Notes under the pieces: model-generated
The model's database searches: none
What the model was told of the DNA's origin: nothing
What the model saw: only the letters and a program-made list of their open reading frames with translations
Shown: piece after piece, positions 1-64,000 of the stretch
How positions within the stretch are numbered: position 1 is the first letter of the stretch
Layout of the letters: each line of letters opens with the position of its first letter
NCBI GenBank assembly: GCA_000091205.1
Contig: AP006496.2
Source: Cyanidioschyzon merolae
Lineage: Eukaryota
Strand: one strand, 5' to 3'
DNA: 64,000 bases
Position numbers and translations under genes: made by a program

Positions 1-2
1 GG

Positions 3-623
3 CGTACCTGCGTTGCGAATCTACACGGCGAGCATGCCCAGGGCGCATCCTGGTGCACCCTCATCGAAGCGCTCGACGCCTACTTTGCCCAAGTGGTCCA
101 CGAGCTGACGCCCGCCGACCAAAACACCACTGATAAGAAGCGCTCCAAGGTGCTGGCACCCGTCAACCATTTGGAATCCCCCGCGAATAACGCCACCGAA
201 CGCGCTGGCGCTCGTCCGTCGCCCGGGAAGCCGCAGCAGGCCGTCAGCGCCGCCGCCGTTCCGCATTGCTGTCGCCCAGCGCCGTGTGGACTCGAGTCGT
301 CGACCGCCGCCACAACACCGGCCATTGCATCGCTCTGTGTCATGATTCGGCAGTTTCTTGCACTGAATCAGGGCATCTGCCTGCGTCTGAATGGGTATGT
401 GCGCTCGCTTGGCTACGCCGATCCAACATGCCCCAACGATGATCTCGCCTGCCTTGATGCCGCTTTACGACGACAGTTTCGTCAATGGCAGCGCGTTACC
501 TGCCCAAAATGGCGAGCCGCTCTCGACGCAAGCCCCTCGGAGGCGCTTCGCCGCCTCGCAGCCGACGTGCCGTGCCCACCGGGGCCTTTGTGTGCGCTCG
601 GACGCACCCCCGAGACGCCTTGA
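3..623 (+). CDS. Possible 3' end of a gene entering from upstream of the window; product unknown
   Basis: The reading frame is open from nt 3 to a TGA at 621-623 and ends 47 bp from the convergent stop of the 670..3144 gene. No recognisable domain. Confidence 0.15.
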   Translation, partial: RTCVANLHGEHAQGASWCTLIEALDAYFAQVVHELTPADQNTTDKKRSKVLAPVNHLESPANNATERAGARPSPGKPQQAVSAAAVPHCCRPAPCGLESSTAATTPAIASLCVMIRQFLALNQGICLRLNGYVRSLGYADPTCPNDDLACLDAALRRQFRQWQRVTCPKWRAALDASPSEALRRLAADVPCPPGPLCALGRTPETP

Positions 624-669
624 TAGCGTCACCACACGCACATACGCACGCGCGCACCAAAGCATATCC

Positions 670-3144
670 TCAATTAGCGGGAAACGATCGCGAGTGAATG
701 CTTTTCGTGCGTGCCGGAAACACCAGTCCAGTGCAGTCCGTGTGGAAGAGCGCGGCCAACATGCGCGCCCGTAAATCTGCCCACAGCATCGAAGGTACCG
801 CCTTTTGCATCACCATATCCGTGAACTGCACGCATTCGTAGATGCGTGTTCCAAAGGTGCGGATGCGTGCGCGACGTACACGCATCCGCGCAGCATGCAT
901 AAAGCGCAGCAGATCGCCGAGTTGACACGTGTGCGCGTACGCATGCAACGCCACGCAGGTGACCGCGCCGTCTCGCGCATTGCGCATGCAAATCGGATTC
1001 GCCACGGCGTCGAAGACGATGTTTCGTAAACGCGCTTTCCAGCGCTCAATGCCTGAATCAGCGGTGCCCGAGCTGCCGCCTTTGGTGTCCAGCATGTCGG
1101 CGCTTGCTAGAGCAGGCACTTGGAGCAGGAGCTCGGCAACAACGGCCTGGGGTGTGTCGGTAGCGCTGCTGGCTCCGAGGCGTTTCAGAGGCGGCCGTGT
1201 ATCGCGCGGGTCGGAGAGGCGCCCTCGAACAATGGTGCAACGGAGTGCGCGGAACGCTCTGATCAAGTCAAGGCCAATGCCGGGGCGTGAATGGGTGTGT
1301 ACGACAACGCGGAACTGCGTTGAGGTTTCATGTTCCACTGAGACACGGGGTATGTCCGGCGCAAACAGATAGCGTAGCGCATCGGCCAAGTGTTCTTGGT
1401 TCAGCGTGGTGCCGGCTATTTCGCTGTTGCTGACGGCAGCGATACCGGGAGGCGGTGCGCGCAGCGCAGCCGATGCCTCCGCAGCAGTGATCGTGTCGGG
1501 TGTTCGCGTCTCGGATGGCGACCATGCGCTTGATGCAAACGCCGAAGGCGAACGGAACGAAACCCCTGCTAGCTCCGCGCCTCGCATCACCTCCTGCTCT
1601 TCGGAAGAGGAGCGTGTTGTGTCGCTTTCCTGTAGTGTGTCATCAGACACCAGCGAAATGTCTCGCCCAGCTCCGACAGCGTCCGTCTTCAAGACTGGCA
1701 CTTTCTCGACTGGAATCCGAGCGACGGGCTCATCGGGCATGCGCATTCGAGCGCTCGTTTGGCGACGTTTTGTGACGAGCTCCGCCTCCGAGTCGCTGCG
1801 CACGGGTCCTGTTCGCTGCGCTGTCTGCTCGTTGCAGGCCTCGTGGCCCGCCATGGATAAAACCGATGCCTCCGATGCATGCCCCAGATCGCAGTGCTGA
1901 ACCTTCACCGCTGTCTGGCTAAAACTGCCGTTGGCGCCAGTGGTGGCCAAGCAGTAGCGGGGCGGTGACGCGCTCAAGCAAGTTGTTTCCGTACCAGAGC
2001 CGTCAGACGACCGGCGACAAGGATGCTCGACCCCGTATGGCGTCATGCGCTGCGTCCTAATCGAGCGTGTATCATCATATTCTGAGAACGACTCCAGATC
2101 AGAGACGCGCGGGATGTAGAGACTAATGCCCCTGCCGACGCCGGGCCCATCTTCCAGAGCGGCCACGACCACCGCCGTGTGCGGTGGATAGACTTCAACG
2201 GAGCACTCGGGGCCGGCCAGTTTTGTGCAAAGTGCACGTAAGCGATCCAGTCTCACACCAATCAAGTGGGCTATGTGGCTTGCAGAGCCCGTCAGGCCAA
2301 GCAGTAACGTCAATGGGACTCTGGCATTCAGAGCATCGGCCTGCGCTGCGGCCCACAGCTGCTGCGCCTGCACGAGGCATTCAGCACAGGGACAGGAAGG
2401 TGTTTCGGGAGTGACGACTCGACGATTATAGCCGCCCGCAATGATTTCAGCGCTGCGCACGACAAAGCCTTCCTGACCTAAATATTCTATGATTTGTTCA
2501 AGGGCGGTTGCTGTGCAGGCCGCGCTTCGCACGGTCACAACGCATTCACCCCGTCGTCGCCACTGGTCGATAAAGTGGACCCATGCGGTATCATCTCTGA
2601 CCTGAACGCCGGATGCGCTGCGGTCGTCATCGTCTTCGCCCGCAAAGTAGTCATCCAATAATACGTCGTCGAAACTGTCAGTACGATAGAGAGCTAGCCG
2701 TAACATTCGCTCAACCCCAGCACGTTGTTTGTGTATTTGGTATCCTCCAAAGACTTGTAACATGCCATGAGCGGTTTCATTTGGCTCAGGAGAGTGCTGC
2801 AGTGCCGCAGATTTCCACTCAAAGCCCTCAACTTCCAGCGAAATGTCCTCCAGAACGTGAATGATCCTACTGAGAAGCTCGTCAGCTGACCTATGGTGGC
2901 ACCGCAGACTCCATCGCCTCGCCTCCGAGTCAACTTCGATATACCATTGAGCTCGCTTGGTCCGGGCGAAGCTGTCCGCGCAAGCATACGCGAGCATCGA
3001 GTCACCGCTCGGTGACGGCGGGCACTCGGTATCGCTGGTTTCCGGCGAGACCGCTAAAGTCCTTGTCTGTCGGATCTGCCCAGCGCTCCATGTGGTCAGA
3101 ACGCCGCACTCCATCATCTTTTCGGTTCTCGACGGAGCACTCAT
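670..3144 (-). CDS. Large hypothetical protein (824 aa), function unknown
   Basis: It is the longest ORF in the region and has an ATG start (cat at 3142-3144 on the + strand). Composition is protein-like, with an acidic DDYFAGEDDDD stretch and a CPCAEC motif. No family could be assigned by eye. Confidence 0.5.
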   Translation of the reverse strand: MSAPSRTEKMMECGVLTTWSAGQIRQTRTLAVSPETSDTECPPSPSGDSMLAYACADSFARTKRAQWYIEVDSEARRWSLRCHHRSADELLSRIIHVLEDISLEVEGFEWKSAALQHSPEPNETAHGMLQVFGGYQIHKQRAGVERMLRLALYRTDSFDDVLLDDYFAGEDDDDRSASGVQVRDDTAWVHFIDQWRRRGECVVTVRSAACTATALEQIIEYLGQEGFVVRSAEIIAGGYNRRVVTPETPSCPCAECLVQAQQLWAAAQADALNARVPLTLLLGLTGSASHIAHLIGVRLDRLRALCTKLAGPECSVEVYPPHTAVVVAALEDGPGVGRGISLYIPRVSDLESFSEYDDTRSIRTQRMTPYGVEHPCRRSSDGSGTETTCLSASPPRYCLATTGANGSFSQTAVKVQHCDLGHASEASVLSMAGHEACNEQTAQRTGPVRSDSEAELVTKRRQTSARMRMPDEPVARIPVEKVPVLKTDAVGAGRDISLVSDDTLQESDTTRSSSEEQEVMRGAELAGVSFRSPSAFASSAWSPSETRTPDTITAAEASAALRAPPPGIAAVSNSEIAGTTLNQEHLADALRYLFAPDIPRVSVEHETSTQFRVVVHTHSRPGIGLDLIRAFRALRCTIVRGRLSDPRDTRPPLKRLGASSATDTPQAVVAELLLQVPALASADMLDTKGGSSGTADSGIERWKARLRNIVFDAVANPICMRNARDGAVTCVALHAYAHTCQLGDLLRFMHAARMRVRRARIRTFGTRIYECVQFTDMVMQKAVPSMLWADLRARMLAALFHTDCTGLVFPARTKSIHSRSFPAN

Positions 3145-4478
3145 GGGTTTTCACCGTGTACTCCGCGAATAATTGTGGGCGTATCCGCTCTCAATGTGTG
3201 TCGTTCTCTGCGGAGTCGCAGAACGTGACCCAGGAGCTTCCAGTCCCTGGACGGACAGACAAAACGCTTGTTCGCGCTCCCTTGCAGAGCGAAATTTCAA
3301 GGGAGGTGAGCGGGCAAACGCAGTCGTGTTGCGGTCAGCGTTATAGCAGTAGCCGCTGGGATCACCAGAGGTTGCCCTCTGGTACGTTCAGCGTCGCGCG
3401 CTCGCAACAGTGTAACAAATTGCGTTGCTCTCGGGGTTGTGCAGCAGCACTAGTTCCACCCTTGCAACCTTAAACCAAGATTTGCAGCGAAATAGCTTCA
3501 ACCGATAGAGATCTACCAACAACGTGAGCGTCTCTCAAGCGTCTAAACACCAGATGAGCGTGCACTGCCAGCCTCAGGGGAACGCCACGAAGCGCCGCAA
3601 ACGTCGTTGACCTGCCTATCCAGAGACCACCACTACAACGACTACTACTACGCTTGGAGTTTCTGCGGCCTGATGCCTGCAGAATATCAGCCCAGCTTAT
3701 CACAAAGACGAAACGCCCGGGAGCGTACCCCGAGTTGCACGGAAACTGTAAGCTTCGACGCCTGGCCTCAATTGCTCTTCGAGGCGCCAGCGATGCCTTC
3801 GATGGAAGCCAGTCGCCCAGCCAAATGAAAGGAGGATCAGGTAACGGCCCCGCGAATTGAAGTCGAGCTGCGGTGGCGGCGGGCTAGCAAACCGCCTCCG
3901 TTTGCGCGCTGTTGACAGGGGCTCCGTTCTTTCATCGGTCACGTAGTATCAAATTAGCTATTTATATATTTAGTTTCCAATTATTGTACATCGATGATCC
4001 GACACCGCGCGATCGCTTATAGCGAGCGTTCCCCTAAGGGTATGCTGTGCATAGCGCTGTGCCTATCGCACACGCAGCGATTGACGTGCTGTTATAGTGC
4101 GGACGTCCCGCAGCTGTACGATCGCCATGGCTGAAGGGTCGCTGGTGTAAACGTGACAAAACGGCAGTTTTCTTTATACGAGGCCGGCGTATTGCCCTGA
4201 TCGCGTCATTCCCGCAATGCCATTCATTTTTCCCTTGGTTTGGTTCCGAGGTATAGGACAAACCGAGTCTGGGCCATAAAACGTCATGATTGTTCGCGAG
4301 CGTGCATATCGAACGACTGACTACCTGCCGCATACGCGTCTTTTATGTCTCACGGATCGATCACGAAGACGTACGGCATTATCGAACACGACATAGTTGA
4401 CAATCATGCGGGGGTGTTGATAGCGGTGTGTTCAGTTGCAGCGCACGTTTCCGCTCGGGCTTCATCCCGCCTGGGCAT

Positions 4479-4496
4479 TGTGTGTGTGTGTGTGTT
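4479..4496. repeat. (TG)9 dinucleotide microsatellite in the intergenic region
   Basis: tgtgtgtgtgtgtgtgtg is read directly. Confidence 0.9.
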
Positions 4497-5245
4497 TGTG
4501 CAAACGCAGACAACGATGCTGTCGCTCGGACCTGCCTCGTCAGCTTTGTGTGCCGCAGTGAATGATTTTCGACGACAAGCCCCGTCACCGATGTGGCTCA
4601 GATGCGCGCATGCGAAGCGAATCGCAGCTTCTTCGTGCCCTCGTTCGCGCTGTTCTTTTCCTTCATTCGAAGCAGCGCCATTGTGCTGGGTGATCGCGAC
4701 GCCGCAAACGCGCCGACCGACCATCCGCGTAAAGTGCACGCGCCGCTAATGCCGATCGCCAAGAGCGTCAGGTCCTTGGTTCCTATCCTGGCCGGGCAAA
4801 ACGCAGATATCTGTGCTTCGCTTGCAGTGAGTCGAGCACTGCACCTAACGTACGTCCTCGTCCAGAAAACCGCAGACAAGGAGAGCGCGCGCACACGTCA
4901 AACTTTAGTCGGCTTCGCTTCCCGCAGATGCGATCCTGCAAGCCGGGGCGCCCACGACTGCGATTCCATCGCCTCACACCTGAGACGGATATTCCGCAGC
5001 TTGTCAACGCTGCAAGGCCATGCGTAACCCGTCTGCTCGGGTCGGCGCTATGTTTCAAGATCGTTTGCGTGTGCTAGTGCAAAAATGCAGGGATTCGCCC
5101 TGACGATACTTCTGTACAAGTTTGGAGAAATCTCCAAAGACCCTAGGCCCTGACCAGGAACGCTCCTTGGCGTCGGGCACCGAGTTCCCATTGGAAGCTC
5201 TCTTGATAGCGCGGGGGCTCGTCGACCTTCAAGGTCACAAACAGG

Positions 5246-5956
5246 TTACGTCGGCAGATCCGCCGGCTCGATGCTATCAAAATCAGGTAAGGTCCATGGG
5301 TTCGGGGCAGCGGTCTGCGCTTCTCCCAGAACGGGCTGCGTGCCATGCGTCGCTGGCCCGTTACCCGCACTTGTCGACTCCGTCGCTGCCGATGAAAAAA
5401 CGGCGGGTTTTGCAGACCTCAACTGCCGAACTTCTGTGCGCAAGTCGCGCAGCTGTTCTTGCGTGTCTCGCCATTGTTGCTGGGCTTGATCGCTCATCGT
5501 GCGAATCGTCGCGCTCAGGTCTTCAATGGACTGGCGCAACTGCCGCAGTTCTCTGCGAAGCACACTTGCTTCACTCGCTGGTTTTTTGGCAGCTTTATTT
5601 TGTTGAGGAAAGTACGCAGGTACGACATACTTTCGCAGAAACTCCCGAAGCACCGAGATAGCGCCAACTGTGAGCGCGAGGCGCCAGGCCCACGTCCAAG
5701 CTCCGGGTACTGCGCGCTTTGACTGCACACCAACACCCACTGCAGCTGGTGGAACGTAGCCGTTCCCCAGCGACAAATCCAAAGGAGGCGGCGGTTTCGA
5801 TTCCTCACCGAACTTGTTACCCGCCCGTCTCCAGGCTTCAGCGAGCTCCTCCTCCGTGTAACCCTTGGCGCGGAGGAACTGCGCAGCCTGAACGGGGTCT
5901 TTCACAACGTCGTTTTGCAGAAACTCCACAGCCCGTTGGACCCAGTCCTCACGCAT
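5246..5956 (-). CDS. PEX14: Peroxin-14 (peroxisomal membrane docking protein)
   Basis: The N-terminal PEX14 domain is REDWVQRAVEFLQNDVVKDPVQAAQFLRAKGYTEEELAEAWRRAG (compare human REPLIATAVKFLQN...KKKGLTDEEIDMAFQQSG). A hydrophobic AxxxW-type TM segment (WTWAWRLALTVGAISVL) is followed by a coiled-coil (LRRELRQLRQSIEDL...). ATG start verified. Confidence 0.8.
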   Translation of the reverse strand: MREDWVQRAVEFLQNDVVKDPVQAAQFLRAKGYTEEELAEAWRRAGNKFGEESKPPPPLDLSLGNGYVPPAAVGVGVQSKRAVPGAWTWAWRLALTVGAISVLREFLRKYVVPAYFPQQNKAAKKPASEASVLRRELRQLRQSIEDLSATIRTMSDQAQQQWRDTQEQLRDLRTEVRQLRSAKPAVFSSAATESTSAGNGPATHGTQPVLGEAQTAAPNPWTLPDFDSIEPADLPT

Positions 5957-6029
5957 AACGTAAAACTATAGCCCGGTGCAGCGGCCGAAGCCGACTGCTC
6001 GCCTCGCAACCATAAACGCTTCCTACGAA

Positions 6030-6527
6030 ATGCAGGCGAGTGCGCTGTGCGACGCGATCGCGATCGGGAGCAGCAGGTGCGAAACAAAATGGATTATATC
6101 AGACATAATAGACATCAGTGGGATACACGCGTTCCTGAGAGGGAACGCGCCTGTGCAGTGCGGCGCGGGCATGCAATGCATCCGCGAGCCGCGCGATCTG
6201 CGCACCCCGCTGCTGGACGACGGGCACCAGCGTGTCGAACGCAGAAGCAGGTGTACGGACGAGACGATTTTTCGGCCGTACGCTATGGAGGAGCGACTTA
6301 GCGATGAACTGATAGGCAGGGCGGCGATACAGCGGATAAAGCGCGATGGAGCACGATCAATTCGGCTCTATGAACGAGAGCAGGAAATAAAAAAGTTGCA
6401 AGATGAACTGCGCGAGTGTTCACGGCGAGCTGGACTCGAGCGTTTCTCCGAGTGCCGGAGCCTCGTACAAGAGCTGATCAAGATTTTTGAGGAGCCTTGG
6501 TACGGTGCGTTCTCGAAAAACGACTGA
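6030..6527 (+). CDS. Small hypothetical protein (the ORF-track start at 5976 is GTG; first ATG is at 6030)
   Basis: The C-terminal 80 aa (MEERLSDELIGRAAIQRIKRDG...LVQELIKIFEEPWYGAFSKND) are protein-like and helical. It sits head-to-head with PEX14. No family recognised. Confidence 0.25.
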   Translation: MQASALCDAIAIGSSRCETKWIISDIIDISGIHAFLRGNAPVQCGAGMQCIREPRDLRTPLLDDGHQRVERRSRCTDETIFRPYAMEERLSDELIGRAAIQRIKRDGARSIRLYEREQEIKKLQDELRECSRRAGLERFSECRSLVQELIKIFEEPWYGAFSKND

Positions 6528-7944
6528 GGTGGTCTCCGAGACGGGTAATGATCATCCTGGGGCCGCGCGCCTCACTCACAAGCGACCCTGTGGACGGGAG
6601 TTGCAGCGGGAGTCCGAACTGCCAGGACCGTGTGCACGTGGACTGCCGCAGCGCCCGCGACCAAGGCGAGCTGGCCTCTACATCAGCGATCGCTGGTGCC
6701 GTCAACAAATTGGGAACTCTCTGAGAGGTTTTGCAGGTGCCGCGCTGGCTTTGGTTGCAAAGCCCGCGACGCCTGTGCGACCTGCACACGCCACACAGGT
6801 CCAGTGGGGTCGGTGCAGCGGCCCGCCTCCACCGGAACAAGCACTTTTGATACCTTTCGCAGTCGATCTTTTGCGTATAAGATGAGAGGCCTCGGACGCA
6901 ATTGTTATCGGCGGATTCATGTTTTCGATCTGCATGCGTGGCGGCAGAAGAATATCGTCGGGGATTTGTGCGAGAATCGTCGCTGCGACGCTCTGGTTGC
7001 CGGGGATCCTCTTCAGTCTGGTGAAGAGGACGCAGACATGATGCTTTTGCAGGCGTCGTTGCGAGGCCTGCACACACACCGTAATTTTTTGACGGCATGC
7101 CCCGCGTTTTACACAGGGCTCAGGGACACTCGCCTCTGGACTTGTTGCTCGTTACGATAATGATGTTGATGATGATGATGGGGTTTTTGGGTTGCAGTCC
7201 CGCCATTTACAGAGCGGAGCATGCTCTGTACTGAATGTTTGCGGCAACTTGGGACATTCGGTTTCCGCGTATCGACACGATAAACTTTGCGTCCAAAGAA
7301 GAGATTCGGAGAGCCTTTACCTGGATGTCGTACAATGCCGAGAAATCATATCGGGGACGAACTTTGCACGACTGCAGGCATGCAGGCCGCGCAAACACTG
7401 ACAGAACCGCTCCATACGCGGTTTTATACGCGAGGTAACAGGATAGAAAGACTGAGTATTCGGTGGTAAGCTGCACGTCAGGATAAAGCTTGTGCTTCCT
7501 TGATAGATCGCTGAGCAGTTACGGTGTATGCAGGCACGACATCAGCTGCTGGATGATCTCATGCACAGCGAGCTCTGAACCATAGAGTTTAAAGAGAAAG
7601 CGCGAAACTAGCGGCGCGATGTGAATCTGTTGCTCGGGAAAGACTCTCCAACTTGCCGCCTACGGATGCACTCGTGGCTAGCTCAGCGTATTCACTGAGA
7701 GTTTAGTCACTGTAACACCAGACATAATCACGGTCCGGATGCGATCTCCAGACGCGCTCAAAATCTACGAATAAAGTCTGCAAGGAAAGATGCGCACTTT
7801 TGGAGGCGACAGCGGTGGTGATCATAAATCTTCAAGCGCTCTTGCATCCGGACATGCGCACCCGATCAAATACTCGGTAATATCGAATCATGGAACAGCA
7901 TCAGCGTCGCTGAATCCCCAGGAAAATCGTTATCACGGAATATA

Positions 7945-9906
7945 TGTGGCGTTCCAGCCTCGCTCGACAGCTGACCAGTACCATACCAGTGTCTTGGCGC
8001 AGGCGAGGATCCGAATCTTCCCCCTGTTTCCTAACGTCTTTATTGCATCCGAACTCCACAGCGTTGCAGCGCAGCGTCTGCATCAGTAAGAGTCGATTCC
8101 CTGGCAAGCTCGCTCGACGTAAAGCCGGTGGACGATCTGGAAGCACGAGATATTGCCTGAGGTTGATCGAGGGGTTCAAGTCTCGATGCAGTATGGACGG
8201 GTATGTGTGTGTACTTGCTGCTGGCGTCACGACGCAGCGAGCCTCACGCCTTTGATTGCCGCTGCATCTCATGGTCGAGCGGCTTACCGTACGCCATCTC
8301 GTGCGTCTGTCTCTGTTTCGCTCTCTGATTCTCTACCGGATTCGACACGCGCCCGTGCTCATGACACGTGTATGTCGTCCTGAACACATCGGCGGGCATC
8401 GTGCAGCGCGCATTTCTGTATTTACTTCTGTATTTCGGCATGCTCATTGCATGAGCAGGCGTCCAGCATTTCTGCGTTATAGCGCGCCCTGCTCCATGGG
8501 TTACCTATCAAAGAAAACTGAGCAGCTTCATCTGCTTCGCATTGAGGCCTTCGGCTCCGTCCCCGCGCTCTAGACGCACAGCGAAGGCCATGGCGCTATC
8601 TGACCTGGGAATCACGCGCACAGCGAAGCCTTTCCCCGCATCTAGCTTGAACAGTTGGAAATGCGTCGCGCTGCCCGAAAGGATACTTTTCGGCACCTGC
8701 GCTGTCGAGGTCCCGATCAAGGACGTGGTGCGTCGACCTTTCAAGGTATTCTGCGGACTGTGGGTGCGAGTCTCTGACCCGAAGATCAGGCCGTGTTGCG
8801 GGTTTTGTACCGGGCTTCATTCACGCTGTCCCTCGGGGCGGGTTCAGCCGTAAAAAGCGCAGAGCAATGTGGACAGCTGGCAGCCCTGCGCCCGCAACAC
8901 GTACGCATTGTTGGTGAACGAGCTGCGTCACAGCGCGCGAAACTGAGAGAGTCCTCATCGAGTGCGAAGCAACGCGACGCCAATTGGCGACCTGTATCTC
9001 GCTTTACTGAATATTCTCCCTGCTGACGTGTCTTAGCAGGGAGGCGTCGAGAGTGGTTCCGGCGTCATGCGCCCGATCCGTGAGCTTTTCCTTCCTGTCC
9101 CTGTACATCCTCTTCGTCTGAGGGATCCTCCTGCTCGTGGCGGAGCGGCCTCTTCGCCTTTGCGTCCGCTCGGCTGCGCGCGCCTTGAGCGCTTTCGAGT
9201 AAGGGGGCGCATCGTACCCAACGATCAACCCAGAAGAATGCGTGATAGAGACGCAACGGAGCGCTTCGACGGAGTATGAGGTGCTGAACGAAGCCGTCTG
9301 CTGGGCGATCACTAGGTGGCTCTGCAATGAAGTTGCCTCTGGGCCTGATGGTGTCGGAATGCTCGCTTATCTGTGCTTTGGGATCCGTCGTTCGCGCCTC
9401 GTTGGGTACCCTTGTGCGGGTCCACCATCGCTCCCGAACAAGTCCCTTTGTGGCGTAATCCGGAAACCGAGCACCTCATGTGAGAATCATTGGCGCCGCA
9501 GTGCGAAATCGATAAATTGTGTCGTTCAGCACGAAACAGTCTCCCATACAAGTGCATTCCCTTCTGTATCCGTCTGTGTCTCTTTGGTGCCGCTCGTACC
9601 GACGGTACGGCATCATCACAGTCGATGACTGCTTCCGTGGAATTCCGTATCGAAGAAATGGAGTGGCGTAAATTGACGAGGAGACACACTGATCAACACA
9701 GGGTTTGGTACCGTCCGCATTGAGTGCGAATCGTTCATCATGCAGAATACGAGTGGGTAGCTTCATCCAGCCGCTGACCCTGGACTGACTGACTTGTCCA
9801 AGTAAGGCTGTTTTCTCGTGAACTACCGGTGACAACACCTTGTGTTTCCTGTTCCTGTCTCCATTCTGCAGGATACCCTCCGTTTTCTTGAATGCGTGTG
9901 AGAGAT
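7945..9906. repeat. Direct repeat copy 1 (1962 bp); partner at 27294..29255
   Basis: Base-by-base comparison shows a constant offset of 19349 between the copies, with only a handful of substitutions over about 2 kb. Flanks diverge at 7944/27293 and after 9906/29255. Only short ORFs lie inside. Confidence 0.9.
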
Positions 9907-10279
9907 GTAGAGAAAAAGAACGTGCTGATATAGCGACTGCATACGCGATCTGCGTAGGCAGCGATGCCCTGATGCCCCTGTCCGTAAAGATCCTAAATAT
10001 CGAAGATCTAAACACACCCCTGAGGCTCTGCAGCACAGGCCAGCGGGAGAACGTGTACTCCGGTGCGCGCGGAGACTGCCAGCCAGCTGGACGCAGCGTT
10101 GTTCGCGTCCCTTAGCTGAGCACGACTAGCGGGGCTCAAAGGTCCCCTTTTCTGACGCAAGCGCTTGGGGTTGTTGCTCTGGCACCAGTGCGCATAAGGC
10201 CCTGTGCGAAGCAAGCAACACTGTTGAAGGGCGAGCAGCGAACGACGACGCATACGCGACGGTTTCGCTCAAGATACTC

Positions 10280-13200
10280 ATGTTTTTTCGACCGCCGTAT
10301 CTAGGTTCGTCCCGCATCGATGAGATTCTCGATGAAGCCGAACGTGAAGGAAGGGTTGGGGATCAGGAGCGTTCGATTTTCCATAGTTCGGATCGGCAAG
10401 CGTCTCAGGATAGGACAAGTCCGAGTGCTGGTGACGGGCGTGCGGCCTCAAGCCAGCGACAAGGCGACGTGTCTGAAGAGTCTGACGCAACGGCGTCTGG
10501 TGGAACCTCAGTCGACCCTGTACGGCAATTCCAAGCGGATGAACAGCAACAATCGCGGATTAGGCGTACAGTTCGGACGATTCTCGCGGAAGACGACCTC
10601 ATTCCGGAGTGCAAGGCCATGAACTTGCGTCTTTTCGAATATTTCTCGCAACCGACTGCGCTGCGCTCGCTCGTCCAGTTCGCAATCGGTTGTGATGATG
10701 ATGAAGAACACAAGTACGCTGGCATGGCTACGGAGGTTCTATGCTCAGATGTTGAGCGCCTCAACGAGGCCTTTATCTCAAACGTGGATGTTTTGGAATT
10801 GTTCCTGGGCTTCGTGCGCCGCAAACCACCACTCGCGGCGGATCTGGTGTCGAATTTTGCAAAGATCTTTCTCTGTATGCTCCGAGCGAAATCGGAAGAG
10901 TTGCTTTCCGCAGTCGATGAGCACAAGTCATGGTTCTTCTCGCAGGGCATTTTACAACATTTACAGCACTCTGCGCTCAGCAATTTGATTATTGAGTTGC
11001 TGATCCAGAACGAGATCGTGATCTCCCGCAAAGCCGTGCACATATACGCACAAGCTGAATTGTTGAAACGCCTCGTGGATCTGTTTGTCAATGAAACAGA
11101 ATCGCCTGACGATGAAACGCTCAGCAATGTCATGAGTATCATTGTTTCGCTCAGTGGGCGAGCGGTGCCGCTTGCCGAAGCCGCGGATATCTTCCACTCG
11201 GTTGGCGGCATACCGGATGAACTCGAGGGCGGATCCATCCTCGAGACCGCTGCAAGAGCGAATCAGCAGCACCAGCTTCGAACGGCGGCGAGCGGGCAGA
11301 CCTCGATATGCCCCGATGAGCGCGACGAGTCGAGCGCCACGGCCATGAACCAGGAACGCAAAGCGCTCAAATCTCTGGACCTTTTGCGGCAACCGGAGCT
11401 TCTCGCGCGTTTGCTGAGCGCATTTCGCCAGAGCGATGCGCACCTGCTCTATGGTCTAAGTATGCTCACGGAGCTCGTGTCTATTAATAAGGAGCTTTCT
11501 CATGAGTACGAAACAGTGCAGCACCACTGGGAACAGACGAGCTTGCGCCTATCCACAGCCAATGAACGACAAGATGCGGACACAGCGCGAGCCCCGTTGT
11601 CTTTGCCATCGTCGTCGTTGTTGCGTCCATCGTCGGAAACGACTGCATTTGCCAGCAGCGCCGAAGACAGCGACACGAGCAGCACGTCCTCAAGCGAACT
11701 GGGACGGACGCCTGCGGCCGCACACTCCATACGAAGCAAGATGGGAGAATTTGAAACCGCTTTGCAGGCGCATTTGCCGTATCTGTTGTCGCGACTCGAG
11801 GATGATGCTGAATCGGGGCATTTCGGGGTGATTCGATTGAAGCTCGTCGAGTTTTTGATTCAGATGATGCTGGATGTATCGCCGCAGCTTTGCAGCAGGC
11901 TTCTTGCGATGGGAATCCCTGCAACGCTGACTCGCTTGCTACGAGCCTACCCATGGGTCTCCGTGTTCCATCATCTCTACCATCGTGCGCTTCAGGAGAC
12001 ACTCCTTACACCCTTTCAATCATTCCTTCAAGCAGTTCAACCGGCGCTCGATGAGGCAAATCTGCAGGCTATCGCGGATGGTACCCTGATCCCCGACCGT
12101 TTACGCGCATGGTTTCTCGAGGCAAATATAGTCCAGAGTTTCGTGCAGCTCCAGCAGGTTGCGCTCAATGCGGAAAGCGGCCGCATATCACCCGAAGATA
12201 TGCGAGCGCTTGTGCGCGCTGTACCCCAACTCGAGTGTACGGATCACGCGGCTCGAGCACCGCCTTCGCGCATACGAGTGGCACTTTCCGCGCATCTCGC
12301 GGAGATGATACTGGAAATCTACGAGCAGGTGTTCGTTCCGCTCAGCAAAATGACTGCCACATGCACTTCGGGACAAGAGGACGCTGCGCTGGCAACCGGT
12401 GCCCCTGGCTGGCAACCAGCAACGACCAAAGAGGCAACGGCGGGAACAGCGACTGTCGTGCCGCTGCTCCAGCGCACGAAACGCTCGAAGGTACCGCTTC
12501 TGGCGTTCCTGTCTCCGCTTCTCGGGCTAGATGAAGAGGGCGGCACGATGCTGGCGGCTTGGGCTGCCCTCGAGGCGATTGCTACCGGTCCCGTCTATGC
12601 CGAGAAATCCAAGCAGCACCGGCAGCTGGGTGGCCGTCGACCTAGCGGTCTCTCTTCGCACAGCCTGAGTGAAGATCTCGCTCAGCTGCCGACACTCACG
12701 ACCGACAACGCCACCTCTATGGGCGAGGGCGACGACGAGGACGGTGACGTCGGCATGATAGGTGGTGTCGAAGACCGCCAGGATGTGCTCGAAGATCGCC
12801 GACGCCCGAGACTACAAGGCAGACCCCCGGATGGTGCCGTCTTCCAGGAGGACGCGAGTTCGTTCGTGGAGCAGCATGATCGAATGGATCCACTGTTCGA
12901 GGATATGGACGAGGATCGCGATGAATATTTACCGGCACCACCGTTCATAGATAACGAACAGCAGCAAGCATCCTGCGGCGCCAAGGATGCGGGAACAGGG
13001 CCGAGTTCGGCACCGGAACTCAGCGTCGATGACATGATGACGGGTCTCAGCGAAGGCGAGCAGGAGTCGCTCACGCACTTCACGGATTATCTGTCACAGC
13101 GCGCACGACGAACACCGGCAAACAGCAATCAAAGTGGAGAGCGCTCTCAGCGAAAAGATGCTCGGGATAATCAAGAATACTCCGTAACGTCCGCCGGGGC

Positions 13201-13366
13201 GCTCGACCTCCCCACCGCAGCGTCTCGCAGTGGCGCTGTCGAACGCGAGTCAGCATCGCAACCAGCGCCTAGGAACGCATCCCAATTGAATGCCTTCAGG
13301 CAGAGTGAAGCACCCGATAACGACTGGGTTGCATTTGCTGATGATCAACACGAATCTGGCGACTGA
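10280..13366 (+). CDS. SAPS-domain protein (Sit4/PP6 phosphatase regulatory subunit family)
   Basis: ILAEDDLIPECKAMNLRLFEYFSQPTALRSLVQFAI...DDEEHKYAGMATEVLCSDVERLNEAF aligns with human PP6R [36 protein letters not shown]...[25 protein letters not shown]. The N-terminus MFFRPP...SSRIDEIL resembles MFWKF...SSHIDTLL. ATG start verified. The C-terminal acidic tail is low-complexity. Confidence 0.8.
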   Translation: MFFRPPYLGSSRIDEILDEAEREGRVGDQERSIFHSSDRQASQDRTSPSAGDGRAASSQRQGDVSEESDATASGGTSVDPVRQFQADEQQQSRIRRTVRTILAEDDLIPECKAMNLRLFEYFSQPTALRSLVQFAIGCDDDEEHKYAGMATEVLCSDVERLNEAFISNVDVLELFLGFVRRKPPLAADLVSNFAKIFLCMLRAKSEELLSAVDEHKSWFFSQGILQHLQHSALSNLIIELLIQNEIVISRKAVHIYAQAELLKRLVDLFVNETESPDDETLSNVMSIIVSLSGRAVPLAEAADIFHSVGGIPDELEGGSILETAARANQQHQLRTAASGQTSICPDERDESSATAMNQERKALKSLDLLRQPELLARLLSAFRQSDAHLLYGLSMLTELVSINKELSHEYETVQHHWEQTSLRLSTANERQDADTARAPLSLPSSSLLRPSSETTAFASSAEDSDTSSTSSSELGRTPAAAHSIRSKMGEFETALQAHLPYLLSRLEDDAESGHFGVIRLKLVEFLIQMMLDVSPQLCSRLLAMGIPATLTRLLRAYPWVSVFHHLYHRALQETLLTPFQSFLQAVQPALDEANLQAIADGTLIPDRLRAWFLEANIVQSFVQLQQVALNAESGRISPEDMRALVRAVPQLECTDHAARAPPSRIRVALSAHLAEMILEIYEQVFVPLSKMTATCTSGQEDAALATGAPGWQPATTKEATAGTATVVPLLQRTKRSKVPLLAFLSPLLGLDEEGGTMLAAWAALEAIATGPVYAEKSKQHRQLGGRRPSGLSSHSLSEDLAQLPTLTTDNATSMGEGDDEDGDVGMIGGVEDRQDVLEDRRRPRLQGRPPDGAVFQEDASSFVEQHDRMDPLFEDMDEDRDEYLPAPPFIDNEQQQASCGAKDAGTGPSSAPELSVDDMMTGLSEGEQESLTHFTDYLSQRARRTPANSNQSGERSQRKDARDNQEYSVTSAGALDLPTAASRSGAVERESASQPAPRNASQLNAFRQSEAPDNDWVAFADDQHESGD

Positions 13367-14065
13367 TGAGTTTGGTCATAGTCCGTGCCGCGTTGCACCA
13401 GCCGGTGTTTCTCGTTGCACTGTGAACGCAATGGCTTGCTGCGCTTGAGCTTGAGCTTTCGCTGACGACGTTGCGGACGCTGCTCCACATCTAGAATCGC
13501 TTCTAGCGCCATGGAAAATACGATACGTTGTTCCTCTGGGGTAAACGTACTCCTTCTGACTGCAGCGCCGGTAGCAACATAGCCTCTGCCCAGAGGCAAG
13601 CCTGCTGCACCCGAGCTCCCGGTCAACAGCCACTGCAAAAGCGGTTCCAGCAGCAGCGGCGGCGGCAGCAGCCGTCATCGTTGTTGCCATGATTCGAGTA
13701 GCCGTCGATGGGACTCACGGAGCGCGGAAACGTTTGTGTGAAGGCGGCGGTGGAGTCCCGGGCGCCCCGCAGCATCTGCGTCTCTTCGAGTGCCTCGATC
13801 GATGCGTCTACCCGGTTCCATAGAAGCGAACGAAAGCGTCCTAGCGCCGTTGGCAAAGGCTGCCACCATCCACTTGTGCTTTACGTTATCTGTGCTCTTA
13901 GTATCGAACCAGTATGCGTGGTTGCCTCCGAACACCGGCAACCAGCGTCCGAACGCAACTGCTCGGTGCTAGGTTGCAACAAACGGGGGCCACCAAAGCA
14001 CCCGTACCAATCGGTACGGCAGCGGACCCCAACGGATACCGCCCTGCGTTTTGCTGGTGCCGCTC

Positions 14066-15340
14066 ATGTTCCTTCACGTGACGCGCTGCAGTTCTTTTCA
14101 AGAACGAGACTATGTCCGATCAACAAGGAATCAGTGCCAGACACCAGGATTTCTTTCGAGTCGCCGTCGCTTTCGGTCGGCGAAAAGGTTTGACCTGCAG
14201 TCCGCGACGACTGGGTTTGCGGAAGGCACCAGGCAGGCGGTAGCCATCCTCGGTGCGGCCGGGTATACGGGTTCGGAGCTCGTGCGCTTGCTTCTCAGGC
14301 ATCCGCACGTTGAGATCAAGGCTCTGAGCGGCACGGAACGTACCAGAGGGCGTCCCTACGGTCAGGTTTATCCGCAATACGCGTTCGAGAGCATCATTTC
14401 TGCGAACGGGAAGCAGGGACCTTCCCCAGTGCGCTCGTTGCCGCCGCTGTGTTTAACGGAGGAGGTTGATTTCAGTCAAGTGGACACTGTTTTCTGTTGT
14501 TTGCCGCATGCGACAACGCAGTCCATCGTCACAAGCATTCTCCAGAGCGCTGTCGGGCGTACCCCACGCGTCATTGACCTCTCGGCAGACTTTCGCTTAG
14601 CGGACGTGCACACATACGCCCACTGGTACGGAACGCCGCATCGGGCACCAGATCTTCAAGCTGAAGCAGTTTATGGTCTCACTGAGTTTGCCCGAGCTGA
14701 TATCAGGAGCGCGCGCTTGGTGGCCAACCCTGGCTGCTACCCAACGGGTGCCCAGCTGGCGCTGGTCCCGCTCATTCGCGCCCAGCTTATCGCGCTTGAC
14801 GACGTGATAATCGACGCCAAGTCTGGAGTGACTGGAGCAGGTCGCTCGGCAAAGGAAGCCAATTTATTCTGTGAAGTGACGGAGGGTATGCACGCGTATG
14901 CAGTGGCGAACCATCGTCACGCTCCCGAGATCGAACAGGGCCTCAGTCGGGCAGCGGGACTCGGGAACAGCGGTGTGGTGGTCAACTTCACCCCACATCT
15001 GGTGCCTATGGCACGCGGCATTCTTGAAACGATCTACGTGAGATGTCAGGCCGGAGTGACACCGGGCGACTTGCGCGCATGTCTCGAACAGGCGTACGGC
15101 GAGGAGAAGTTCGTGCATGTGCTTGCAGATCCACAGCAGGTTCCTCAGACGCGCTATGTGCGCGGAAGCAACCACGTCGTGATGAATGTCTTTCCGGATC
15201 GGTTACAAGGGCGAGCGATTCTAGTCGTTGCCTTTGATAACATCGTGAAGGGTGCCAGCGGTCAAGCAGTGCAGAATATGAACGTGATGATGGGTATACC
15301 GGAACACACGGCTTTGGAGCAGGGCCCGCTCTTTCCCTAA
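14066..15340 (+). CDS. argC: N-acetyl-gamma-glutamyl-phosphate reductase (stand-alone ArgC) with an N-terminal targeting-like presequence
   Basis: Motifs AVAILGAAGYTGSELVRLL (NAD-binding), ANPGCYPT (catalytic Cys), DAKSGVTGAGR and NIVKGASGQAVQNMN are present. The ORF-track start at 14051 is TTG; the first ATG is at 14066. About 60 aa of R/S-rich presequence precede the Rossmann motif. Confidence 0.9.
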   Translation: MFLHVTRCSSFQERDYVRSTRNQCQTPGFLSSRRRFRSAKRFDLQSATTGFAEGTRQAVAILGAAGYTGSELVRLLLRHPHVEIKALSGTERTRGRPYGQVYPQYAFESIISANGKQGPSPVRSLPPLCLTEEVDFSQVDTVFCCLPHATTQSIVTSILQSAVGRTPRVIDLSADFRLADVHTYAHWYGTPHRAPDLQAEAVYGLTEFARADIRSARLVANPGCYPTGAQLALVPLIRAQLIALDDVIIDAKSGVTGAGRSAKEANLFCEVTEGMHAYAVANHRHAPEIEQGLSRAAGLGNSGVVVNFTPHLVPMARGILETIYVRCQAGVTPGDLRACLEQAYGEEKFVHVLADPQQVPQTRYVRGSNHVVMNVFPDRLQGRAILVVAFDNIVKGASGQAVQNMNVMMGIPEHTALEQGPLFP

Positions 15341-17489
15341 CGCTGTTCGATCGACCACGGGATGATTCCTCCTTGGATTTGGGTAAGGGTTTTAGGAATC
15401 ATGGAGCGCGTGCAGGGCGCCTGTCGCAATCGCAGCTAGCTGGTATGCATTCCGTGCTTTCTGGCGAGCTTGCGCTTGCACCTGCACGGTGCAGTCCATT
15501 AGGAGATGCCACTGCTGCCGAGCGGCCGCCTTTCCGTGCGAAAGCAATGAAATAGACGTGATTGTGGACCGCATGGAGAGGGTGAATGTTCTTTCCCTTG
15601 ACGTTGTCTCCCGGGAAGCAGCATGTCTGTGTGGATGTCCGGATCGCGTCACCGCAGCTGCCACTGCAGCCGTTCGTTTTTAAAACCGAATGCTGGACTG
15701 TCTGTTCTTTTTCTGCCTTTCGATTCTATTCCGAACTTGGTTTCGATCTGCAGCCTCGTCATTCCAAGTGCAGCAGTATGGGCTTGTGGATCCATACGTG
15801 GTTTTAGGATTCTCGGTCGTTGTTTTGGAGTGGCTCCTTGGCGGCTTTGGCACCGGAGTTGGTTCCGTCACCGTTTTCAAGATGATTCGTGACACCCTTC
15901 GACAAGGCTTCGTTGAATACATGATACCATCATCCAATTCATACGCACAAGCCTCCGCGCGTCTCTTGTATTCAATTCTAGCGTGCTCACATCACGAATG
16001 CGTCGTATGTTCAAGGTTTCTGGTCCACCACTGCGATTTCTGAGGTCAGCCATTTGTGCCGCTGCATGGGGAACGATAAGAACTCGATATCGTGCCTTGG
16101 CGAGTCGTTCCTAAGCAAATACCAGAAGCTCACGGATGTTCTCGTACCAGATGATAATCGATTCGGGTGAAAAGACAAATCTCCACCGCTTGAGGCCATC
16201 GACGCTGCGGCATTGAACAGCCGAAGTATACTAGCGCTCTCGGAATACGCTCCCATATGCTTCTGGCATTCCTGTTTGCATCGGAAAGGGTCTTGGACTT
16301 GGATTTCAGTTCGCCCAGCAATCGCTGCTAGGGCAATTCACGTCACCGCTTTGTACGAAGAGAGCGTTGACGGATCGGAATTTCTCGACTAGTTCTTCCT
16401 CTTTGATGCTCCACTCGGTACTTGTTTCATCATGGACAACATCGCGTTCCATGAATCCTTTACTGGATGAAACAGTGCGCGTTTGCGCGTGTCGCGAACA
16501 AAGTACTCACCAGCGGGCTTGCTCTGCTGAGGCCCGTGATCGTGAGATACGCCACGGGGCACGGTAACGAAGGAGGGTACCGCGTTGAGCCCTCTGCGCC
16601 CGCCAGGAGCATGTACTGGACAATGAAGCGAGCGTTTACGCGCCACTAGCCGGCCTCGGATGTAGAGGAGGAGAAGGAGGAGGAATTTTGGTGCCTGCAT
16701 GGGAACAAACGCACCACAGCAATGCGTAACCGCTGCATAATTCGCACCGAGGCTCTATCCGAGGAAGATGAGATTGGCAAGCGAAGCGTGGATCGCAACA
16801 TCTGCCTTTCCATGAAATGTGTCGACAGCAGCCTGAAGTAGCGAAATCAGGATCTTAAAGTTGCCATCAACATGCTTCTGCAGCTGGCAACAGTGCTGGA
16901 CCAAAAGGTTTGACCAGCATACCTGACGCCAGAAATAAGAGAGAGGCGGTGGAAGCAGCCTCAGAAAATCCCGCCACGATTCGTGTTGAAGATAGTGGCA
17001 AGCGTGACCAACCTATATGGTCTACTTCAGGAGTAGAAGACCCGTTCCGTTTTCTTCTGGAATGGGTGTCTAAAGATTCTGAGTGTATTCTGCGAGAGCA
17101 TGGTCTGCTATGAGCGCGATGCTGCAGCGCGACATGCGCATTCTTCCAAAATCAGTGTCGGGCAGATCACGGGCGCATCACTGGTATTGCTATCAGGGGC
17201 TGGAGCATGTGGCCACTAGCGGGCACTCTTTTCGCTCACGCTTCAATCATTTGGCCCGGACTCTCTCACATGGTACCTCCCTGCTGGCAGCACGACACCG
17301 GGATGGCGTATGAGATGAAATGCAATGTGTTGCTGGCGAAGCGCACGACCTGCAGAGCCTCGCAGCTGCGCTTGAGCCTTATATCATCTAGAACGCAGTC
17401 TTTTGCGCGCAGATTTTCCCCTGAAAGGCAAAGTACTGCCAGATTGACGCTGCATTCATGTGGCGCCCTCGTCAGCTCAGCCTTGCGAG

Positions 17490-20400
17490 TCACGAACCGA
17501 GTTGCAGCGGGCCATGCACTGGACTCGGAATTAATGGAGGTGGTGGAGGTGGTGGAGGTGGTGGAGGCGGAACGATCGCCCCTGGGGCCTTGGTCGCCAA
17601 GTCGGTGGTACCCGCATGAAACGTCGCTATCTGAGGTGCCATACCATCACCCGTTTTCCACCACAGGAGATGCGCGTTTTCTTTCTCGGCCTCGTCCAAG
17701 TCAGCGCCAACGCGCTGTCGCCAGGTACAAGCAGTATTTTCATTCAGAGCGCGAGTCTCAGCGAGTGATTGATCCCACAACTCTACGAACTGCCATAGAT
17801 AACGAAACAGATCATCACGAAGACTCGCTCGTCGAGTCGCGACTTCCGGGCCGCCCACAAAACCCTGCTCCGTCATAGGTAAAAGCAGGAGCGTATCTTC
17901 AACTGCTTCGTTCATTTCCCGCAGGCGCTGCGCAAGCTGTTGTAACTTCGCTCGCGCCGGTTCCAGCCAGCGACGAAAGCACCTTGAGAGCGCCCGCCCC
18001 GTCGGCTCATTTGCGGAGAGCTCGCACTCGGAGGTGAGCTCCTGTAGATCATGCTCTAGCTCGCTGAAACCGGTGGATATGTGATCGAGTTCAATTCGAG
18101 ACGCAGTTTGGACACTGGCGAGCTCAGTTCCTAGCTCCAAATCTGCAGCCTGATGCTCACTGCTTTTCCGGAGCACTGCGCCCGCATAGGATATCACTGA
18201 ACGAGAGCGAGCGAGCTGCGGAACCGAGTCGATGGTAAAGCCAGCGGCATTCGCCCGCGCAGAACCGGCATTGAGAACATTTCCAATCACGAGAAGCACT
18301 TCCAAAACAAGACGCAAGCGCCTGGACTGGCGAATCTCCAGACACGCTCGGGTCACGCTGGTCACCGCAGCGTCCAGTTCCTGGAAGGCTTCCGTGAAGC
18401 GCCGCATGGTGCTCCATGCCGCGGCCTTTGCAGCGATACGCGGTACCCGCTGCAGCATCGTGAGCATAAACCGTTCGGGATACAGCAGCCGTTCCAGAGC
18501 AATGTCCTTTCGGGTCTGGAAGGCCTCCAGCAGGCGCGCCTGCTCTGGTGCTGATGGAAGCATCGGTGCTAGAATTTCGAAAAAGTCTGGATCGAGGGCG
18601 TCGAGATCACCGTGTACAAACGCATCGGCTACAGCCTCGCTAGAAACGTTTCGGAATCTGCCCAGCAAAATATCGAGGTTGCGGACGTGCTTCGCGTCCA
18701 GCACTGCGAAGCTCTCCGGTGCGTCAGCTGGTGCCGTTGACCGGCCAGCAGCAGCGCCGAAACCGGATGCCACCTCTTGGCTGAAGAGCTTCGCCATTTC
18801 GTCCATATCCGGGATCCAGCGCAGTGGACGCAGATCTGACCAGATGGAGCCCGGTACTTGGTGCAATGGAACACAATTCCAGTGCAAGCGTCTCCAGACA
18901 CGCGTTCGGGGCCCATTGCCGCCATTGGCACCTGCTGGTGTCGCCAGGTCGAGAGCCGGTGACGGCAGCGGTGGCAGCGGCGCACGGGAGACCGACGGAA
19001 AACGGGGTCCCGGCCGACGTACCGGGGATCTGGCGTCTGATCTCGTTGCAGCAGCAACTGCAGCAGGCTGCTGTGCCTTACCCGAGGAGATGGACAGCCC
19101 GACGGGTCTCTGCTCGAACCTCGAGATCCTTTCCGAGATGGTGTCTGGGGGCGGATTTCCCGTATCCCTGATCACGTCTACATTCGTTGCAAAGTGCAGC
19201 ACCGTGAGACTCTGGTCCGGAGCCTCCAGCTGGGGCGCAATGGCCGATGTCTCCACCAGGGACTGCTCCACAGCGACGTTCGTGCAGGCGGCTCGTGAAA
19301 TGGATACTTGTCCACCATGGTCCACAACAGAGAGATCACCATTCGGTGCGAGTATGACAACGGCCTCTGACGAATGATCGGCAGCGAATGCGTCAGCGGC
19401 CTGGTGATCGCGCGCTGTTGCTACCGCAAGCGGATCCAGCATCGAAGTCTGGACCTGGACGGAACGCGTGCGCTTCGGCTGCACCGTCCGATGGCGTCCA
19501 TGGCCGATGCCGAAGCAACCGATTGGCAAACAGGCCGCGGATAAGTACGTGGACGTTAGTTCAGGAGCGAGCCTTGTACAGCCCATAAGAGCGAGTGCCC
19601 TGAACGCTCGAAATACCAGCAACACGCTATCCCGCTGGTATGCGTTCGGGGTGCGCACGCACAGGTGCACGCCCGCCGGCGCACGCATCGGAGCGGAGGC
19701 GGCACGCATCGGCCGTTCGTGAATCTCCAGCTGCAACGTGTCCTCGGCACGCATCGGCCGTTCGTGAATCTCCAGCTGCAACGTGTCCTCGGCACGCATG
19801 TCTATATGAAGGGATTCGCTCCACGGGCGGCATTTGGGGTAGAGGCCGATGATGCCGCGCTGCGATAGCGTCAGCGTGGTGCGCATCCGCCGGTTGGGTT
19901 TCCCCGGCGGTCTCTGGATCCAGGAGCGAGGCAGGCGCCAGGTGCCACGCTGGAGCACCGCTTCGACATCGACGCGCAGTTCCTCGTGAATGGTAATGAC
20001 GGATGCCGTACGAACCGTAGCACCAGTGTCCAAAACGGCTGCAATGATACAGCCGACGTCGTCTGCAGTGACTGGGTAGCGTGCTTGCGGAGGTCCGTAC
20101 TCGAGGTCGGCGCGTTCCACGATGGTTTCGGTGTCGCTGTACGGAAGGGTCCGTCGCCACTGCTGCACGACACCGTCCCAGTACAGGTACGCGGCTGTTT
20201 CGGTGCGTCCACGGAGGACGTTCGGTGGCGAGACAGGGTCGGTGGCCGCGAACGCTCCAGCTCGCTGCGAAGCGACGGACGCAGCGCTCGAGCCGACCGC
20301 TGCCTTCATCGATGAAGCCAGACTGCTTGAATCCATCTGCAACAGGACCAACTCTTCTCTCAGCGCTGCAACTCGTTGCATTCGATGGAGAAGTCGCAGC

Positions 20401-20741
20401 CAGGCTTCGGCTTCGAGCGCTTCAGCAAAGTCTATTCGATAGGCCACCGGGAAATCTCGCTCCGCCGCAACGCCGCTGACGAGAAGCAAACGTAAAGACG
20501 TCGAAGAAATCCGCTTTATATGCAGCTTCGAGACACGTAAACACAGGTTGTCATGATGAAAGTGCACGCGATCCAAGGTCGAGTTCACGCACGCGTTCGT
20601 GGCGACTGTCGTGCCGGAAACACCGTCCCCGCGCTCCACAGTGAGTAGAACCGAGGTTTCAGGTTGGAACGCAGCCCGAGCAACTGCCTCAGCAATACAG
20701 AGCCTCCGCTGCGTAACCAGAGCCAAAGCATTCGTTTCCAT
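17490..20741 (-). CDS. Formin (FH2-domain actin nucleator)
   Basis: FH2 lasso and core motifs appear in the canonical order: VWRRLHWNCVPLHQV...IWSDL, then HVRNLDILLGRF...DPDFFEILAPMLPSAPEQARLLEAF, then LLVIGNVLNAGSARANAAGFTIDSVPQL. A short PLPPLPSP stretch precedes FH2 and a P13 tract lies at the extreme C-terminus. The ORF-track start at 20798 is GTG; the first ATG is at 20741 (cat at 20739-20741). Confidence 0.85.
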   Translation of the reverse strand: METNALALVTQRRLCIAEAVARAAFQPETSVLLTVERGDGVSGTTVATNACVNSTLDRVHFHHDNLCLRVSKLHIKRISSTSLRLLLVSGVAAERDFPVAYRIDFAEALEAEAWLRLLHRMQRVAALREELVLLQMDSSSLASSMKAAVGSSAASVASQRAGAFAATDPVSPPNVLRGRTETAAYLYWDGVVQQWRRTLPYSDTETIVERADLEYGPPQARYPVTADDVGCIIAAVLDTGATVRTASVITIHEELRVDVEAVLQRGTWRLPRSWIQRPPGKPNRRMRTTLTLSQRGIIGLYPKCRPWSESLHIDMRAEDTLQLEIHERPMRAEDTLQLEIHERPMRAASAPMRAPAGVHLCVRTPNAYQRDSVLLVFRAFRALALMGCTRLAPELTSTYLSAACLPIGCFGIGHGRHRTVQPKRTRSVQVQTSMLDPLAVATARDHQAADAFAADHSSEAVVILAPNGDLSVVDHGGQVSISRAACTNVAVEQSLVETSAIAPQLEAPDQSLTVLHFATNVDVIRDTGNPPPDTISERISRFEQRPVGLSISSGKAQQPAAVAAATRSDARSPVRRPGPRFPSVSRAPLPPLPSPALDLATPAGANGGNGPRTRVWRRLHWNCVPLHQVPGSIWSDLRPLRWIPDMDEMAKLFSQEVASGFGAAAGRSTAPADAPESFAVLDAKHVRNLDILLGRFRNVSSEAVADAFVHGDLDALDPDFFEILAPMLPSAPEQARLLEAFQTRKDIALERLLYPERFMLTMLQRVPRIAAKAAAWSTMRRFTEAFQELDAAVTSVTRACLEIRQSRRLRLVLEVLLVIGNVLNAGSARANAAGFTIDSVPQLARSRSVISYAGAVLRKSSEHQAADLELGTELASVQTASRIELDHISTGFSELEHDLQELTSECELSANEPTGRALSRCFRRWLEPARAKLQQLAQRLREMNEAVEDTLLLLPMTEQGFVGGPEVATRRASLRDDLFRYLWQFVELWDQSLAETRALNENTACTWRQRVGADLDEAEKENAHLLWWKTGDGMAPQIATFHAGTTDLATKAPGAIVPPPPPPPPPPPPLIPSPVHGPLQLGS
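17536..17570. repeat. (GGAGGTGGT)n microsatellite encoding the C-terminal poly-proline (P13) of the formin on the minus strand
   Basis: ggaggtggtggaggtggtggaggtggtggaggcgg is read directly. Confidence 0.9.
19701..19790. repeat. Perfect 45-bp tandem duplication (2 units) in-frame inside the formin CDS
   Basis: Unit gcacgcatcggccgttcgtgaatctccagctgcaacgtgtcctcg occurs at 19701..19745 and 19746..19790. It encodes MRAEDTLQLEIHERP twice. A partial third unit follows. Confidence 0.9.
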
Positions 20742-23708
20742 TTCAATGGAAAGGGAACGTGCTTGCCCAGAGTTTACCGAGCAGCCACGGAGACTCACGT
20801 TGCAGGCGAAAGGAGAGAAGCGAACCGATCCGCCCCGGGAATTTGAATCCGCGCAGCGCGATCGCTCGCCAGCGGCGGTATGATGGCGGCCTCATTCGCG
20901 TGCATGATAGGATGTACCACAACGGCCAGTATACCCGGGAGGGAGTATGGGTTATGGAGCTTGGACCTAGGTGTAACGATGGGTGCTTTACCGTACACCG
21001 ATATGAAACGTGCAATCGGTGAGCGCTGGTCTGCGCGTAAACGTTTCGTCAAAGAAGATAATCGGGTGGTTTCGTTCGCCTGTGTCTATGGTCATCGATG
21101 CTGTTGACACCGCAATATACGGAGCGCCGGAGGAAAGCATCGCAGCATATCAAAACTCTTGGATGGGCTAACTGGATCCCGGCATTTCCACTGAGATTCC
21201 CAGAATACGACGCTCGGACAAGGCGGAAGAACGCGGTGCGTCGCGCGTTCGTGCTCGTTTCAGGAGCGCATGATGCATAAACTCCATTTCGAAAAAACGT
21301 ACGCTGCGACCCGCATAGGTCCGTAGGTTCTGTGCGGAATTCAAGCTTTCATTCACGTTCTATCACAATACAGTTGAAACTGCGCCCAGCCGCGGTCTCG
21401 AAGCAGCCATCAATGCTGTTTGCGCGCACCATCTCGGGGCAAGCCTTGCTGGATGTGCGTTTTCAGCATGTTTCGAGGCGTCTCGCGCGACAGCGGCCAT
21501 GCTTTCGTGTGCAGGAGCGCTTCCATCTATCGCGCGGGTTGCCGGTCTTAGAAGGACGCGCATTGCGTTGCGGAGGCATGCCATCGGCTTGTCCAGACAT
21601 GCCTCGGGAACGAGACGCTCGTCGTGCACAGTATCGCTGCCGCCGTGCAGAGGTGACCCTGTTCATTAGCGGTGTCACCATGGCTCTGGGGCCGAATACC
21701 GGATGCAGCACTTTCCTCCATCTATCCATCCGAACGTCCGTCCGACCATTGATCTGCTGCCTTGTGTGCCAGTAGATGTAGACGACGTACGTAGACCAGC
21801 GAGCCGCTTGCTGCAGATCTATATCCTGGTGTCTGGTTCTATGGATGCGGAACGTCGCCAAGCTGTCCGGATCGGTCACGGAATCCGCCAAAGCCTACGT
21901 CGTGCGCCCCGAACATGCTCGTCTCTGTTCAACGGTACAGAAGCGGGATGTCCCGGGTCGTTACCTAGAGACATGATGCGTGTTCGGAGCGCATCATTCC
22001 CTGATCCGAGGTCCCTGTCAGACGCGTCTGCGATTCACATTCACCGGAAGAAGCCATCATCCATGTCACAAGGCTCACGATTGTACTCCATTATGGAATC
22101 GAAGCTCGTCGCTTCCGAGACTCGCAAACGAGGGATTGTACTGCGCGTCAAGCTTCCAGCTTACGGCAAATGTCATTATTCATTGGAGACCCAGCGAGGC
22201 AGGCCCACAAACCTATGTTACCTGGACGCCAACTCGCGACGCTGTCGTCTCGATGCACGCCTTGTAACGTCCTGGGATTTCAGGCGCACACACGAGAGAT
22301 ACCCGACTGCCCGCGTGCATCATCCGATACGGAGCGCGCACCAGCTGAGCGTTTTGATGAATTATGTCCAAAGGCTGTAGTTTATTTCCCACGAATACAG
22401 TGAGACAAGAGAGCGTAACAAAAGAGGAATCATGCGTTGTGCTCTCGATCTCCCTATCATTCAGAGCCGAGGAACGCTACGAGGTGTCCTCATGTCCGTG
22501 ATCATTTCGGGGCGGGAAAGCGAGGATGAATCACGACCGGATCCTCCGAATGCGCGAAAACCGTCAATTGCCTGTTGATGAAACTTTCTCGATGATGCGT
22601 CAACTGTGGGGTCGCGGGAAACGGGGTATACCTCGAGGCGACACTTCGTGGGGCACGGCGAATCTGTTTTGGACCTTTAGGGCATCGGCACGGTCGCATG
22701 GTGGATCAATTTGTTTATTCTTATCTGGGGAGGTGTTCTGGAGTCGCTCGTACGCGACAGCGTCTCTAGTGGAACAGAAATCTTGTTCTGGCTACGGGCA
22801 GCTTACACTGCTGTCAGAAGCATCTGATTTCATGCATGGATCCCTACGATGCGAAAAAGAACAGAGATCAACGAGTGATTAGCAACTCGAGAACAGCTTC
22901 TTCCCGGCTTCACGGTGAGCGTTGAAAGGGAAAAAAGTTTTCCGTAATTTCGAAAGTGTATCGTGTTGGTGGAATTTGGCGCGAACCGGATGAGTCCGTC
23001 AGGCCAGAGCTCGCTGTGCCTCTAAGGTGCCGGGCCAGTAGCGAGTTCTGAGCAGCTCGTCCGCAACGCAGTTTATTCTGCGACTAGGGGCAGTTAAGCT
23101 GCGTCTGGGCGTCGCCCATGTTGCAATTATCTCCTAGCATATCGCTTCGCTCTGTCGCAGGCGGCAGGTCTGCTTACCCATTTTTCAGGCTCCCAGAATG
23201 CTTACATAATCCGATTCCGTACCTGGTGAAGCGGCCCGCAATCCGATGCCCTCAGCAGTATGGCAAAGCGTTCTTGTCCCCGTGCTGCATCCGCATCAGC
23301 GGTTTAGGCGCAATCGCGGATGCAGCAAGACAGGCACTCGCAACACAATGGAACATTCAAAACGGCAAGTGCATCCAGGCAGAGGCAAGGGCCATGGAAC
23401 TTGGACGTAGAGTGCATCATGGTGGACGCTTTCCCGAATACCAGTTTCCAATCCGCAGGCGAGGATCCCCGATCAACAGAAACGTTTTATCAAACGAAGA
23501 AAAAGATGCGTTGCACGTCGATACCCGAAAAGGGGCATCGCACGCCTGATGATGCAGCGTCGGCGCCGCCGCTGCCGCCGCTGCCGCCACTGCCCCAAAC
23601 GTACACCCATCCCAGCAAGGTGTCTAGTGACACCTGCTTCGTTTACGAAACAGCAATAGCACCGTTTGCGCTGGCACCGCACTCTAGAGACCGTACGTTG
23701 CTCCGGCT

Positions 23709-24326
23709 ATGAGTGAGAGAGAGAGTCCCGCAGATGCTGGGCCCGAGAAATCCGTGCACCCGCTTCAGTTTTCCTGGACGTTTTGGTATGATATGCCCCG
23801 GGGAATCAAGCCTTCCCAGGAGAACTGGAGCAACAACGTCAAGCCGTTTGCCGAGGTCGACACGGTGGAAAAGTTCTGGGCCGTCATGAATAATATCGTG
23901 GAACCGTCTCGGCTTCCGCCTGGTTCCAACCTGCACGTTTTCAAGCACGGAATCAGGCCTGAGTGGGAAGACGCCATGAACGAGGCCGGGGGCAAGTGGG
24001 TAGTCACCCTGCCAAAGAAGGAGCTCCCCCGAATCGATGAGTTCTGGCTGAACTCGCTCATTGGGATTCTGGGAGAACACTTTGAAGCGAAGGCGAGTGA
24101 TGACATTTGTGGGCTCGTGGTGAGTGTTCGCAAAGACAGAGGCCGACTGGCGCTTTGGAACAAGAGCGCTTTACGGGAGGACTTGCGGCGTTCTATTGGA
24201 AAAAGGTGGCGCGAAATCCTGTCTAGTGGCGGACTGCCGCGCGATCTTGATCTTGAATACATGGTACACAAGGACGCTATGGCGTATGATCGCTCGTATG
24301 TGAGTAAGGCGCTCGATCGCCTCTGA
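23709..24326 (+). CDS. EIF4E: Eukaryotic translation initiation factor 4E (cap-binding protein)
   Basis: HPLQFSWTFWYD, FKHGIRPEWEDAMN (cap-stacking W/E) and GGKWVV match the eIF4E cap-binding signature along its 205 aa. ATG start verified. Confidence 0.9.
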   Translation: MSERESPADAGPEKSVHPLQFSWTFWYDMPRGIKPSQENWSNNVKPFAEVDTVEKFWAVMNNIVEPSRLPPGSNLHVFKHGIRPEWEDAMNEAGGKWVVTLPKKELPRIDEFWLNSLIGILGEHFEAKASDDICGLVVSVRKDRGRLALWNKSALREDLRRSIGKRWREILSSGGLPRDLDLEYMVHKDAMAYDRSYVSKALDRL

Positions 24327-26300
24327 AACCTTGGCGCTGGGAGCGAGCTGTGGTGCGACTGCCAGCACCAACGGGTACGCGTGCGACACCTGGACTCGGC
24401 TTTGGAAACGATCACCGCACGCTGCGTGTAACGTCGTCGGCAAAGCCGTTTTCCCTGCGTCTAGCATGAGCCGGCGAAACGGAAATCGGGCACCGGTGTA
24501 GCGGGTCCAGGAAACGAACCCAACGACAGCATCCGGGGCAGCGGAGGCGGCTTCCACTGGCCAGTCGCGTCGTGAAAGCACTCTGCCGGTGCTGGACGCG
24601 GGAACGGGCATTGCAGCTCGATATCAACGCACGTTGAAACACATGTGCCGATATGCTGCTGGTGCGACTCGGAATGTGCGTTTCCATTCTGGTGCGGCAG
24701 CAAGATCCCTGTAAGAGGCGTAAGTTTGGCGAAGCGCCTTTCGTGACCGCTTCTCTCTGCTTTACGGTGCGGCTTTCGTCGCAAATGGGGTCCAACGGAA
24801 TCAGAGATCAAAAAGAGGCTCGGTTTGCACCAGAGTGTTTCGCCAGCACTTTCGGACGATGAAAATCTCTGAGCGCTGCGGATATTGGCAGCAAAGCCTT
24901 CACTGATGGGAGCGTTTCGGTGGCGCTTCGAGAGTATTTGCATGATTGCGTGCGCTGTTTTGGTGTATCGTGATTGTTTCAAGTCATTTCAAAAGCTATC
25001 CGGATTCTGACTTGAGCTGTACACATGCTTTACTAAATGTGAGCCTCGGTTCCACTGGCCAGTACCGACTGTAAGACTTGGAGTAACCTGCTTTGCGCCT
25101 TGTGAAGAAAACTGTAAACGCCCATCCAGCTCGTCTTGAAGAGCGAACGCGCACGCCTTTGTTGCGTTTCATGCACGCCCCAGCGCGTACTGGAAGCGCC
25201 CGAGACACAGCGCAGTCGTGCCGAGTTTATGTCCAGAGCTGGCATCTAACCTATGTACACTGCTAGGCATGAGACGCGATCGCGTTCCAGACGGAAGCGA
25301 GTGCATTCGAATCGGTCCCTGTTCATGATGCGGTTCGGCGCCCAAGCACAAAGTGCGACGCGCATTGATGGACGCTCACCACAACCAGGGCGCCACGGCT
25401 TTCCCTCGTTGCTGTCGCAAGATGCCGCATGTTATCCCGTCAGCAAGCGAGCCGGGCATCCAAACTTCTTCGCGCACCCGTCTCCATCCCATAAATAAGG
25501 ACTTGCTGCTTACGAAGATCTACACCCTCGATAGTACACTGCATAGGAAACATATGGCAGCTTCGCGTGGCCTTGCGCGGTGCCAACACGCGCACATGAC
25601 GTGTGGAAACGATGGACCGCAACGCCAGGGCGCAGATGCGAACAGCCTCGAGTCGATGCCCATACAGGTAAGACGACGCTGTGCAGTCATCATGTGGCGC
25701 TGGCGCCGGCCTTGCTGGCGCCGTCGTGGGCGCTCACCGCAGGCACTAGGCACCCGGAGGATCGCATGAATGCGCATGTAATTCCGAAGGCAGGCACATC
25801 CACTGCTGACCGATGGAACTCGAACGTGTCGCGCGGCATGGAAGACGCTCTCCCCGATACCGATAGCAATCGCGCTATCGGGCACGTCAGGTTCGTTGAA
25901 CGATTCTGTAGCCAAAAAGGGGTGATAAGCACAACGGGTCGAGCACGCACACATTCCCGTTCTTCCATCGTATTGAATGCGTTCCTGAGTGCCGCCACGC
26001 TGCGCAGACCTGCCCTCATGACCCTGAAACAACAATATCATGGATAAGCTGTCGATCCTCGATGAGTCCGTGAGGCAGCGTGCAGCGAGGCGCCTCCGAC
26101 GGACCCCGTCCAGGCGCGAAACTGCGGCACGCGCAACGTCCGTTCGCTGCTCAGCGTGTCGCCTGCCGGGAGCCTCTCTGCAGACAGGGCCTATCGCGGC
26201 CATTCACGGGATCATCCCGAGTTCCAGATGCCCGCCAGCAGTACCGAGAGGGTTTCCATTCATGACTGAACAGAAGGGGCATCGGAGGTGGCGGCAGGCC

Positions 26301-26816
26301 TCAGTGATGGCGGCCGTTTCGTGCGAGATGCTCCGCGGGACTCGATCGCAGGCTCGCACCTCGCTCCGCCTCGTACTCCCCGTAAAACGTGACCACATTC
26401 TTCTCAGTCTCCCAGAGACGAATTCTGTACAGCAATAATCCAAGGTGTGGCTCAAGCCAACCCCAAATGACCGCAGCGAGGTTCTCAGTCGTTGCCGGTA
26501 GAGCGTGCGCATAACCGCCGTTTTCTGAAGCAAACTCATTTACATCCTCGTCAATCGACGCATGATCGAGCTTCTCGAGCACATGTTTCTCGATTACTTC
26601 CTTCAATAGACGCATGTCGAGCACCATACCGGTCTGAGCATCGACTGGACCTCGAACCGTAACCTCCAGAACATAGTTGTGTCCGTGGCGTCGTGCGCAC
26701 GGCCCAAACAGCCTCTCGTTTTCTTCCGGACTAAGCTTGCCCGCTCTCAGCGCATGACATGCGGAAAACGTCACAGCGCGTGTTAACTCCACAACCGGCC
26801 TCTGGATATGAACCAT
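26301..26816 (-). CDS. PTS: 6-pyruvoyl-tetrahydropterin synthase (PTPS)
   Basis: FSACHALRAGKLSPEENERLFGPCARRHGHNYVLEVTVRGPVDAQTGMVLDMRLLKEVIEKHVLEKLDHASIDEDV aligns with mammalian PTPS [32 protein letters not shown]...[32 protein letters not shown]. The zinc-ligand histidines and catalytic Cys are conserved. The CDS is started at the ATG for MVHIQRP (cat at 26814-26816), because the ORF-track N-terminal extension to 27098 does not resemble PTPS. Confidence 0.8.
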   Translation of the reverse strand: MVHIQRPVVELTRAVTFSACHALRAGKLSPEENERLFGPCARRHGHNYVLEVTVRGPVDAQTGMVLDMRLLKEVIEKHVLEKLDHASIDEDVNEFASENGGYAHALPATTENLAAVIWGWLEPHLGLLLYRIRLWETEKNVVTFYGEYEAERGASLRSSPAEHLARNGRHH

Positions 26817-27293
26817 TGGTCTCGAGCGACTCTGGAGCGAGAGCGCCCACCTGCAACGGATACAAAGCTCGCGAACGGTTTCGTGACGCTGCCCGATCAA
26901 TCTCCCGAAAATCGCGCCAAAAGAGGAGCCTGCGCAGTAGCGCCAGGCACCGTTTCTGGAGGACTGGCATTGAGGCATCGAACTGGTATCATCCGGTAGC
27001 AGTATTTTCGGGACCAGGGCCAAGACGATTGTGGCTCTCAAAACGTGTCTATGTGACGCTGATCCCGGTCCAGTGTTCACTGCAGGGCTAGCACACACAA
27101 CGAACCAGCGTCTTGCTGGTTGTAGCGTGTGTTGCAGGCGCTCGCGAAGGTGCTGGATGCGCAGCCTCCGCCGCCGCGAGGCTACTCTATGGTACCAGCA
27201 CGGAGCTGCGCCTGTCCGTACTCAGGGATATTGAACCTTGGAACGTCAATATACTTTCTTGATGGCATGGGAAGATCGTATGTGGTGTCGGCC

Positions 27294-29255
27294 TGTGGCG
27301 TTCCAGCCTCGCTCGACAGCTGACCAGTACCATACCAGTGTCTTGGCGCAGGCGAGGATCCGAATCTTCCCCCTGTTTCCTAATGTCTTTATTGCATCCG
27401 AACTCCACAGCGTTGCAGCGCAGCGTCTGCATCAGTAAGAGTCGATTCCCTGGCAAGCTCGCTCGACGTAAAGCCGGTGGACGATCTGGAAGCACGAGAT
27501 ATTGCCTGAGGTTGATCGAGGGGTTCAAGTCTCGATGCAGTATGGACGGGTATGTGTGTGTACTTGCTGCTGGCGTCACGACGAAGCGAGCCTCACGCCT
27601 TTGATTGCCGCTGCATCTCATGGTCGAGCGGCTTACCGTACGCCATCTCGTGCGTCTGCCTCAGTTTCGCTCTCTGATTCTCTACCGGATTCGACACGCG
27701 CCCGTGCTCATGACACGTGTATGTCGTCCTGAACACATCGGCGGGCATCGTGCAGCGCGCATTTCTGTATTTACTTCTGTATTTCGGCATGCTCATTGCA
27801 TGAGCAGGCGTCCAGCATTTCTGCGTTATAGCGCGCCCTGCTCCATGGGTTACCTATCAAAGAAAACTGAGCAGCTTCATCTGCTTCGCATTGAGGCCTT
27901 CGGCTCCGTCCCCGCGCTCTAGACGCACAGCGAAGGCCATGGCGCTATCTGACCTGGGAATCACGCGCACAGCGAAGCCTTTCCCCGCATCTAGCTTGAA
28001 CAGTTGGAAATGCGTCGCGCTGCCCGAAAGGATACTTTTCGGCACCTGCGCTGTCGAGGTCCCGATCAAGGACGTGGTGCGTCGACCTTTCAAGGTATTC
28101 TGCGGACTGTGGGTGCGAGTCTCTGACCCGAAGATCAGGCCGTGTTGCGGGTTTTGTACCGGGCTTCATTCACGCTGTCCCTCGGGGCGGGTTCAGCCGT
28201 AAAAAGCGCAGAGCAATGTGGACAGCTGGCAGCCCTGCGCCCGCAACACGTACGCATTGTTGGTGAACGAGCTGCGTCACAGCGCGCGAAACTGAGAGAG
28301 TCCTCATCGAGTGCGAAGCAACGCGACGCCAATTGGCGACCTGTATCTCGCTTTACTGAATATTCTCCCTGCTGACGTGTCTTAGCAGGGAGGCGTCGAG
28401 AGTGGTTCCGGCGTCATGCGCCCGATCCGTGAGCTTTTCCTTCCTGTCCCTGTACATCCTCTTCGTCTGAGGGATCCTCCTGCTCGTGGCGGAGCGGCCT
28501 CTTCGCCTTTGCGTCCGCTCGGCTGCGCGCGCCTTGAGCGCTTTCGAGTAAGGGGGCGCATCGTACCCAACGATCAACCCAGAAGAATGCGTGATAGAGA
28601 CGCAACGGAGCGCTTCGACGGAGTATGAGGTGCTGAACGAAGCCGTCTGCTGGGCGATCACTAGGTGGCTCTGCAATGAAGTTGCCTCTGGGCCTGATGG
28701 TGTCGGAATGCTCGCTTATCTGTGCTTTGGGATCCGTCGTTCGCGCCTCGTTGGGTACCCTTGTGCGGGTCCACCATCGCTCCCGAACAAGTCCCTTTGT
28801 GGCGTAATCCGGAAACCGAGCACCTCATGTGAGAATCATTGGCGCCGCAGTGCGAAATCGATAAATTGTGTCGTTCAGCACGAAACAGTCTCCCATACAA
28901 GTGCATTCCCTTCTGTATCCGTCTGTGTCTCTTTGGTGCCGCTCGTACAGACGGTACGGCATCATCACAGTCGATGACTGCTTCCGTGGAATTCCGTATC
29001 GAAGAAATGGAGTGGCGTAAATTGACGAGGAGACACACTGATCAACACAGGGTTTGGTACCGTCCGCATTGAGTGCGAATCGTTCATCATGCAGAATACG
29101 AGTGGGTAGCTTCATCCAGCCGCTGACCCTGGACTGACTGACTTGTCCAAGTAAGGCTGTTTTCTCGTGAACTACCGGTGACAACACCTTGTGTTTCCTG
29201 TTCCTGTCTCCATTCTGCAGGATACCTTCCGTTTTCTTGAATGCGTGTGAGAGAT
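27294..29255. repeat. Direct repeat copy 2 (1962 bp); partner at 7945..9906
   Basis: Same offset-19349 comparison as for copy 1. Sampled differences include ctaacg>ctaatg, gtctgtctctg>gtctgcctcag and taccgacgg>tacagacgg. Confidence 0.9.
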
Positions 29256-31718
29256 AAAAACAAAACCGGACGTGCTGGTAAAGTTGGTACAGAAGGTACT
29301 GCTCTAAATGGAAAAGATGTCGGCCCGGAGCTGTGCACTCGTGTCGCGAAGCAGCAGAGCGCGAACTGGTGAGTCATGGGTCAGCGTTGCCACGCATCCA
29401 GCAGCTTACACACATAAAGCCACCTTCATTTCTGTGGGTAATATCGAAGGAGACCCCCCAGTGCCTTGACACTACCGTCATAGCAACACAGAACAAGTCT
29501 ATCTACCAAATCGAATCTAAACCCTAAAGGTAGAGTCTTTTGCCATGACCATCAATACCAGCTTCCACGTGCTTTTTCCGCAACTGACTCCATCCTGACT
29601 CAGTTACCTCAGGGTCTGAGTAGGTTAGTCTCCCCGGTCCCTCCGATACTGTCGTCAGCTGTCGAAGAATGGGGGTAGCTCCCGAATTGTCCTGATTCCA
29701 CGCTTCCGTCCATTATCCACGCAATTCATGCAGAGGCAAAAGTTGGGATCCCTGCTTTGCTCCGCACTCTCATTTCTCTTATGTACAGCCACGGTGCGCT
29801 CGACACAGCGACGGCACTTGCATGTGGTCAAGTGTTCCCATATGTGCATGACGCATTCTCCTGTTAGCGCCACCCTGTGGCTCGCGGACGCTTGCTTCAT
29901 CGCTCGGTACCTGTCCTTGACGGGCACAGAATGCTTCCACAAATGCCCTCCTCCAATACGGCGACAGGTGGCGAGCCTCACGATCATGTGCCTTTTCTGG
30001 ATGGTCTCGTCACCGAGTGCTTTGTCCGCCATACGCGCAAGCGCCTGATGCTCCATTCGGTAGAGTATGTTCGGAACGCGATCCTGTCCATTTTGAAACA
30101 AGTACCGAGAGGAAAATCCAGAATGAAAATGCCACGAAATTCGGATGTGTGCACGCTCAAGTGGAGGCGATCGCTGCGATGACTCAATGCCGAGTACAGG
30201 ATCCATACCCACGCACGCCGAACAGACGGTATCCTCTGGGAGCGCACCCCAGAAGAGGTACAAGGCTGGTGTCGGATCCCGATTCGTCGGCCGCAACGAA
30301 GACAGGAGGATTTGTCGTCCAAACGGAATCGACTGTTTGGCGTGAGAATTTCAGTGAACTTTCCCCATGGACTCGCTGACAAGCCCTGATGGGACGACGT
30401 CGCCTATCTCTTCCCTCGTCCGTCCACGAATGTCAATCGCGGCGCCCGTGAGTTGCCTTGAAATGTAAAGATCGAAAACTTCAAGAATATGTGGTTTGAG
30501 CGTGCTGCACGTAAGGAAATGGAGAAGAAACGAGGCTTGTACAGAAGAATCGGATAATGATATCGGTTATTTTACGGGTTGTTGTTCAGGAGCGTCGCCA
30601 GTCATCATGACACTCGTTGCGTTCTAGATTTCAGTGGCAAAACGGCGAAGGAGCGACTCCGAGACCACGCAAAAAACAGTAATGCCCTATGGCTGCACCT
30701 CGAATATCTAGAATGAACATCTAAACCAAGCTAGGTAAAATCGAAGGGCAGGAACAGAGCGTGCAGCTCAGTGCTGCGCTGCAATCCGCCACGAGTCTAC
30801 CACTCACCGTCTTTTGCGGCAGTACAGATTGAATAGAGGATGGTCCACGACAGCATGGACGCATATTGCACGGTTCAAGTCGCGAGCGGGCAGCTGACGT
30901 TGCTATCGCGGATCCACGGCGCCACTGACTCGTAACATGAACCCTTAGGGTACAGCGCCGGTCCAGCGCTGTGAGAATAAGGCGTCACCGATGCTAAAGG
31001 CGAGTCGCGGTCAAGAAGGGCGTTCGACTATGCGGAGAGATTCGCGACCCGCAATCTTGCACCGGGCTGATGTCGACGTTGTTCGCCTCGTGGATCCATC
31101 CAGCGCTGTCATACCGCGAAAGTCCTGACGCAAAGCCCCAAACTCCTGTCCAGCCCTCTACCCGATGAACCGCAGCAAACGCGCAACCAAGGTAAACAAG
31201 CCGTTTATATCGATTTCAAACCGTAAAAAACGCTCGTTGTCACCGCTTGGATCCGCTCACTCGGAAGAAATGTCGTCCAAGCAAAAATCAGAGACAGCAG
31301 CTAAAATCTTCCGAGTTGCAGAACTATTCGACAATCGTGGAACGAGGTGAACGCTCACGACCCAAGCTTAGTCTGCAAAAAATGTCGGGCCGACTGGAGA
31401 CGCAGTGGCGATGGTATATGCAAAGCGCCACTGCGCACGAGGAAGACTCTCGCCGCCCGTCCTCAGGCGCTGGAGTATTCTTGCACCGCATACAGGATCC
31501 GAACCATCAGAACGTTCCGTTGAACGCGATCCGGTCAATGCAGAACGGCTACTCATTTAGACCAGAGTTCCTGTCTGGCCAACGAGTGCCAAAGGCGACT
31601 GGCTCTCTCGCTCAGAGGACCTGAGACTGACAGCGCTCTTGCGGTGCGATCATCGCTGGATCGGAAGCGAGGCGCACTCACGTGCACCGAGTATGATCCC
31701 CGATACAGCTGTACGTGC

Positions 31719-32960
31719 CTAGTGCGACCGAACGAAGCCTCGGTGCTGTCCATGTACACCGGACTCATCAATCTGGAAGGTTACGAGTGTGCCGGGTTCC
31801 GGACCCCAGTCGCTGAAACAAACGCTCGCAGAGCGCAGTGCACCTGCTGGAGTCGATGCCGCATCTGACTGAGATGGAAAGACTCCGCGAACACTGCGCT
31901 GTAACCGGATACGGGTGTTAACGCATTGCGACCAGACAGCGCCGAGTGCCGGCACAAGCTCTCCGTCAGCTCGCTGGGCGACTTGATTCGATGCCACCAC
32001 TGCAAGTGAACGGTGTTCGCGCATGAGGAGACGAAGTGTATTCACGAAGCGGAAAACCCAACGAGCACGCTTCGATAACGCTCCTCTTTTCCGATTTTCA
32101 TACGCATGCCGAATCACAGCAGCGATACTATCGATAATTAGCAGCTTTGGATCCGGAGAGTGTTCAAGGAACTTTCGAAACGGCCCGCGAATGTAACGTG
32201 AAAGCGAGAGCGGTGAGCGCGCCACATGCGCACCCGTTTCCACGAGAATGCGGTTCAGGATGCTTTCCGGTGAACGAGCGATGTCGTTGCCATCGTTATC
32301 TGCGGAAGAAGCTGTTGCTCGTGCAATATCAACGAGGCGTTCAGACGGAAAGCGACCGTTTTCTGTGTGCAGATATAGTGTCATTCCACGATTTCGAGCA
32401 GCAAGTTGGAGGAGAAACTGTGTCTTCCCACTTCCAGCCTCGCCGTAAACCTCTGTCACTGCACCACAACGTATGCACACAACTTGGTCAAGAAGTGGAC
32501 AACCCAGTGAAAGCGTGACGGGTGCGGGTGCGGGTGTCGATCCCTCCAGGGCACCGAAGCGTTCACCCTCCAGTTTGCCGCACAGGGCGCTCGCTGCGTG
32601 CCGAGCCACTAGGCTGGTTTCCCGCGCGACGCGCTCGCACGCGCTCAGAAACGAAGCTCGCAGACCTATGTCGCCGTGCGTAGAGCTCCACGCTGCCAGT
32701 TCCAATAAGGCCTTTGCATCCAAGTCGCTGTTAAACGGCTTCGAACCCGCAGTGCGGACCCCGGAGCGCGTTTTTTCGCGCTCTCGTGCGACAAGCCGTT
32801 GAAGCGCACTTTCCGAACCTTCCGGGGCAAGACGAATCAAACGCTCTGCCAGCGCCAAGGGGAAAGCATCTGCAGGTGGTGTCTGCTGTACAGCAGCGTC
32901 CAGTTCACACGGGAGTCTGACGTCTGCACAACCTGCGTCGTCAGTGCTTGCACAGTCCAT
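31719..32960 (-). CDS. RAD51 paralog (RecA-family ATPase), XRCC3-like
   Basis: LSLGCPLLDQVVCIRCGAVTEVYGEAGSGKTQFLLQLAA carries the Walker A motif (compare XRCC3 [39 protein letters not shown]). LLIIDSIAAVIR aligns with VVIDSVAAPFR, and the C-terminal FQIDESGVHGQ with TISAEGVRGT. ATG start verified. Confidence 0.75.
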   Translation of the reverse strand: MDCASTDDAGCADVRLPCELDAAVQQTPPADAFPLALAERLIRLAPEGSESALQRLVAREREKTRSGVRTAGSKPFNSDLDAKALLELAAWSSTHGDIGLRASFLSACERVARETSLVARHAASALCGKLEGERFGALEGSTPAPAPVTLSLGCPLLDQVVCIRCGAVTEVYGEAGSGKTQFLLQLAARNRGMTLYLHTENGRFPSERLVDIARATASSADNDGNDIARSPESILNRILVETGAHVARSPLSLSRYIRGPFRKFLEHSPDPKLLIIDSIAAVIRHAYENRKRGALSKRARWVFRFVNTLRLLMREHRSLAVVASNQVAQRADGELVPALGAVWSQCVNTRIRLQRSVRGVFPSQSDAASTPAGALRSASVCFSDWGPEPGTLVTFQIDESGVHGQHRGFVRSH

Positions 32961-33650
32961 CGAGCAACGTCTGCAAGTGGAGGCTTGCCGTTCCGTTCAC
33001 AGCATCAGGTGCCGGTAGCCAGGTTACTAACGCAACCAATTAAAAGCGACCATATATCAAGCGTTCTGAGCCCGAACTGCGTCCACCAGAGGGGCGTTCC
33101 GCAGTACTTGCCGCCAAGGCTTGTGTCAAAGCGACACGCGCTTGCCGTAGAACGCACCTTTAGTGCAGCGTCGGGCGCGAGCGACACGTCTACAGCGCGA
33201 TACTCGCCCCGCGCTTGTGCTGCAGTACCGGCTTTGTTACCAGTGGGTCTCTCTCGAGGAATACCTCGTGATGCGGTCATGCTCTGGGAGGCTTCACAAC
33301 TGCGCACCTACGCCATATTCATGCATGAAACAGCGGGTGCTTCGCATACAGGGACTGGATCGCATTCGAGTTCCGGGCTCGAGCGCTATTCCCATGAACT
33401 CGTCAGCTTTGTACAGAGGAAGAGGCAGAGACAGCGACTTTGTGCACCCAGTTGGCGATGCATTAAACCTGGCGATCTTGCCGTGAGCTCTGTCGCGCTC
33501 AAATACATGAACAAGCAAGTCCGTCGAGCGCGGAAACCGCAGTTGTGCACGTGCACTGCCCGCAGAACATTGGTCCCTAACAGCGTCTTCTGAGCGATAA
33601 ACAGTTGCTTCCCAGAGTCCGGGCACATCTGTGCTCAGAAGCAGGCTCTT

Positions 33651-34772
33651 TTACGAGACGTCAAGCGCTTCATTGCTCCCGGGTGCTCCCAAGTCCGGTG
33701 CGCATTCACGAGCAGCCGCCATATCATGCGGATCTTCTTCGTTTGCCGCAAGGCTCGCTCCAGGCTGTGCACCGGGAACGAAAGCCAACGGTGCGACTAA
33801 AAACTCAAAAAAACAATGTTGTGAGGCAGGGAAGGCGCCTTCTGAGGCCGCCAGCGCCACCTCCACCACAGCATTTGTCTTACGGTTCACAGAGTTGCGG
33901 AATCCGTGCCCTGTTGGCAGCGGCACTCGAGCTGTCATATGAAGTACATCATTCGCATTCATTCGGAGACGAACAAGATCGGCGCGCTGAAGTGCTCGCA
34001 GACATCTCTTGAGCAGCAGCGCACTATAGGCCACAGTCTGCTCCTGAACGCACTCAAACTCGAGAAAGGCAACGTCCTCAGCGGGTTCGTCGTCTCCTGT
34101 GCCAAAAAAAGGTATCTGGACGCGCACATTGGACACGGTTTGATCGCCGAGCGCCTGCATCCGCAAACCTGGGCAAGGATAGGGTACCATACTTAGTTGC
34201 GCTGCAGCCGCTCCGGTGTAGTCGAGTTCGGCGAGACAGATCGCGAGTACTCGACTCATGATTACAGCATCATTGTAAATCGGCACCTGAAGAAACTCAA
34301 AGTCATGGAGCGGAACTTGTGCTGCTGTCTGCACTTCACAGTCCAGGTAGCTTGTTGGATCGATCTGGAGCAACAACTGCAGCGGGCTTCCCCGTCGCTG
34401 GTACAGCATCCGCAGCGGTGCCCCGAGTGCAGACCTATCCACCGGACCTGTACAACCCACGAACAGTTGCAGACAGGTCAGTAGCTCTGTCCGTGGAACC
34501 TGAAAAGCAGTGTCCTCGACGACATCTGCCGGCGGGTGACACTCGAATAAGGTGAACAGCTCCCGCGGTAGCGTCACACACGCCTGAAAATAACCAGACT
34601 CTTGTACGACAAAGCGCAGTCCGTTCTGGTTGCGTGGAACCACCACAAGAACCAGGTCGCTAGAGAGAGAAGCTGCCGAAGGTAGACTTTGGAGCGCGTC
34701 AACCAGAAACTTTCCGCTTTGTAACTTGCATAAAAGCAACGGATTCGGGCTTTCGATGGCGCTGTCCACCAT
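33651..34772 (-). CDS. RAD1: RAD1/Rec1-like checkpoint clamp (9-1-1 complex) subunit
   Basis: LRMLYQRRGSPLQLLLQ aligns with human RAD1 LRMCYQGYGYPLMLFLE, and the C-terminal QHCFFEFLVAPLAFVP...EED with QICFVEYYCCPDEE. The length suits a PCNA-like fold. ATG start verified. Confidence 0.55.
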   Translation of the reverse strand: MVDSAIESPNPLLLCKLQSGKFLVDALQSLPSAASLSSDLVLVVVPRNQNGLRFVVQESGYFQACVTLPRELFTLFECHPPADVVEDTAFQVPRTELLTCLQLFVGCTGPVDRSALGAPLRMLYQRRGSPLQLLLQIDPTSYLDCEVQTAAQVPLHDFEFLQVPIYNDAVIMSRVLAICLAELDYTGAAAAQLSMVPYPCPGLRMQALGDQTVSNVRVQIPFFGTGDDEPAEDVAFLEFECVQEQTVAYSALLLKRCLRALQRADLVRLRMNANDVLHMTARVPLPTGHGFRNSVNRKTNAVVEVALAASEGAFPASQHCFFEFLVAPLAFVPGAQPGASLAANEEDPHDMAAARECAPDLGAPGSNEALDVS

Positions 34773-35409
34773 AGATAGGTTACGGACGCCAGTTTCGGGA
34801 GCGGTCTAGCGAAATCACTTCCCGCCGTTTTGTGTATTGTGCGGACTCGGCGGCGTCGTTTTCGAGCAGCCGCAGCGGCCATGAAAACGTGTGTGCTCTC
34901 CGACACGAGGCCTGAGCTGCGGGACTTTGGTTGCAGAGCTGGCAAACGTTCTGGTGGGACACAAGTACGTTGATGAGAAGGATTTCGTGCGTTCCGAAAC
35001 CTCGTTCGGGAAGCACGCGCCACGCTCAGGGGTCTGAGCGCCGCCAAAGCTGCTCTAAAGTTCGACTGGCCTGGTGAAAGCTCATCACGAGGGAGGTACT
35101 TGTCGCGAACGTGTCTCGCAAACCCAATAATGTTCTTGATAGCAGAAAAATGGTCTGGTTAAATCACATGACGATGGAGACGTCTGGTTCACTAGTGTCT
35201 CGCGAACCCCGCAGTATCCTCATTCGATTCGAGCAATTGTTGCATCCCAGGGACAGAGAGAAGGCTTGAGTTGCGTGCTACATCAAGCGTTCTGCGTTGC
35301 GTTGGAAAATCGAGCGGCACCGAGTCGGGTCTATCTATTCGCGCGTACTGCACCCATCTTTACACGGCGATCGAAGCACACCGTTGGAGATACGCACAAA
35401 CTTGTAAAA

Positions 35410-36549
35410 CTAGAGCGGCGCCACGCTGAGCCGGACTAGTTCGGGAAACTGCGCTATCATATCTTCCTCCGTGAGCGTGTCGTTCGGTCGATCAGGGGTC
35501 CAGAGAACCTCCACCGCAAGCAGGTCGTCTTCCGTGACACCATGAAGCGCCTCCAAGACATGGCCGCTGGAGCGCGCAACACCTGTGAGGTTCCGGATCG
35601 CGACAAGAAGCGCCACCACGAGGAAGCTATCAGGCTCTGTTTCCTCCCCAGGCGCATTATTTGCATCTCCAGTTTCATCTGAATGAATTCGGCGGACGCC
35701 GTCCAAGTTCAGGACGGTGTCTTCACGCCAATTCGCTTTAATCTGCACGCTCATTCGACGAAAGGAGCTTTCAGCAGCCGATTCTTCAGATGCATCGAAG
35801 GTTAGCACATCGTGAGCAGATGCGTACCATCCCTCGCCGGTCTCGCGGGCTCTTTCAAGCAAGAGCGTAGCGTCGCGGAGAAGATGGCAAAGATCTCGTG
35901 GTTGCGTTGTGTCTAGCTCTGCAGCTAGGGCTTGCAGTTTGGGACGGACAAAGTCTCGAGCTTCGCCTCGAAGCGCGACCAATAGTCGAGCGACGGCTAT
36001 GCTTCCCGGCTGGAAGCTTATCCCACGCTTGGTCCGGTCACCGCGACTTTTCAGGGTCGAAGCAGCTATGACGCTACCGAAAATCGCTATCTCCCATGGA
36101 AACGAGTTGCCGGTTCGTGGACCACGAGCCGTAGGCACTTGGACGCTCACTGTTCCTTCGCTGTCAGAAAAGCTCAGGTCGCCAGTGGTTTCCTGTCTGT
36201 ACACCTGGCGACTTGGTCTACCAGGGAGGACTGTATCACTGGGACCAGTGCCAGACGACTCTGAACGGCTCCAACCGCCGACACTGCCGCCCGTTCGACT
36301 GGCGAGCACTTGTTGAACCGCCACTCCGGAACGGTTTTGCACGAACAGTACTTGCGCCGGCACGGGCTGCAGCCACGGAAAAGTCATCAACAGCCCCCGG
36401 CGTGGTTGACAACCCAAACGCGACGCTCTTCTTGTTCTGCGCGCTCTGAAGTGCACGCCTTCCTCCTGAGGAGAAACCGGTACGAGCGTGCGTACTGCTG
36501 CACCAAAACGCCCGCTCGTTGCACCTGGGGCTCCTCCGCAACTGAACAT
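35410..36549 (-). CDS. DUF1517-like protein (tentative)
   Basis: LQALAAELDTTQPRDLCHLLRDATLLLERARE and the C-terminal LAVEVLWTPDRPNDTLTEEDMIAQFPELVRL resemble the conserved blocks of the plant, algal and cyanobacterial DUF1517 family. The ORF-track start is GTG; the first ATG is at 36549. Confidence 0.35.
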   Translation of the reverse strand: MFSCGGAPGATSGRFGAAVRTLVPVSPQEEGVHFRARRTRRASRLGCQPRRGLLMTFPWLQPVPAQVLFVQNRSGVAVQQVLASRTGGSVGGWSRSESSGTGPSDTVLPGRPSRQVYRQETTGDLSFSDSEGTVSVQVPTARGPRTGNSFPWEIAIFGSVIAASTLKSRGDRTKRGISFQPGSIAVARLLVALRGEARDFVRPKLQALAAELDTTQPRDLCHLLRDATLLLERARETGEGWYASAHDVLTFDASEESAAESSFRRMSVQIKANWREDTVLNLDGVRRIHSDETGDANNAPGEETEPDSFLVVALLVAIRNLTGVARSSGHVLEALHGVTEDDLLAVEVLWTPDRPNDTLTEEDMIAQFPELVRLSVAPL

Positions 36550-38596
36550 TGTGAACACGGTGTAAACGGTTTACGTCTAGAGCGAAAAGCTTCAGTTCGC
36601 ACAGCGGCAGCAATCTCCTATGGCTCAGCGTCTCGAGGCTGTGCCCAAGTCCGGTGCCAGCAACGGTTCCTAGCGCGCAACTCGCCGCAGAACAGCGGCA
36701 AGCAGATGCCAAAGGCTTTCTTATGTTCTGGAGAACGTTTGCACTGATAAGTGTGGACGACGGAACGAATACATTACGGAGATCGAGTGCGTGTATGCAC
36801 CCACTCACAGAAACCTCCCGGTCATTTTTGACCGGCCGGCTGCATTCGGCTTTAGCGTCTGATTGTACACTTCGAGCGGGAGAGGCTGCCCCACGAAGTT
36901 GGATTGCCCCAGCTCCTCGGGTCTTGTTCTCAGCTGCACACATCGTTTGCTATTGATGGCACTGTTGAAGTGTGGGTTCACGAACTCCTTGCGGGCTTTG
37001 CCGCTGGTGGAACGCACCTTTGCAAGGATTCCTCCACGTCGCGCCCTCTGTGCCACCACAGTCTTGTTATATTGCGTCGGGCAACGAGCTTTTCTCGCTT
37101 GTCTCGCCATTTCTTCATATTCGTCGTTTGCTCTTTGTCTGTCGACGGTCGGCGAGAAGGGGATTGTTTCCGATCTTTTCCCCGCACTCGGCGATGAACG
37201 GCCGCCGAAAGGCTCGACCTCCATGTCCGTAACTGTCCCTTGGATTTTTTATGTTTCCAATATGCACGTACTTGCTTATGCTGTTGGGCGAGGACCTTCC
37301 CTGCGTGAAAATGACTTGTGGAAGATCGACGACATGTGTCCCGATGTGTCGCCGTGTGCTGAGCGCTTCAGCGATTCGCCCAGTGGCGCGAACCTTACAT
37401 TTCGCAACCGAGAACACTTCTTCGGTAGGGTTGAAACACGGAGCCTACGGAGGAATGAGAACCAGCTCTACCCCCGATAGAATCGGCAAAAGCTTGAACG
37501 CATGGGGAATGGTGAGATGCTACATTGTGCAATTCAAGGACGTCGCCATACCTCAGGGAAAAGTCTTCAGTGACTCGACAATGAAGATGCTATTGCGGGA
37601 GCCTTCTCTACGAGCCAAAATTGAGGCCGCCGAATCCATGCACTGCATCTGGAACACTTGATGACGTCGTCGTTCTCTTCGAGACCGATCGTACGTACAA
37701 CGGACTCCCAGCTCCGCGAATGCCCATAAACGCTCCGAGCGTTTCGTACAATGAACGTCTCATCGATGAAAACAACAAACCGACACCTCCCTACTTGATA
37801 TCGATCGTACCTTTCCAGACACGCTGTCGGTACAATATCAGTGGAAGATGACCGAGCGTGAATTAGGACTCTCTTTTTGCGTCTGCATCCTAATGTTGCT
37901 GAGGACTGCACGAACAACCCGCAGAGAAATAGAGACGCGCCTGGCAAACACGATCGACGCTTTTGCTTTCTCCACAGCGATCAACGGACCGCTTTTCTAC
38001 CATTGACCGCACGCACGCTTTGAGCATATCCATTTTTGGCGATGATTGCATACACGAGTTTCTTGCAGTGTTCGTCAGCCAGCAGCGTACTGTGCTATGA
38101 CTGACCTGAAAGAGGAATGCATTCCTCCTCGCACTATCCGGTAAAGCATATATATCTCCTACAATCAATGCATCTACGATCTATACAGCACATTGCATGG
38201 TGATGTCGATCGCCTGCTGGACACCGCAGCGGGGGCGCAGCAACCAAATCGAATCGGAAGACGAGAAGGGAAATGTAGCGCTCACGCTTCTGGGGAAGTC
38301 TGGATCGATTCTCCGATCCGGTCTCATCAGCTCCACGGGAGCGAAAATGCTTGTCGCTGCTTTCATGTCCAACATCAGGTCTGTGTTCGTGACATAGACA
38401 CTCGGCTTCTCAGTACCAGCATTCATCGAGTTGCGGCTCGTGAGCGCTTTGTGCGGAGGAGGTGCTCGTGAGCACTCGCGCGGACACGTCGTCGCGGCGT
38501 CCGCATTCGGCAGCGCAGCGGTACCGGCTGGGCATCTTGGCTGAGGATCGTGTGCTGCCTGCCGGACTGCGCTGCTCGACACAACTTGCACACTTT

Positions 38597-39913
38597 ATGC
38601 AAATGACGTCATCAGAGACGCCTTTATACCCTTTTTCATTCACAATCTACCAGGGCTGTGTAGAAACTTGGTCGGAGTGGGCTCGAGAGCCGGACGTTGT
38701 CGCCCTGGAGACACTGCTCCGAGTGTGCGGCGTACCCGACAGTGCTGTGCAGACGCTTTCCAGCGGTACGCCTTACATGACCGATCGACTGGTGTTTCCG
38801 GTGCTTCACATACGTCGAAACGCCGAGCAGTGTGGTGAAGCGCCGCTTCAGGACTTTGTAGTTAGTGGCTGGTACGCTTGTCGGGGCTTGTTGCTCGACT
38901 TGGGGGTGCTCTCACCAGGGCAGTGCACGCCGGTCGCAGAGTCGCTGGTCTCACTGGTCCGCGATCGACTGGATCTTGGTCGTTTGTATGAATGGTGGCA
39001 CATAGATGCGAACTATTCTAGCTTCACGAAGCGCTACTGGTCGACGTTGTACCAGCTGCCGTGGATGGCGCGATGGACGATGCCCCGGCAGGAACGCGAC
39101 GCGGTGCGTACACGTCTGCTCATGCAGAGCGCAGCGTATCGACAGGTGCTTCGTCGGACTCGACCGACTTCGTCCAGTGGCGGAGCTACTTTCCGCAGTC
39201 CTTTTCCACCGGAGCGACGGCAGCAGCAGGGTCAGGAACGTGACCTTCATTCAGCGTCGTGGTCTGACGCGTCTGCGGCGCCCGCAGCGACGGCAGGGGA
39301 AGCAGGTGCGGCCGCGCTGGAAGCCGCAGCAGATGCTGAATTCTGGTCTCTGGAGATTGAACCTGTCCTTGATGCTCTCGCTGCGATGCTGGGTGAGCAT
39401 CGCTATTTCCAGTGCAGCAAAACGCTAGCGCCCACGACGACTGCGATGGAATCGCAGAATGGACCAACGACTGCACCAGGTTACGTGGACGCAGTGGTAT
39501 ACGGCCATTTGCTCGTATATTTACAGATGGAGCTACCAGTTGCGAGTCGCTTACGGGCGCTCGTAGCACAGCGACCGACACTGCAGCGTTATGTGGCACG
39601 AATGCGAGACACGCACTTACATTCGTGTGCTGAGGAGCAATCTGGGGCGGCGGAAGGTGTGCCACCCAGGGTCGCATCCGCTGGTGATTTGCCACGACCG
39701 CATCCGTCGCATGCTTCGTGGCAGGCAACCGGTAGCGCAAGGTCGAGCAACCGGTCCAAAATGAGCTCGACGCCAGAGGAGGACGCAGCCCAAGAACGCC
39801 AATTGGCGAATCGCACATTCGTCTGGCTCGCTGTTGGCAGCTTTATCTTTTACGCTTTATTCGGGACAGCGCTCGATGTTCGCATCGGAGACAGCTCGTA
39901 CGATGCAACATGA
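38597..39913 (+). CDS. Metaxin/Tom37-like GST-fold protein with a C-terminal transmembrane anchor
   Basis: The GST-C-like block GEHRYFQCSKTLAPTT...GYVDAVVYGHLLVYLQMELPVASRLRALVAQRPTLQRYVARM aligns with metaxin-1 GSQKFFFGDAPASLDAFVFSYLALLLQAKLP...LHNLCAYCTHI. The C-terminal hydrophobic segment is FVWLAVGSFIFYALFG. The ORF-track start is GTG; the first ATG is at 38597. Confidence 0.5.
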   Translation: MQMTSSETPLYPFSFTIYQGCVETWSEWAREPDVVALETLLRVCGVPDSAVQTLSSGTPYMTDRLVFPVLHIRRNAEQCGEAPLQDFVVSGWYACRGLLLDLGVLSPGQCTPVAESLVSLVRDRLDLGRLYEWWHIDANYSSFTKRYWSTLYQLPWMARWTMPRQERDAVRTRLLMQSAAYRQVLRRTRPTSSSGGATFRSPFPPERRQQQGQERDLHSASWSDASAAPAATAGEAGAAALEAAADAEFWSLEIEPVLDALAAMLGEHRYFQCSKTLAPTTTAMESQNGPTTAPGYVDAVVYGHLLVYLQMELPVASRLRALVAQRPTLQRYVARMRDTHLHSCAEEQSGAAEGVPPRVASAGDLPRPHPSHASWQATGSARSSNRSKMSSTPEEDAAQERQLANRTFVWLAVGSFIFYALFGTALDVRIGDSSYDAT

Positions 39914-40407
39914 GTTACACCGACATTTGACGTCTGCCCGAAGCGGGCCGGGAGAAGGGGTCAAAGCATCCTCGGTCGATCATGGAGGCTGTTGTCGTTG
40001 CAGATGAAGCGGGGCATTTTCACTGCTGCTTGCACGTAGAGCGACTGACATATGCACATGCCGGTAACCGCTTGCCTACTGGTCTGCTTGCCTGCCTGAT
40101 GGTCATCATGCTGGCAGATGGGTGTCTATACCATCTAGAGTCTCATGATGAGTTGCGAGTCTGGCAGCTGTGCGTCGCAGATGCGTAATTCTGGACGCAG
40201 ACGCGACGCTCCAAGATCCCGAGATTTACTGCAACGCACACACAAGTGACGGATGGAACGTGCAGATTCAGCGCATGATGCAAACGTTATCATGCACAAG
40301 AGCAGTCTGCACATGGATTGAGGAATTCGTGGACAATGGTATGCAGTAGCGTATGCGTCCACCGCCTGCCTACATGATACCGCTGGACACCTGTATTCAC
40401 CCAGGAA

Positions 40408-41679
40408 TCAGTCCATGAGCGGGAAAAGATACTCTTTGACAATATCACGCAGTAGAATGCGGGCATCGTCTGCCTGCAGATCACGTGTATCTGCAAGCAA
40501 GCACCTGACGCGCTCCGCGGCATTCCTCACGTTCTCGTCAACGACGGCACATGTTTGAGGGTGCTCCTGGTCAGACAAGCGCTGCATCCTGCGTACGCGA
40601 TGATTTGGTGATGGCGGTGGCCGCCTGGATGCACTGCTTGGCGCTGGGGGCGGCGAAAAACTCATATTGACGGCGCTCGTGCCGGCAGTAGCCTGCTGGG
40701 TCCGTTGGGCGTTCGCCTCAGAGGCGAACTCGTCGCCACCAGTGGACGCATGTGCGCTACACGACGCTGCGGAGCGACTGCGGAGACGCTGCATCGTGCC
40801 GGCAGCAGCAGCGTGACGGCGTGAGCACAGCATTTGCCGCAGGGCGACTTCGAAGGCCTCGGTTTTCGCGACAGCATCTGAGAGCGCCTGCACTGTACTC
40901 GCTCGGGTTGCAACCGTCTGCGATGTCGACAGGATACATGGCCAATCGCGCTGTTTGATCCAGGATAACATGGATGCATCGGCAGGCATGCCGAAGTAGT
41001 GGACAGTTAGTTCGTAGTACGCTGGGGCGCCCTGCTCAAACTCGAGGAGGTAGTCGAGAGGCACACGCTCGTGGCGCACCTGCACTGAAGGTCTGCTGCG
41101 CGGGAACGGCCGGTACCCCTGGGGATAGACGCGGAAAGCGCGCAGCGCAACCTGCCCGACTCGGCGGCTCCGGACCGGGTCCACGATGAGGATCACCCAG
41201 GGTCCTTGGCCGCTTTCCTGAACAGCACCGTGACTTGCCAGTTCACTTCGGCTGAGCCAGCAGCCGTATCCGTGATGCGAGCGGTACCAGCCGACAGCGT
41301 TCAAGGCGATGCCCGGCGTCAGTAGCTGCGAGCGGTTCTCGGGCAGTTGAGCGTCGCGCGCTGGTGACACTGGTACAGGCACTGTACCTGGAGGCGCGCA
41401 AGCAGGTGTCGCGTCCCAAACGACGACCGCTCGGCTCGACGCTCCTGGCGGCACGAAACCCCATAAAACCCCTTGTGTTTCTGTTGCGGAACACTGTTCA
41501 AAGCAGTGGCTTGTCACTTCGCTCAGCGCGAGCACCGAAACGTACACGTCGCGAAACGTGGTCGCTGTCGTTTCGGAACCCTGTTCGGACTCGTGCAGTA
41601 GCGTCGCTGTGCGCTCCAGCAAGGAGCCTGTCTCGCGGAGGCGACGCCAACCGCTAGGGTATGCGACGCGCTCGAGCAT
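40408..41679 (-). CDS. CSN5/Rpn11-like MPN-domain protein with a degenerate JAMM motif
   Basis: [13 protein letters not shown] aligns with the CSN5 block NLEVMGLMLGKV containing the conserved Glu. [19 protein letters not shown] aligns with CSN5 [51 protein letters not shown] aligns with [42 protein letters not shown] aligns with QYYALEVSYF. ATG start verified. Confidence 0.8.
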   Translation of the reverse strand: [423 protein letters not shown]

Positions 41680-41989
41680 AGTCGACTAGGTGCAGAAAGC
41701 TTCGACGGGTCCGAGCGTCGTCACCGGACCTTGTTCGAAAAGCATTCTCATTCGTTGGACAAGCTTTGCAACGTAGTGTTCGCCCGCCGTCTGGTACGGC
41801 GTTTCGCCACCACAGCGGGGCGTTCTCGCGAGAACTCGAAAGTCGAAAGAGCCGCCGCGCAGCCGAATAAGTGCACGCTGGTATCGTATTGCGTGGGCTT
41901 TGTTTCGTACCAGGTATCTAGTGATTCACAATGTGTTCAGGAGTCATCGTTCATGAGCAATGAATCTTTAAAATTCCTGGTTCAGCATG

Positions 41990-43137
41990 AAATGGAACGC
42001 TGAACTTGTCGATCTGTTCCTGCGTATCGATTGGGTTTTCCGAACGATTTACCAGAGACAGAGCTTCGAGATTCGCAGTGCAGCAATACGGGATTACGGA
42101 TTCATAGATAATTTCAGGAGTTTCCATCGTCTTGTCGCGGAAATTCAGGATGCCAAGGATATCGGGGTGATTCGCAACACACTCGAACAAAGGCACCTCA
42201 AATAGATGATCGTATCTTCCAGTGCATACGCACGAGGCTCCGCTCTCCTCCAATCCCTGCGGTACCAGCATGCTCTAATCAGGTATGCTTCGGGTTTTCG
42301 ATTTCTGTGGTCCAAGGCAACTCGCGGACGCGACAATGCGCGCTGTTGAATGGACGAGGAAGACAACTCGGCGTCGTCGTTTGAAGAGTTGTTGCATGGA
42401 GAAGGGTCCTGGATGCTGACTTGAGGCATCGCAGCGATCGACTCGAATGGAGTGTCGAAGGAGCAACCCATATCGACCGGATTTCCATACTGGATTTCCG
42501 TCTCGGTTCTTGGTTGTGCATGGAGAACATTGCGTTCAGCAAATCCTCTATTGATCGGAAGGGCGTGCGCTTGCTTGTGAAGCGAACAGCGTACCCGCCT
42601 ATGCGACTGCCCAGAGGAGGCTCGTATCGGAAGTGTGCGGCACTCGGCATTGAGACTGAGGCAGATATCATGGGGCGCCCTCTCTACCAGTCCGGGGCAC
42701 GTACCGGGCGAAGAAGCGAGCGGTGACGCACCCCAGGGCGGCGCTCGGAGGCGGAGGCGGCACGGGAGGCCCACGGGAATACCCTGCGGTAGCCGAACGA
42801 TACCCCGACGAATTCGCTCCCCGGATTCATACAAAGCAAAGGCACGTAGTAAGGGAAACATGTATCGATTGTGACGCCAATGCATACACTGCATGAAGAA
42901 CTGCTGCAGGCGGCGACCTTGCGACTCGAACGCTGCCATCAAAGTCCTTCGACTGCTGCAAACGTAGCCAGTTCGAAAGGAACGACCGAGTTGTTCACAG
43001 CCGGCGCTCAGAGAGAGTCTAAAGGAAGCGGTTGCCGAGAAATCCCGCATATATCGGTGTTGATCACAGTCGAAAGAAGCCAAACCAGTAGCGTATACGC
43101 CCGAGTTGTCAAACTGGACCCATTCCATCTCAGTCTG
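41990..43137. repeat. Inverted repeat arm A (1148 bp); partner at 53790..54937
   Basis: Reverse-complement comparison gives coordinate pairs x+y=96927. Boundaries are at 41990/54937 (outer) and 43137/53790 (inner). About six substitutions were seen in 1148 bp. Confidence 0.9.
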
Positions 43138-43443
43138 GTATGGCTCCATCATAACCCTGGACCCCCGGGTGTGCGTGTGCTATCAATAACCATCGGGAGA
43201 CCGCAGTTCCATTTTAGACGTCGCCAGGTGCTGCTCATCCTGGAACCGTGTTCAGCTCAATACCAGCGAGCAAGTCGATGGAGCGATCGCCCTTGGCGTA
43301 CGTTTTCGCTGGCGAGGGCGTTGCAGATGCGCCTCTCGCTGGCCAGCCTGCGGAGATGCAACATTTTTGTAATCGTAGTAGGTAGCGGGTCTGGGAAGTG
43401 GTACCAGGACGGCTCGTTTCTCTTGACTAGACGCGCATGGCTC

Positions 43444-45714
43444 ATGACGACGTACTTCGATCGGCTGCTGGCGTCGCTTTCTTCAGCGCTCGAGATTAAT
43501 GCAGCGACGCTGAGCGGTGCTGCGGATATCATCGTCATCCAACAGCCCGACGGACGCCTGGTGTCGACTCCGTTTCACGTCCGTTTCGGTAAACTGCAGT
43601 TACTTAAAAGTCGCGAGAAGGTCGTGGAGATTGAAGTTAGTCCGCTTGATGAAGTTGAAGCGGTAGCGGTAGCAAAGCAGCTGGAGCGCTCCTCCACGGC
43701 GAGCACCGGGCCACCGCCACCCCAGAGCCTAGAAACATCACGGGGCACGTACAGGGCACCGCTTACCATGCTGCTTGGCTCAGCTGGTGAGGCTTTTTTT
43801 GTAGAAGAGACATCTTCGGAGTCTACCGTCGAACTCGAGGGACAAACCCCCGGCGAGGCAATATGGGTGGAACGCGCCCCCAGTGAGCCACCTTCACCCT
43901 GCAGCGAAACCTTCCGCGACTGGCGCTCAGCAGCTGAGCCCAGTGCCGCGTCAAGCTGCCGAGAAGAGTCCCAGAGCGCCTTTAGCGATAGCGAGCAGCC
44001 CACTGGAGCCGAACGCCTCCAGCTGCCTCCGTCGGACTCCGCAGACCTGAGGGCATCCTCGCAACCAGAGTCGCGATGGAGCAGCCGCTTCGGCAGTATG
44101 CTACGAAGGCAACGTCAAACGGGGGCGGAAACACGCTCCTCATCGAGCACTCCGACAGATGTCATAACTTTGGGGATAGAGTCGCTGACGTCATCGCCAC
44201 CGGCCGCTGCACAGCAACAAGCTGAACTGCTGGCATCGCGGGCTTCATCGCGATCCTCACTAGAGGGCGAGAGGTCTCCCGCAGCTGGCGTGGAGTCGCT
44301 TGTCTTTGAAATGGATGACAGTGGCCAAGCGATGACTGAGTCCAGTGTACCGGAAGTTGCAGCCGCTACCGCACCCGCACCCGCAGCATTCACGAGCGCC
44401 ACGGATGTGCATGCTGTCGGCAAGCCCCCCGTTGCCTTGTCGCTATGTGGGCACTTGATCACACCCCAAATGACCCCTGTACAAGTACATGAGGTATTCG
44501 AAGCAAACCGCATATCCCTTGATTACTTTCGGGGTCATGTTACCATTCTCAATCATCCAGATATTCTGGTACGCATTCATGACCAAATCTACCCGCTACG
44601 AGTCGCAACACCGTTGCTGTACGGCATGTTGGCCTTTAACACGGTGCTTGATCCCCATGCGGTCGATCGACAAACAACAGCACCAAAAGCGCGACCGCCG
44701 AGAGCGCGTTTTACCTGGTTCGGGCTTCGAAGCAGTCAACTAGAGGACTCTAGTACCGATTTGTTGCAGCTGGGTGAGCCACTCACGGAAGCGGAAACTG
44801 AACTCAAGCCACCGATGGAAACAAGCACGACCAGCACCGCCGAAGCGAAGCAACATCTGCTGCCGCTGCACCGACCGCGATACATGCGCAAGTCGTTGTA
44901 TCCGAGTTCTGCGCAGTTGGCGCAACTCGGCCTGCGACCCGGAACTAATCTGATCACGTTCACAGTGCAGAGTCGATTACAAGGAGTTCAACGAGTTTGT
45001 AGTCGAATCTATTTGTGGCCCCATGATGTGCGTCTATGCATCAGCGACGTCGACGGTACCATTACACGTAGCGATGTGCTTGGACAAATTCTCCCGCGTG
45101 TCGGCAAGGACTGGAGTCATCAGGGCGTCGCCAGTTTGTATCGAGCCATCGCTCGGAACGGGTACAAGTTTCTCTATTTAACATCGCGTGCGATAGGACA
45201 GGCGTCGGCTACTCGAAGCTACTTGACAACGCTGCAGCAAGAGGGGGGTCTTGGTCTTCCCGACGGGCCGCTCCTGCTCTCCCCGGATCGGGTGATCGAG
45301 TCTTTCACGCGCGAAGTGCTTCGACGGCGTCCGCAAGACTTTAAGATTGCAGCATTGGAGCAGGTCCGTCGACTCTTTCCACCGGGCAACTACAATCCGT
45401 TTTTCGCGGGTTTCGGGAACCGCGACTCTGACCGCATCGCCTATGCGGCCGTTGGGGTGCCACCAGAGCGCGTCTTTATTGTGAACGCTCGCGGCGAGCT
45501 GCAGGTGGGTAACCACGTATACAGTGCGCTCTCGTCGTTCAACGCGCTGCAGAAACTCGTTGACTCCATCTTTCCCGACATTTCCACCGTTTCTGGGCAG
45601 CAGAAAGTAATGGAAGTTCACGAAGCGCATGCCTTTAATGATTATCAGTATTGGAAGCGACCCTATTCACCGACGGGAAGTAGCAGCGACGCTGTATCGC
45701 GTTTCTTTTCGTAG
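43444..45714 (+). CDS. LPIN: Lipin / phosphatidate phosphatase (Pah1/Ned1 family)
   Basis: The N-LIP block is GAADIIVIQQPDGRLVSTPFHVRFGKLQLLKSREKVVEIEV. The C-LIP HAD catalytic motif is ISDVDGTITRSD (DxDxT), followed by FFAGFGNRDSD. The CDS is started at the ATG at 43444, because the ORF-track N-terminal 191 aa lie inside inverted-repeat arm A and are unrelated to lipin. Confidence 0.9.
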   Translation: MTTYFDRLLASLSSALEINAATLSGAADIIVIQQPDGRLVSTPFHVRFGKLQLLKSREKVVEIEVSPLDEVEAVAVAKQLERSSTASTGPPPPQSLETSRGTYRAPLTMLLGSAGEAFFVEETSSESTVELEGQTPGEAIWVERAPSEPPSPCSETFRDWRSAAEPSAASSCREESQSAFSDSEQPTGAERLQLPPSDSADLRASSQPESRWSSRFGSMLRRQRQTGAETRSSSSTPTDVITLGIESLTSSPPAAAQQQAELLASRASSRSSLEGERSPAAGVESLVFEMDDSGQAMTESSVPEVAAATAPAPAAFTSATDVHAVGKPPVALSLCGHLITPQMTPVQVHEVFEANRISLDYFRGHVTILNHPDILVRIHDQIYPLRVATPLLYGMLAFNTVLDPHAVDRQTTAPKARPPRARFTWFGLRSSQLEDSSTDLLQLGEPLTEAETELKPPMETSTTSTAEAKQHLLPLHRPRYMRKSLYPSSAQLAQLGLRPGTNLITFTVQSRLQGVQRVCSRIYLWPHDVRLCISDVDGTITRSDVLGQILPRVGKDWSHQGVASLYRAIARNGYKFLYLTSRAIGQASATRSYLTTLQQEGGLGLPDGPLLLSPDRVIESFTREVLRRRPQDFKIAALEQVRRLFPPGNYNPFFAGFGNRDSDRIAYAAVGVPPERVFIVNARGELQVGNHVYSALSSFNALQKLVDSIFPDISTVSGQQKVMEVHEAHAFNDYQYWKRPYSPTGSSSDAVSRFFS

Positions 45715-46086
45715 ATGGGTGGATGTTTTCCTGCCTGCGGACTGTACTTGGACGCTTCTGGGTCGATGCGCGGCTGCACGCTGAGCACGAAGCTATCGAA
45801 TAACCGCAGTACGGGCTGCCTGATCACTGCGATACTTGAATGGGCTCGTTGTCGTCCAGAGACGGTTGAGAGGCGCCACCAAGGTTGGTTGGTTGGTTGG
45901 TTCAGTGTCTGGGCACACACTGGCCACAAGCGTGGCGCTGCGCAACGCAGGAATCTTGCACTGGTCGATGTATCCCCGAGGCAAGTTCTCGACGCAATGC
46001 TGCAACTGTTTGAGAACGCAGATAGCCACGGGTTGAGCATTGCTACCCATCAGTACGCCCTCGTTCGTAGCAAATCCCAAGCGGGT

Positions 46087-47340
46087 TCAAGCATCGGACT
46101 GATCACTGTGATGCTTGGTTCGCTCCTCCCAGGACGTTGCCGGGAGGTTGCTCCAGAATGCTGCCGGTCTCTGGACAAAATATCGCGGTGCTCGACGATG
46201 GGCACGCTGACGCCTATTCTCGCGTAGCAGTGTAAAGTACGGCAGACAGCACAGGAGAAAGGCAGCCGCGTTGGACACCAGCAGCATGACCAGGTCGGTC
46301 CACCAGAGCACGTTACTGCAGCAGGGCAGCTTCGACGCGACCGCCGCTGCACTGCAGGTGCAGTCGGGACCACAACGACCAAAAGGCGTTTTGCCCGACA
46401 CGGCATTCACAATGAAAATAGCCTCAGTGATGATGAGTGAAAGGAAATACGACAACAATACCGCGGCGCCGATGATGCCGGCGAGGCCGGTCGCCTCCAC
46501 TGGTCGCTTTGCGATTCTTGTGAAAGCAACAAGAATGAGCCCGTAGCCGCCCACCGAGAGCCATAGAACTGCGGTGGTGTAGAGGGTCACCCCCATGGAT
46601 ACCGAGCACGGAGTCGCGTGACGATAACGATCCGCAGAAATGATAATAATGACGACAAAGGGCCAGACAAAGAGGGCCAATGCCAACATGGTGACCCCAA
46701 AGGCGAACAGCAGCAGACGCTTCAGGTTTTCGCGACTGGAGAGATGGCGCTGGTGAAAGCGACCCAGCATGTCGCCAACGTTGCGGCCCAGGCGACCGGG
46801 CTTGAGATTCCCCGCAAAATGTCGCCAGGAAAAATCCTGCAAGATGAGTTGACTTCCGCGCCAACGTACCGGCTTGGCGGCAACCTGACTCGAGTCCATG
46901 TTCGAACGTTGCATCTCTGCAATCTGCTGAGCGTACCAGTCGGAGGTGAAGAGCTGACCACCGCTCGGAGACGTTCCGGTTTCGGGCACGGAGGTGCCGC
47001 TTCTGTCTTCGTCCAACGTTTCTGGGCGCTGTAATGAGTGCAGACTGAACCCGCTACGCTCTTGTTTCGCAGTCGCTGTGTAGAGACGCTCGGCATATTG
47101 ATAGAGGGCAAGCGTTTCTGGCTCGGCCTCTTTCTGGAGCCAAGTATTATACAGATGCTTTCTGCGGAAAGTACTGGGGTCTGTTTCGTACGAACCAGAT
47201 GGAAGGGTTAATGTGGGCGGATCTCCAGCGATACTGGAGATGTCCGGGCCTGTCGCTTGCGCATCCGCTGACCCCAGCGCTGCCTGCAGCTCCACGAGGG
47301 ACGGAACGCGTCTAGGCGCCCGCTGTTTCGCCGCATCCAT
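46087..47340 (-). CDS. Hypothetical four-pass membrane protein with a Cys-rich loop
   Basis: Four hydrophobic segments (LLLFAFGVTMLALALFVWPFVVIIII, VTLYTTAVLWLSVGGYGLILVAFT, GLAGIIGAAVLLSYFLSLIITEAIFIV, WTDLVMLLVSNAAAFLLCCLPYF) follow a 190-aa soluble N-terminus. The loop between the third and fourth segments is GRCGPDCTC...CC. ATG start verified. Confidence 0.5.
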   Translation of the reverse strand: MDAAKQRAPRRVPSLVELQAALGSADAQATGPDISSIAGDPPTLTLPSGSYETDPSTFRRKHLYNTWLQKEAEPETLALYQYAERLYTATAKQERSGFSLHSLQRPETLDEDRSGTSVPETGTSPSGGQLFTSDWYAQQIAEMQRSNMDSSQVAAKPVRWRGSQLILQDFSWRHFAGNLKPGRLGRNVGDMLGRFHQRHLSSRENLKRLLLFAFGVTMLALALFVWPFVVIIIISADRYRHATPCSVSMGVTLYTTAVLWLSVGGYGLILVAFTRIAKRPVEATGLAGIIGAAVLLSYFLSLIITEAIFIVNAVSGKTPFGRCGPDCTCSAAAVASKLPCCSNVLWWTDLVMLLVSNAAAFLLCCLPYFTLLRENRRQRAHRRAPRYFVQRPAAFWSNLPATSWEERTKHHSDQSDA

Positions 47341-48387
47341 GGGTGCTTTCAGAGCGAGCCTGCCACTGTCCAGGGCGAGTTCCGTTCATCGTCGTGCTCC
47401 CGCGCGGGAACAGTGACCACCAGCACCGGAGAACGGCGTTGGATTTCGCACCAGTTGCCACAGGTACAGAGGACGTCGCTAGGCGTGAAGTCGCAGTGTG
47501 CGGATTCAGCAGGTGCTGGGGCAAGAGAGCCAATCAGGGCGGGATGGAAACCCCAAACGACAGAGGCCTCCTCGTCGACTCGGCAGATTCGTGACGCACT
47601 GAGCGCCGTGTACGATGCAGCGCCTCTAATCAATACTAGGTCGCTATTCGGTAAGTCAGGTGTAAATATCACCGCTGTTGGAAGCGAGTTCGGCGTTTTC
47701 GCGGAAGCGCCAGGTACTGCACGTAGCTTCCGCGGTGGCTCCTCGTTCAGACCAGTCCCGGGTCACCTGTTGGTGTATCGCTATTCAAAAACACAGGTAT
47801 GCGGCCAGGCTGGCAGTTTGCTCCGAACAACCAGCGTCGCGGTTGAGGGCGTCAGCCACGCTCTCTTCGTGGTGCGTTGCGGCTTCGCGACTGTGGTCTT
47901 CTTGACCAGTTTCCAAGCCCTGGCAGGAGTTGCGACCCTTGTGTACAATACAAATACAGACCAAGCTGACGCCCGAGACCGGTCCAAGGACCCCGTGTGT
48001 GCTTCCCAGGCTCCGGGTGTGTAGGCGCACTATAAGTGCGTCTAGCTAGCCTTGCCTGGGTACGAGCGTGTGTAGCCAGACCTCAGACCAGAGACCTCGG
48101 TGCCTCAGGGGACGCTTCCGTGCTCCAATAACCCCGAGCGGTGTCTTTTCTCAGAAACAGAGGCAGCTTTCAGACTCCGTAACCCAGTCCAGGCTTACGA
48201 GCTGCAGCCCGAATGGCAATGCGAAGTCGAGTAGCACACCGTTGGCGGTTTGATGCCCGGTGCTGGCGCCCGCCGGTCGAGAAACAGCACGGTGCCCGGG
48301 ATTGGCGTCGGAAGCCCAGTTGCTGTTGTTGTTGGGGTTGCGGGTGCACTGGGGTAGCGCCTGGTGCACAGATAACTGCTCGTTGCC

Positions 48388-49875
48388 ATGGAGGCTGTCA
48401 CCGGTTCTGATCCGTCCGATCCTCTAGTTGCAGACGTCCTGGGCTGTGGTCAGCTGGACCTCACTCGAGGGCTCATGCAACGGGCGTCTTCGGGGCCGCG
48501 TTTGCGACCTGGAGGGCGATTCCGTCAACACGCTGCCGCTCTGGAGGCGCTAACGAGGCTGCGGCAGGATCTAGAAGCTGAGGGTCCAGAGTCGAGTGCG
48601 ACTCAAGGGCAAAATACCGGTGTCAAATGGGACGTTCGCCACCCAGCGTTTGATCCTCGAAGCTATCTGTTCGAGGTTCACGTGGACACGTCCTATCAGG
48701 AGCTGGAACGCGGACTAGAGGAGTTAGCGCAGCGGAGGCAGCGTCTGGAGAAAGCGTACCTGCAAGCGGCAGTGCACTCACTTCCTGCGTACCTGACGAC
48801 AATATTCACGCTACTCCCGGAACTGGAACCGTCCGGTTCAACCTCAGGGCGAACGCATCCACTTGAGCAATTAGAGTCAACTTTTCGAGGGGCGTGCGCG
48901 CAGCTCAGAGATTTGTTCGAAACCTACCACAACATTGGGGTTTCGTTGAGCGCTTGGCAGTATACCTCTGTGCGGATGCGTATCGATCCCGAGATCGGAA
49001 TGATGTACAGACGGTTTCTGACTGCGCTGTTCGAGAGCGATGCAGCAGCAGCAGCTGCTGCTGCTGCTGCTGCCGCCGTGAGCTATAATACATTGATAGA
49101 ATTACGAGCTCAGGCACGCAACGGGCTTGCTCAACGTGAAGCGTCCTCGACAGGGACACGCGAGTGGACCGACGTGACTCTCCGCTCGATGGAGTTCCTG
49201 CTTCAGAGGCTGCGTTTCTGCCCGCGATTCCAGAATGGAGCCGCGTCGATTCCGTCCGCTGCTTTCTGGAAGAGCTTCGATGAAACCGTCGAGCAAATCT
49301 GGGCAGAATGCACTGAACCACGCCGCACGGTCGAGACGTTTTATCTCCTGCGTTTGGACGTTGCCAGTGAGACGCTTCGGGAACGTTGTGACGCACATGC
49401 GCTGCGTCTGAAGAGCACCATCTTGCGGAGCGCCTTATCCGCAGTGGAAAACACGAAAGCAGAGGTACCGGCTGCCGAGTGCAAGTTCACATCAGAAATA
49501 CCTTATACGGAGGTTTTCGCGGCGGCAGCCCAACTCGTTCTTGCGTACCTGCGGAAAGAGGTGATTGGAATGAGCCAGTTCGTTGCGAACCTTTTACACT
49601 ACGTGGATGCGGCACGTCAAGCCCTGCTTGGCCCGATTTTGAACGATGCGGAACGCGAAGCGTCGGCTCGACTGGTCCAAGTCCTGCGAGCATTCATCGA
49701 AACCTGCATAGATATATCTAGGGAGGCGATGGACGCAAATCGGTGGAAGCTGCTGGCTCCAGACGCCTTAACGCCAGAGCTATGGGGCTCGGAAGCGCTA
49801 GCAGAGCGTCTGAAGGGTCTTCTGGAGACCAGTCTGCAGGCTTTGGGGCAGATTCCTTCTGGACGAAGCAGTTGA
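48388..49875 (+). CDS. Hypothetical coiled-coil protein with a weak CATCHR/Vps51-like N-terminal motif
   Basis: FDPRSYLFEVHVDTSYQELERGLEELAQRRQRLEKAY resembles the FDPxxYL signature of tethering-complex subunits. An internal Ala12 tract is present. ATG start verified. Family assignment is weak. Confidence 0.35.
   Translation: MEAVTGSDPSDPLVADVLGCGQLDLTRGLMQRASSGPRLRPGGRFRQHAAALEALTRLRQDLEAEGPESSATQGQNTGVKWDVRHPAFDPRSYLFEVHVDTSYQELERGLEELAQRRQRLEKAYLQAAVHSLPAYLTTIFTLLPELEPSGSTSGRTHPLEQLESTFRGACAQLRDLFETYHNIGVSLSAWQYTSVRMRIDPEIGMMYRRFLTALFESDAAAAAAAAAAAAVSYNTLIELRAQARNGLAQREASSTGTREWTDVTLRSMEFLLQRLRFCPRFQNGAASIPSAAFWKSFDETVEQIWAECTEPRRTVETFYLLRLDVASETLRERCDAHALRLKSTILRSALSAVENTKAEVPAAECKFTSEIPYTEVFAAAAQLVLAYLRKEVIGMSQFVANLLHYVDAARQALLGPILNDAEREASARLVQVLRAFIETCIDISREAMDANRWKLLAPDALTPELWGSEALAERLKGLLETSLQALGQIPSGRSS
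49042..49077. repeat. (GCA)4(GCT)6(GCC)2 trinucleotide tract encoding Ala12, containing a perfect 26-bp palindrome (49042..49067)
   Basis: gcagcagcagcagctgctgctgctgc is its own reverse complement. Confidence 0.9.
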
Positions 49876-50580
49876 AATAGCGCAGAGGCACGGAGCAGCG
49901 TTCTCATCAAAGCACTCGAAAATTCATGGATATCTGCATCGCATCGTTGCGGACATGGCGAAAGCGTCTCTGGAGGAGGCACCGCGGCGCTGCGACACAG
50001 CTTCACTACGCCTAACTCAAGCTGATCAAGTGCCCAGTGCGCCATACTCGTTCCAAGAAAAGTCACTGACCGATCGCTCTCGACCTGCGTCACACATGTT
50101 GTTACCCGCTTTTCGACGAAGCGTACTGAGCAGAAGATTGAAGTGCGCTGCGAAAGAGACAGGCGAAAGAAAGCGACTTTTGTGACAAACAGGTCATTGT
50201 GTTGTGCGCCACACGCCAGTAGAAAGATAAAATTGGCACCTTTGCATGCGGATGTGGAAGGGTGCCACTGCCTTACCGACTGGAAAAGTTTGCGGGTGCC
50301 TCAAGTCGCTCATACGGGTCGGGGTGTTTCGGAACCACAGCAGTCCCCGGGTACGATCCTTGAACCCGGGGCTCGATGCTGGTGCTCGTGCAACCCGCAG
50401 TGCGTCTTGGCGAGCGGCCTCTGGGATCGTCGGGGTCTGCGCACCTCTCTATCGCAAGATTTTATCGACGACGGGGATTCGTAAAAGCCTGTATTGAAAG
50501 TATGGAAAGCAAGGGGGGAACACAAGCAGCACGGCAGCGGGCGCGCCCGTGATCCAGTACTGGGCATCCGCCCGTTTTCG

Positions 50581-52617
50581 CTAGTCCGATGACAAGGAGC
50601 CCGCGAGCCGCTGAACGATGCATATATTCGCATCTGGCGGCAAACGATGCCCAGTCGAGTCGAGACGGTCCTCCCAGTGATGACCATCAGCATCGGTGTG
50701 GTACCGAACATGCCAGGTCTCGCCGGCGGTGTTGCGACCCCATCGACAACCGTGGTACTGCGGATGCTCGGCAGATGAGTCGGCGCGGCGGCTTTCAAAG
50801 TACCACTCGTACCATACTTGGGATTCGTGATTGTGTGGCAAGATTCGTGCATCCACACCGAACTTGTCCCCGAAACGGAATAGGACCTGGGGTTGGTTCT
50901 CGAGGCGGTACTCGCCATGACGCTCGAGCCACCAGTTGCCGTCTGGGTTACGTCGTACGCGGGCATCCTGCCACATGAGCGCTGAGAGCAACGGAAGACT
51001 CTGCATCGGTCCTGTGGGGAACGAGTCCACCGGTTTCGCATTGCACTCGGCAGCGGTACTCGACTGGCAAGGCAGCGCCGCATGGACGCCATCCTGGGCG
51101 CCTTCATGTTCAGAGATCGAAAGCGCACTGAGTGCAGTCATCGCGCCGGCGTATCGATCGGGGTGGCGTGCATGTCCGCAGGCCTCGATTTCCAGCGGAT
51201 GCTCGTTCGCTTCGTGGGAACTACGGGTAGAATGCGCACTAGGAGATCCCGAGGGAAAAGTGGTCCCTATGATTGACGCCAGATGCTCCCAGGGGCAATC
51301 GCTGTTCTCCTTTTCGGGCTCTGCAAGTGAGAAGCCAAGCGCCGATAGGCTTCTGCTGCTGCTGCTGCTGACGTTCTCGAAAACGGGCGCGTATAATTCA
51401 GCTCCAGGCATCGGCAACGAATACTGGATGCTATCATCCCAAGACGCTGGCAGAGATGCGCGTTTGCCCATTGGCCCTTTGCGGGGACCTGACTTCGATT
51501 GCTTCTCGGGTACATCTTGATTCCTTTCGCACAGCACTTGTATTTGTGGTTTGCTTTCCAGGCGCGCTCGGAATGGCGCTTGATTCTTCTCTATCTGCCC
51601 GAAAACTGTAGGGAATGCGAGATTCTCAGTTGTATGGACATTGGCGGATCGATGGTCCATCAGTTCTGAAGCAGGTAACTCGCTGCGGTGCGCTGTGTAT
51701 TCTTCATTCGTCGGTATCGCCGCGTCTTCGGAGTCGTCATTGGAATCCGACAAGGCGACGAAAGTGGCGCTGAGGGATAGATCATGCAGATTCGCATAAT
51801 GGCGACTATGGCGTCGGTACCACAGACGCTCGAGACGGTCGGGATCGTGCAGCTTCCGGCACGCGATTGTCTTGAGTGTCGGCCATGCACGCGCGCTGTA
51901 CAGCCGTACTGGCTTGGGTAGAGGCAGCAGCGGCAGCAGCCAATAGCACGGTTGCACATGCCGTATGACAGAAGCAGCCGATGCAGGGCTTTCAGGGAAC
52001 CTGCCTCTCGCAGGAGTGCGCTTGCGGCAGGAGCGGGCGAAGAGCGCGCTTCGCTCCTCACGCTCTCGGCTGCGTCTGCGCAAGCTGATGAGCACCAGCA
52101 CCCAGACGACCATCCAACCAGCTACATGGAGTGCAACAGGCACTCTTGGGAGCTGGAGCGGCGCGTGCTGCGAATGCCATCGCTCAGAAGCGCTCCACCA
52201 TGGGAGCCAAGAGTCCCGTCGAGCAGCGACCGCTCCCGATGGGAACGCCTCCGAAGCTGGAAAGCTGCTAGGTTCATGCAGGTCCACCGATAGCACGCAC
52301 CCAGACTGCGGCTCTAAAGGCCTGTAGAGTGTGCGGCCTTTCGTTCCTGTTGGAGCATCCCCGATCCCGTAAACAGAGCCCGCTGTATGCTCTTCTATTC
52401 CGGTTGACCCGGATGCCTCGCGCAGTTTCAGAGACTCGCGTTTTGAATGCCGCCTATACGGTGCGCGTGTTTCATGCAGCCGAAAATGGTCTTCGTTCAC
52501 GTTCGTTGGCGCATAGAGCGCAGCGTCGCGACCGTCTCGAGTTGCACGACCTCCGACGCCGTACGGATGCATATCCGGGGCGGTTTCCGACCAGGTTTCG
52601 CGCTGAGATCGCTGCAT
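50581..52617 (-). CDS. Hypothetical single-pass membrane protein with a Trp-rich C-terminal region
   Basis: The TM segment is LHVAGWMVVWVLVLISLRRR. The C-terminus carries repeated W/E motifs (WWLERHGEYRLE...VWYEWYFES...WHVRYHTDADGHHWEDR). The ORF-track start at 52707 is GTG; the first ATG is at 52617. Confidence 0.4.
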   Translation of the reverse strand: MQRSQRETWSETAPDMHPYGVGGRATRDGRDAALYAPTNVNEDHFRLHETRAPYRRHSKRESLKLREASGSTGIEEHTAGSVYGIGDAPTGTKGRTLYRPLEPQSGCVLSVDLHEPSSFPASEAFPSGAVAARRDSWLPWWSASERWHSQHAPLQLPRVPVALHVAGWMVVWVLVLISLRRRSREREERSALFARSCRKRTPARGRFPESPASAASVIRHVQPCYWLLPLLPLPKPVRLYSARAWPTLKTIACRKLHDPDRLERLWYRRHSRHYANLHDLSLSATFVALSDSNDDSEDAAIPTNEEYTAHRSELPASELMDHRSANVHTTENLAFPTVFGQIEKNQAPFRARLESKPQIQVLCERNQDVPEKQSKSGPRKGPMGKRASLPASWDDSIQYSLPMPGAELYAPVFENVSSSSSRSLSALGFSLAEPEKENSDCPWEHLASIIGTTFPSGSPSAHSTRSSHEANEHPLEIEACGHARHPDRYAGAMTALSALSISEHEGAQDGVHAALPCQSSTAAECNAKPVDSFPTGPMQSLPLLSALMWQDARVRRNPDGNWWLERHGEYRLENQPQVLFRFGDKFGVDARILPHNHESQVWYEWYFESRRADSSAEHPQYHGCRWGRNTAGETWHVRYHTDADGHHWEDRLDSTGHRLPPDANICIVQRLAGSLSSD

Positions 52618-53196
52618 ATCCCCTGTCAATGATTCAAAGAAAAAGTGTCTACTAGTACACGTCACCAATAGTTCCTGTAGCGTCAATAGAGCAGTTTCGT
52701 TGGTCACTGCTTAGAAACGCAAGGAATATGAATGCCAGTTGCATGTGGCGATAACGGCTGTGCCGTACGCGTGGCATGCACGGATCAGCGAGATCGCCTG
52801 GCGGGAAGCCGCCATACGATGCGTGCATGCGTACGTGCGTGCGCGATTCCGCAATGCGTAACGCCTCGGCGGTGCGCCGCGCGTTGCTGATCGCTATCGC
52901 ATCGCAGTCTTTGCCCTCAAAAGTGTTCCGCATTCAGGTGCATGTCATCAAATGCTTTTTCGCTGCTTACCGCGGACGCATGCAAAGTGCTTTCGTTTGA
53001 AGTGATGAAAAAACCAGGGGAAAGTATGGACATGCAAGTCGGGAATCCTAGGGGGGTCGTCATCGCCGGGTGCAGGAAAAACAACAAAAAATCCTCTTCT
53101 CGTTGACTCTCGAGCGAAGAAGAAGAACAATGGACGAAGAAGAAATGAGGAGATCGTCGAGAAAAGGCGTTTGCCCGATGGAACGATGACGAGACT

Positions 53197-53700
53197 TTGG
53201 CGCCATACAGGGCACGAGTCCGAGGACTCTTTGTATCAGTGAATTCCACCAGCGAGAACGAACGCATAGAGTTCGTGAACAGAGACTTCAACATCGCCAT
53301 AAAAATCCGACGATGTGCGGTACTGAAGACAAGACCCGCAGGGCTGTGGCTATCTAACTTTATGGAGCAGCCTCTCGGGCTCGAAGCATACGATGAGAAG
53401 CTGAAGCAGATAGCACGTGTACAGTCGCAAAAGGCTGAGAAGCGTCTGCGCCTGGGTAGATATACATCCTCGACATGGTCCTGCGACCTTTACGCAGCGT
53501 CCAACGAGGTACTGGGATCGAGGTGGCACGAGAGAGCGCCCGCGTTCGTGCGAGCTTTAGCGCGCAGCTTCAGTGTGCATGGGGATCCCGCAACTGATGG
53601 CACGTGGGTCAACTGGGCCGCTTCAGCTGCTACCCGAACGCCAATATGCAGAAGCTCCCTGCCTCTTGTGATTCGCTTTGCACATGTATCCGTCTTCTGA
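53197..53700 (+). CDS. Questionable small ORF next to inverted-repeat arm B
   Basis: The track start is TTG, the first ATG lies far inside, and there is no recognisable domain. It is listed only because it fills the last 600 bp of the inverted-repeat-bounded segment. Confidence 0.12.
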   Translation: MAPYRARVRGLFVSVNSTSENERIEFVNRDFNIAIKIRRCAVLKTRPAGLWLSNFMEQPLGLEAYDEKLKQIARVQSQKAEKRLRLGRYTSSTWSCDLYAASNEVLGSRWHERAPAFVRALARSFSVHGDPATDGTWVNWAASAATRTPICRSSLPLVIRFAHVSVF

Positions 53701-53789
53701 ACAGGGGCATTTCTGTTATTTCCATTCAGAGGCAGATCAAGGAAAGACAGCGAGAGTGAATCAGTGCACAGAAGGGTTTACGCTAATGT

Positions 53790-54937
53790 CAGACTGAGAT
53801 GGAATGGGTCCAGTTTGACAACTCGGGTGTATACGCTACTGGTTTGGCTTCTTTCGACTGTGATCAACACAGATATATGCGGGATTTCTCGGCAACCGCT
53901 TCCTTTAGACTCTCTCTGAGCGCCGGCTGTGAACAACTCGGTCGTTCCTTTCGAACTGGCTACGTTTGCAGCAGTCGAAGGACTTTGATGGCAGCGTTCG
54001 AGTCGCAAGGTCGCCGCCTGCAGCAGTTCTTCATGCAGTGTATGCATTGGCGTCACAATCGATACATGTTTCCCTTACTACGTGCCTTTGCTTTGTATGA
54101 ATCCGGGGAGCGAATTCGTCGGGGTATCGTTCGGCTGCCGCAGGGTATTCCCGTGGGCCTCCCGTGCCGCCTCCGCCTCCGAGCGCCGCCCTGGGGTGCG
54201 TCACCGCTCGCTTCTTCGCCCGGTACGTGCCCGGGACTGGTAGAGAGGGCGCCCCATGATATCTGCCTCAGTCTCAATGCCGAGTGCCGCACACTTCCGA
54301 TACGAGCCCCCTCTGGGCAGTCGCATAGGCGGGTACGCTGTTCGCTTCACAAGCAAGCGCACGCCCTTCCGATCAATAGAGGATTTGCTGAACGCAATGT
54401 TCTCCATGCACAACCAAGAACCGAGACGGAAATCCAGTATGGAAATCCGGTCGATATGGGTTGCTCCTTCGACACTCCATTCGAGTCGATCGCTGCGATG
54501 CCTCAAGTCAGCATTCAGGACCCTTCTCCATGCAACAACTCTTCAAACGACGACGCCGAGTTGTCTTCCTCGTCCATTCAACAGCGCGCATTGTCGCGTC
54601 CGCGAGTTGCCTTGGACCACAGAAATCGAAAACCCGAAGCATACCTGATTAGAGCATGCTGGTACCGCAGGGATTGGAGGAGAGCGGAGCCTCGTGCGTA
54701 TGCACTGGAAGATACGATCATCTATTTGAGGTGCCTTTGTTCGAGTGTGTCGCGAATCACCCCGATATCCTTGGCATCCTGAATTTCCGCGACAAGACGA
54801 TGGAAACTCCTGAAATTATCTATGAATCCGTAATCCCGTATTGCTGCACTGCGAATCTCGAAGCTCTGTCTCTGGTAAATCGTTCGGAAAACCCAATCGA
54901 TACGCAGGAACAGATCGACAAGTTCAGCGTTCCATTT
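53790..54937. repeat. Inverted repeat arm B (1148 bp); partner at 41990..43137
   Basis: See arm A. Duplicated ORF-track proteins agree: 42145..43152(-) matches 53799..54782(+); 42279..42671(-) matches 54256..54648(+); and the first 89 aa of 42871(+) match 53778..54056(-). Confidence 0.9.
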
Positions 54938-57131
54938 TAACCCGGCACGATCGTACAATACACTTGGCACTGTATGCAGCGCGGTGCTGGTCGTCGTTCA
55001 TGGGCCCAGTATGCACCGGCTATAAAAAAACATGAGGACAGTAGACCCTGTCATCGTGCGCGGGTTCTGCGAGTCATACATTGCTGCTACAGGGAAAACG
55101 CCAAGACCTGGATCTTGCATGCCTTGATTTAGATCGTGCTGTAGTTTTTCATCGATATCTAGGATCCATCTACGAGTCTGAAAGTAAGGAAAACTGCAAC
55201 CGATGCGCCTCGAAAGAAAAGTGGACGCCGCAGCATGCACCCAGGTACATCCATATGCACAGTCTGTTGTCTTCATGGGCAACGAAGCACGCACCCGGCC
55301 TTGCATCGGGTTATCATCCACCACGGCAGCCTGTGCGCACATACCTGGCGGCCGCCTGAGGATGCGAGCGTGTTCCGCACAAGTAACCGTTGAATCAAAG
55401 GCAAAGGCACTTGCACAGAATTGAAGGTTGACGCGTCAGTGAGAGCTGGCATCGTCCCACGCGTAAGAGCCTTGTCAGCATCATAGAACCTCTGCCAGGC
55501 ACTCAATGGCGTGACAAGGGCACAGGCGGGCTCCCGGAGACCTCCAACGACCGCCACCCATCCATGATGATGCAGCATCGCTGAATCTTGTCTGAATCTC
55601 ACGGGTACACAGGCGCTGCTGATCGACAGGGCTGGACCAGCACGCGCACCTGTGACCTAACTACGAATTCCGCCACCTCCACAGCGATATGCTCCACTTG
55701 TGAAGAGAACTTGTAGAGCAGGCACCCTGGAAACGTCGTCCAGACACGATGCGGTCTCGTCGTCTCTGTGCGAGCTTCGATGTGACGCTTCGCCAGCGTT
55801 GAATCTCTGCGGACCGGAAGCGGTACCGCTCCAGAGCCACATGCAACAATGCCCCGAATTCGAGCAGAGCGGTATGGCGGAGCTCTCGGAGCCGCCTCAT
55901 CACATCTGCCACAACCAGAAATGTGCAAGTCATTCGGAAGCGTCGCATGGAACGCAGTTCCCAGCGTGGCAGTTGCTTGGAGCGACAAGCAGCGTTTTTC
56001 GCTCCACTCATGGATCTATATCGTATCTGCACTGAGAAACACCTCTATATTACGCGAGATATGCGATCAGTAAAAAATCCAGATTCACTCCATGATACCC
56101 GCGCGCTTCTGCGAACACACATGGATGAACGCTTGGGAAATAGCTCCCTGATGCTGTTCTTCATCGCGCCTGTTGATTATATAGGAATCGGTGCTGATGC
56201 AAGCTCGGTGGTAACTTCCCGTACGGGCGCCACAGACACATCCTTCACGTTCTGAATGAGTTTCTGCTACTCGGGGTGCCTCCTGGGCGTTCAGGAAGAG
56301 GCTGGAAGCCCCTACGTGAGGCGCAGGTTCCACCCTGACACCAAGTTCACACGTTCGCTGTGTCGCAGTTCGACAATCTTCAGCGCCCAGCGCGTGCAGC
56401 GCACGTGCGTTTGTATGCACTGTGGATCGCGAACGAGCCGAATCTCGGTTTGCGTCGACAGCTGGGGTCCGCACTCGAGCACCTGCGCGCAGCGCCTCGA
56501 TTTGGAATGCGCCAGAGACAGCAATGCGCAGCTTGATTCAGCAGCCTTGTTGGCCTTGGTATGCACCCAGTGAACCCCATAGGTCAGGTTACCTGGAGAT
56601 TACCCCATATTCTCAGCGGTACCTGTCATAGGCCACCATGCAGAGCATCGGTGCCCGGATTCCACCACAGTGCGCCGCCCCTGAGACACTCCGTATAAAA
56701 ACTTGTCAGATACCACAACACACGAAGCCGCAGCGACCACTCAAGCGTCCCCAACGACGCCATTTGCGTTGCAGCAGTGCCACGGGTGCGTCCGCCGCCC
56801 TGCACGCATCGTTACGAACGGTACCGAACGGAGCTTCTCTCACAGACGCTCATGGCAAGCTCAGCGAACGATGGAACATTCGAAATGACCAGTATCTCCG
56901 AGGGAAAGCATGGGACATAGAACTTGGAAATAGGACGTGGAACGATGAATGCGCTTCTGATCGTTGACACCAAGCAAGCAATCGGCGGTACTGGGTCCCC
57001 AGCACCATTGAAGGAAACAAGCAACCAGGCACACAGACAGCGCCGCTCGCGAGATTCGAACCTCCAGATGCAGGCACAGGCGAGCCTTCGCGGGACGCGC
57101 CACATCGCCGCGGCACGCACGCAGCATCGAA

Positions 57132-57159
57132 TGCGTGCGTGCGTGCGTGCGTGCGTGCG
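57132..57159. repeat. (TGCG)7 microsatellite upstream of the RhoGAP start
   Basis: tgcgtgcgtgcgtgcgtgcgtgcgtgcg is read directly. Confidence 0.9.
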
Positions 57160-57243
57160 TTCGCGCGCGCTCCTTCAGTCGAAGCTTCACCAGCGGCACG
57201 TCTCTCGTGCTGCTTCAGCTGTTTGTTGGTGTCGATCAGGAGC

Positions 57244-58581
57244 ATGTTGCCAGACACTGTCGTTCCAGCAGAGATACGTAGAGAAACCTCTTGCACTTGT
57301 GATGCTGAAGCGTTCAACGCGACGACAAGAGATATGAGCGCTGTGTCCCAAGTACCTGAGGTCTTGGCGACTGCATTGCCCGTGGCGGGTAGCGCAGTGG
57401 CGGGCGTAGCTGCAACCCCCGACTCTTTGACACAATCTGATCACCAGGTGATCCCTGGAAGCACATTACCTGTGACGTCGTCAACGACAGCGGGGCGCTT
57501 TCAAAATATCGAAGATGGAACAGAGCCAACTGCGAGTGCGTCGTCAGCACTCCGAGTGACGCTGATTGGGCGCGATAGCCTGCGGCCCGAAGGGAAGGGT
57601 CCCGGGCAGGGCGGCCCACCGGTGCGTACCGAAGTTGCGAACCGGGTGAAAGTGTTGCTTTTCAAGCAGCTGCAGAACGGTATTCATCCTGGAGGTGGGC
57701 ACAAATCTGCGGCATCGCATACTGAGCGCCTGGTCGTGAACGAGCCGGAAGCTCCCCACGGGTGTTTCTGTCGACGAAGTAGCAGTGCGCACCGCACCCC
57801 AAAGCCTGCAGTGTCGGCGCCAGCAAGCGCGTCCCAGGTCGACGACGAATCAGCACCCATTGCTGCCTGTGTTCTATTCGGGACGGACCCACAGCAACCC
57901 TGGAATCGTTCCGCCGTGCACCGCATCAGGCTTTGCGTTCGCCATCTTCGCGAGTGTCGCGGCTGTGAAACACCTGGTATTCTCGGAGCGTCCGGATCGG
58001 CGGGAGAAGTCGAACGACTCCGACTGCAGACTGCACATTCCGGGAGTCTTCCGACGCAGGCAGACCCGCATTCGATCGCGGGGCTCCTGAAGGACACGCT
58101 CCGGCGAACGCGTCCTGCACTGTTGTCATCAGATGGCTACCAGTGCTTCCTCGAAATGGCAAGGAAAAGCGGCCCGGGTACCTCCTGGGATGAGGCCATC
58201 AATATTTTCCGTCTCTGGCAACGTATTAGTGCGAGTCAACCGCATTCCTACTGTCGAGATGTACTTGTAGAGATTTTACTCCTGCTCAACGAGGTAAGTC
58301 GCCTCAACGACATCAACAAGATGACGAGTCGCAACCTGGCGGTGGTCATGGCGCCCTGCCTTTGTGACTGGGACCCGCTCCGGCCGAATGCGCTCGAGCA
58401 ACTGCATGTCATGACGGATATGGTGCAGTATCTGATAGAACGCGCGAAATTCGTCGCGGACATGGAGGGTCACCCCGGTACTGGACACGAGCGCATCAAC
58501 CTCGCACCGGTCTCTTGCGCGTACCATTCGAGCGCCGAGTCGCTCAACGCTGCGACCGTGAAACCGCCATGCTACGCGTAA
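57244..58581 (+). CDS. RhoGAP-domain protein with the arginine-finger position substituted
   Basis: TPGILGASGSAGEVERLRLQ aligns with the p50RhoGAP block TEGIFRRSANTQVVREVQQK, HSIAGLLKDTLRRTRPALLS with LPAVILKTFLRELPEPLLT, and DINKMTSRNLAVVMAPCL with QNKMTNTNLAVVFGPNLL. The ORF-track start at 57139 is a GTG inside the (TGCG)n microsatellite; the first ATG is at 57244. Confidence 0.8.
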   Translation: MLPDTVVPAEIRRETSCTCDAEAFNATTRDMSAVSQVPEVLATALPVAGSAVAGVAATPDSLTQSDHQVIPGSTLPVTSSTTAGRFQNIEDGTEPTASASSALRVTLIGRDSLRPEGKGPGQGGPPVRTEVANRVKVLLFKQLQNGIHPGGGHKSAASHTERLVVNEPEAPHGCFCRRSSSAHRTPKPAVSAPASASQVDDESAPIAACVLFGTDPQQPWNRSAVHRIRLCVRHLRECRGCETPGILGASGSAGEVERLRLQTAHSGSLPTQADPHSIAGLLKDTLRRTRPALLSSDGYQCFLEMARKSGPGTSWDEAINIFRLWQRISASQPHSYCRDVLVEILLLLNEVSRLNDINKMTSRNLAVVMAPCLCDWDPLRPNALEQLHVMTDMVQYLIERAKFVADMEGHPGTGHERINLAPVSCAYHSSAESLNAATVKPPCYA

Positions 58582-60116
58582 AGACACCACGACCTCGTAA
58601 TCGCGTTCCTGTCAGAGGTGACCTCAACTGGAGGCTTCGACCCATTCCCGCCCGCTGGTTGCACTTGCATCACGACCATTTGCAAAAGCGAGACCCACGG
58701 GATGTTTCATTCCGATGGAACGACCACGCTACATACGCTGTTGGTGTGTAATCGCCGCGAATGTCTGGCTTTGCAGTTGCTGGGTTCACGTCGGTAGCAG
58801 GTCCGTCACTTGGCGCTGAAGCTGCAGAACATTCTCGGCGAGTGTGCCTGTCGAGCACAGCAGGCGAGCGAATGCGGGAACATGGTTACCGTGTAACGTC
58901 GCCCCGAAGGTCGGAAAGCCCCAAAGACGCAGTCCTTTGAATGCGGCTGGCTCAGTGACCCTGCTGGTCAGCCTGGTGTTCCAGTACCTAACGCCGTTGC
59001 GCACTGAGCACGCGATGGAAAGGCCGCAAACCATGCTGGGCACCTGGTATCCGAGCGCATGTGGCGCCGAAGTTATGGCCTCTGGCTTGGTCCTATAGCA
59101 CGCCGCGCTGCTCGTTTTAAGCAGCACGCCTTGTCTAATAGGCATGCTTCGGGCGCGGCGAGCACCAGGGACCTGGCGGGTCCGCGGACTCGTTCCAGGA
59201 CCTGCGGGCATGGCGCACATGTGTGGGTTTGTGTGTACACGGAACCCCGACACGAGAGATATCCAATGCCACGATCGACTCTTGGTAGAACATAGTATCT
59301 GCCGGATATTCTAGGCATCCCACAGGCCGCGGAACGGCGCCCAGTGGTCAGTCTGCAAGCCTCGGGGATGCCATGCGCCATGGACAAACAGGCGACGCAG
59401 AGCAGCGCCCTCGAGTAGACGTCCGTCGGGGTAAAACATGAGGTCGCGCTGACCCTGCAACGCGCCTCTGGCAGCGTTTTCAATAGCGGGGTAGGCGTCC
59501 GTTTTGGGTTTGCCTCCTGGAGCGTTCGCGGATCGCTCAGACCCGTATTTTATCGGAGGATACTCCCCGGAAACAGCGAGAGCATAAAAGCGTCGGCAGC
59601 GGAGCTGGGGTCTGTTCCTGGTCGCTTCGCAGGCTCCGTCCATTCATAACGCTCCAGTTCCATGCATTCATCGATCTCACACGACCTACCATGTAAAGTT
59701 TCTGACGGTACTGATTGCCGTCCAGCTTGCAAGCGGGGTCAGATGCTGCTTGCAGCCATCGCGCCTGAACAAGCGACCTGTATACCATGTTCGCACACAA
59801 AAAAGCGCACAAGGTGTTTTTCTATTCATTGGCATGCGCTGCGGTGCTCTCATGGCAAAAGCGTGCAGTACGGGCGGCGCGACTCGAACGCGCGATCTTG
59901 TGCGTGTTAGGCACACGTCATAACCATCTAGACCACGCCCGCGCGACGAATAAGCATGCACAACAATTGATATATAAATGCTTTGGAATCTGTGCGCAAG
60001 GATGGCGAGTATGATTCGGATTCGCAGGGGCGCTGCTCCGAGCCCCGAGGTACTGGACGTCCTCGTTGACTAGCGGAGCGTCTCAGACAGACCCAAGAGC
60101 GTTGTGGGTTTCACTC

Positions 60117-63100
60117 ATGAAAGTCCTCAATAAAAGCGGGCGCGGAGAGCGGCAGTTCAAGTTCTTGTCGCTTCGCGATCGTCTGCGTCAGCTGAACACA
60201 AGCGATGCGGAGCGACTTCGCAGACCAGTCTTGGTCAGCGAAGCGTACGCGTCACGAAAGCACGAGTCGGCGTTGGATACGTACCTGCGGAACGCCATTG
60301 CCGAATGGAGCGATCGTGATCGAACACGCTCATTCCAGGCGTTTGCAAAGTCCGTGGAAGACTGGGTGATCTCACTGCCGCTTTTGCTTCGAAACCGGAA
60401 GCGAGTCTTTCGGCAGTGGGTGCTTGCTGTTCGCGAGCGATCGCCGTCGTCGTTGGCGGCGTTGATAGTTTGCTGGGAGGCTCTCGCACTGGATCTGGCT
60501 GCAGAGTTTACACCCTTCATACGACCGTCCTTAGAGGTTCTAGCAGGCGCTTTGGACTTGGAAAACGCGGATGAGACGAGTGTCTTCTTCTCGACAACAG
60601 CGCGGCTCTTTCGCTGCTGGACCAAGCAACGGCGCTTTGGGCAGCAGCAAGCGCCTCAAGTGTTGCGTTCATGGGCGGCGATGCTGCTCTGTCATCGCAG
60701 CGAATATGTACGTCTACTTGCCGCACAGAGCGCTGGCGTGCTTTTGCGTCGACTCCCGATCGAGGACATACAGCCGCTGGTTGCAACGCTGGTCACTCAG
60801 TCGGGCACCGATGCCGCCACCACCGAGACGCAGCGGAGGATGGCAGACGGCCTAGCGGCAACTTTCTTCTACGGATGCTGCGGCATTCGAGGGGAGCCAC
60901 ACTCAAAGGCCCCCGTCCTGCTTGAAAAGCTTCAACACTGCATCTTGCACCACGAAGCGCATTATGACACATCGGATGCCTTTCCGCAGATGCTCCTCGC
61001 TGCGCTTTGGTGGCGACTAGGGCGAGCGCTGACGCCCAGCGCCCTTGCACAGCTGCAGGAATCCACTTTGCTGGTTTCCCTGGAGCACGCGCACCCGAAA
61101 CGTCTCGTTCATGTCATGGAGGCACTGGGCGCCTGCCTCTACGGATGCTGCCGCAACGCGGTATCGTCGTCCTCGGAGCGTGCATCGCTCCTGAGCGGGA
61201 CGTTCGCTGCAAGCGTTTCGACTTTGCAGCTGGGACGTGGTTCGGAACCTGCGCTGGTGTGGCTCCTGGCGTCCTACGGAGATGCTATTGCCCGCCTCGG
61301 CTCTTTGGCGCAGAAACGACGTTTCCTCAAAAGCCTCACAGATGACTTGGCGGACGTCCGAGTTGCCGCAGCAGTGCTCGAATCGCTGGTTACACAGACG
61401 GAGGTCTGGCGCTCCCCAGAAGCGGTTCCACTGCTCGGCGAAGTGCTTGGCTGCGTCTACCAGCGATTATCCAGAACCAGCCTGTCGCGCAGCGCTCATC
61501 TCTCCTGGATATTGCGACTTGTCACGAGTATCAGGGAGACGGACCAAACAGCTAGTGACGCGCTGTTATCGACTCTGCAACGCTGTCCAGGGATCTGGCA
61601 AGTCTCGGACCTAGAAGACAACGATTCATCAATCCGCTATCTTGCGCTGCAACTGGCAACCATGGTGCGTCTCACAGGTATGGATGACGACCAGCAGGAT
61701 CGATTGCGATGCATCCTGCAGGACGATACCTCTCTAGCTGCGCTCCTGGCTCTGTGTCGGCAGTTTCCAGCCGACAAGCCCCTATTAGACCGCTGCTTCG
61801 AGGCCGCAAGTCAGTACCCAGTAACGCCGGGTACAGAGGCTGGCTTTGACGCACTTGTACGACAGCTACTTGACCGGGACCCTGAAGGCAGCGACTTGGT
61901 GCTCTGGGCGACACAGACAGAGCGCTTCCGTTTGCAACGTGATGCTCTGTTCAGCGCAGCGGAACTTGAGCTGTGTGCGAGGTTGGCGAGGAGCAGTCCA
62001 CATCCGCAGCTGGAATCGTTTTTCCAAGCCATGGCTGAAGTCTATCAAGTCGCTTCCTCGTTTACTCGGGAAATAGACCGAATTGACGCAGCTCGTCTGC
62101 ACCTGAGACGTGTTTTGATGATGTTGCGACAGCAAGGACGTGCGAACATGCCCCAGCAGCTGGTGCGCTTGGAGCTTTTCGCCATTCTGGGCATTCTTCA
62201 ATTACCACTGACGCTGTACTGGGAAGAGGTTCCCGCATTGTGGCGAGCTGCTATGGAGCAGGTGGATCCAGCAGCACTCTTCGAGCAGGTGCTTTTGCCG
62301 GTGTTTCAGGCTACGCAAGCTCGTTGCAGCTGGGTATCCCAGCGCAGTGAGCGATTTGCTGGTGAAGAACGCGCTGGTGCCCTAGGATCACATGAAGATG
62401 CTGCAGATGCTGCTTCGACACCCGAGTCGAGCGCTGCACCAATGCTCCAAACGACTGTATCGGGGGCGGTCTGTTCACCTGAATATGAATCCGCTTCTGG
62501 TGCTGCTGCTGGTGCTGCAGATGCTGCTTCGACACCCGAGTCGAGCGCTGCATGCTTGTTACCAGCCGCAGAGCCAAGCGGGCCCAGCTCTGGAACGCAA
62601 CCTGGCGAGAAGGAGTTGCTCCGAACCGCCAAAACGGCGCGTCTGGAGGCAAAAGCTGCACGACCGGGAACATCTGCACCGACGCATACGTCGCTCGCCC
62701 AACGGAGACGCAGTGATCCGGCCAAGAGAGCCGCTCTGTCGAGCGCGCCTTTATGGCCGTGGCTCGCGAATACCAAGTCATCAAGTGACCGAATATGGCG
62801 GCGACTGAACCTGTTTCAGCCAACCGCAGAAGAAGCAGCAGGTCAGTGGGCAGCACCGCTGAACGCTGCCACGATGACGAATGCAGCTTCAACTGATTCA
62901 GCCGTTGCTACCGTTGCTTCTTCTCCCAGGACCGATACATGCCTGACGCGCTCGTCCGTCGGTCTAGGATCATATCCCTATTGTGTATCGCCGGCACCAG
63001 TTCAGAACGCTTGTCTGGATGACGAATGGAGCTCTCGTCGTCTGGCTCTCGCTCGACAGATCATTCCAGCGGACGCGTTTTACAGGAATCTGCTGCAACT

Positions 63101-64000
63101 GGTGGTACCGGTGCAGCAATCGAATGTGAGCAAAGCACATCAAAAGGTACTAGCTGCTGTGGTTACCGCATATCCGGTTCCAGCGGGTATCGAGACGCTC
63201 CACTGGCGTCAACTGGGTTCCCTGTTGGTTGCCCAAACACAGTCGGATGCTCCGGAAGCGGATCGAGTGCGCTACAAGGTTCTCCTAGAACAAGCGCTTC
63301 GATCGGAAGAGGCGGCTCTGCAGAGAGCAGCACTCGAGGCGCTCTTCCAGTCATCGACCTGGCACCAGCAGCACCGTCGAGCATACCTGCCTCCGTTGCT
63401 GGTACTGTTGCAACCCAGAGCTGATAACGCGCCTGCCAAAGCGCATCGAACGCGACTCGTGGGTACTCGTTTGGCAACGCTTCGGGAGCAGGTCGCCATG
63501 CTCTATGGAGCGCTGGTGGACCTCGCTGCGGTGCAGGCGCCACAAACGAAGCCTTCGGACGATAGGCAGCCGGCCGCCGAGGATGGTCCGAAGCAGCCGC
63601 TGCTCTATCAACTGGAGCAGCGTTTTCAGCAGATCCTGCAGTCACGGTCGTCGGCGATAACACTGGAACGACACCAGGCCGCCTCAGCGGACTCACCGGG
63701 GGATTTCACGTACTCGAGGAGCGGCTCGAAGAGAGCGGCTCGCATCAGGGAGGTACCTCCAGCCGCTACAGTGGAGTCGATCGTTATTCTACCCAATGAC
63801 GCACCAGTGGTCATGCCGCTGGTCGCGAACCTGCTCTTTGGCAGAGCGAGAGCACTCGCCCGCTTTCTGGGTACCGGGTCCACGCAGGGTACGCAGAAAA
63901 AGCGCTATCGTGCGCTCTTTCAAGCGATCATGCAGTGCTACGGTTTCATGGGTCGCTATCCACAGATACTGCAGGATCTGGCCCGGCTGATCCAGCAAGA
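60117..64000 (+). CDS. UTP20: UTP20 (small-subunit processome component 20) N-terminal part; the CDS runs off the window end
   Basis: My manual translation from the ATG at 60117 (upstream in-frame TGA at 60012) stays open to nt 64000 (at least 1294 codons). The frame was checked at 60117, 61662 and 63990. MKVLNKSGRGERQFKFLSLRDRLRQLN...ESALDTYLRNAIAEW matches the human UTP20 N-terminus MKTKPVSHKTENTYRFLTFAERLGNVN...EEEVETYFFEGLLKW. The rest is HEAT/ARM-like and Leu-rich. Confidence 0.75.
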   Translation, partial: MKVLNKSGRGERQFKFLSLRDRLRQLNTSDAERLRRPVLVSEAYASRKHESALDTYLRNAIAEWSDRDRTRSFQAFAKSVEDWVISLPLLLRNRKRVFRQWVLAVRERSPSSLAALIVCWEALALDLAAEFTPFIRPSLEVLAGALDLENADETSVFFSTTARLFRCWTKQRRFGQQQAPQVLRSWAAMLLCHRSEYVRLLAAQSAGVLLRRLPIEDIQPLVATLVTQSGTDAATTETQRRMADGLAATFFYGCCGIRGEPHSKAPVLLEKLQHCILHHEAHYDTSDAFPQMLLAALWWRLGRALTPSALAQLQESTLLVSLEHAHPKRLVHVMEALGACLYGCCRNAVSSSSERASLLSGTFAASVSTLQLGRGSEPALVWLLASYGDAIARLGSLAQKRRFLKSLTDDLADVRVAAAVLESLVTQTEVWRSPEAVPLLGEVLGCVYQRLSRTSLSRSAHLSWILRLVTSIRETDQTASDALLSTLQRCPGIWQVSDLEDNDSSIRYLALQLATMVRLTGMDDDQQDRLRCILQDDTSLAALLALCRQFPADKPLLDRCFEAASQYPVTPGTEAGFDALVRQLLDRDPEGSDLVLWATQTERFRLQRDALFSAAELELCARLARSSPHPQLESFFQAMAEVYQVASSFTREIDRIDAARLHLRRVLMMLRQQGRANMPQQLVRLELFAILGILQLPLTLYWEEVPALWRAAMEQVDPAALFEQVLLPVFQATQARCSWVSQRSERFAGEERAGALGSHEDAADAASTPESSAAPMLQTTVSGAVCSPEYESASGAAAGAADAASTPESSAACLLPAAEPSGPSSGTQPGEKELLRTAKTARLEAKAARPGTSAPTHTSLAQRRRSDPAKRAALSSAPLWPWLANTKSSSDRIWRRLNLFQPTAEEAAGQWAAPLNAATMTNAASTDSAVATVASSPRTDTCLTRSSVGLGSYPYCVSPAPVQNACLDDEWSSRRLALARQIIPADAFYRNLLQLVVPVQQSNVSKAHQKVLAAVVTAYPVPAGIETLHWRQLGSLLVAQTQSDAPEADRVRYKVLLEQALRSEEAALQRAALEALFQSSTWHQQHRRAYLPPLLVLLQPRADNAPAKAHRTRLVGTRLATLREQVAMLYGALVDLAAVQAPQTKPSDDRQPAAEDGPKQPLLYQLEQRFQQILQSRSSAITLERHQAASADSPGDFTYSRSGSKRAARIREVPPAATVESIVILPNDAPVVMPLVANLLFGRARALARFLGTGSTQGTQKKRYRALFQAIMQCYGFMGRYPQILQDLARLIQQ

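Follow-up and report, generated by a model that had tools for sequence, protein, structure and literature searches.

Arrangement of the repeat pair and the enclosed genes

The window (a stretch of 64,000 nucleotides of the Cyanidioschyzon merolae genome, contig AP006496.2) contains two copies of a non-coding repeat unit, U, in direct orientation. Copy 1 (7945..9906, + strand) occupies the spacer between a Pex14-like and a SAPS-like gene, and copy 2 (27294..29255, + strand) lies between PTPS and a Rad51-like gene. Repeat finding, self-BLAST and global alignment give the same result: the copies are 1962 bp each and differ by 6 substitutions and no indels (99.69% identity, 99.7% when rounded), which slightly exceeds the ‘about 99%’ of an earlier note on this DNA. 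In copy 1 coordinates, the substitutions are at 8035, 8235, 8310, 8314, 9600 and 9878. The copies start 19,349 bp apart, and an interval of 17,387 bp (9907..27293, no strand assigned) lies between them. The earlier description of sharp boundaries and unrelated flanks holds for the left edge, which is sharp and beyond which the flanks match at random level only, and is in part wrong for the right edge. There, a diverged A-rich patch of 13-14 nt is followed by a common ACGTGCTG (together 9907..9927, + strand) and then by unrelated sequence; weak homology between the copies thus continues to 9927/29277, which is the true right end of the duplication. All four junctions, i.e., both flanks of both copies, were found again in metagenomes of related strains that had been assembled independently, and the repeat is therefore not an assembly artefact.

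The interval between the copies carries five genes: one for a 1028-aa conserved protein (10280..13366, +), ArgC (N-acetyl-gamma-glutamyl-phosphate reductase, 424 aa; 14066..15340, +), an FH2 formin (17490..20741, -), eIF4E (205 aa; 23709..24326, +) and PTPS (171 aa in the gene calls of related contigs; 26301..26816, -). The five-gene block that had been described from the sequence is confirmed. ArgC, the formin and PTPS have clear Pfam matches, and PF01652 is present in proteins identical to the eIF4E product; the first gene, called ‘SAPS’, has only a sub-threshold Pfam match (E 0.0016) and an orthologue in Cyanidiococcus L003. A longer PTPS open reading frame with a GTG start, reaching 27098, is probably not real. 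A 45-bp tandem repeat within the formin gene, at 19700-19799, is polymorphic. The order of the five genes is the same in Cyanidiococcus, and they are presumably essential.

The landscape around the repeat pair is one of older interspersed repeat families. In particular, the stretch that follows copy 2 (29256-31718), earlier characterized as gene-poor and low in GC, does have a lower GC content than the window (53.4% versus 56.8%), and it consists mostly of F2 (29444..30807, +; 58-63% identity), a diverged member of an older interspersed family, F. Family F has four members in the window, where the unit has no diverged copy. The ends of F members are discrete and reproducible, as those of a mobile unit would be, and the F1 insertion accounts exactly for the difference in length of the ArgC-formin spacer (2149-1416=733 versus 719). 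An inverted repeat pair is also present in the window; when its open reading frame was compared with WSV486, only its own cluster was recovered. RNA folding of a conserved element at 31383-31489 was no better than that of shuffled sequences.

Content and termini of the repeat unit

The unit is non-coding. Its longest open reading frame is at most 186 aa, and a search of all six frames against Pfam gave no match at E<=1, which bears out the earlier statement that it contains no long ORF. The best-scoring frame is an orphan whose sole match in a HMMER search of 1.84 billion proteins was its own strain variant. Codon-usage scores of the unit's frames are those of background, and substitutions fall at the three positions modulo 3 in a ratio of 7/5/7, i.e., with no codon periodicity. 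A hidden gene or pseudogene was rejected on these grounds. A word-indexed protein search with the concatenated six-frame translation gave no matches, although its sensitivity is doubtful, as it also missed metagenomic ORF calls made on the unit. Scans of viral contigs gave no matches either. A known RNA was likewise rejected, as a permissive local scan found no Rfam match in the unit; the whole-window Rfam scan at ‘gathering’ thresholds was unreliable, as a tRNA scoring 60.5 bits escaped it and came to light in a subsequent local scan. No homology to the unit was found in Cyanidiococcus or elsewhere in the window. Its divergence between strains, 1.07-1.33%, matches the upper end of what intergenic DNA shows, as expected of an unconstrained sequence.

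The termini of the unit were searched for the marks of known mobile elements. No terminal inverted repeats were detected (inverted matches of 12-22 nt are all internal), and LTRs, terminal poly(A) tracts and hairpins are absent from the unit ends, as are repeats within the unit. The unit begins with TGTGG and finishes with GAGAT, rather than TG..CA. The outer flanks of the pair, AATATA and AAAAAC, are unrelated and contain no common target duplication; a 5-bp direct repeat, ATATA, brackets copy 1, whereas copy 2 and the third copy described below have no such duplication. Several element classes were thus discarded. An LTR retrotransposon does not fit an interior made of host genes in Cyanidiococcus order and ends other than TG..CA; the earlier conclusion that the structure is not an intact LTR retrotransposon is borne out by the same five syntenic genes and termini and by the lack of internal repeats. 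Composite transposons, MITEs and Helitrons were rejected on anatomy. A non-LTR retroposon or processed retrocopy was rejected since the A-rich patch precedes the shared ACGTGCTG and is not terminal, no reverse transcriptase is encoded, and no end is common to the three copies.

A third copy and the comparison across strains

The earlier picture of a bracket formed by two copies has to be given up, because a third, shorter copy (c3) exists at another locus. In related strains (loci L035-L040), c3 adjoins the Dcc1 gene, which lies outside the window. Its homology at near-identity is limited to a 1742-bp core, corresponding to 8060..9801 (+) of copy 1, with 98.5-98.7% identity, and to 27409..29150 (+) of copy 2. 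Beyond 9801, identity to c3 drops abruptly to about 50-70% while the homology stays collinear. Such a collapse of identity inside collinear old homology indicates the end of a conversion tract. Moreover, the collinear homology of copy 2 and c3 passes the boundary of the copy 1/copy 2 repeat by 49 nt and enters the private flank of copy 2: a patch at 29204..29304 (+) matches the right flank of c3 over 106 nt at a collinear offset (69.8%, E 1.8e-9). This patch, outside the conversion tract, is a mark of how old the family is. Past the boundary, flank identities are 72% between copy 2 and c3, 54% between copies 1 and 2, and 40% between copy 1 and c3, and the right flank of copy 1 lacks the old homology common to the other two. 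This asymmetry argues that copy 2 is parental to copy 1. The termini accordingly differ among the copies; the start of c3 corresponds to 8060, not to 7945, and homology between copy 2 and c3 extends beyond the point at which copy 1 ends.

A k-mer scan of JGI metagenomes found the left-edge 24-mer of the unit in two contexts only, both of them the window copies; this k-mer covers only the leftmost 115 nt, a part that c3 lacks, so the scan is blind to c3 and the reading of ‘two copies only’ that it invited is wrong. Within the window and the metagenome contigs searched, the unit is known from at least three loci, and its family may have further members. The earlier note had named dozens of genomic copies with typical transposon ends as a finding that would speak against its reading; nothing of this kind was seen in these searches, and the three loci have no such ends.

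Comparison with related isolates, which the earlier note had proposed, showed that all related strains sampled from metagenomes carry the two copies at the positions that they occupy in the window. The flanks of the compared strains diverge by 0.5-0.9%. The presence of both junction pairs in strains diverged to this extent, together with Logan contigs that carry the 10D ArgC allele and begin exactly k-1 bases inside the right boundary, indicates that the duplication predates the divergence of the strains. The unit itself diverges by 1.0-1.8% between strains, compared with 0.3% between the window copies. In particular, the two window copies (W1 and W2) differ at 6 sites, whereas 21-26 sites separate them from strain M and 19-26 from the contigs of L030 and the S group; within the window, paralogues are thus about four times more alike than orthologues, a comparison in which the window is the only phased sequence and the other strains are represented by short-read metagenome contigs, in which the inner part of each repeat is probably a collapsed unitig. 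Over 9083-9906, copy 1 of L001, which is anchored, differs from W1 at 15 sites, while W1 and W2 differ at 2. Eight to nine alleles are common to both window copies and occur in no other strain (8757, 8783, 8785, 9086, 9139, 9207, 9323, 9324 and, with some doubt, 8542). A tally showed that these alleles are mostly A/T, and no signal of GC-biased conversion was found. Polymorphisms across strains are spread along the whole unit. Differences between the two copies of strain M are confined to the 91 nt next to the edge, and this contig also breaks off about 80 nt inside the other repeat of the window. The sequence evidence thus establishes concerted evolution in the window lineage and in c3, but not separately in each strain. 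At the syntenic locus of Cyanidiococcus, neither copy is detectable; its spacers measure 2142 and 695 bp, compared with 4324 and 4621 bp in the window, and both copies look inserted.

Probable ectopic gene conversion and alternative explanations

These observations are probably best explained by an old, low-copy, dispersed family of non-coding repeats whose near-identity is maintained by ectopic gene conversion, in which copy 2 gave rise to copy 1. An ancient relationship would link copy 2 to the Dcc1-side copy, and copy 1 would be a secondary, DNA-level duplicate of 27294-29277 that inserted into the Pex14-like/SAPS-like spacer; the flank homologies suggest this direction. The copies would then have overwritten one another repeatedly by non-allelic gene conversion, and their near-identity would not reflect youth. 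Conversion of this kind is to be expected given the very efficient homologous recombination of the alga. Several features of concerted evolution were found at the locus: copies longer than 1 kb with very high identity at distinct loci, sites shared by diverged strains, paralogues closer than orthologues, and a tract end. Of the two origins that had been offered for the high identity, recent duplication or ongoing gene conversion, the latter is upheld by the presence of both copies in all strains and by the roughly fourfold closeness of the paralogues, and the former is not. A crossover or single-strand annealing between the copies could delete the interval or release it as a 19.35-kb circle, which is plausible on mechanistic grounds in a recombination-proficient organism; indeed, intrachromosomal recombination between direct repeats has led to the loss of a cassette in Cz. 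merolae 10D and in Cyanidiococcus (PMC13353863). Such products would presumably be lethal in the haploid phase and be purged, leaving only non-crossover conversion visible.

The alternative that retains most weight, although it is unlikely, is a recent insertion of a non-autonomous mobile element at each of the sites, the high identity then reflecting recent transposition. It would account for the lack of a detectable copy at the syntenic Cyanidiococcus sites, where the spacers are shorter by roughly the length of a unit, for the ATATA repeat flanking copy 1 and for the presence of the sequence at three or more loci; the neighbouring family F, with its discrete ends and the F1 insertion that explains the ArgC-formin spacer, would also agree with it. 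However, the unit has no TIRs, LTRs, terminal poly(A) or hairpins and encodes no transposase, reverse transcriptase or other domain in any frame, its three copies lack common termini, and copy 2 lacks a target-site duplication. Moreover, both copies are fixed in the sampled strains yet closer to each other than orthologues are, and in the JGI metagenomes the left-edge 24-mer, which sees only the part that c3 lacks, has just two contexts.

It is improbable that the unit is a functional non-coding locus (an lncRNA gene, a shared promoter or an insulator) kept identical by selection, and it probably has no function. Retention of multiple copies in all strains and the position of the unit in promoter-side spacers would agree with a function, as would the reported transcription of C. 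merolae interspersed repeats (Nozaki et al. 2007, PMC1955436), and such a locus might also mark the limits of the five-gene block or act as a site of programmed excision or amplification. Nevertheless, the unit diverges between strains as much as or more than other intergenic DNA, with polymorphisms along its full length; it has no Rfam match, it is not conserved in Cyanidiococcus, and conversion explains the identity without selection.

There is a similarly small chance that the copies are breakpoints of chromosomal rearrangements that segregate in wild C. merolae, or that they form a module for regulated excision or amplification of the ArgC-eIF4E block. Strains 10D and MS1 reportedly differ by a reciprocal translocation and an inversion (PMC13353863), and contigs of one metagenome series link the left flank of copy 1 to the sequence right of c3, and the Dcc1-side flank to the sequence right of copy 2. 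These linkages match what an ectopic crossover would produce; an arbitrary choice of path by a short-read assembler is likelier, because the repeat has almost no copy-specific variants.

A single recent segmental duplication in the window lineage, without gene conversion, is strongly disfavoured. It would fit the 99.7% identity and the sharp boundaries, but copies with the same boundaries occur in strains whose divergence (0.5-0.9% in the flanks, 1.0-1.8% in the unit) exceeds the 0.3% between the window copies, and c3 is a mosaic of 98.5% identity and old homology at about 70%. False duplication or homogenisation of the segment during assembly is hardly credible: short-read polishing can over-homogenise repeats of this size, but the four junctions recur in several metagenome and SRA assemblies, and the six differences, reported to lie throughout the unit and more than 140 nt from its edges, indicate that the copies were resolved separately.

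Ectopic conversion among a few dispersed copies is a clean example of an ordinary genome feature and is conceptually nothing new. C. merolae is presented as the simplest of the photosynthetic eukaryotes, nearly free of redundancy and highly efficient in homologous recombination; at this locus, the few kilobase-scale repeats of the alga prove to be real, common to wild strains and, as the comparison of paralogues suggests, actively homogenised between loci. Such repeats can mislead short-read assembly (as in the contig breaks and ambiguous joins seen here), SNP calling and the design of gene targeting. The locus also provides a natural, phased test case for the lengths of ectopic conversion tracts, and it could help to ask whether the inversions and translocations that have been reported among strains arose through repeats of this kind.

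Two direct repeats of about 2 kb resemble the LTR pair of a retrotransposon; unlike such a pair, they enclose syntenic host genes and have no gag/pol, no TG..CA ends and no common target-site duplication, and C. merolae is reported to be without LTR elements (PMC1955436). A ‘novel interspersed repetitive element’ of C. merolae has been described in 253 copies, dispersed over all chromosomes, with a mean length of 3.2 kb, making up about 5% of the genome; it is transcribed and has a truncated ORF weakly similar to WSV486 of WSSV (Nozaki et al. 2007, PMC1955436). The unit, found in the same organism, is likewise intergenic, dispersed and devoid of transposon hallmarks, and copy 2 together with the adjacent family F member measures about 3.5 kb, near the mean size of that element. 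In contrast to it, the unit was found at three loci in the window and the metagenome contigs searched, and no ORF with a homologue was detected in it.

In Leishmania, direct and inverted repeats are said to drive extrachromosomal circular and linear gene amplification (Ubeda et al. 2014). The present locus is similar in having kilobase-long, non-coding direct repeats around housekeeping genes in a compact protist genome, with an inverted pair in the same window; unlike those of Leishmania, the repeats of C. merolae are few rather than thousands, and adaptive amplification is not known for this alga. Low-copy repeats that undergo interlocus gene conversion are substrates of non-allelic homologous recombination (NAHR), as exemplified by human CMT1A-REP and by dispersed repeats of yeast. 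The unit differs from repeats of the CMT1A-REP type in its length of 2 kb, its wholly non-coding content and its setting in a gene-dense, largely haploid genome of 16.5 Mb. It resembles low-copy repeats in that its copies are direct and kilobase-long, paralogues are more similar than orthologues, identity drops abruptly at a tract end, and deletion or circle formation between the copies is predicted.

Extent, content and surroundings of the repeat pair

Self-comparison of the window recovered one long direct repeat, at 7945-9906 (copy 1) and 27294-29255 (copy 2), which bears out the description in the earlier note of two copies about 99% identical. In a global alignment with flanks, the identity is 99.7%, with six substitutions (8035, 8235, 8310, 8314, 9600 and 9878) and no indels across 1962 aligned bases. 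The left edge is abrupt. At the right edge lies an A-rich patch of 13-14 nt that is unlike between the copies, followed by ACGTGCTG, common to both, and then by no relatedness; thus, ACGTGCTG beyond the patch extends a faint homology to 9927/29277.

The unit contains no ORF longer than 186 aa, its codon-usage scores are at background, and its GC content of 56.1% matches that of the window as a whole. The Pfam search of its six-frame segments gave no match at E<=1, a permissive local Rfam scan gave none in the unit, and a full HMMER scan against 1.84 billion proteins retrieved, for its best-scoring ORF, nothing but a strain variant of that ORF. The unit lacks terminal inverted repeats, LTR-like ends and internal repeats, and unit-like sequence was found neither elsewhere in the window nor in the syntenic loci of two other species, tblastx included.

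The copies are separated by 17,387 bp. Of the five gene labels proposed for this interval, ArgC, FH2 formin and PTPS are confirmed by Pfam and eIF4E by identity to proteins with PF01652, while "SAPS" rests on a sub-threshold hit; the Rad51-like gene directly past copy 2 is also Pfam-confirmed. The nearest named relative of the ArgC protein among the search output is that of Cyanidiococcus yangmingshanensis (79% identity), and the window ArgC shares a 90% cluster with the C. merolae 10D protein, from which it nevertheless differs, pointing to a C. merolae-like strain other than 10D as the source of the window. At the syntenic Cyanidiococcus locus (L003), the order is as in the window (Pex14-like, a 1009-aa gene, ArgC, formin, IF4E, PTPS, Rad51-like), which argues that the bracketed interior is ordinary conserved host DNA and not a transposon body. 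Three ORFs of 206-227 aa, at 6478-7098 (minus strand), 21703-22380 (plus) and 25520-26203 (minus), are annotated on related contigs by metagenome gene callers; they have no Pfam match, their codon-usage scores are negative and they are uncalled at the Cyanidiococcus locus, and their status as genes is doubtful. The formin gene carries a perfect 45-bp tandem repeat of 2.2 copies at 19700-19799 (minus strand) that is polymorphic among strains, one unit being missing in L008, L009, L016, L017 and L020 (1068 aa vs 1083 aa).

Two further non-coding elements were observed. Downstream of the Rad51-like gene, 31383-31489 is 79.6% identical to 19239-19345 of the Cyanidiococcus locus; some 60 nt at its core hardly vary, and it is better conserved than most coding sequence of the region. 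It matches nothing in Rfam, and its folding energy is no better than that of shuffles. ARAGORN predicts a tRNA-Val(AAC) at 59868-59942 (minus strand), which scores 60.5 bits against RF00005 in a local scan. Not even this tRNA was picked up by the whole-window Rfam "gathering" scan, which came back empty and whose negatives are therefore unreliable.

A third copy and the probable polarity of the pair

The HMMER match P0136 led to ten more contigs carrying the unit. In six of them, a flank with a Dcc1 gene adjoins the left end of the unit sequence at unit position 8060, and in eight, a flank termed X adjoins its right end at 9801; neither flank was found in the window. Contigs flanked in this way place the unit at three or more loci in related strains. 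The core common to the window copies and this third copy (c3) measures 1742 bp, at 98.5-98.7% identity. In metagenomes, the k-mer 7966-7989 occurs in two contexts only, a count that is valid solely for the left 115 nt of the unit because the k-mer lies outside the c3 core. Flank pairings vary among contigs L035-L044 (JGI 33000503xx/36xx): Dcc1 with X, Dcc1 with the right flank of copy 2, and the left flank of copy 1 with X. These mixed joins reflect either arbitrary path choice through a repeat nearly devoid of copy-specific variants or real recombinant arrangements.

Beyond the core, positions 53-158 of flank X align with 29204-29304, collinear and at the same offset, at about 70% identity (E 1.8e-9). 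Over 60 columns past the boundary of copies 1 and 2, copy 2 and c3 agree at 72%, and the comparisons with copy 1 drop to 54% and 40%. Judged from these alignments, copy 2 and c3 appear to be old relatives, the core of which was recently overwritten, with a conversion-tract end at 9801. Since copy 2 sequence continues across the boundary, copy 1 would be the secondary copy of copy 2's segment. Right after the tract end, at 9802-9870 and 29151-29219, an intron-like pattern starts with GTAAGG and reaches TTCTGCAG 69 nt on; it is probably fortuitous, the genome having about 30 introns.

Copy 1 sits between two ATATA pentamers, a weak observation that could reflect either target duplication or microhomology. 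A mobile origin with recent insertion would account for the former; the unit has neither the ends nor the coding content described for such elements, and this origin is considered unlikely, though it is compatible with conversion as the upkeep process.

Probable concerted evolution of the window copies, seen against related strains

Many related-strain contigs (metagenome and SRA), 98.9-99.6% identical to the window, were fetched by exact-protein look-up. On the Pex14-like side they end 149-305 nt inside copy 1, on the SAPS-like side they begin within its final 27-823 nt, on the PTPS side they end 80-325 nt inside copy 2, and on the Rad51-like side a single contig ends 132 nt inside copy 2. 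Two Logan contigs, one of them from a sample with the 10D ArgC allele, start exactly k-1 bases within the right boundary. Whole copies are traversed by one 50-kb JGI contig (strain M; L008, L016) and one 4.6-kb contig (L030). No empty-site allele was found among the sampled strain contigs. Contig ends from all four sides indicate that all four junctions are real and that every sampled strain carries the repeat.

The window copies differ from each other at 6 sites, and each differs from those of strain M at 21-26 and from the L030 and S-group contigs at 19-26. Over 9083-9906, copy 1 anchored in strain L001 differs from window copy 1 at 15 sites, against 2 between window copies 1 and 2. At 8-9 positions (8757, 8783, 8785, 9086, 9139, 9207, 9323 and 9324, and 8542 save in one contig), both window copies share an allele present in no other sampled sequence. 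As paralogues are four-fold closer than orthologues and the duplication is older than the strain split, alleles must have been copied between loci. Proper phasing applies to the window lineage only: in strain M, all differences between the two copies lie no more than 91 nt from the edge, and the contig that carries them is broken some 80 nt inside the window's other repeat, so that metagenome copy interiors are probably one unitig emitted twice.

Homologous recombination is highly efficient in C. merolae, markers have been shown to be lost in 10D and Cyanidiococcus when direct repeats on one chromosome recombine, and the species, whose strains are 0.6-0.7% apart, has a sexual cycle (PMC13353863). 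Interaction between kilobase repeats at a distance of 17 kb is thus to be expected. Outcomes without crossover would homogenise copies 1 and 2, which is the pattern seen; crossover or annealing between them would delete ArgC, eIF4E, formin and PTPS, and haploids with this loss would presumably be eliminated. The unit is therefore probably a low-copy dispersed repeat homogenised by ectopic gene conversion. The earlier note, which had cautiously offered recent duplication or gene conversion and a substrate for unequal crossing-over, was largely right, and the feature is real.

A functional non-coding module under selection would also keep copies alike; however, the unit diverges between the window and strain M by 1.07-1.33%, against 0.55% overall in the flanks (coding 0-0.6%, intergenic 0.14-1.3%), and is not conserved, which leaves this explanation quite improbable. 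One recent duplication would explain the near-identity of the pair and is very hard to reconcile with its presence in every sampled strain. An assembly artefact, to which a repeat of this size might give rise, is scarcely credible given the four junctions.

Older repeats of the intergenic landscape

Low-stringency self-comparison of the window revealed an older interspersed family (F) with reproducible ends, lengths of about 1.15-1.4 kb and 58-63% identity among members: F1 (15680-17095), F2 (29444-30807, beginning 190 bp past copy 2), F3 (41990-43143) and F4 (53790-54963). The "gene-poor, lower-GC" stretch reported after copy 2 is mostly F2. The second near-identical pair in the window consists of inverted arms at 41990-43137 and 53790-54937 (1148 nt, 99.4%), which coincide exactly with full-length F3 and F4 and enclose 10.6 kb of genes; the pair is a potential inversion substrate. 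No terminal inverted repeat or target-site duplication was found at these arms, and their ORF of 327-335 aa has background codon usage, no Pfam match and, in the protein database, no relatives outside its own 90% cluster.

The ArgC-formin spacer is 1.4 kb longer than in Cyanidiococcus, and F1 explains the excess almost exactly (2149-1416 = 733 bp vs 719 bp). After subtraction of repeat modules, the Pex14-like/SAPS-like spacer retains 4324-1984 = 2340 bp (2142 bp in Cyanidiococcus) and the PTPS/Rad51-like spacer 4621-1984-1364 = 1273 bp (695 bp). From these lengths, much of the lineage's extra intergenic DNA appears to consist of such modules. Diverged modules were also observed at 36783-37273 and 52985-53473 (inverted, 69%) and at 38006-38231, which is 72.6% identical to the right flank of L035 and represents a module also adjoining c3, outside the window. 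An exact 40-nt direct repeat occupies 62399-62438 and 62513-62552, at a spacing of 114 nt.

Nozaki et al. (PMC1955436) reported from C. merolae a transcribed interspersed element of 3.2 kb, present in 253 copies and bearing a truncated ORF that resembles WSV486, along with an absence of LTR elements and a scarcity of transposons; family F may be this element or part of it. Interspersed repeats of this genome are thus already known, and low-copy dispersed repeats with ectopic gene conversion form a known class, of which the repeat pair is a neat, well-resolved example and no surprise.

Follow-up and report, generated by a model that had tools for sequence, protein, structure and literature searches.

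A red-algal formin with a polyproline tract on the C-terminal side of its FH2 domain

Models of elongation by formins assume a proline-rich FH1 domain with its tether at the N-terminus of FH2. Canonical FH1 domains usually hold several proline tracts, and pure proline runs of 9-14 residues are typical of what profilin binds. In the FH2 dimer the N-terminal lasso, to which FH1 is usually attached, reportedly wraps the C-terminal post of the partner subunit. Elements past FH2 have also been described: the tails of FMNL3 and INF2 (WH2-like motifs) and of mDia1 (DAD) are said to bring actin monomers to FH2. The C-terminal tails of Capu, mDia1 and FMNL3 affect nucleation and processivity. FH1-before-FH2 order is treated as universal in textbooks and surveys (for example, PMC2386819). 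In that survey, Grunt et al. 2008 described FH1 as N-terminal to FH2 and scored it visually with its position unrecorded; the Cyanidioschyzon merolae gene CMN049C was scored 'FH1 -' and CMN212C was scored 'FH1 (+)' (PMC2386819). Our literature search found no description of an FH1 past FH2 or of red-algal formin architecture. Here we describe a formin gene of C. merolae with the opposite arrangement, located in a 64-kb stretch of DNA that was analysed at its full length (hereafter the window).

A single-exon formin gene

A single uninterrupted ORF (17490..20798, on the minus strand, as are all features below) covers the formin gene. Translation probably begins with the ATG at 20741 (METNAL...); this codon lines up with Met1 of a metagenome protein (P0152) and with the N-termini of the orthologs. 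The resulting CDS at 17490..20741 encodes 1083 aa plus stop and needs no intron. Throughout the window the ORFs read without interruption as single exons, in keeping with a genome poor in introns; about 38 introns are reported for C. merolae. The 1083-aa ORF is also intact in a metagenome contig from a second strain (L004), which is 99.2% identical to the window over 14 kb (about 0.7% of sites differ). Between these two sequences, the only ones in the strain comparison (n=2), the formin shows 13 synonymous and 5 non-synonymous differences, and on the sequence evidence the gene is under purifying selection. Two other metagenome contigs (L002 and L003) stop at window position 19902, upstream of the repeat described below, and then run into unrelated sequence. 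The synteny of the window matches Cyanidiococcus, which was also the only close match in a homolog search; a kinetoplastid origin, suggested by the GC content and the long intronless ORF, was rejected on these two results.

The gene is probably of the CMN049C or CMN212C type of C. merolae, or an ortholog of one of them.

By the identity of its FH2 domain and by its conserved motifs, the encoded protein is a formin. Pfam FH2 (PF02181) matches ORF residues 636-973 (HMM positions 12-348; E=2.1e-55; 188.8 bits, gathering cut-off 34.8). The match runs forward along the model, which bears out the canonical N-to-C order of FH2 motifs first read from the sequence. The domain spans 17754..18893, the Pfam match ending at 17880 and the last predicted helix at 17754, and its sequence matches in the PDB are FMNL3 (4eah) and mDia1 (1v9d). 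The lasso tryptophans (W10, W23, and W31 in the numbering of alignment A1) are invariant, an actin-contact isoleucine is conserved (RNLDILLGRF aligned to QNLSIFLGSF of mDia1), and so is the GNxxN motif (IGNVLNAG). The AF2 model gives the domain a helical fold with pLDDT 80-95.

N-terminal modules and a 45-bp duplication

Two folded modules are predicted in the N-terminal part of the protein. The first is a PH-like domain followed by a long helix (20322..20669, protein residues ~25-140). It has seven strands and a helix at 108-149 in the AF2 model (pLDDT 70-89), and its Foldseek matches are PH, RanBD, and EVH1 folds; the ortholog of G. sulphuraria has a weak Pfam PH match. The second module (19587..20219, residues ~175-385) is beta-rich and resembles an Ig-PH fusion. 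Outside an insert described below it is modelled with pLDDT 70-92, and its top PDB match in Foldseek is the Ig-PH region of SCAB1 (4dix_A, E=2.2e-5 over 233 columns). Both modules probably serve to localise the protein. The Pfam search of the protein returned no Drf_GBD, Drf_FH3 or Drf_DAD at E<=1, and by these domains it does not classify as a Diaphanous-related formin; a WH2 or DAD motif was not detected in it either.

The Ig-PH-like module carries a 15-aa duplication, encoded by the perfect in-frame tandem duplication of 45 bp that had been reported for this gene. Copy 1 (MRAEDTLQLEIHERP, 19755..19799, residues 315-329) and copy 2 (MRAEDTLQLEIHERP again, 19710..19754, residues 330-344) are exact, and the chance expectation for such matches in shuffled sequences is 0. 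They are followed by 10 bp (ATGCGTGCCG, 19700..19709) that repeat the start of the unit as a flanking microhomology; ATGCGTGCCG is found in three exact copies at 45-bp spacing and nowhere else in the window. The duplication probably arose by slippage or unequal exchange between these 10-bp direct repeats. Copy 1 aligns to the single unit of Cyanidiococcus and Cyanidium, and copy 2 is absent in all four aligned cyanidiophycean orthologs (Cyanidiococcus, Cyanidium, and two Galdieria). In the model, copy 1 includes a strand (322-327, pLDDT about 77-84) and copy 2 forms a low-confidence loop (pLDDT 29-40). The duplication added a 15-residue loop to the module, and this appears to be tolerated.

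Both copies are also present in L004. Because this contig is independent, the duplication is neither an assembly artefact, a scenario that the earlier note had raised, nor visibly polymorphic. The same note had called the duplication very recent and both repeats likely polymorphic; neither description finds support in the second strain, where the copy number is the same and the polyproline tract discussed below is identical (n=2). The duplication, an ordinary in-frame slippage product, has little significance alone.

A polyproline tract downstream of FH2 in red-algal formins

Past FH2, a 61-aa linker (17571..17753), mostly disordered and with a G..W motif (CTWRQR, alignment A1) conserved in the clade described below, leads to a run of prolines at 17535..17570 (ORF residues 1077-1088), the candidate FH1-equivalent profilin-binding site. 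The last 14 residues (LIPSPVHGPLQLGS, 17490..17534 including the stop codon) separate the tract from the stop. The earlier note had placed a P13 tract at the extreme C-terminus; its in-frame position there stands, and its length by our count is P12. The tract is indeed encoded by a microsatellite, a 9-bp unit x3.7 (TGGAGGTGG on the plus strand, a rotation of the GGAGGTGGT given in that note), and is the only run of at least six prolines in all six frames of the window. Typical FH1 domains are recognised by a run of at least 5-6 prolines in a disordered segment and by a position immediately N-terminal to FH2. P12 is such a run, in a tail where model residues from 427 on have pLDDT values under 50, and lies on the other side, 61 residues past the last FH2 helix.

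The region upstream of FH2 holds nothing comparable to P12, as had been proposed. Its most proline-rich stretch (...APLPPLPSP..., 5 P in 12 aa) contains a short PLPPLPSP directly upstream of FH2 (18957..18980), which is not conserved: alignment and a tract scan found no counterpart in the orthologs of Cyanidiococcus, Cyanidium or Galdieria. Across the studied protein and eight relatives scanned, no run of at least four prolines was detected before FH2.

An exhaustive search of representative proteins recovered 9 to 10 related red-algal formins, all of them with FH2 followed by polyproline; in 9 related proteins a tract occupies the same position as P12. The orthologs have a single C-terminal tract (P11 in Cyanidium, P9 in Galdieria phlegrea, P9-P10 in G. 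sulphuraria, and P14 in Cyanidiococcus), in agreement with a tract that is the only one, in frame and near the C-terminus. The P14 of Cyanidiococcus joins the main ORF's reading frame only after correction of two compensating frameshifts on contig VWRR01000009.1, which could be real lesions and not assembly errors. An ortholog without a tract was considered for this genus and rejected: the annotated tail does lack one, but its gene model passes through a 32-nt pseudo-intron to a frame that is not homologous, and the homologous frame with P14 is present in the DNA. The relatives from Porphyridium, Bangiopsis, and Rhodosorus have 2-8 FH1-like tracts past FH2 and zero before it; three of these mesophilic sequences are MMETSP transcriptome ORFs.

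In a quick NJ tree of sequences picked by similarity to the query, the ten red-algal proteins form one FH2 clade (bootstrap 100/100) when compared with the 40 next-best FH2 sequences. The studied protein shares with the other members its FH2 grouping, tracts only downstream of FH2, and the G..W motif past the last helix. The clade spans the split between Cyanidiophyceae and other Rhodophyta, with Florideophyceae and Bangiophyceae absent from the top matches. Tracts confined to the region before FH2 occur in 55 of the best 150 FH2 relatives, and the class with tracts only after FH2 is essentially the red-algal group, so that the order is as unusual for a formin as was first suggested.

Since the reversed order occurs in every related red-algal formin recovered, it points to an old, conserved design and not to a repeat accident. 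The DNA units that encode the prolines differ (9-bp CCTCCACCA in the window, 6-bp CCGCCA/CCGCCT in Cyanidiococcus) and the tract is found in 10 of 10 clade members, so that it is kept at the protein level; the earlier view of the tract as repeat-driven is not supported. N-termini differ within the clade (PH-like or two CBM_20 domains). The C-terminal tract is kept with both, and its role is therefore likely tied to FH2.

Delivery from the C-terminal side and its alternatives

We consider it somewhat probable, from comparison of the sequences, that the gene encodes a functional formin from a clade specific to red algae, and that in this clade a proline-rich, profilin-recruiting equivalent of FH1 has shifted to the C-terminal side of FH2. 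The FH2 dimer would cap the barbed end, as other formins do, and the flexible C-terminal tail would pick up profilin-actin via its polyproline and pass it to the barbed end. Because the lasso is said to wrap the partner's post, both chain ends of FH2 would exit the ring at one place, and C-terminal delivery is plausible as a matter of geometry. A profilin (CMP220C) and expressed actin have been reported for C. merolae (PMC7503314). A lone tract would amount to a minimal FH1, which would count against the FH1-equivalent reading. More tentatively, with the balance tipping slightly the other way, the clade may have kept a permuted FH2-FH1 order since before Cyanidiophyceae left the other Rhodophyta, with profilin-actin delivered from a 'post' tether and not from the 'lasso'.

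The prolines may instead dock another proline-recognition module, for example by an autoinhibitory, DID/DAD-like contact between the tail and the PH/EVH1-like N-terminus of the same protein, which we consider unlikely. EVH1 domains bind proline-rich peptides, EVH1 and RanBD are among the structural matches of the N-terminal PH-superfamily fold, and some other regulatory mechanism would be needed because the canonical GBD/FH3 and DAD were undetected in the Pfam search. However, the mesophilic members keep, and even multiply, their C-terminal tracts with CBM_20 in place of the PH-like N-terminus. Moreover, EVH1 favours FPPPP-type motifs, whereas the pure runs seen here are typical of profilin ligands.

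Just as improbable is a generic formin tail that tunes nucleation, processivity, bundling or microtubule binding, with the prolines as a stiff spacer. Tails with a known function have basic or amphipathic sequences and not homopolymeric proline, and the PPPPPP-x(15-25) arrays of Rhodosorus and Bangiopsis resemble a classical FH1, although the effects described above for the tails of Capu, mDia1, and FMNL3 and the conserved G..W motif between FH2 and the tract would fit such a role.

That the microsatellite at the gene's 3' end expanded neutrally and without function is very unlikely and, by the conservation of the tract, largely refuted. The perfect 9-bp unit and a tract length that ranges from 9 to 14 across species would be expected of such an expansion, but on both sides of the deepest red-algal split the tract occupies the same position, its prolines are encoded by different DNA units, the strain that is 0.7% divergent has the identical tract, and the window has no other proline run of this kind. 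Finally, it is scarcely credible that the true protein stops before the tract or that the duplication results from misassembly. Frame problems do affect the assembly of Cyanidiococcus in the same region, but in the window, with its single-exon ORFs throughout, the frame is unbroken through FH2, linker, and tract, the independently assembled L004 gives an identical structure, and the tract is included in the gene models of Cyanidium and Galdieria and in three transcriptome ORFs, which contradict a CDS that ends before it.

If the FH1-equivalent reading is true, the clade is tethered at the other chain end, and proximity to the lasso/post junction would matter while chain polarity would not; the clade could then serve as a natural experiment for the tethered-delivery model of elongation by formins. 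A one-tract formin would be a simple system for measuring delivery. C. merolae is engineerable by homologous recombination and, to our knowledge, has a minimal actin toolkit, with no Arp2/3 and no myosin reported. For the tentacles driven by actin in C. merolae, or for the contractile ring of Cyanidium, the formin is a candidate builder. The scoring of formin surveys would also be affected, as genes listed as 'FH1 absent' may hold the element downstream of FH2.

Compared with canonical FH1-FH2 formins (mDia1, FMNL3, DAAM1, and Bni1p), the studied protein is alike in the lasso tryptophans, the isoleucine, and GNxxN of FH2 (matched by sequence to FMNL3 and mDia1) and in having a disordered polyproline element that adjoins FH2. 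In those formins the polyproline is N-terminal to FH2, whereas here a single tract is C-terminal and Pfam detects no GBD/FH3 or DAD. The FH1-less formins (Dictyostelium ForC and C. merolae CMN049C) likewise have no FH1 at the usual site, but the studied protein has a tract, on the other side of FH2. SCAB1, the plant actin-binding protein whose Ig-PH (4dix) matches the duplication-bearing region best in structure, resembles this region at the fold level only (10% identity) and, unlike the studied protein, has no FH2. The red-algal CBM_20-FH2 formins (Porphyridium purpureum KAA8499585.1, Rhodosorus marinus A0A7S3EHE1, Bangiopsis, and P. aerugineum) share its FH2 clade, domain order, and G..W motif, and differ in their N-termini, which carry a coiled coil and two CBM_20 domains of the starch-binding kind, and in their 2-8 proline tracts. 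Like the WH2-like element of FMNL3, the WH2/DAD of INF2, the DAD of mDia1, and the tail of Cappuccino, the tract lies on a flexible tail right past FH2, and the role proposed here is also the supply of monomers. Those tails are amphipathic or basic and bind actin directly, whereas the studied tail is homopolymeric proline and would act via profilin.

The formin gene and its polyproline tract

The formin gene lies on the minus strand, in a single open frame of 1102 codons when counted from GTG (17490..20798). Translation probably starts at the ATG at 20741 (METNALALV...), because the metagenome protein P0152 begins there and the orthologs align from there. This gives a CDS at 17490..20741, the extent assigned by the earlier note, and a 1083-aa product. 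The catalytic FH2 domain is a single strong Pfam match (ORF aa 636-973, E=2.1e-55), and no other Pfam match at E<=1 was found in the ORF. HMM positions 12-348 run forward, confirming that this is a formin with FH2 in the canonical N-to-C order. The GNxxN motif is found in FH2, the QNLSIFLGSF motif of mDia1 aligns with RNLDILLGRF, including its Ile, and, among solved structures, the FH2 chains of FMNL3 (4eah) and mDia1 (1v9d) are nearest in sequence. A 381-aa ORF antisense to the formin (18232-19377, plus strand) is rich in Ala, Arg and Ser, as reverse frames of GC-rich genes typically are, and is very unlikely to be a gene.

FH1, the proline-rich element that recruits profilin, normally lies N-terminal to FH2. 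Here, with all frames of the 64 kb considered, the sole run of at least six prolines is a tract of 12 (17535-17570, minus strand; protein aa 1058-1069), one fewer than the 13 initially reported. It is encoded by 3.7 copies of a 9-bp unit, and 14 residues separate it from the stop. Only a short proline stretch had been noted ahead of FH2, and APLPPLPSP is indeed the richest there. In an AlphaFold prediction of FH2 and tail (9-sequence alignment, mean pLDDT 68.7), FH2 is helical and confident (pLDDT 80-95) and its final helix stops at protein aa 996. From aa 1016 to the C-terminal end, P12 included, pLDDT is <50, so that the modelled tail looks like a flexible tether.

Among named organisms, only Cyanidiococcus yangmingshanensis has a closely related protein (48% identity). 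Gene order is common to the window (9600-27100) and the Cyanidiococcus contig VWRR01000009.1, and comprises a long unknown ORF, semialdehyde dehydrogenase, formin, eIF4E and PTPS. This places the window in a cyanidialean red alga whose genome is intron-poor, most likely a Cyanidioschyzon. The unknown ORF (10280-13366, plus strand, 1028 aa; ~1000 aa in the shared order) has no Pfam domain. A single tRNA was found in the window, tRNA-Val (AAC; 59868-59942, minus strand).

The 45-bp duplication in two strains

The two perfect tandem 45-bp copies previously described are exact at 19755-19799 (copy 1) and 19710-19754 (copy 2), both on the minus strand. Adjoining copy 2, the 10-bp ATGCGTGCCG (19700-19709, minus strand) is the start of the unit again; shuffled sequence gave no match of this kind. 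The duplication probably arose by slippage or unequal exchange between the ATGCGTGCCG direct repeats bracketing the unit. Since all four aligned cyanidiophycean orthologs carry a single unit, the duplication resembles a loop insertion that the protein tolerates. In the AlphaFold model, copy 1 is a strand (pLDDT about 77-84) and copy 2 a loop (pLDDT 29-40) directly ahead of the last strand and C-terminal helix of the second N-terminal beta module. Taken alone, the duplication is ordinary.

A 27-mer across the repeat start, scanned against metagenome contigs, identified L004, a 17.8-kb contig from an independent strain that aligns to 23681..9612 of the window (99.2% identity, 99 mismatches). Its formin ORF is intact (1083 aa) and differs at 18 nt, 13 synonymous and 5 changing an amino acid, a pattern that indicates purifying selection. 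Because L004 has the identical P12 and both copies of the 15-residue unit, an assembly artefact is ruled out for the duplication. The earlier note considered the duplication very recent and both repeats likely polymorphic; judged from the two sequences, the duplication predates the split of these strains, and there is no length variation between them (n=2).

No identical protein was found in protein collections, only metagenome fragments at 97-99% identity. The sole clustered indels between the window and L004 are intergenic (13646-13655, L004 +9 bases) and suggest a small variable repeat. Two other metagenome contigs, L002 (JGI 3300050388 Ga0506598_003381) and L003 (Logan SRR29605731), which may share one source sample, match 21053..19902 at 99.3% identity. 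Beyond 19902 their sequence is unrelated and contains, on the opposite strand, a 491-aa ORF that has no Pfam match, and their formin is shortened to 285 aa; the junction reflects a structural variant or else a chimeric assembly.

FH2-polyproline order in red-algal formins

The best matches of an exhaustive HMMER search over 1.84 billion representatives are from Cyanidiococcus, Cyanidium caldarium, Galdieria phlegrea, G. sulphuraria, Porphyridium purpureum, P. aerugineum, Bangiopsis sp., Rhodosorus marinus and one JGI metagenome. The Cyanidium caldarium ortholog (37% identity, full length) ends in ...GFIPPPPPPPPPPPMSLLPPAAR, and the Galdieria proteins terminate in tracts of P9 to P10. As annotated, the Cyanidiococcus tail lacks prolines. 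Its gene model (F1559_004293, VWRR01000009.1) exceeds its protein by 32 nt and jumps to a non-homologous frame, the annotated 3' end using a 32-nt pseudo-intron (contig positions 12850-13200). The DNA homologous to the conserved FH2 end, ...RASLRDDLFRYLWQFVELWD...LDEAEKEN, sits in a second frame, and the main-ORF frame has 14 CCN codons (P14) and then a stop. Cyanidiococcus would thus have an equivalent C-terminal tract given two frameshifts that compensate each other, of which the second adjoins a T5 run; we infer that these are assembly errors, and for this reason the deposited tail is probably wrong. The tract codons are CCT-CCA-CCA units here, and CCG-CCA then CCG-CCT in Cyanidiococcus. 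What is conserved is the amino acid and its position, while the encoding DNA varies, contrary to the proposal that the tract is repeat-driven.

In the mesophilic relatives, FH2 is followed by 2-8 tracts laid out like a classical FH1 (for example, repeated LAPPPPPPPR...SPK units in Rhodosorus). Three of these relatives are complete transcriptome ORFs (MMETSP), which contradicts a CDS ending before the tract. Runs of at least four prolines upstream of FH2 occur in none of nine sequences, and the first downstream tract begins 19-98 residues past the FH2 match; the domain order of this formin is thus that of its clade relatives. We surveyed tracts (P>=5) in 155 FH2-matching proteins, comprising the top hits and some members of their clusters. 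Tracts lie only before FH2 in 55 proteins, only after it in 15 and on both sides in 4; the other 81 have none. The after-only class consists of the red-algal group and P0056, which has PPPP repeats upstream, consistent with the earlier view that a C-terminal polyproline recruiting profilin would be unusual for a formin. In a neighbour-joining tree of FH2 (50 sequences, 333 columns), ten red-algal proteins group together in 100/100 bootstraps. A second formin of G. sulphuraria, P0017, is not part of this group and lacks a tract both before and after FH2. All clade members share a G..W motif (CTWRQR here) between the last FH2 helix and the tract. N-terminal domains vary, PH-like in Cyanidiophyceae and two CBM_20 elsewhere. 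The formin is intact, and its sole polyproline lies on a disordered C-terminal tail that is conserved in the clade whatever the N-terminal domains.

Two CBM_20 domains and a coiled coil are fused to FH2 in five proteins from Porphyridium, Bangiopsis, Rhodosorus and one metagenome (P0006, P0010, P0011, P0012 and P0014). This suggests a tie between floridean-starch granules and actin assembly; no description of the fusion was found in the literature. The Galdieria orthologs P0005 and P0154 carry an N-terminal glutaredoxin-like extension (aa 1-70, weak Pfam matches) absent from other Cyanidiophyceae, which may be a genuine fusion or the product of merging two gene models.

Function of the tract and the N-terminal module

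We lean slightly towards the C-terminal tract being a functional FH1, which would bind profilin-actin and pass it to the barbed end held by FH2. In solved FH2 dimers, the N-terminal lasso wraps the C-terminal post of the partner and the chain ends emerge side by side, so that delivery from the C-terminal side is geometrically allowed. The C-terminal tails of FMNL3, INF2 and mDia1 are known to bring monomers to FH2. A rival is that the tract serves a generic tail function. Docking of another proline-binding module, including self-inhibition via the PH/EVH1-like N-terminus, is made less likely by the tracts retained in the CBM_20 relatives. A neutral microsatellite is contradicted by the conservation, and an artefact by L004 and the transcriptome ORFs.

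Three formins have been reported in C. merolae, with FH1 scored '+' in CMF060C, '-' in CMN049C and '(+)' in CMN212C; polyproline was 'detected visually' and its position not recorded (Grunt et al. 2008, PMC2386819). Profilin (CMP220C) and expressed actin driving tentacle formation are also reported (PMC7503314). A full-text search of the non-subscription literature turned up no formin described with FH1 behind FH2 and no account of the red-algal architecture, and a 2026 Neopyropia formin paper mentions neither prolines nor CBM domains. The finding is of moderate to good interest for formin specialists, and the alga is tractable for tests.

AlphaFold of the N-terminal 495 residues (mean pLDDT 62.8) gives a PH-like domain (aa ~25-140) and a long helix, then a second beta module (aa ~175-385; 19587-20219, minus strand). 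The best PDB match in Foldseek is the Ig-PH domain of SCAB1 (4dix, E=2.2e-5), followed by PH, RanBD and EVH1 folds. SCAB1 is a plant-specific actin-bundling protein, and the likeness of its Ig-PH domain to the N-terminal module of this formin raises the question of whether Ig-PH may be an old actin-associated module of archaeplastids.

Follow-up and report, generated by a model that had tools for sequence, protein, structure and literature searches.

In the Cyanidioschyzon/Cyanidiococcus lineage, the CSN5 (JAB1/Rri1) ortholog carries Arg and Glu in place of two zinc ligands of its JAMM metalloprotease site, and it is probably a lineage-specific pseudo-deneddylase kept as a subunit for binding or scaffolding. 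CSN5 is a signalosome (CSN) subunit whose normal job is the removal of NEDD8 from cullin ubiquitin ligases, and Cyanidioschyzon merolae is a hot-spring, acidothermophilic red alga. The gene was analyzed within a window of 64,000 nucleotides of C. merolae DNA, to which all positions refer, and its features are collected in Table 1.

The 423-aa open reading frame is identical to BAM81191.1/XP_005537227.1 of C. merolae 10D (100% identity, 100% coverage), and the GenBank label of XP_005537227 is "similar to COP9 signalosome subunit Csn5". A literature search by the accession numbers of the gene found no papers. The neighboring genes differ between C. merolae and Cyanidiococcus, and this context provides no functional clue.

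Table 1. Features of the CSN5-like gene and their positions in the window
Feature	Residues (aa)	Position	Strand	Basis or remark
Complete CDS, CSN5-like, intron-less	423 aa + stop	40408-41679	-	ATG start; ORF list
Codon of E67, retained upstream JAMM Glu (human E76)	67	41479-41481	-	Invariant in two alignments; in all three cyanidiophyte proteins
MPN/JAB domain core	42-245	40945-41556	-	Pfam PF01398, hhalign, AF2, Foldseek
Degenerate Ins-1 segment	90-126	41302-41412	-	Replaces near-invariant LPVEGTETRVNAQ loop of canonical CSN5
Broken JAMM signature	130-146	41242-41292	-	Alignments to CSN5
First long C-terminal helix	246-294	40798-40944	-	Homologous to helix after the MPN core in CSN5; hhalign reaches aa 282; AF2 pLDDT up to 86
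Low-complexity insertion, predicted disordered	295-374	40558-40797	-	S, A, R, P-rich
Conserved C-terminal helix	375-418	40426-40557	-	AF2 helix; resembles last CSN5 helix

Assignment to CSN5

Sequence, profile and predicted fold all place the protein with CSN5, as a reading of the sequence alone had proposed. The protein matches the JAB/MPN family PF01398 in Pfam (E 1.1e-7), and a phmmer search of the PDB gave E 8e-25 (91 bits) for human CSN5 versus 4e-11 (46 bits) for Rpn11. In hhalign, a canonical CSN5 profile aligned with residues 39-282 at a probability of 99.95% (E 9e-38). The AF2 model is of moderate confidence (mean pLDDT 65, with the MPN core mostly at 70-89) and matches both CSN5 and Rpn11 structures at a Foldseek probability of 1.00. 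However, the best 21 PDB matches are all CSN5 chains, and Rpn11 (E 4e-14 versus 5e-19 for CSN5) ranks beneath every CSN5 structure; the earliest eIF3 chain appears at rank 46. When the ten best matches of the representative search were looked up, every named protein was CSN5.

The sequence-only reading had left room for a paralog of Rpn11 (PSMD14). Rpn11 is indeed the second-best family, with a common MPN+ ancestry and the same overall architecture, but its scores are much weaker (some 45 bits below CSN5 in phmmer, and lower in the Foldseek ranking), and the CSN5-specific segments that follow the core have no Rpn11 match. An Rpn11 relative is thereby ruled out. Descent from an established MPN- family was also rejected, because CSN5, followed by Rpn11, gives the best matches, and both are MPN+ families.

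The likeness to CSN5 extends along the protein, which has the GYGCWL core, the AFRxYP strand, the Ins-2 segment, the YYxLxVxYF strand and two predicted long C-terminal helices, and which keeps the upstream Glu as well as the second His of the zinc site. Support for matching the last helix to that of CSN5 is modest (local profile-profile P 1.8e-4 over 38 columns), and the Pfam family CSN5_C (PF18323) gave no match to the protein at E<=1; for this helix, L409, K415 and F419 are invariant in the alignment with canonical CSN5. In canonical CSN5, the last helix enters the CSN helical bundle with the partner subunits.

The broken zinc site

The JAMM motif is defined as HxHx7Sx2D (PMC7531848). The HMMER alignment to human CSN5 is gap-free over this motif and pairs R133 with H138, H135 with H140, S143 with S148 and E146 with D151, confirming the substitutions (first His to Arg, Asp to Glu) seen in the sequence-only reading. 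The upstream Glu, E67, is retained. A complete motif, E-x(n)-H-x-H-x7-S-x2-D, is absent from the clade, which reads E, then R-x-H, then S, T or N, and finally E. A further difference from canonical CSN5 is that the Gly adjoining the site is Arg (R144). In the C. merolae protein, H135 is also followed immediately by another His, H136; this residue was rejected as a compensating ligand because both sister lineages have Pro at the position.

Each ligand change lies one base from the canonical codon, with CGC for R133 (41281-41283) in place of CAC and GAA for E146 (41242-41244) in place of GAY, which taken alone would fit a sequencing, assembly or gene-model artefact. The same broken motif occurs in 15 environmental or strain protein variants (98-99% identity), none of which has it intact, and the same codons are found at the DNA level in six to seven independent C. 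merolae-type assemblies (metagenome or SRA). The same residues also appear in two further species whose proteins have diverged at over half of all positions, and no indel disturbs the alignment to human CSN5. An error in base calling or gene modeling is refuted by these data.

Age and distribution of the loss

Cyanidiococcus yangmingshanensis and a third cyanidiophyte lineage share both arginines and the Glu with C. merolae. Their orthologs are 42-43% identical to the C. merolae protein, with motifs that end in [NT]RVE, and the Glu codon among the cyanidiophyte orthologs is either GAA or GAG. The catalytic Ser position, which varies within the clade, is Ser in C. merolae only and Thr or Asn in the sister lineages. 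Among the other CSN5 relatives examined that cover the motif (n=267), no zinc ligand is lost and E, H-x-H and D are retained; the exceptions at the motif are a single protein with Ser>Leu and another with Glu>Gln. The motif break is thus lineage-specific, fixed in C. merolae populations, and old. This much of the lineage-specific loss of activity offered by the sequence-only reading stands; we infer the loss of deneddylase activity itself from the changed zinc-ligand residues.

When 1.84 billion representatives were searched exhaustively with HMMER, the clade scored 750-797 bits and the next match 145 bits. No score between 750+ and <=145 bits was found in this search for intermediate lineages such as Galdieria and Cyanidium. 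With the full-length protein as query, low-complexity words crowded the candidates and only two proteins came back; searches with the MPN region and with a mixed alignment gave mostly fungal CSN5, and no other red alga was named.

If the gene were a divergent paralog, a canonical and active CSN5 should be encoded elsewhere in the genome. This is very unlikely. A survey of 61 genomes found no canonical CSN subunits, CSN5 included, in C. merolae (PMC4860701), GenBank calls the C. merolae gene itself Csn5-like, and the Cyanidiococcus ortholog is the protein annotated as CSN5 in that genome. A DNA-pattern scan of metagenome contigs for WYHSHPG[YF]GCW, which matched at least 120 loci, says nothing for or against such a copy, as none of the matches listed came from C. 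merolae-type samples.

Substrate loop and spread of changed positions

The conserved Ins-1 loop of CSN5 (LPVEGTETRVNAQ, including E104 and R106) is degenerate in the cyanidiophyte orthologs. Residues corresponding to human L98, V100, G102, T105 and R106 are altered in all three, and those corresponding to P99, E104 and V107 in some of the three. Canonical CSN5 has 54 columns with a conservation of 95% or more; 27 of them survive, 15 differ in every one of the three orthologs and 12 show a mixture. Losses are concentrated around the zinc and in the substrate loop, since Ins-1 (human 98-107) and the zinc-site segment (138-154) together account for 16 of the 27 columns that are changed or mixed. 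The new residues R133, R144, E146 and R180 are invariant across the three orthologs.

Selection on the gene

The reading frame is full length and uninterrupted in the three lineages (42-56% identical) and in 26 of 26 members of the C. merolae cluster. Synonymous sites are saturated in comparisons with C. merolae, and usable dN/dS ratios come only from the Cyanidiococcus/third-lineage pair, for which the MPN core has a value of about 0.17, the C-terminal helix one of about 0.08 and the linker one of about 0.55. Judged by these ratios, the MPN core and C-terminal helix are under long-term purifying selection.

Polymorphism gives a different picture of the present. Populations of the C. merolae type segregate nine nonsynonymous and three synonymous codons in the gene (pN/pS 1.0, from small numbers), versus two and seven in a fragment of a neighboring gene (Fisher p = 0.03). 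The recent ratio hints at relaxed or weak present-day constraint. The polymorphisms fall mostly at sites that also differ between species.

These data bear on the idea that the gene is a non-functional relic of signalosome loss, expressed or silent, which is drifting toward loss and has no selected function today. The loss of the signalosome from C. merolae has been proposed by Barth et al. (PMC4860701), and the population ratio and the drift of the catalytic Ser and of Ins-1 are what a relic would show. However, a relic does not readily account for the intact reading frames in three divergent lineages, for the low dN/dS of the core and C-terminal helix despite saturated synonymous sites, for the 27 canonical positions that were kept and the four new residues that became invariant, or for the concentration of polymorphism at interspecies-variable positions. 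On balance, a functionless relic is improbable.

Proposed mode of action

Under the preferred reading, a pseudo-deneddylase kept for binding or scaffolding, the ancestor of the lineage would have exchanged the first zinc-binding His for Arg and the zinc-binding Asp for Glu. The nearby Gly would have become Arg, the catalytic Ser would have started to drift, and Ins-1, which positions the NEDD8 tail, would have degenerated. With a cationic side chain in place of a His ligand, the catalytic zinc would most likely no longer be held; a zinc site that is most likely empty would in turn make NEDD8 removal from cullins most likely impossible. Selection has retained the MPN fold along with both C-terminal helices, by which canonical CSN5 docks into a helical bundle with its partners, and a non-catalytic mode of action is therefore likely. 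The protein could serve as a scaffold or binding subunit, much like the MPN- proteins CSN6 and Rpn8, within a CSN-like assembly that is reduced or has diverged strongly. The alternative would be a lone binder of cullin/NEDD8 or of other proteins. Since the partner subunits are reported to be undetectable in C. merolae, a complex for it to scaffold may not exist; the reported lack of its usual partners is another difference between this protein and CSN5 elsewhere.

The conversion of MPN+ into MPN- proteins is a known evolutionary theme, and for the present gene a scaffold or a relic would be the simplest outcome. The MPN- families go back to ancient paralogs, MPN- since the last eukaryotic common ancestor or since an early stage of their own lineages. 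Like CSN6, Rpn8, eIF3f/h, the MPN domain of Prp8 and Abraxas/ABRO1, the C. merolae protein combines an MPN fold with an incomplete zinc site. It differs from them in being the CSN5 ortholog itself, recently inactivated within one red-algal order, and its matches to those families are no better than its match to CSN5. MPN- pseudoenzymes with retained binding functions are well known, and these pseudo-isopeptidases, with presumed binding or scaffolding roles, provide the most likely functional analogy (PMC3431379).

The protein might instead be an active metalloprotease with a non-canonical site, built for example from H135, E146 and E67 or from another ligand, and perhaps holding another metal. 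All three orthologs do keep the second His, the upstream Glu and, where the Asp used to be, a carboxylate, the GYGCWL core is unbroken, C. merolae has its extra His beside H135, and the change from Asp to Glu alone could be tolerated. Arg, however, is no zinc ligand, and its positive charge should repel zinc. It is unlikely that H135, E146 and E67 still bind metal. The extra His is Pro in both sister lineages, the oxyanion/catalytic Ser is Thr or Asn there, the invariant Gly beside the site is Arg, and the loop for the substrate tail is degenerate. Cope et al. reportedly found in 2002 that His and Asp ligand mutants of CSN5 are inactive. Single-ligand mutation was also inactivating in Entamoeba CSN5, in which a single D>N change abolished zinc binding and trapped neddylated cullin (PMC7531848). 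Taken together, these points make an active enzyme a distinctly unlikely reading.

The signalosome and cullin ligases of C. merolae

CSN5 is the most conserved CSN subunit, its JAMM deneddylase is described as kept even in minimal yeast complexes (PMC4860701, PMC3431379), and deneddylase activity has been described as conserved across all CSN-like complexes (PMC3431379). Most CSN subunits are present in the red alga Chondrus (PMC4860701). For C. merolae, a reduced CSN has been mentioned (PMC2996332), contrary to the absence reported in the 61-genome survey. A working SCF with CUL1, SKP1 and RBX1 has also been described in C. merolae (PMC11376382). The literature search found no paper on neddylation in this alga.

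A bolder proposal, which we offer tentatively and think rather doubtful, is that cullin-RING ligases run without any CSN deneddylase throughout the Cyanidioschyzon/Cyanidiococcus lineage, and that the dead CSN5 has been kept for a gained, catalysis-independent role. In that role it might bind neddylated cullins, or another ligand, stoichiometrically or shield them. R133, R144 and R180, three arginines that are newly fixed, would lie in and around the former groove for zinc and the NEDD8 tail.

If this is true, nature would have supplied a separation-of-function allele of CSN5 in an alga that is open to genetic work. A CSN5 ortholog that lost zinc ligands and was still kept through deep divergence would be an exception to the description of deneddylase activity as conserved everywhere. 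It would bear on the long-debated deneddylation-independent functions of CSN5/JAB1, and the presence of the gene would correct the published statement that C. merolae has no CSN subunits. With a working SCF but apparently no CSN deneddylase, the way in which this alga recycles its cullin-RING ligases also becomes a question. The genome of C. merolae holds about 4,800 genes, and gene targeting by homologous recombination and inducible knockdown are both possible, so that these predictions are directly testable.

An insertion between the C-terminal helices

The sequence-only reading described a 200-aa low-complexity C-terminal extension. The region is in fact an insertion of about 80 aa between two conserved, predicted helices of the CSN5 type, and the AF2 model has pLDDT values below 50 over residues 300-315 and 333-373 of it. 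The C. merolae protein has some 80-90 aa more between its C-terminal helices than CSN5 has, and the entire inter-helix linker measures 115-126 aa in the clade versus a median of 36 in canonical CSN5 (n=159).

Identity of the CSN5-like protein

The product of the CSN5-like ORF is identical over its full length to BAM81191.1/XP_005537227.1 of C. merolae strain 10D, labeled "similar to COP9 signalosome subunit Csn5" in GenBank, which makes the window a piece of the nuclear genome of this intron-poor red alga. Pfam recognizes a JAB/MPN domain in the protein (E 1.1e-7). The sequence-only reading had left its origin between CSN5 and Rpn11, and only the first of these stands: CSN5 chains head the PDB sequence matches (E 8e-25, 91 bits), followed by Rpn11 (E 4e-11, 46 bits), and 21 CSN5 chains rank ahead of the first Rpn11 chain when the AlphaFold2 model (mean pLDDT 65; MPN core mostly 70-89) is compared with known structures. 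A relative of Rpn11 is thereby ruled out. A profile of the C. merolae protein and its two distant cyanidiophyte orthologs (see below) matches a canonical CSN5 profile of 24 diverse sequences across residues 39-282 (99.95% probability, E 9e-38). In an exhaustive HMMER search of 1.84 billion representative proteins with the three-protein profile, the best matches outside the clade scored no more than 145 bits, and of ten top matches checked, all those with a name were CSN5 (green alga, bird and mammals). The protein is thus a CSN5 ortholog-type protein.

Features of the window, with the codons of the three invariant arginines
Feature	Position	Strand	Remark
Rad51-like ATPase	31719-32960	-	downstream of CSN5-like gene
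Rad1	33651-34772	-	downstream of CSN5-like gene
DUF1517 protein	35410-36558	-	downstream of CSN5-like gene
Metaxin/Tom37-like GST-fold protein	38462-39913	+	downstream of CSN5-like gene
CSN5-like ORF	40408..41679	-	ATG start, 423 aa
R180 codon	41140-41142		human G184
R144 codon	41248-41250		human G149
R133 codon	41281-41283		human H138
335-aa ORF	42145-43152	-	called as gene in metagenome annotations
947-aa lipin ORF	42871-45714	+	first Pfam domain from residue 205
tRNA-Val (anticodon AAC)	59868-59942	-	sole tRNA of the window

The broken JAMM motif

The 17-residue motif aligns with that of human CSN5 without a gap (HMMER), placing R133 opposite His138, H135 opposite His140, S143 opposite Ser148, R144 opposite Gly149 and E146 opposite Asp151. 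The broken motif that had been read from the sequence, with Arg for the first His and Glu for the Asp, is thus borne out as written, and the conserved upstream Glu is indeed present (E67, human E76). Because one base change would turn the codon of R133 (CGC) or of E146 (GAA) into one for the canonical residue, sequencing error was worth testing. It is ruled out by the same two codons in six independent assemblies, by the same 17 motif residues in all 15 distinct protein variants (98-99% identity; JGI and SRA-derived assemblies), and by two distant orthologs.

These orthologs are P0019, the annotated CSN5 of Cyanidiococcus yangmingshanensis, and P0002, from a third lineage and found in one NCBI assembly and two SRA runs; they share 42-43% identity with the C. 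merolae protein and 56% with each other. Since the 17-residue motifs of both carry the same Arg, Arg and Glu, the replacements of His, Gly and Asp are older than the split of the three cyanidiophyte lineages, whose synonymous sites are saturated. The Glu has been kept despite synonymous change (GAA/GAG) among the orthologs, and in the distant pair the catalytic Ser has given way to Asn or Thr since then. An extra histidine of C. merolae, His136, is Pro in both other orthologs and so is ruled out as a conserved substitute ligand. The P0002 gene call (locus L002, 3284-4705) has a GTG start and 57 extra N-terminal residues without counterpart in the other two proteins; its true start is probably the Met aligned with M1 of C. 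merolae.

The proposal of a lineage-specific loss is supported as far as the motif is concerned. In 147 next-best HMMER representatives and 120 further CSN5, aligned to one HMM, the H-x-H and the Asp are kept in every motif-covering sequence; at other catalytic positions a single sequence has Ser>Leu and one has Glu>Gln, and all further exceptions are fragments. As far as these sequences tell, the break is specific to the clade of these three cyanidiophyte proteins, and the disruption of the JAMM site in this CSN5 ortholog, which predicts its inactivation, is real, fixed and lineage-specific. One green-algal CSN5 model, P0143 (Closterium sp. CAI5476630.1), contains two copies of a 36-residue segment separated by proline-rich filler; an unspliced intron or a faulty gene model in that record is the probable cause.

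The C-terminal region

CSN5 joins the helical bundle of canonical CSN through two C-terminal helices. The AlphaFold2 model of the C. merolae protein has helices at 246-294 and 375-418 with a disordered S/A/R/P-rich stretch between them. The first falls inside the profile match to CSN5; the last shares L409, K415 and F419 with canonical C-termini (GLMAxxVKEKLF), and its local alignment to CSN5 (P 1.8e-4 over 38 columns) provides modest, collinear support. The spacer is 115-126 aa in the clade vs a median of 36 (95th percentile 52) in 159 canonical CSN5. What had been described as a 200-aa low-complexity C-terminal extension is instead an insertion of about 80-90 residues between two predicted CSN5-type helices, not an appended domain. 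The importance of these helices for complex integrity has been discussed (PMC4860701).

Retention and selection

At 54 positions at least 95% conserved in 267 canonical CSN5, the three cyanidiophyte proteins all keep the canonical residue in 27 and all depart from it in 15, with 12 altered in some. Changes cluster in Ins-1, the loop positioning the NEDD8 tail (human L98, V100, G102, T105 and R106; partly P99, E104 and V107), and in the zinc-site segment (H138, G149, D151, V152 and T154; partly S139, P141 and S148). The kept columns define the fold; they include GWY, GYGCWL, DP, AFR, YY and W246. Human G184, G149 and H138 mark positions where nearly every canonical CSN5 has Gly or His and where all three cyanidiophyte orthologs have Arg (R180, R144 and R133), a pattern that suggests a basic feature newly placed under constraint where the active site used to be.

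For the Cyanidiococcus/third-lineage pair, dN/dS (Nei-Gojobori) is 0.17 in the MPN core, 0.08 in the C-terminal helix and 0.55 in the linker. These values indicate that, once the motif was broken, purifying selection still acted on the fold and the C-terminal helix but not on the catalytic and substrate-tail elements. Less probably, the gene is a decaying relic that is now drifting under relaxed constraint: four environmental C. merolae-type haplotypes (loci L008-L013) segregate at 9 nonsynonymous and 3 synonymous codons (pN/pS about 1.0), compared to 2 and 7 in the adjoining metaxin-like fragment (39408-39913; Fisher p = 0.03). However, the numbers are small, and the segregating changes are conservative and at variable positions. 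This polymorphism may reflect relaxed present-day constraint in a small sample.

Relation to the COP9 signalosome

That CSN5 needs its His and Asp ligands for activity was reportedly first shown by Cope et al. 2002. A single D>N change in the JAMM motif (HxHx7Sx2D) leaves Entamoeba CSN5 unable to bind zinc and locks cullin in its neddylated form (PMC7531848). Deneddylase activity is described as conserved across all CSN-like complexes, and MPN- domains as pseudoenzymes with binding functions kept (Pick et al., PMC3431379). Loss of signalosome was proposed for C. merolae when a survey of 61 genomes found none of its subunits there and most of them in the red alga Chondrus (Barth et al., PMC4860701); in an earlier paper, C. 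merolae is one of the organisms credited with a reduced CSN (PMC2996332). A functional SCF with CUL1, SKP1 and RBX1 exists in C. merolae (PMC11376382). The annotated Csn5-like gene conflicts with the absence of all subunits in the survey, and the divergence of its product, at most 145 bits to any canonical CSN5 profile match, may explain the miss.

In the best-supported explanation, the CSN5 ortholog would have lost its zinc site, and hence probably deneddylase activity, in a lineage with an at least strongly reduced signalosome, and would have been kept for a non-catalytic role needing the MPN fold and C-terminal docking helices. As speculation, the newly fixed R133, R144 and R180, at positions that are His or Gly in every active CSN5, could fill the former metal/NEDD8-tail groove or make a new binding surface. 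Both the gene annotation and the conversion of MPN+ to MPN- as a kind of event are known; no mention of the broken motif of C. merolae CSN5 was found in the literature, and an instance in the signalosome's own catalytic subunit appears undescribed.

Neighboring genes

ORFs near the CSN5-like gene encode Rad51-like, Rad1, DUF1517, metaxin/Tom37-like, lipin and RhoGAP proteins. Synteny with the Cyanidiococcus locus (L001) is not conserved, because none of the gene neighbors there matches the Rad51-like, Rad1, DUF1517 or metaxin genes at 31719-39913. The 335-aa minus-strand ORF overlaps the 5' end of the lipin ORF; the alternatives are a more downstream start for lipin and a spurious 335-aa ORF.

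Follow-up and report, generated by a model that had tools for sequence, protein, structure and literature searches.

Gene order shows a derived four-gene inversion between near-identical inverted repeats on chromosome 14 of Cyanidioschyzon merolae

In Cyanidioschyzon merolae 10D, a 10.6-kb block of four genes beginning with lipin is, by gene order, a derived inversion with one arm of an inverted repeat at each breakpoint. Inversions with repeats at the breakpoints are a well-known kind of rearrangement; this small case is apparently unreported. The reading that we prefer, at a probability of just under 0.6, is that the arms are inverted copies of a repeat unit of the C. merolae lineage and that homologous recombination between them inverted the block. 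The analysis covered a window of 64,000 nucleotides, assigned to C. merolae 10D chromosome 14 by exact protein matches to the finished record (852,727 bp). The features discussed are collected in Table 1.

Table 1. Positions in the window of the repeat arms, the block, its flanks and two family relics.
Feature	Position	Strand	Description
Tom37/metaxin-like gene	38462-39913	+	Left flank, beyond CMN059C
CSN5-like gene, CMN059C	40408..41679	-	JAB domain; left flank
Arm A	41990..43137	-	Complete unit of ~1.15-kb repeat family; carries CMN060C
CMN060C	42145-43152		Annotated orphan ORF of arm A, 335 aa; first 5 codons outside arm
Lipin / phosphatidate phosphatase, CMN061C	43444..45714	+	Pfam Lipin_N, Lipin_mid, LNS2; first gene of the inverted block
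p417, CMN062C	46087..47340	-	417-aa hypothetical protein; 60% identity and relative order kept in Cyanidiococcus
p495	48388..49875	+	495-aa protein; weak Sec5-like match; 32-34% identity to Cyanidiococcus-clade syntenic gene
p708	50581..52707	-	708-aa ORF; 33% identity to Cyanidiococcus syntenic gene; last conserved gene of the block
Segment G2	53005..53410	.	Inverted paralogue of 36846-37252, 71% identity
Segment u	53431..53789	.	Unique, ~360-376 nt, between G2 and arm B
Arm B	53790..54937	+	Second family unit, in the opposite orientation to arm A; carries CMN065C
CMN065C	53799-54782		Annotated orphan ORF of arm B, 327 aa
RhoGAP gene	57139..58581	+	Right flank; followed by tRNA-Val and UTP20
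Relic 1	15680..16825	-	Decayed arm-family member, 65-72% identity, alignment over about the full arm length; argC-formin intergenic space
Relic 2	29716..30758	+	Decayed arm-family member, 66-69% identity

The repeat pair and its assembly

A repeat search of the window returned the arms as a single inverted pair of 1148 nt, 99% complementary, around a spacer of 10652 nt, which confirms the near-identical arms and the limits given for them in the first-pass annotation. That annotation had put the substitutions at about six; ungapped comparison counted seven, equivalent to 99.39% identity (42176, 42412, 42618, 42694, 42790, 43056 and 43099 in arm A coordinates). The arm ends are sharp, with 19-31% identity over 300 nt past each end, and the window contains no N. 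Arm A is flanked by the CSN5-like gene at its outer end and by lipin at its inner end, while the inner end of arm B points toward segment u and p708 and its outer end toward RhoGAP. The gene content read from the letters was essentially right, including a small doubtful ORF in the spacer besides the four genes. Arm A was correctly placed between the CSN5-like gene and lipin (41680-43443), but that interval is occupied in the reference annotation by a separate gene, CMN060C. Lipin is 68% identical to its Cyanidiococcus orthologue, and CMN061C has been listed as a phosphatidic acid phosphatase (PMC4928187).

Near-identical repeats are a classic cause of assembly errors. An artefact in the repeat or in the orientation of the reference is, in this case, scarcely credible. 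The reference chromosome is a finished record, and each of the four junctions between arm and unique sequence is also present in independent assemblies that are 98.8-99.7% identical to the window. The CSN5-arm-lipin linkage was found in 16 independent contigs and the u-arm-RhoGAP flank in one (L014), and a further contig, L021, runs from arm through u and the block to arm.

Gene order in related algae

In the C. merolae window the order is Tom37(+), CSN5(-), arm A, lipin(+), p417(-), p495(+), p708(-), arm B, RhoGAP(+), UTP20(+). In Cyanidiococcus yangmingshanensis it is UTP20(-), RhoGAP(-), lipin(+), p417(-), p495(+), p708(-), CSN5-like remnant(+), Tom37(-). A second alga of the Cyanidiococcus clade has the same RhoGAP-lipin-p417-p495 order, on contigs that stop inside the p708 gene, and Cyanidium caldarium also keeps the RhoGAP-lipin adjacency. 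In all three, lipin and RhoGAP are divergent neighbours, and in Cyanidiococcus the CSN5-like gene and Tom37 adjoin the block at p708 instead of at lipin. Relative to its flanks, the lipin-p417-p495-p708 block is thus in the opposite orientation in two Cyanidiococcus-clade species. The 10D order is therefore the derived one, and a single inversion, broken at the arms, accounts for it. Comparison with relatives therefore upholds an inversion of the repeat-bounded segment, as had been proposed from its geometry.

The models invoked for it fared less well. The segment had been compared with the 2-micron plasmid and with the inverted repeats of plastids, or alternatively regarded as a recent foldback or composite insertion. 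The idea that a mobile element of this type, or a cassette inverted by a site-specific recombinase, as with 2-micron FLP/FRT or a bacterial invertase, brought in lipin and its neighbours draws on the bare geometry of kilobase inverted repeats around a gene block, and we consider it very improbable. The cargo consists of host genes that are syntenic in three other species: its order is conserved in the Cyanidiococcus clade and the RhoGAP-lipin pair also in Cyanidium, so the block is not an insertion. Moreover, the region belongs to a nuclear chromosome, Pfam detected no recombinase, transposase or integrase domain in the ORFs of arms or spacer, and neither terminal inverted repeats nor target-site duplications were found at the arms.

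Origin of the arms and exchange between them

Each arm is one whole unit of a repeat family that is confined to the C. merolae lineage, dispersed and for the most part decayed. The stretch that matches three old relics starts no more than ~30 nt from the inner end of the arm and stops no more than ~25 nt from the outer one; the argC-formin gap, the site of relic 1, is only 47 bp long in Cyanidium. An exhaustive HMMER search found at least nine more degenerate copies on metagenome contigs, none of them an NCBI-annotated protein. Intergenic repeats have expanded to 12.7% of the C. merolae genome, versus 0.59% in Cyanidiococcus (PMC9812998). No other near-identical copy was found: all family members other than the arms are at most 70% identical and thus unable to act as recombination partners.

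Seven sites separate the two arms of 10D, and 7-18 separate arms at the same position in different strains; the two arms of L021 differ at 4 of their first 213 nt. Strain-specific variants are common to arms in both contexts, and the arms cluster by strain, not by position. This pattern, formed by few sites, suggests arm-to-arm gene conversion, and such exchange is probably how the two copies became or remain 99.4% alike.

The arms also contain the orphan ORFs CMN060C and CMN065C, which show little sign of coding. If these were a duplicated, fast-evolving gene pair under protein selection, the location of the breakpoints would be incidental. Indeed, the 327-codon ORF is open in every strain sampled, its frame scores best of the six, five of the seven substitutions that separate the 10D arms are silent in it, and degenerate family copies have a short motif in common in the same frame. 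However, 7 synonymous changes across strains stand against 15 non-synonymous ones, many of them radical (chance expectation, 24% synonymous), and substitutions between arm and relics lack three-base periodicity. The codon-usage score is -0.006, compared with 0.06-0.19 for real genes of the window; the ORF has no Pfam match and its AlphaFold model a mean pLDDT of 32. It is also very unlikely that both inversion breakpoints would land by chance on the sole two intact copies. Protein selection is thus an improbable explanation for the arms.

Nineteen contigs span a whole arm (99.0-99.7% identical), and 17 of them have the 10D linkage. The other two, of 54 and 59 kb and from two samples (JGI 3300005573 and 3300005861), join lipin, arm and RhoGAP in the ancestral-type linkage. 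They are 99.1-99.5% identical to 10D, make the join through a single arm, and stay collinear with 10D beyond this arm for 7-9 kb toward RhoGAP and for more than 10 kb toward lipin. The reciprocal CSN5-arm-u linkage was found in 0 of the 19. These contigs suggest that conspecific chromosomes with the ancestral linkage exist; the joins may also be short-read misjoins inside the 1.15-kb repeat. Neither contig is a clean flip of 10D, since both depart from it again near 53413-53431. This second point, where the alternative haplotype ceases to match 10D, coincides with the outer edge of G2. To its left, the alternative contig L020 has an unrelated region instead of u and an arm, with an old family relic and an NHL/arylesterase gene for which no counterpart of at least 90% identity was found among NCBI-deposited proteins. 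Segment u is present in the repeat-pair haplotypes 10D, L014 and L021, and missing from the sequenced part of L020. At least one further rearrangement therefore separates 10D from the alternative haplotypes. Nor do the haplotypes of the block sort by arrangement: over 9.4 kb L020 matches the repeat-pair contig L021 without a difference, and L019 comes nearest to L012, a contig of the 10D type.

The genomes behind the two alternative contigs may hold one arm copy only, which would favour an origin by duplication with inversion. According to this explanation the repeat is a product of the inversion: one unit between RhoGAP and lipin was duplicated in inverted orientation in the same event, by staggered breaks on either side of it or by a replicative, transposition-like copy beside CSN5, and the arms are the scar. 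The topology is as predicted, with one arm still at the old junction on the side of RhoGAP and the other at that on the side of lipin. The alternative contigs, with one arm between both "native" flanks at their assembled length, fit a single copy. There are no young copies beyond the arms (the 90% protein cluster has no members besides CMN060C, CMN065C and the variants of these among strains), and the arm divergence of 0.61% resembles the 0.3-0.9% between strains. Staggered breaks are documented for Drosophila inversions (Ranz et al. 2007, PMC1885836). On the other hand, duplication of exactly one complete family unit, with ends within ~25-30 nt, is not expected from random staggered nicks. 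The transposition version finds no support in terminal inverted repeats or in target-site duplications, the latter absent at both new junctions in either orientation. Strain-specific variants common to both arms, without clustering by position, indicate that the arms recombine however they arose. The alternative contigs, for their part, are rearranged at their left end and do not represent a clean "before" state. Altogether, we regard a repeat created by the inversion as possible but rather unlikely.

We infer instead that recombination between pre-existing arms caused the inversion. With an identity above 99% and opposite orientations, the copies could be paired by the general homologous-recombination machinery. 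A non-crossover outcome, gene conversion, would keep them alike, and a crossover would invert the 10.65 kb spacer. The block may have flipped recurrently.

Comparison with known inversions, and consequences for lipin

The closest parallel is the "flip/flop" region of Saccharomyces chromosome XIV (Salzberg et al. 2022, PMC9731477), likewise in a unicellular eukaryote with a compact, highly collinear genome. In both cases a multi-gene block lies between near-identical inverted repeats derived from a fast-evolving, often-duplicating, lineage-restricted family. In yeast the arms of a given strain have been homogenised, and SNP trees do not place strains of one orientation in a single clade (PMC9731477); similarly, C. 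merolae arms do not cluster by position nor block haplotypes by arrangement. The yeast region is larger (4-kb arms and a 24-kb, 15-gene block, against 1.15 kb, 10.65 kb and four conserved genes). Its arm genes are functional sporulation genes, whereas the C. merolae arm ORF is almost without coding signal and its family resembles decayed interspersed repeats. Both clean isomers are shown in many yeast strains and species (PMC9731477), while the alternative C. merolae form is represented by two metagenome contigs with a second breakpoint.

The inversions described in PMC3961182 also have highly identical inverted repeats with breakpoints inside them, arms that exchange sequence through gene conversion, and possible recurrence; they concern another organism and another scale, and recurrence is only hinted at in C. 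merolae. The Drosophila inversions (PMC1885836) have in common with C. merolae an ancestrally single-copy sequence flanking the segment as an inverted duplication, each copy keeping one ancestral junction. In C. merolae, unlike these, the duplicate is a complete pre-existing family unit at both ends, with signs of later exchange. Sex-chromosome palindromes (PMC3723533, PMC8981503) likewise have arms more than 99% identical, kept so by intrachromosomal gene conversion, and show rare spacer inversions. They measure tens to hundreds of kilobases, with short spacers on non-recombining chromosomes, whereas the C. merolae arms are short, with a spacer nine times as long, and lie on an ordinary chromosome.

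The inversion separated lipin from its divergent neighbour RhoGAP and placed it beside the CSN5-like gene, with the p708 end facing RhoGAP. The first-pass annotation expected such a turn to rewire the promoters of flanking and terminal genes. This is largely not to be anticipated: lipin has the same 306 nt plus an arm upstream in both arrangements, and RhoGAP has arm B plus 2.2 kb. Since each arm retains its own unique flank, inversion of the block would bring little rewiring of proximal promoters.

The inverted pair and its gene content

The window was placed by exact-sequence matches on chromosome 14 (852,727 bp) of C. merolae 10D, which is a nuclear chromosome. The likeness to plastid inverted repeats that had been drawn in the first-pass annotation thus does not apply, and Rfam matched neither rRNA nor any other RNA family over the window. 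A repeat search of the 40-57 kb region returned a single inverted pair (1148 nt per arm, 10652 nt spacer), exactly where it had been proposed and with the proposed spacing. An ungapped comparison of arm A, on the lipin side, with arm B, on the RhoGAP side, gave 99.39% identity; the near-identity reported earlier stands, with seven mismatches in place of about six. Outside each arm end, identity over 300 nt falls to 19-31%, hence the repeat has sharp ends.

The window contains no N. All four arm/unique junctions recur in many JGI, ENA and Logan assemblies, at 98.8-99.7% identity to the window, so that an assembly artefact, which had been considered, can be set aside. In addition, a single 12-kb contig (L021) runs from an arm through u, the unique stretch beside arm B, and the gene block into a partial arm.

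As the C. merolae genome is nearly without introns, the ORF map could be used as a gene map. The block between the arms comprises lipin, p417, p495 and p708. The best named relatives of the lipin are found in cyanidiophycean red algae: Cyanidiococcus yangmingshanensis (68%), a second Cyanidiococcus-clade alga (67%) and Cyanidium caldarium (53%). In PMC4928187, CMN061C appears as a phosphatidic acid phosphatase.

Features of the chromosome 14 locus (coordinates in the window)
Feature	Coordinates	Strand	Remark
Arm A, ORF CMN060C	41990-43137	-	335 aa, annotated 'hypothetical protein'
Arm B, ORF CMN065C	53790-54937	+	327 aa, annotated 'hypothetical protein'
CSN5-like gene, CMN059C			annotated 'similar to COP9 signalosome subunit Csn5'
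Lipin ORF, CMN061C	43444-45714	+	Lipin_N, Lipin_mid, LNS2 domains (Pfam)
p417, CMN062C		-	417 aa
u	53431-53789		unique, between G2 and arm B
G1 / G2	36846-37252 / 53005-53410		inverted pair, ~410 nt, 71% identical
Relic 1	~15680-16825	-	decayed arm relative
Relic 2	~29716-30758	+	decayed arm relative
Inward ORF, arm A	41987-42205	+	enters from just beyond the outer end
Inward ORF, arm B	54722-54970	-	enters from just beyond the outer end
Direct repeat	7945-9933 / 27294-29283		~1990 nt, 99.2% identical, 19.3 kb apart
Tandem duplication	19700-19789		exact, 45 nt, in formin (FH2) ORF
Short direct repeat	62399-62438 / 62513-62552		exact, 40 nt, 114 nt apart
tRNA-Val (anticodon AAC)	59868-59942	-	between RhoGAP and UTP20

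Several other features of the window were recorded. The tRNA-Val gene accounts for a conserved island of 90-120 nt near 59.9 kb, 87-95% identical across species amid unalignable intergenic DNA. The tandem duplication in the formin ORF produces an in-frame repeated stretch of 15 residues. The short direct repeat falls within the UTP20-collinear region, and one of its copies carries a mismatch in contig L019. A second near-identical repeat, this one direct, holds no ORF above ~190 aa, and its second copy stops ~430 nt ahead of relic 2. At G1 and G2, JGI gene callers place an ORF of 171-224 aa.

Gene order in relatives and in conspecific contigs

In C. yangmingshanensis the genes are arranged as UTP20(-) RhoGAP(-) lipin(+) p417(-) p495(+) p708(-) Tom37(-), every orthologue being confirmed by tblastn with the window proteins, and a CSN5-like remnant is found on the + strand between p708 and Tom37. 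This counterpart (19695-20123 of contig L002) has apparently shrunk to a 142-aa ORF, versus 423 aa in C. merolae; the match, at 41% identity, is confined to the C-terminal 70 residues, and the annotation has no gene at this place. The second Cyanidiococcus-clade alga, whose lipin shares 78% identity with the C. yangmingshanensis protein, keeps the order RhoGAP-lipin-p417-p495 as far as its contigs reach. Its three independent assemblies end at the same point, ~1.3 kb past the p495 homologue and within the stretch of the p708 homologue that encodes its C-terminal part, which suggests a repeat or structural polymorphism in this alga too. In the outgroup C. caldarium the order is likewise UTP20(-) RhoGAP(-) lipin(+).

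The window reads Tom37(+) CSN5(-) arm A lipin(+) p417(-) p495(+) p708(-) arm B RhoGAP(+) UTP20(+). Taken on the opposite strand, its flanks agree with those of the other species and the lipin-to-p708 stretch is reversed. Since only this stretch is reversed between matching flanks, the 10D order is the ancestral order plus one inversion. The breakpoints (RhoGAP|lipin and p708|CSN5) coincide exactly with the positions of the arms. Both orientations of the block relative to its flanks are therefore seen, clearly so between species, with Cyanidiococcus, the second Cyanidiococcus-like alga and Cyanidium on one side and 10D on the other. The synteny comparison that the first-pass annotation had recommended thus revealed a block inverted relative to the Cyanidiococcus clade.

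The same comparison disposes of a composite or foldback insertion carrying lipin and its neighbors, which had been offered as another origin of the structure. Indeed, the supposed cargo is old resident sequence, syntenic in Cyanidiococcus-clade species, with lipin and its RhoGAP neighbor also present in Cyanidium. Moreover, no terminal inverted repeats were detected at the arm ends, and a search of every junction for target-site duplications, direct or inverted, was negative.

The arrangement within C. merolae was followed in 19 fetched contigs that span a whole arm. The 10D state was found in 17 of them, either as lipin flank-arm-CSN5 flank (16 contigs) or as u-arm-RhoGAP flank (1 contig), and the remaining two join the lipin flank through an arm to the RhoGAP flank. 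The reciprocal CSN5-arm-u linkage was seen in 0 of the 19, a limited sample, and the contigs retrieved with the commonest CSN5 variant were all of the 10D type. When the JGI metagenomes were scanned with a 40-mer from the arm, three contigs were recovered, two of which were extended.

The two alternative contigs, Ga0078972_1002912 (53.9 kb) and Ga0080006_1118312 (59.3 kb; L020), read p708(+) p495(-) p417(+) lipin(-) arm(+) RhoGAP(+) UTP20(+). Both match the window from 53132/53449 down to 41990 and then, by way of one arm, from 53790 up to 64000/60842, at 99.1-99.5% identity. Past the arm, collinearity extends over 7-9 kb towards RhoGAP; on the lipin side it exceeds 10 kb. They show the ancestral orientation with a single arm between RhoGAP and lipin, and are not a clean flip of 10D. 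Indeed, left of ~53413-53431, L020 carries an unrelated region in place of u and the arm, abutting the p708 end of the block. The switch point coincides with the edge of the duplicated segment G2, and the unrelated region holds an NHL/arylesterase gene of 816 aa together with an old relic of the arm family.

This NHL/arylesterase-repeat gene (L020 1-3885) adjoins the p708 end of the block in conspecific contigs. Its 90% cluster contains JGI and Logan members and no NCBI-deposited sequence, 10D included. As orthologues exist in Cyanidiococcus and Cyanidium (42-51% identity), 10D may have lost the gene.

The alternative contigs are short-read metagenome consensus sequences, in which assembly may have left a 1.15-kb repeat into the wrong flank. 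Two observations speak against such a misjoin: 17 other contigs leave the arm with the 10D linkage (16 through arm A, 1 through arm B), and the two alternative contigs have in common an independent junction on the NHL side. We put the chance that the lipin-arm-RhoGAP linkage is real at roughly three in four. Block haplotypes did not sort by arrangement. L020 is identical over 9.4 kb to L021, which has the repeat pair, and diverges only near G2; the contig nearest to L019 is the 10D-type L012. Each alternative contig is thus nearer to a repeat-pair contig than to the other alternative, a pattern expected from recurrent re-inversion, which metagenome consensus chimeras or ordinary recombination could also produce.

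The arms as repeat units

A sensitive self-comparison detected two decayed relatives of the arms in the window (relics 1 and 2, 65-72% identical), and the relic in L020 is a third. In the alignments, homology to the relics starts at most ~30 nt from the inner arm end and stops at most ~25 nt from the outer end. Since these limits coincide with the arm ends, each arm is one complete unit of the family. Relic 1 sits between argC and the formin gene; the gap between these genes is only 47 bp in Cyanidium, a difference that fits an insertion in the lineage of Cyanidioschyzon. Exhaustive HMMER searching gave nine weak matches besides the arm's own cluster, all of them short ORFs on metagenome contigs. 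As they are at most 55% identical to any known copy, they represent at least nine further degenerate copies; one additional match, in a plant, is due to chance. Neither blastn nor tblastn, at E-values up to 10, detected the family in orthologous intergenic regions of other species. Repeats in intergenic DNA make up 12.7% of the C. merolae genome, versus 0.59% in Cyanidiococcus (PMC9812998), and the arm family fits this published expansion. In the absence of terminal inverted repeats and target-site duplications, the family cannot be assigned to a class; unit ends also carry no poly(A) tail.

The arm ORF is open in all strains and ranks first among the six frames. Its codon-usage score is -0.006, compared to 0.06-0.19 for real genes. 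Within the 10D arm pair alone, 5 of the 7 differences are synonymous, a signal that is lost when more strains are included (7 synonymous versus 15 non-synonymous polymorphisms). Substitutions between arm and relics lack three-base periodicity, Pfam has no match to the ORF, and a word-indexed protein search with it returned only its own 90% cluster. A single-sequence AlphaFold model was unusable (pLDDT 32). CMN060C and CMN065C are thus probably repeat-derived ORFs of doubtful function rather than conventional genes. Each arm is also entered by an inward ORF of 72-82 aa, called as a gene by JGI pipelines. In both contexts its start codon falls within unique flanking sequence. With a codon-usage score of 0.07, its composition is the most protein-like that the arm contains.

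Comparison of 10D with the other assemblies shows 26 variable positions in the arms, distributed in a mosaic pattern. Several variants are common to both 10D arms and differ from most other strains, and others occur in the arm-A context in one strain and in the arm-B context in another. The two 10D arms differ at 7 sites, and arms at the same position in different strains at 7-18. The closest relatives of L014 (arm B) are L012 and L013 (arm A), with 4 differences; the two arms of L021 differ at 4 of their first 213 nt. Based on the distance matrix and the shared variants, the arms seem to cluster according to strain and not according to position, the outcome that gene conversion predicts. This evidence is thin: sites are few, and 10D is the only strain with arms A and B on one complete contig.

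Mechanism and significance of the inversion

The best-supported mechanism is general homologous recombination between inverted copies of the repeat unit that are more than 99% identical. Gene conversion between the arms would keep the copies alike, and a crossover between them would invert the spacer. The inverted repeats themselves and the opposite orientation in relatives agree with this proposal of the first-pass annotation; the missing CSN5-arm-u linkage does not. Its comparison to the 2-micron plasmid, whose FLP/FRT system is, like the bacterial invertases, a site-specific inversion system, found no counterpart, as Pfam detected no recombinase, integrase or transposase domain in any spacer gene, in either flanking gene or in the ORFs of the arms. 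The predicted rewiring of promoters would also be minimal proximally. Every arm moves together with the unique sequence beside it, so that lipin has the same 306 nt plus an arm upstream in both arrangements, and RhoGAP has arm B plus 2.2 kb.

In the main rival explanation, the second arm was born in the same event as the inversion, via staggered breaks, as in Drosophila inversions (PMC1885836), or via a replicative copy. The topology fits this origin equally well. A single-arm haplotype of ancestral type would favor it, and the alternative contigs do have one arm between RhoGAP and lipin, their CSN5 side lying beyond the sequence covered. However, both arm ends are repeat-unit ends within ~25-30 nt and not arbitrary nick positions, a target-site duplication is absent, and the arms bear signs of later exchange.

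Among known systems, the nearest parallel is a 24-kb flip/flop region on Saccharomyces chromosome XIV. It lies between the copies of a 4-kb inverted repeat that homogenises itself and is built from a gene family in rapid evolution (PMC9731477). The general class also takes in inverted-repeat-mediated inversions in humans (PMC3961182) and arm conversion in palindromes (PMC3723533). The mechanism is thus ordinary and of a kind already known, but the chromosome 14 inversion of C. merolae appears to be unreported. The literature searched does not mention CMN060C or CMN065C. Published comparisons could not have reported the inversion, because one took only blocks of at least 5 genes (PMC9812998) and the other, relying on whole-genome dot plots, described rearrangements on chromosomes 3 and 19 only. 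The known inversion between 10D and MS1 is on those two chromosomes, and is not this one. A link to mating type was also discarded, the candidate region lying between CMK076C and CMK078C on another chromosome.

A bolder reading makes the CMN060C-CMN065C interval a true flip/flop segment that re-inverts recurrently in natural populations of C. merolae, the first described in a red alga, maintained by a self-homogenising, lineage-specific repeat pair, with orientation variants segregating among crossable strains. We regard this as unlikely on present evidence, at about one chance in four. If true, recombination would be suppressed locally and the long-range context of lipin, a phosphatidate phosphatase, could change.

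C. merolae 10D is a model for an "extremely simple" genome, and very recent work has established a sexual cycle with crosses between 10D and Yellowstone strains (PMC13353863). Consequences of the inversion would be expected for recombination in such crosses, for gene targeting by homologous recombination near lipin, and for short-read assembly. It would also be a concrete case of a Cyanidioschyzon-specific repeat expansion altering gene order.

Follow-up and report, generated by a model that had tools for sequence, protein, structure and literature searches.

The window analyzed here, 64,000 nucleotides of nuclear DNA from the red alga Cyanidioschyzon merolae 10D, contains a gene for a RhoGAP-like protein in which a glycine occupies the position of the catalytic arginine finger. 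On balance, we favor the reading that this protein is a pseudo-GAP, i.e., a stand-alone and catalytically impaired RhoGAP-like protein that would still dock onto a Rho-type GTPase. Pseudo-GAPs are already known as a class. What is new is the compact red-algal family to which the protein belongs, whose finger-less fold and docking residues appear to have been kept since before the Cyanidiophyceae split from the other red algae. No description of such a lineage-specific, finger-less RhoGAP family of red algae was found in the searchable literature.

The open reading frame (ORF) at 57244–58581 on the forward strand is one intact coding sequence of 445 codons plus stop, and it can be read directly since the C. 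merolae genome is almost free of introns. Its product matches C. merolae 10D BAM81198.1 (XP_005537234.1; UniProt M1VJ04) with 100% identity, and the annotation of that entry goes no further than “hypothetical protein, conserved” or “Rho-GAP domain-containing protein.” In some environmental gene models, translation begins at Met31 (57334), which gives 415-aa variants. Directly 3′ of the gene lies a UTP20-like ORF that begins at 60015 and runs past the end of the window, and a lipin gene is found 11.5 kb upstream. In Cyanidiococcus and in a cyanidiophycean metagenome-assembled genome (MAG) the RhoGAP-like gene is also flanked by lipin and UTP20-like genes, and this common gene order backs the orthology of the three genes. 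The features discussed below are collected in Table 1.

Table 1. Features of the RhoGAP-like gene and its product, with positions in the window.
Feature	Position	Strand	Evidence
Complete CDS, RhoGAP-like protein, 445 aa + stop	57244..58581	+	ORF list; identity to BAM81198.1
N-terminal motif, aa 104–144 (RVTLIGRDSLRPEGKGPGQGGPPVRTEVANRVKVLLFKQLQ)	57553..57675	+	85% identity to Cyanidiococcus and MAG
Cys motif GCFCRR, aa 173–178	57760..57777	+	Cys174 invariant column in family alignment
RhoGAP-like domain, folded unit aa 218–408	57895..58467	+	Pfam, AlphaFold2, Foldseek
Pfam match, aa 228–374	57925..58365	+	PF00620, E = 1.4e-18
Finger loop GILGASGS, aa 245–252	57976..57999	+	BLASTP, phmmer and canonical-only HMM alignments
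Helix B segment KDTLR; Lys283 and Arg287 = p50RhoGAP Lys319 and Arg323	58090..58104	+	Alignment
NKMTSRNLAVVMAP block, aa 358–371; Asn364 = Asn391, Pro371 = Pro398	58315..58356	+	Alignment
WDP signature, aa 376–378	58369..58377	+	W376 column across 90 domains

The RhoGAP family PF00620 matched the protein with 67.6 bits (gathering score 24.5), well above what chance would give, and was the sole Pfam family found in it, even at thresholds of E ≤ 1 to 10. All nine family members match PF00620. When AlphaFold2 was given three orthologs as input the pLDDT was 40, and an alignment of 90 sequences was used instead. The resulting model has a pLDDT above 90 across most of residues 220–410, falling to about 60–80 at roughly residues 300–330. 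Foldseek searches of the PDB with this model returned Myo9b (5hpy), p190 (3fk2 and 5irc), GRAF (1f7c), chimaerin and p50RhoGAP, all with a probability of 1.00, target-normalized TM scores of 0.73–0.84 and rmsd values of 2.2–3.9 Å over about 185 columns. The top structural matches are active GAPs, not OCRL or p85. As modeled, residues 218–408 are a genuine RhoGAP domain with the all-helical RhoGAP/BH fold.

The original prediction held that the domain aligns with p50RhoGAP over three conserved blocks, and this was borne out by BLASTP against a p50RhoGAP GAP-domain reference that is 100% identical to PDB 1grn_B (residues 238–439 of 6r3v_A). In the first block, TPGILGASGS pairs with TEGIFRRSAN, which places Gly248 (GGA, 57985–57987) at the catalytic Arg282 and Ala249 at Arg283, so that both arginines of GIFRRS are replaced in GILGAS as had been proposed. 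In the second block, LLKDTLRRTRPALL pairs with ILKTFLRELPEPLL; Lys319 and Arg323 are retained here and the PEPLL motif is degenerate (RTRPALL). The third block pairs NKMTSRNLAVV with NKMTNTNLAVV and retains Asn391. The degeneration of PEPLL and the conservation of the NKMTxxNLAVV block had both been read correctly from the sequence.

The same register was kept by phmmer against Myo9b (GLYRKSG), ARHGAP11A (GLFRKSG) and p190 (GIYRVSG). So that relatives of the protein could not bias the alignment, an HMM was also trained on finger-bearing RhoGAP domains alone (81 sequences), and its GIFRisGs was aligned to GILGASGS with high posterior. A shift of register that would bring an arginine to the finger was not found, as none of the alignments (BLASTP, phmmer or canonical-only HMM) placed an arginine at this position. 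By these alignments, the domain lacks the arginine finger of a catalytically competent RhoGAP, which sits in the loop following helix A.

Relatives of the protein were identified by a word-based search and by an exhaustive HMMER search of 1.84 billion representatives, for which the best 150 matches were inspected at the finger column. Two orthologs came from the word-based search, one in Cyanidiococcus yangmingshanensis (57% identity) and one in the cyanidiophycean MAG GCA_041825655.1 (50% identity), and both have the loop GILGASGS. The exhaustive search added Cyanidium caldarium (GIFGASGS) and a family member from Galdieria sulphuraria (GIFGVSGS). The loop of the five cyanidiophycean proteins can thus be written as G-I-(L/F)-G-(A/V)-S-G-S and contains no basic residue. 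Other red algae have alanine at the finger, as seen for Rhodosorus marinus (RLFAVSGS), Porphyridium purpureum (RLFAVSAD), Compsopogon caeruleus (RPFAVSAC) and two MMETSP transcripts (RLFAVSA..).

Among the best 150 matches, all ten members of the red-algal family are without arginine at the finger column (five Gly and five Ala), and none has the canonical GIFR. Arginine is present in 139 of the other 140 matches, the one exception being an unrelated multi-repeat protein from rabbit. The same column of the 90-sequence alignment holds 81 R, 5 G and 4 A, with the family accounting for all nine non-arginine entries. The non-cyanidiophycean members also show a swap from GIFR to RLFA (four to five members), which puts an arginine three residues upstream of the finger. 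This −3 position is otherwise an invariant glycine (79/79 canonical domains), and C. merolae has glycine at both positions. By this survey, finger loss is common to the relatives across the red algae, with Gly in the Cyanidiophyceae and Ala elsewhere.

The GGA codon of Gly248 is a single base from the arginine codons AGA and CGA, so that the finger loss might in principle stem from a sequencing error or a mutation confined to one strain, or mark a pseudogene. However, the ORF is intact, and no variant of GILGASGS occurs among 15 independent assemblies of ≥99% identity (the 10D reference and 14 environmental assemblies). The ten family members with Gly or Ala at the finger represent at least seven genera of red algae, and the domain is 66–70% identical to its orthologs compared to about 20% for the linkers. 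These ortholog and population data refute an artefact or a decaying gene, and we regard both as extremely improbable.

Several other positions of the domain are strongly conserved. Lys283, Met360 and Asn364 are invariant in 90/90 aligned domains, while Arg287 and Pro371 show no variation among family members and almost none in the other domains. The docking roles of the equivalents of Arg323, Asn391 and Pro398 are known from RhoGAP–Rho complexes. The equivalent of Lys283, Lys319, supports the finger loop and has been termed a ‘secondary lysine’ (PMC3852207). Altogether, the strictest conserved positions of the family (S250, K283, R287, M360, N364 and P371) are those conserved in all Rho-directed GAPs.

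Selection was assessed by region-wise identity and not by Ka/Ks, since synonymous sites would saturate at 50–57% protein identity. Compared to Cyanidiococcus, the MAG and Cyanidium, the domain of C. merolae has identities of 70, 66, and 54%, and the N-terminal motif of 85, 85, and 43%, respectively. The N-terminus, the linker and the tail have an identity of only about 20%. Judged from this pattern, strong purifying selection maintains the residues for docking and for holding the finger loop, as in a functional protein and not a relic.

The retained equivalents of Lys319, Arg323, Asn391, and Pro398 fit GTPase binding without catalysis, as expected for a pseudo-GAP. The domain would use these residues to dock onto a GTP-bound red-algal Rho-type GTPase. 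With no arginine to neutralize charge in the transition state, hydrolysis would not be accelerated, or only weakly. One possible role is that of an effector or adaptor; another is to shield Rho-GTP by competing with true GAPs. The N-terminal motif together with the invariant Cys174 may provide attachment to a partner or a membrane. One of the fold matches, PDB 5m6x, is the R85A finger mutant of p50RhoGAP crystallized with RhoA.GDP.MgF3-, and it shows that Rho binding by a RhoGAP domain can survive the loss of the finger. Effectors of the RhoGAP-like type without a finger have precedents, which have been discussed in the literature (PMC2386819). The original prediction of a pseudo-GAP scaffold is plausible and has partial support.

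A Rho GTPase is expected in C. merolae on the basis of statements in the literature. Dbl-like and PRONE RhoGEFs have been reported in C. merolae and Galdieria, and Chlamydomonadales and Apicomplexa are the only groups listed as lacking Rho (Fort and Blangy, 2017; PMC5499878), which makes a Rho partner likely. A 2025 review also places RHO and PRONE-GEFs in rhodophytes, and CMJ091C and CMH183C appear as Cdc42 analogues in Maschmann et al. The searchable literature gave nothing specific on CMJ091C and CMH183C, nor a census of the Ras superfamily. The degenerate PEPLL segment after helix B (RTRPALL) suggests that the contacts with the GTPase might be weaker, and the arginine at −3 makes a relocated finger with residual activity conceivable in the non-cyanidiophycean species.

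This arginine also bears on whether the protein could be a working GAP with a non-canonical mechanism. Here the catalytic glutamine of the GTPase would be oriented without an arginine, or a basic or polar residue would be supplied from elsewhere, either the arginine at −3 in the non-cyanidiophycean members or an arginine of the N-terminal motif (compare the Asn-based Rap1GAP). Such a GAP seems unlikely to us. Its catalysis would need the docking residues, which are indeed fully conserved, the RLFA swap leaves one arginine in the loop, several arginines of the N-terminal motif are invariant within the Cyanidiophyceae, and the same caveat has been given for class III formins (Grunt et al., 2008; PMC2386819). 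However, the loops of C. merolae and four other cyanidiophycean sequences are without any basic residue, the N-terminal arginines are not conserved beyond the Cyanidiophyceae, and the N-terminal helix is modeled at low confidence. In addition, mutating the finger in p50RhoGAP and Cdc42GAP abolishes most of the activity.

Finger-less RhoGAP folds also bind non-GTPase ligands, which counts against a pseudo-GAP that acts with Rho. The fold may have been repurposed in the red algae for a small GTPase other than Rho (Rab, Arf or Ran) or for a non-GTPase ligand, and we give this a low probability. The RhoGAP-like domain of OCRL binds F&H peptides by a separate surface (PMC6743453), a complex of ArhGAP12 with G-actin (PDB 6gvc) is among the fold matches, and the cytoskeleton of C. 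merolae is highly reduced (PMC7503314). The family also has invariant positions of its own outside the canonical site (W220, P270, W376, L384, L387 and M390). Yet the strictest family positions are the Rho-GAP ones, for which a retained Rho-type docking site is the simplest explanation, and Pfam detected no extra domain or motif for another ligand.

Outside the domain, two more conserved parts could be identified in the protein. The N-terminal motif contains a helix at residues 129–144 in the AlphaFold2 model (pLDDT about 60–66) and has a weaker, TLIxRPExL-like version in other red algae. It has no Pfam match at E ≤ 10. We considered whether it could be half of a CRIB motif (I-A-R-P-x5-F), and rejected this since there is no PBD match at E ≤ 10, the spacing between P and F does not fit, and the HxxHVG half is absent. 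Cys174 is invariant in 9/9 aligned family members and has hydrophobic surroundings; it could, speculatively, be a lipidation or contact site. C-terminal prenylation was rejected, as the terminal PPCYA is not conserved across the family.

The nearest finger-bearing relatives of the family are the RhoGAP-EH proteins of Galdieria (G. phlegrea P0023, G. partita P0035 and G. sulphuraria P0177), likewise red-algal, which are the best-scoring single-domain canonical matches in the exhaustive HMMER search (E = 1.8e-16 for G. phlegrea P0023). They share the WDP signature with the family, within the segment DWDPLxPNAxE..L..VT. Unlike the family, they keep GIFR, carry a C-terminal EH domain (PF12763) and are without the N-terminal motif. 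W376 is found in 9/9 family members and in 2/2 canonical Galdieria proteins, but in 0/79 other domains. The restriction of WDP to these two groups suggests that they are red-algal sister paralogs. A word-based search with the Galdieria RhoGAP-EH query returned only Galdieria proteins and none from C. merolae. A finger-bearing red-algal RhoGAP was probably duplicated, and one copy then lost its finger to found the family; both events probably predate the split of the Cyanidiophyceae from other red algae.

Two further-reaching versions of this history can be considered, and we hold them to be quite improbable. The ancient stand-alone pseudo-GAP of the red algae could be their principal Rho effector or hydrolysis shield, or the relocated arginine (RLFA, −3) could be ancestral and later lost in the Cyanidiophyceae. 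If the former were true, a protein older than the Cyanidiophyceae split would be at work in a cytoskeleton without myosin, Arp2/3 and WASP. If the latter were true and C. merolae had no finger-bearing RhoGAP, its Rho would cycle without any arginine-finger GAP. C. merolae has about 4,800 genes and a single actin and is genetically tractable; to our knowledge, it has neither myosin nor Arp2/3. The protein is therefore a clean handle on Rho signaling in a minimal eukaryotic cell, and a natural experiment on the role of the RhoGAP fold once catalysis is removed.

Compared to the canonical RhoGAPs (p50RhoGAP/ARHGAP1, Myo9b, p190A, GRAF and the chimaerins), the C. merolae domain has the same fold and the same conserved blocks. 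It differs from them by Gly248 and Ala249 in place of Arg282 and Arg283, by the degenerate PEPLL, and by the family-specific WDP and N-terminal motifs. The RopGAPs (CRIB-RhoGAP) and REN1/PH-GAPs of plants are also archaeplastid proteins with a short N-terminal motif before the RhoGAP domain, as in C. merolae. These plant proteins keep the arginine finger. A CRIB-RopGAP identity was rejected for the red-algal family, as there is no PBD/CRIB match at E ≤ 10 in nine members, the HxxHVG half is absent, and so is the finger.

Several animal proteins are pseudo-GAPs in which a RhoGAP fold without the catalytic arginine serves for binding: the ASH-RhoGAP-like OCRL and INPP5B, ARAP2, ARHGAP36, and DEPDC1. 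For OCRL and ARAP2 the finger-less fold has been described (PMC6743453; PMC2386819). The C. merolae protein differs from the animal pseudo-GAPs by an independent origin and another architecture, and has no 5-phosphatase, ASH, ArfGAP or DEP domain. Membership of the OCRL/INPP5B family was rejected, since phosphatase and ASH domains are lacking and the OCRL-like protein of C. merolae is a separate one (XP_005535444.1). Of the two finger-less comparators named in the original prediction, OCRL holds, whereas the BH domain of p85 is an imprecise example, because p85 keeps its arginine (PMC2386819). Better precedents are OCRL, ARAP2 and the class III formins of plants (Grunt et al., 2008; PMC2386819).

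The class III formins of plants and prasinophytes have a RhoGAP-like domain in which the finger arginine is replaced by a small residue, and Rho binding without activation has been proposed for it (Grunt et al., 2008; PMC2386819). In these formins the conserved lysine is changed to leucine and the domain is fused to FH1-FH2 (PMC2386819), whereas the C. merolae protein keeps Lys283 and stands alone. We rejected a specific kinship with the class III formins, given the lack of FH2, the retained Lys283, and the finger column of the best 150 domains, among which no finger-less type from the green lineage was seen. As a separate observation, a formin is encoded elsewhere in the window, with FH2 as its only Pfam domain.

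In the red-algal family of finger-less RhoGAP-like proteins, the segment corresponding to the canonical GIFR motif takes two forms. Alignment against positions 57976-57987 of the window showed that all five non-cyanidiophycean members (P0168, P0040, P0038, P0055, and P0090), which include proteins from Rhodosorus marinus, Porphyridium purpureum and Compsopogon caeruleus, have RLFA or RPFA at this place. The finger Arg is thus Ala in these proteins, and the -3 position, otherwise an invariant Gly, is occupied by Arg. In the Cyanidiophyceae both positions are Gly. The Arg at -3 in the non-cyanidiophycean members could represent a relocated finger.

Two oddities among the RhoGAP search hits are unrelated to this family. 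P0106 from Oryctolagus cuniculus (1061 aa) has three RhoGAP-like repeats without the finger (AIFSKCA, GIFKKCV), and P0021 (1004 aa) has four near-identical tandem RhoGAP domains, all of them finger-bearing.

In several family members one of the last three residues is a Cys, an arrangement resembling lipidation motifs. The proteins end in PPCYA in the window (58567-58578), PPCCA in the family member P0002 and LPC in P0168 (non-cyanidiophycean). The Cys is not family-wide, being absent from the Galdieria, Porphyridium and Compsopogon members. At the other end of the gene, the in-frame translation upstream of the ATG is of unequal length in the environmental variant P0001 (VRACVRAPSVEAS) and in the window (RACVRAFARAPSVEAS), which suggests that the leader beside the (TGCG)7 repeat is polymorphic in length.

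The order RhoGAP-like gene followed by UTP20 is also found in Cyanidiococcus (L001) and in a cyanidiophycean MAG (L002). In the window, the UTP20-like frame is missing from the ORF list because it runs off the end. In both Cyanidiococcus and the MAG the RhoGAP-like gene has a lipin ortholog as its direct neighbour, encoded on the other strand, and the placement of lipin in C. merolae therefore indicates a local rearrangement in this species.

Features of the window around the RhoGAP-like gene
Feature	Position	Strand	Remarks
ORF without Pfam family	670-3144	-	E ≤ 0.001
ORF without Pfam family	10280-13366	+	E ≤ 0.001
Formin gene	17490-20798	-	FH2, E = 2e-55; 37 kb from RhoGAP-like gene
Lipin/phosphatidate phosphatase gene	42871-45714	+	LNS2, E = 3e-87
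ORF without Pfam family	46087-47340	-	E ≤ 0.001
ORF without Pfam family	50581-52707	-	E ≤ 0.001
ORF without Pfam family	53799-54782	+	E ≤ 0.001
(TGCG)7 microsatellite	57132-57159		5' leader, ~85 nt upstream of RhoGAP-like ATG
tRNA-Val(AAC) gene	59868-59942	-	short spacer between RhoGAP-like gene and UTP20-like ORF
UTP20-like open frame	60015-63998, off window end	+	1328 codons; weak UTP20_N match

Five long ORFs in the window (327-1028 aa) gave no Pfam match at E ≤ 0.001, and the N-terminal ~630 residues of the formin are likewise without any Pfam domain. The formin is probably one of the two known from C. merolae, CMN049C or CMN212C, and the window would therefore be on chromosome 14.
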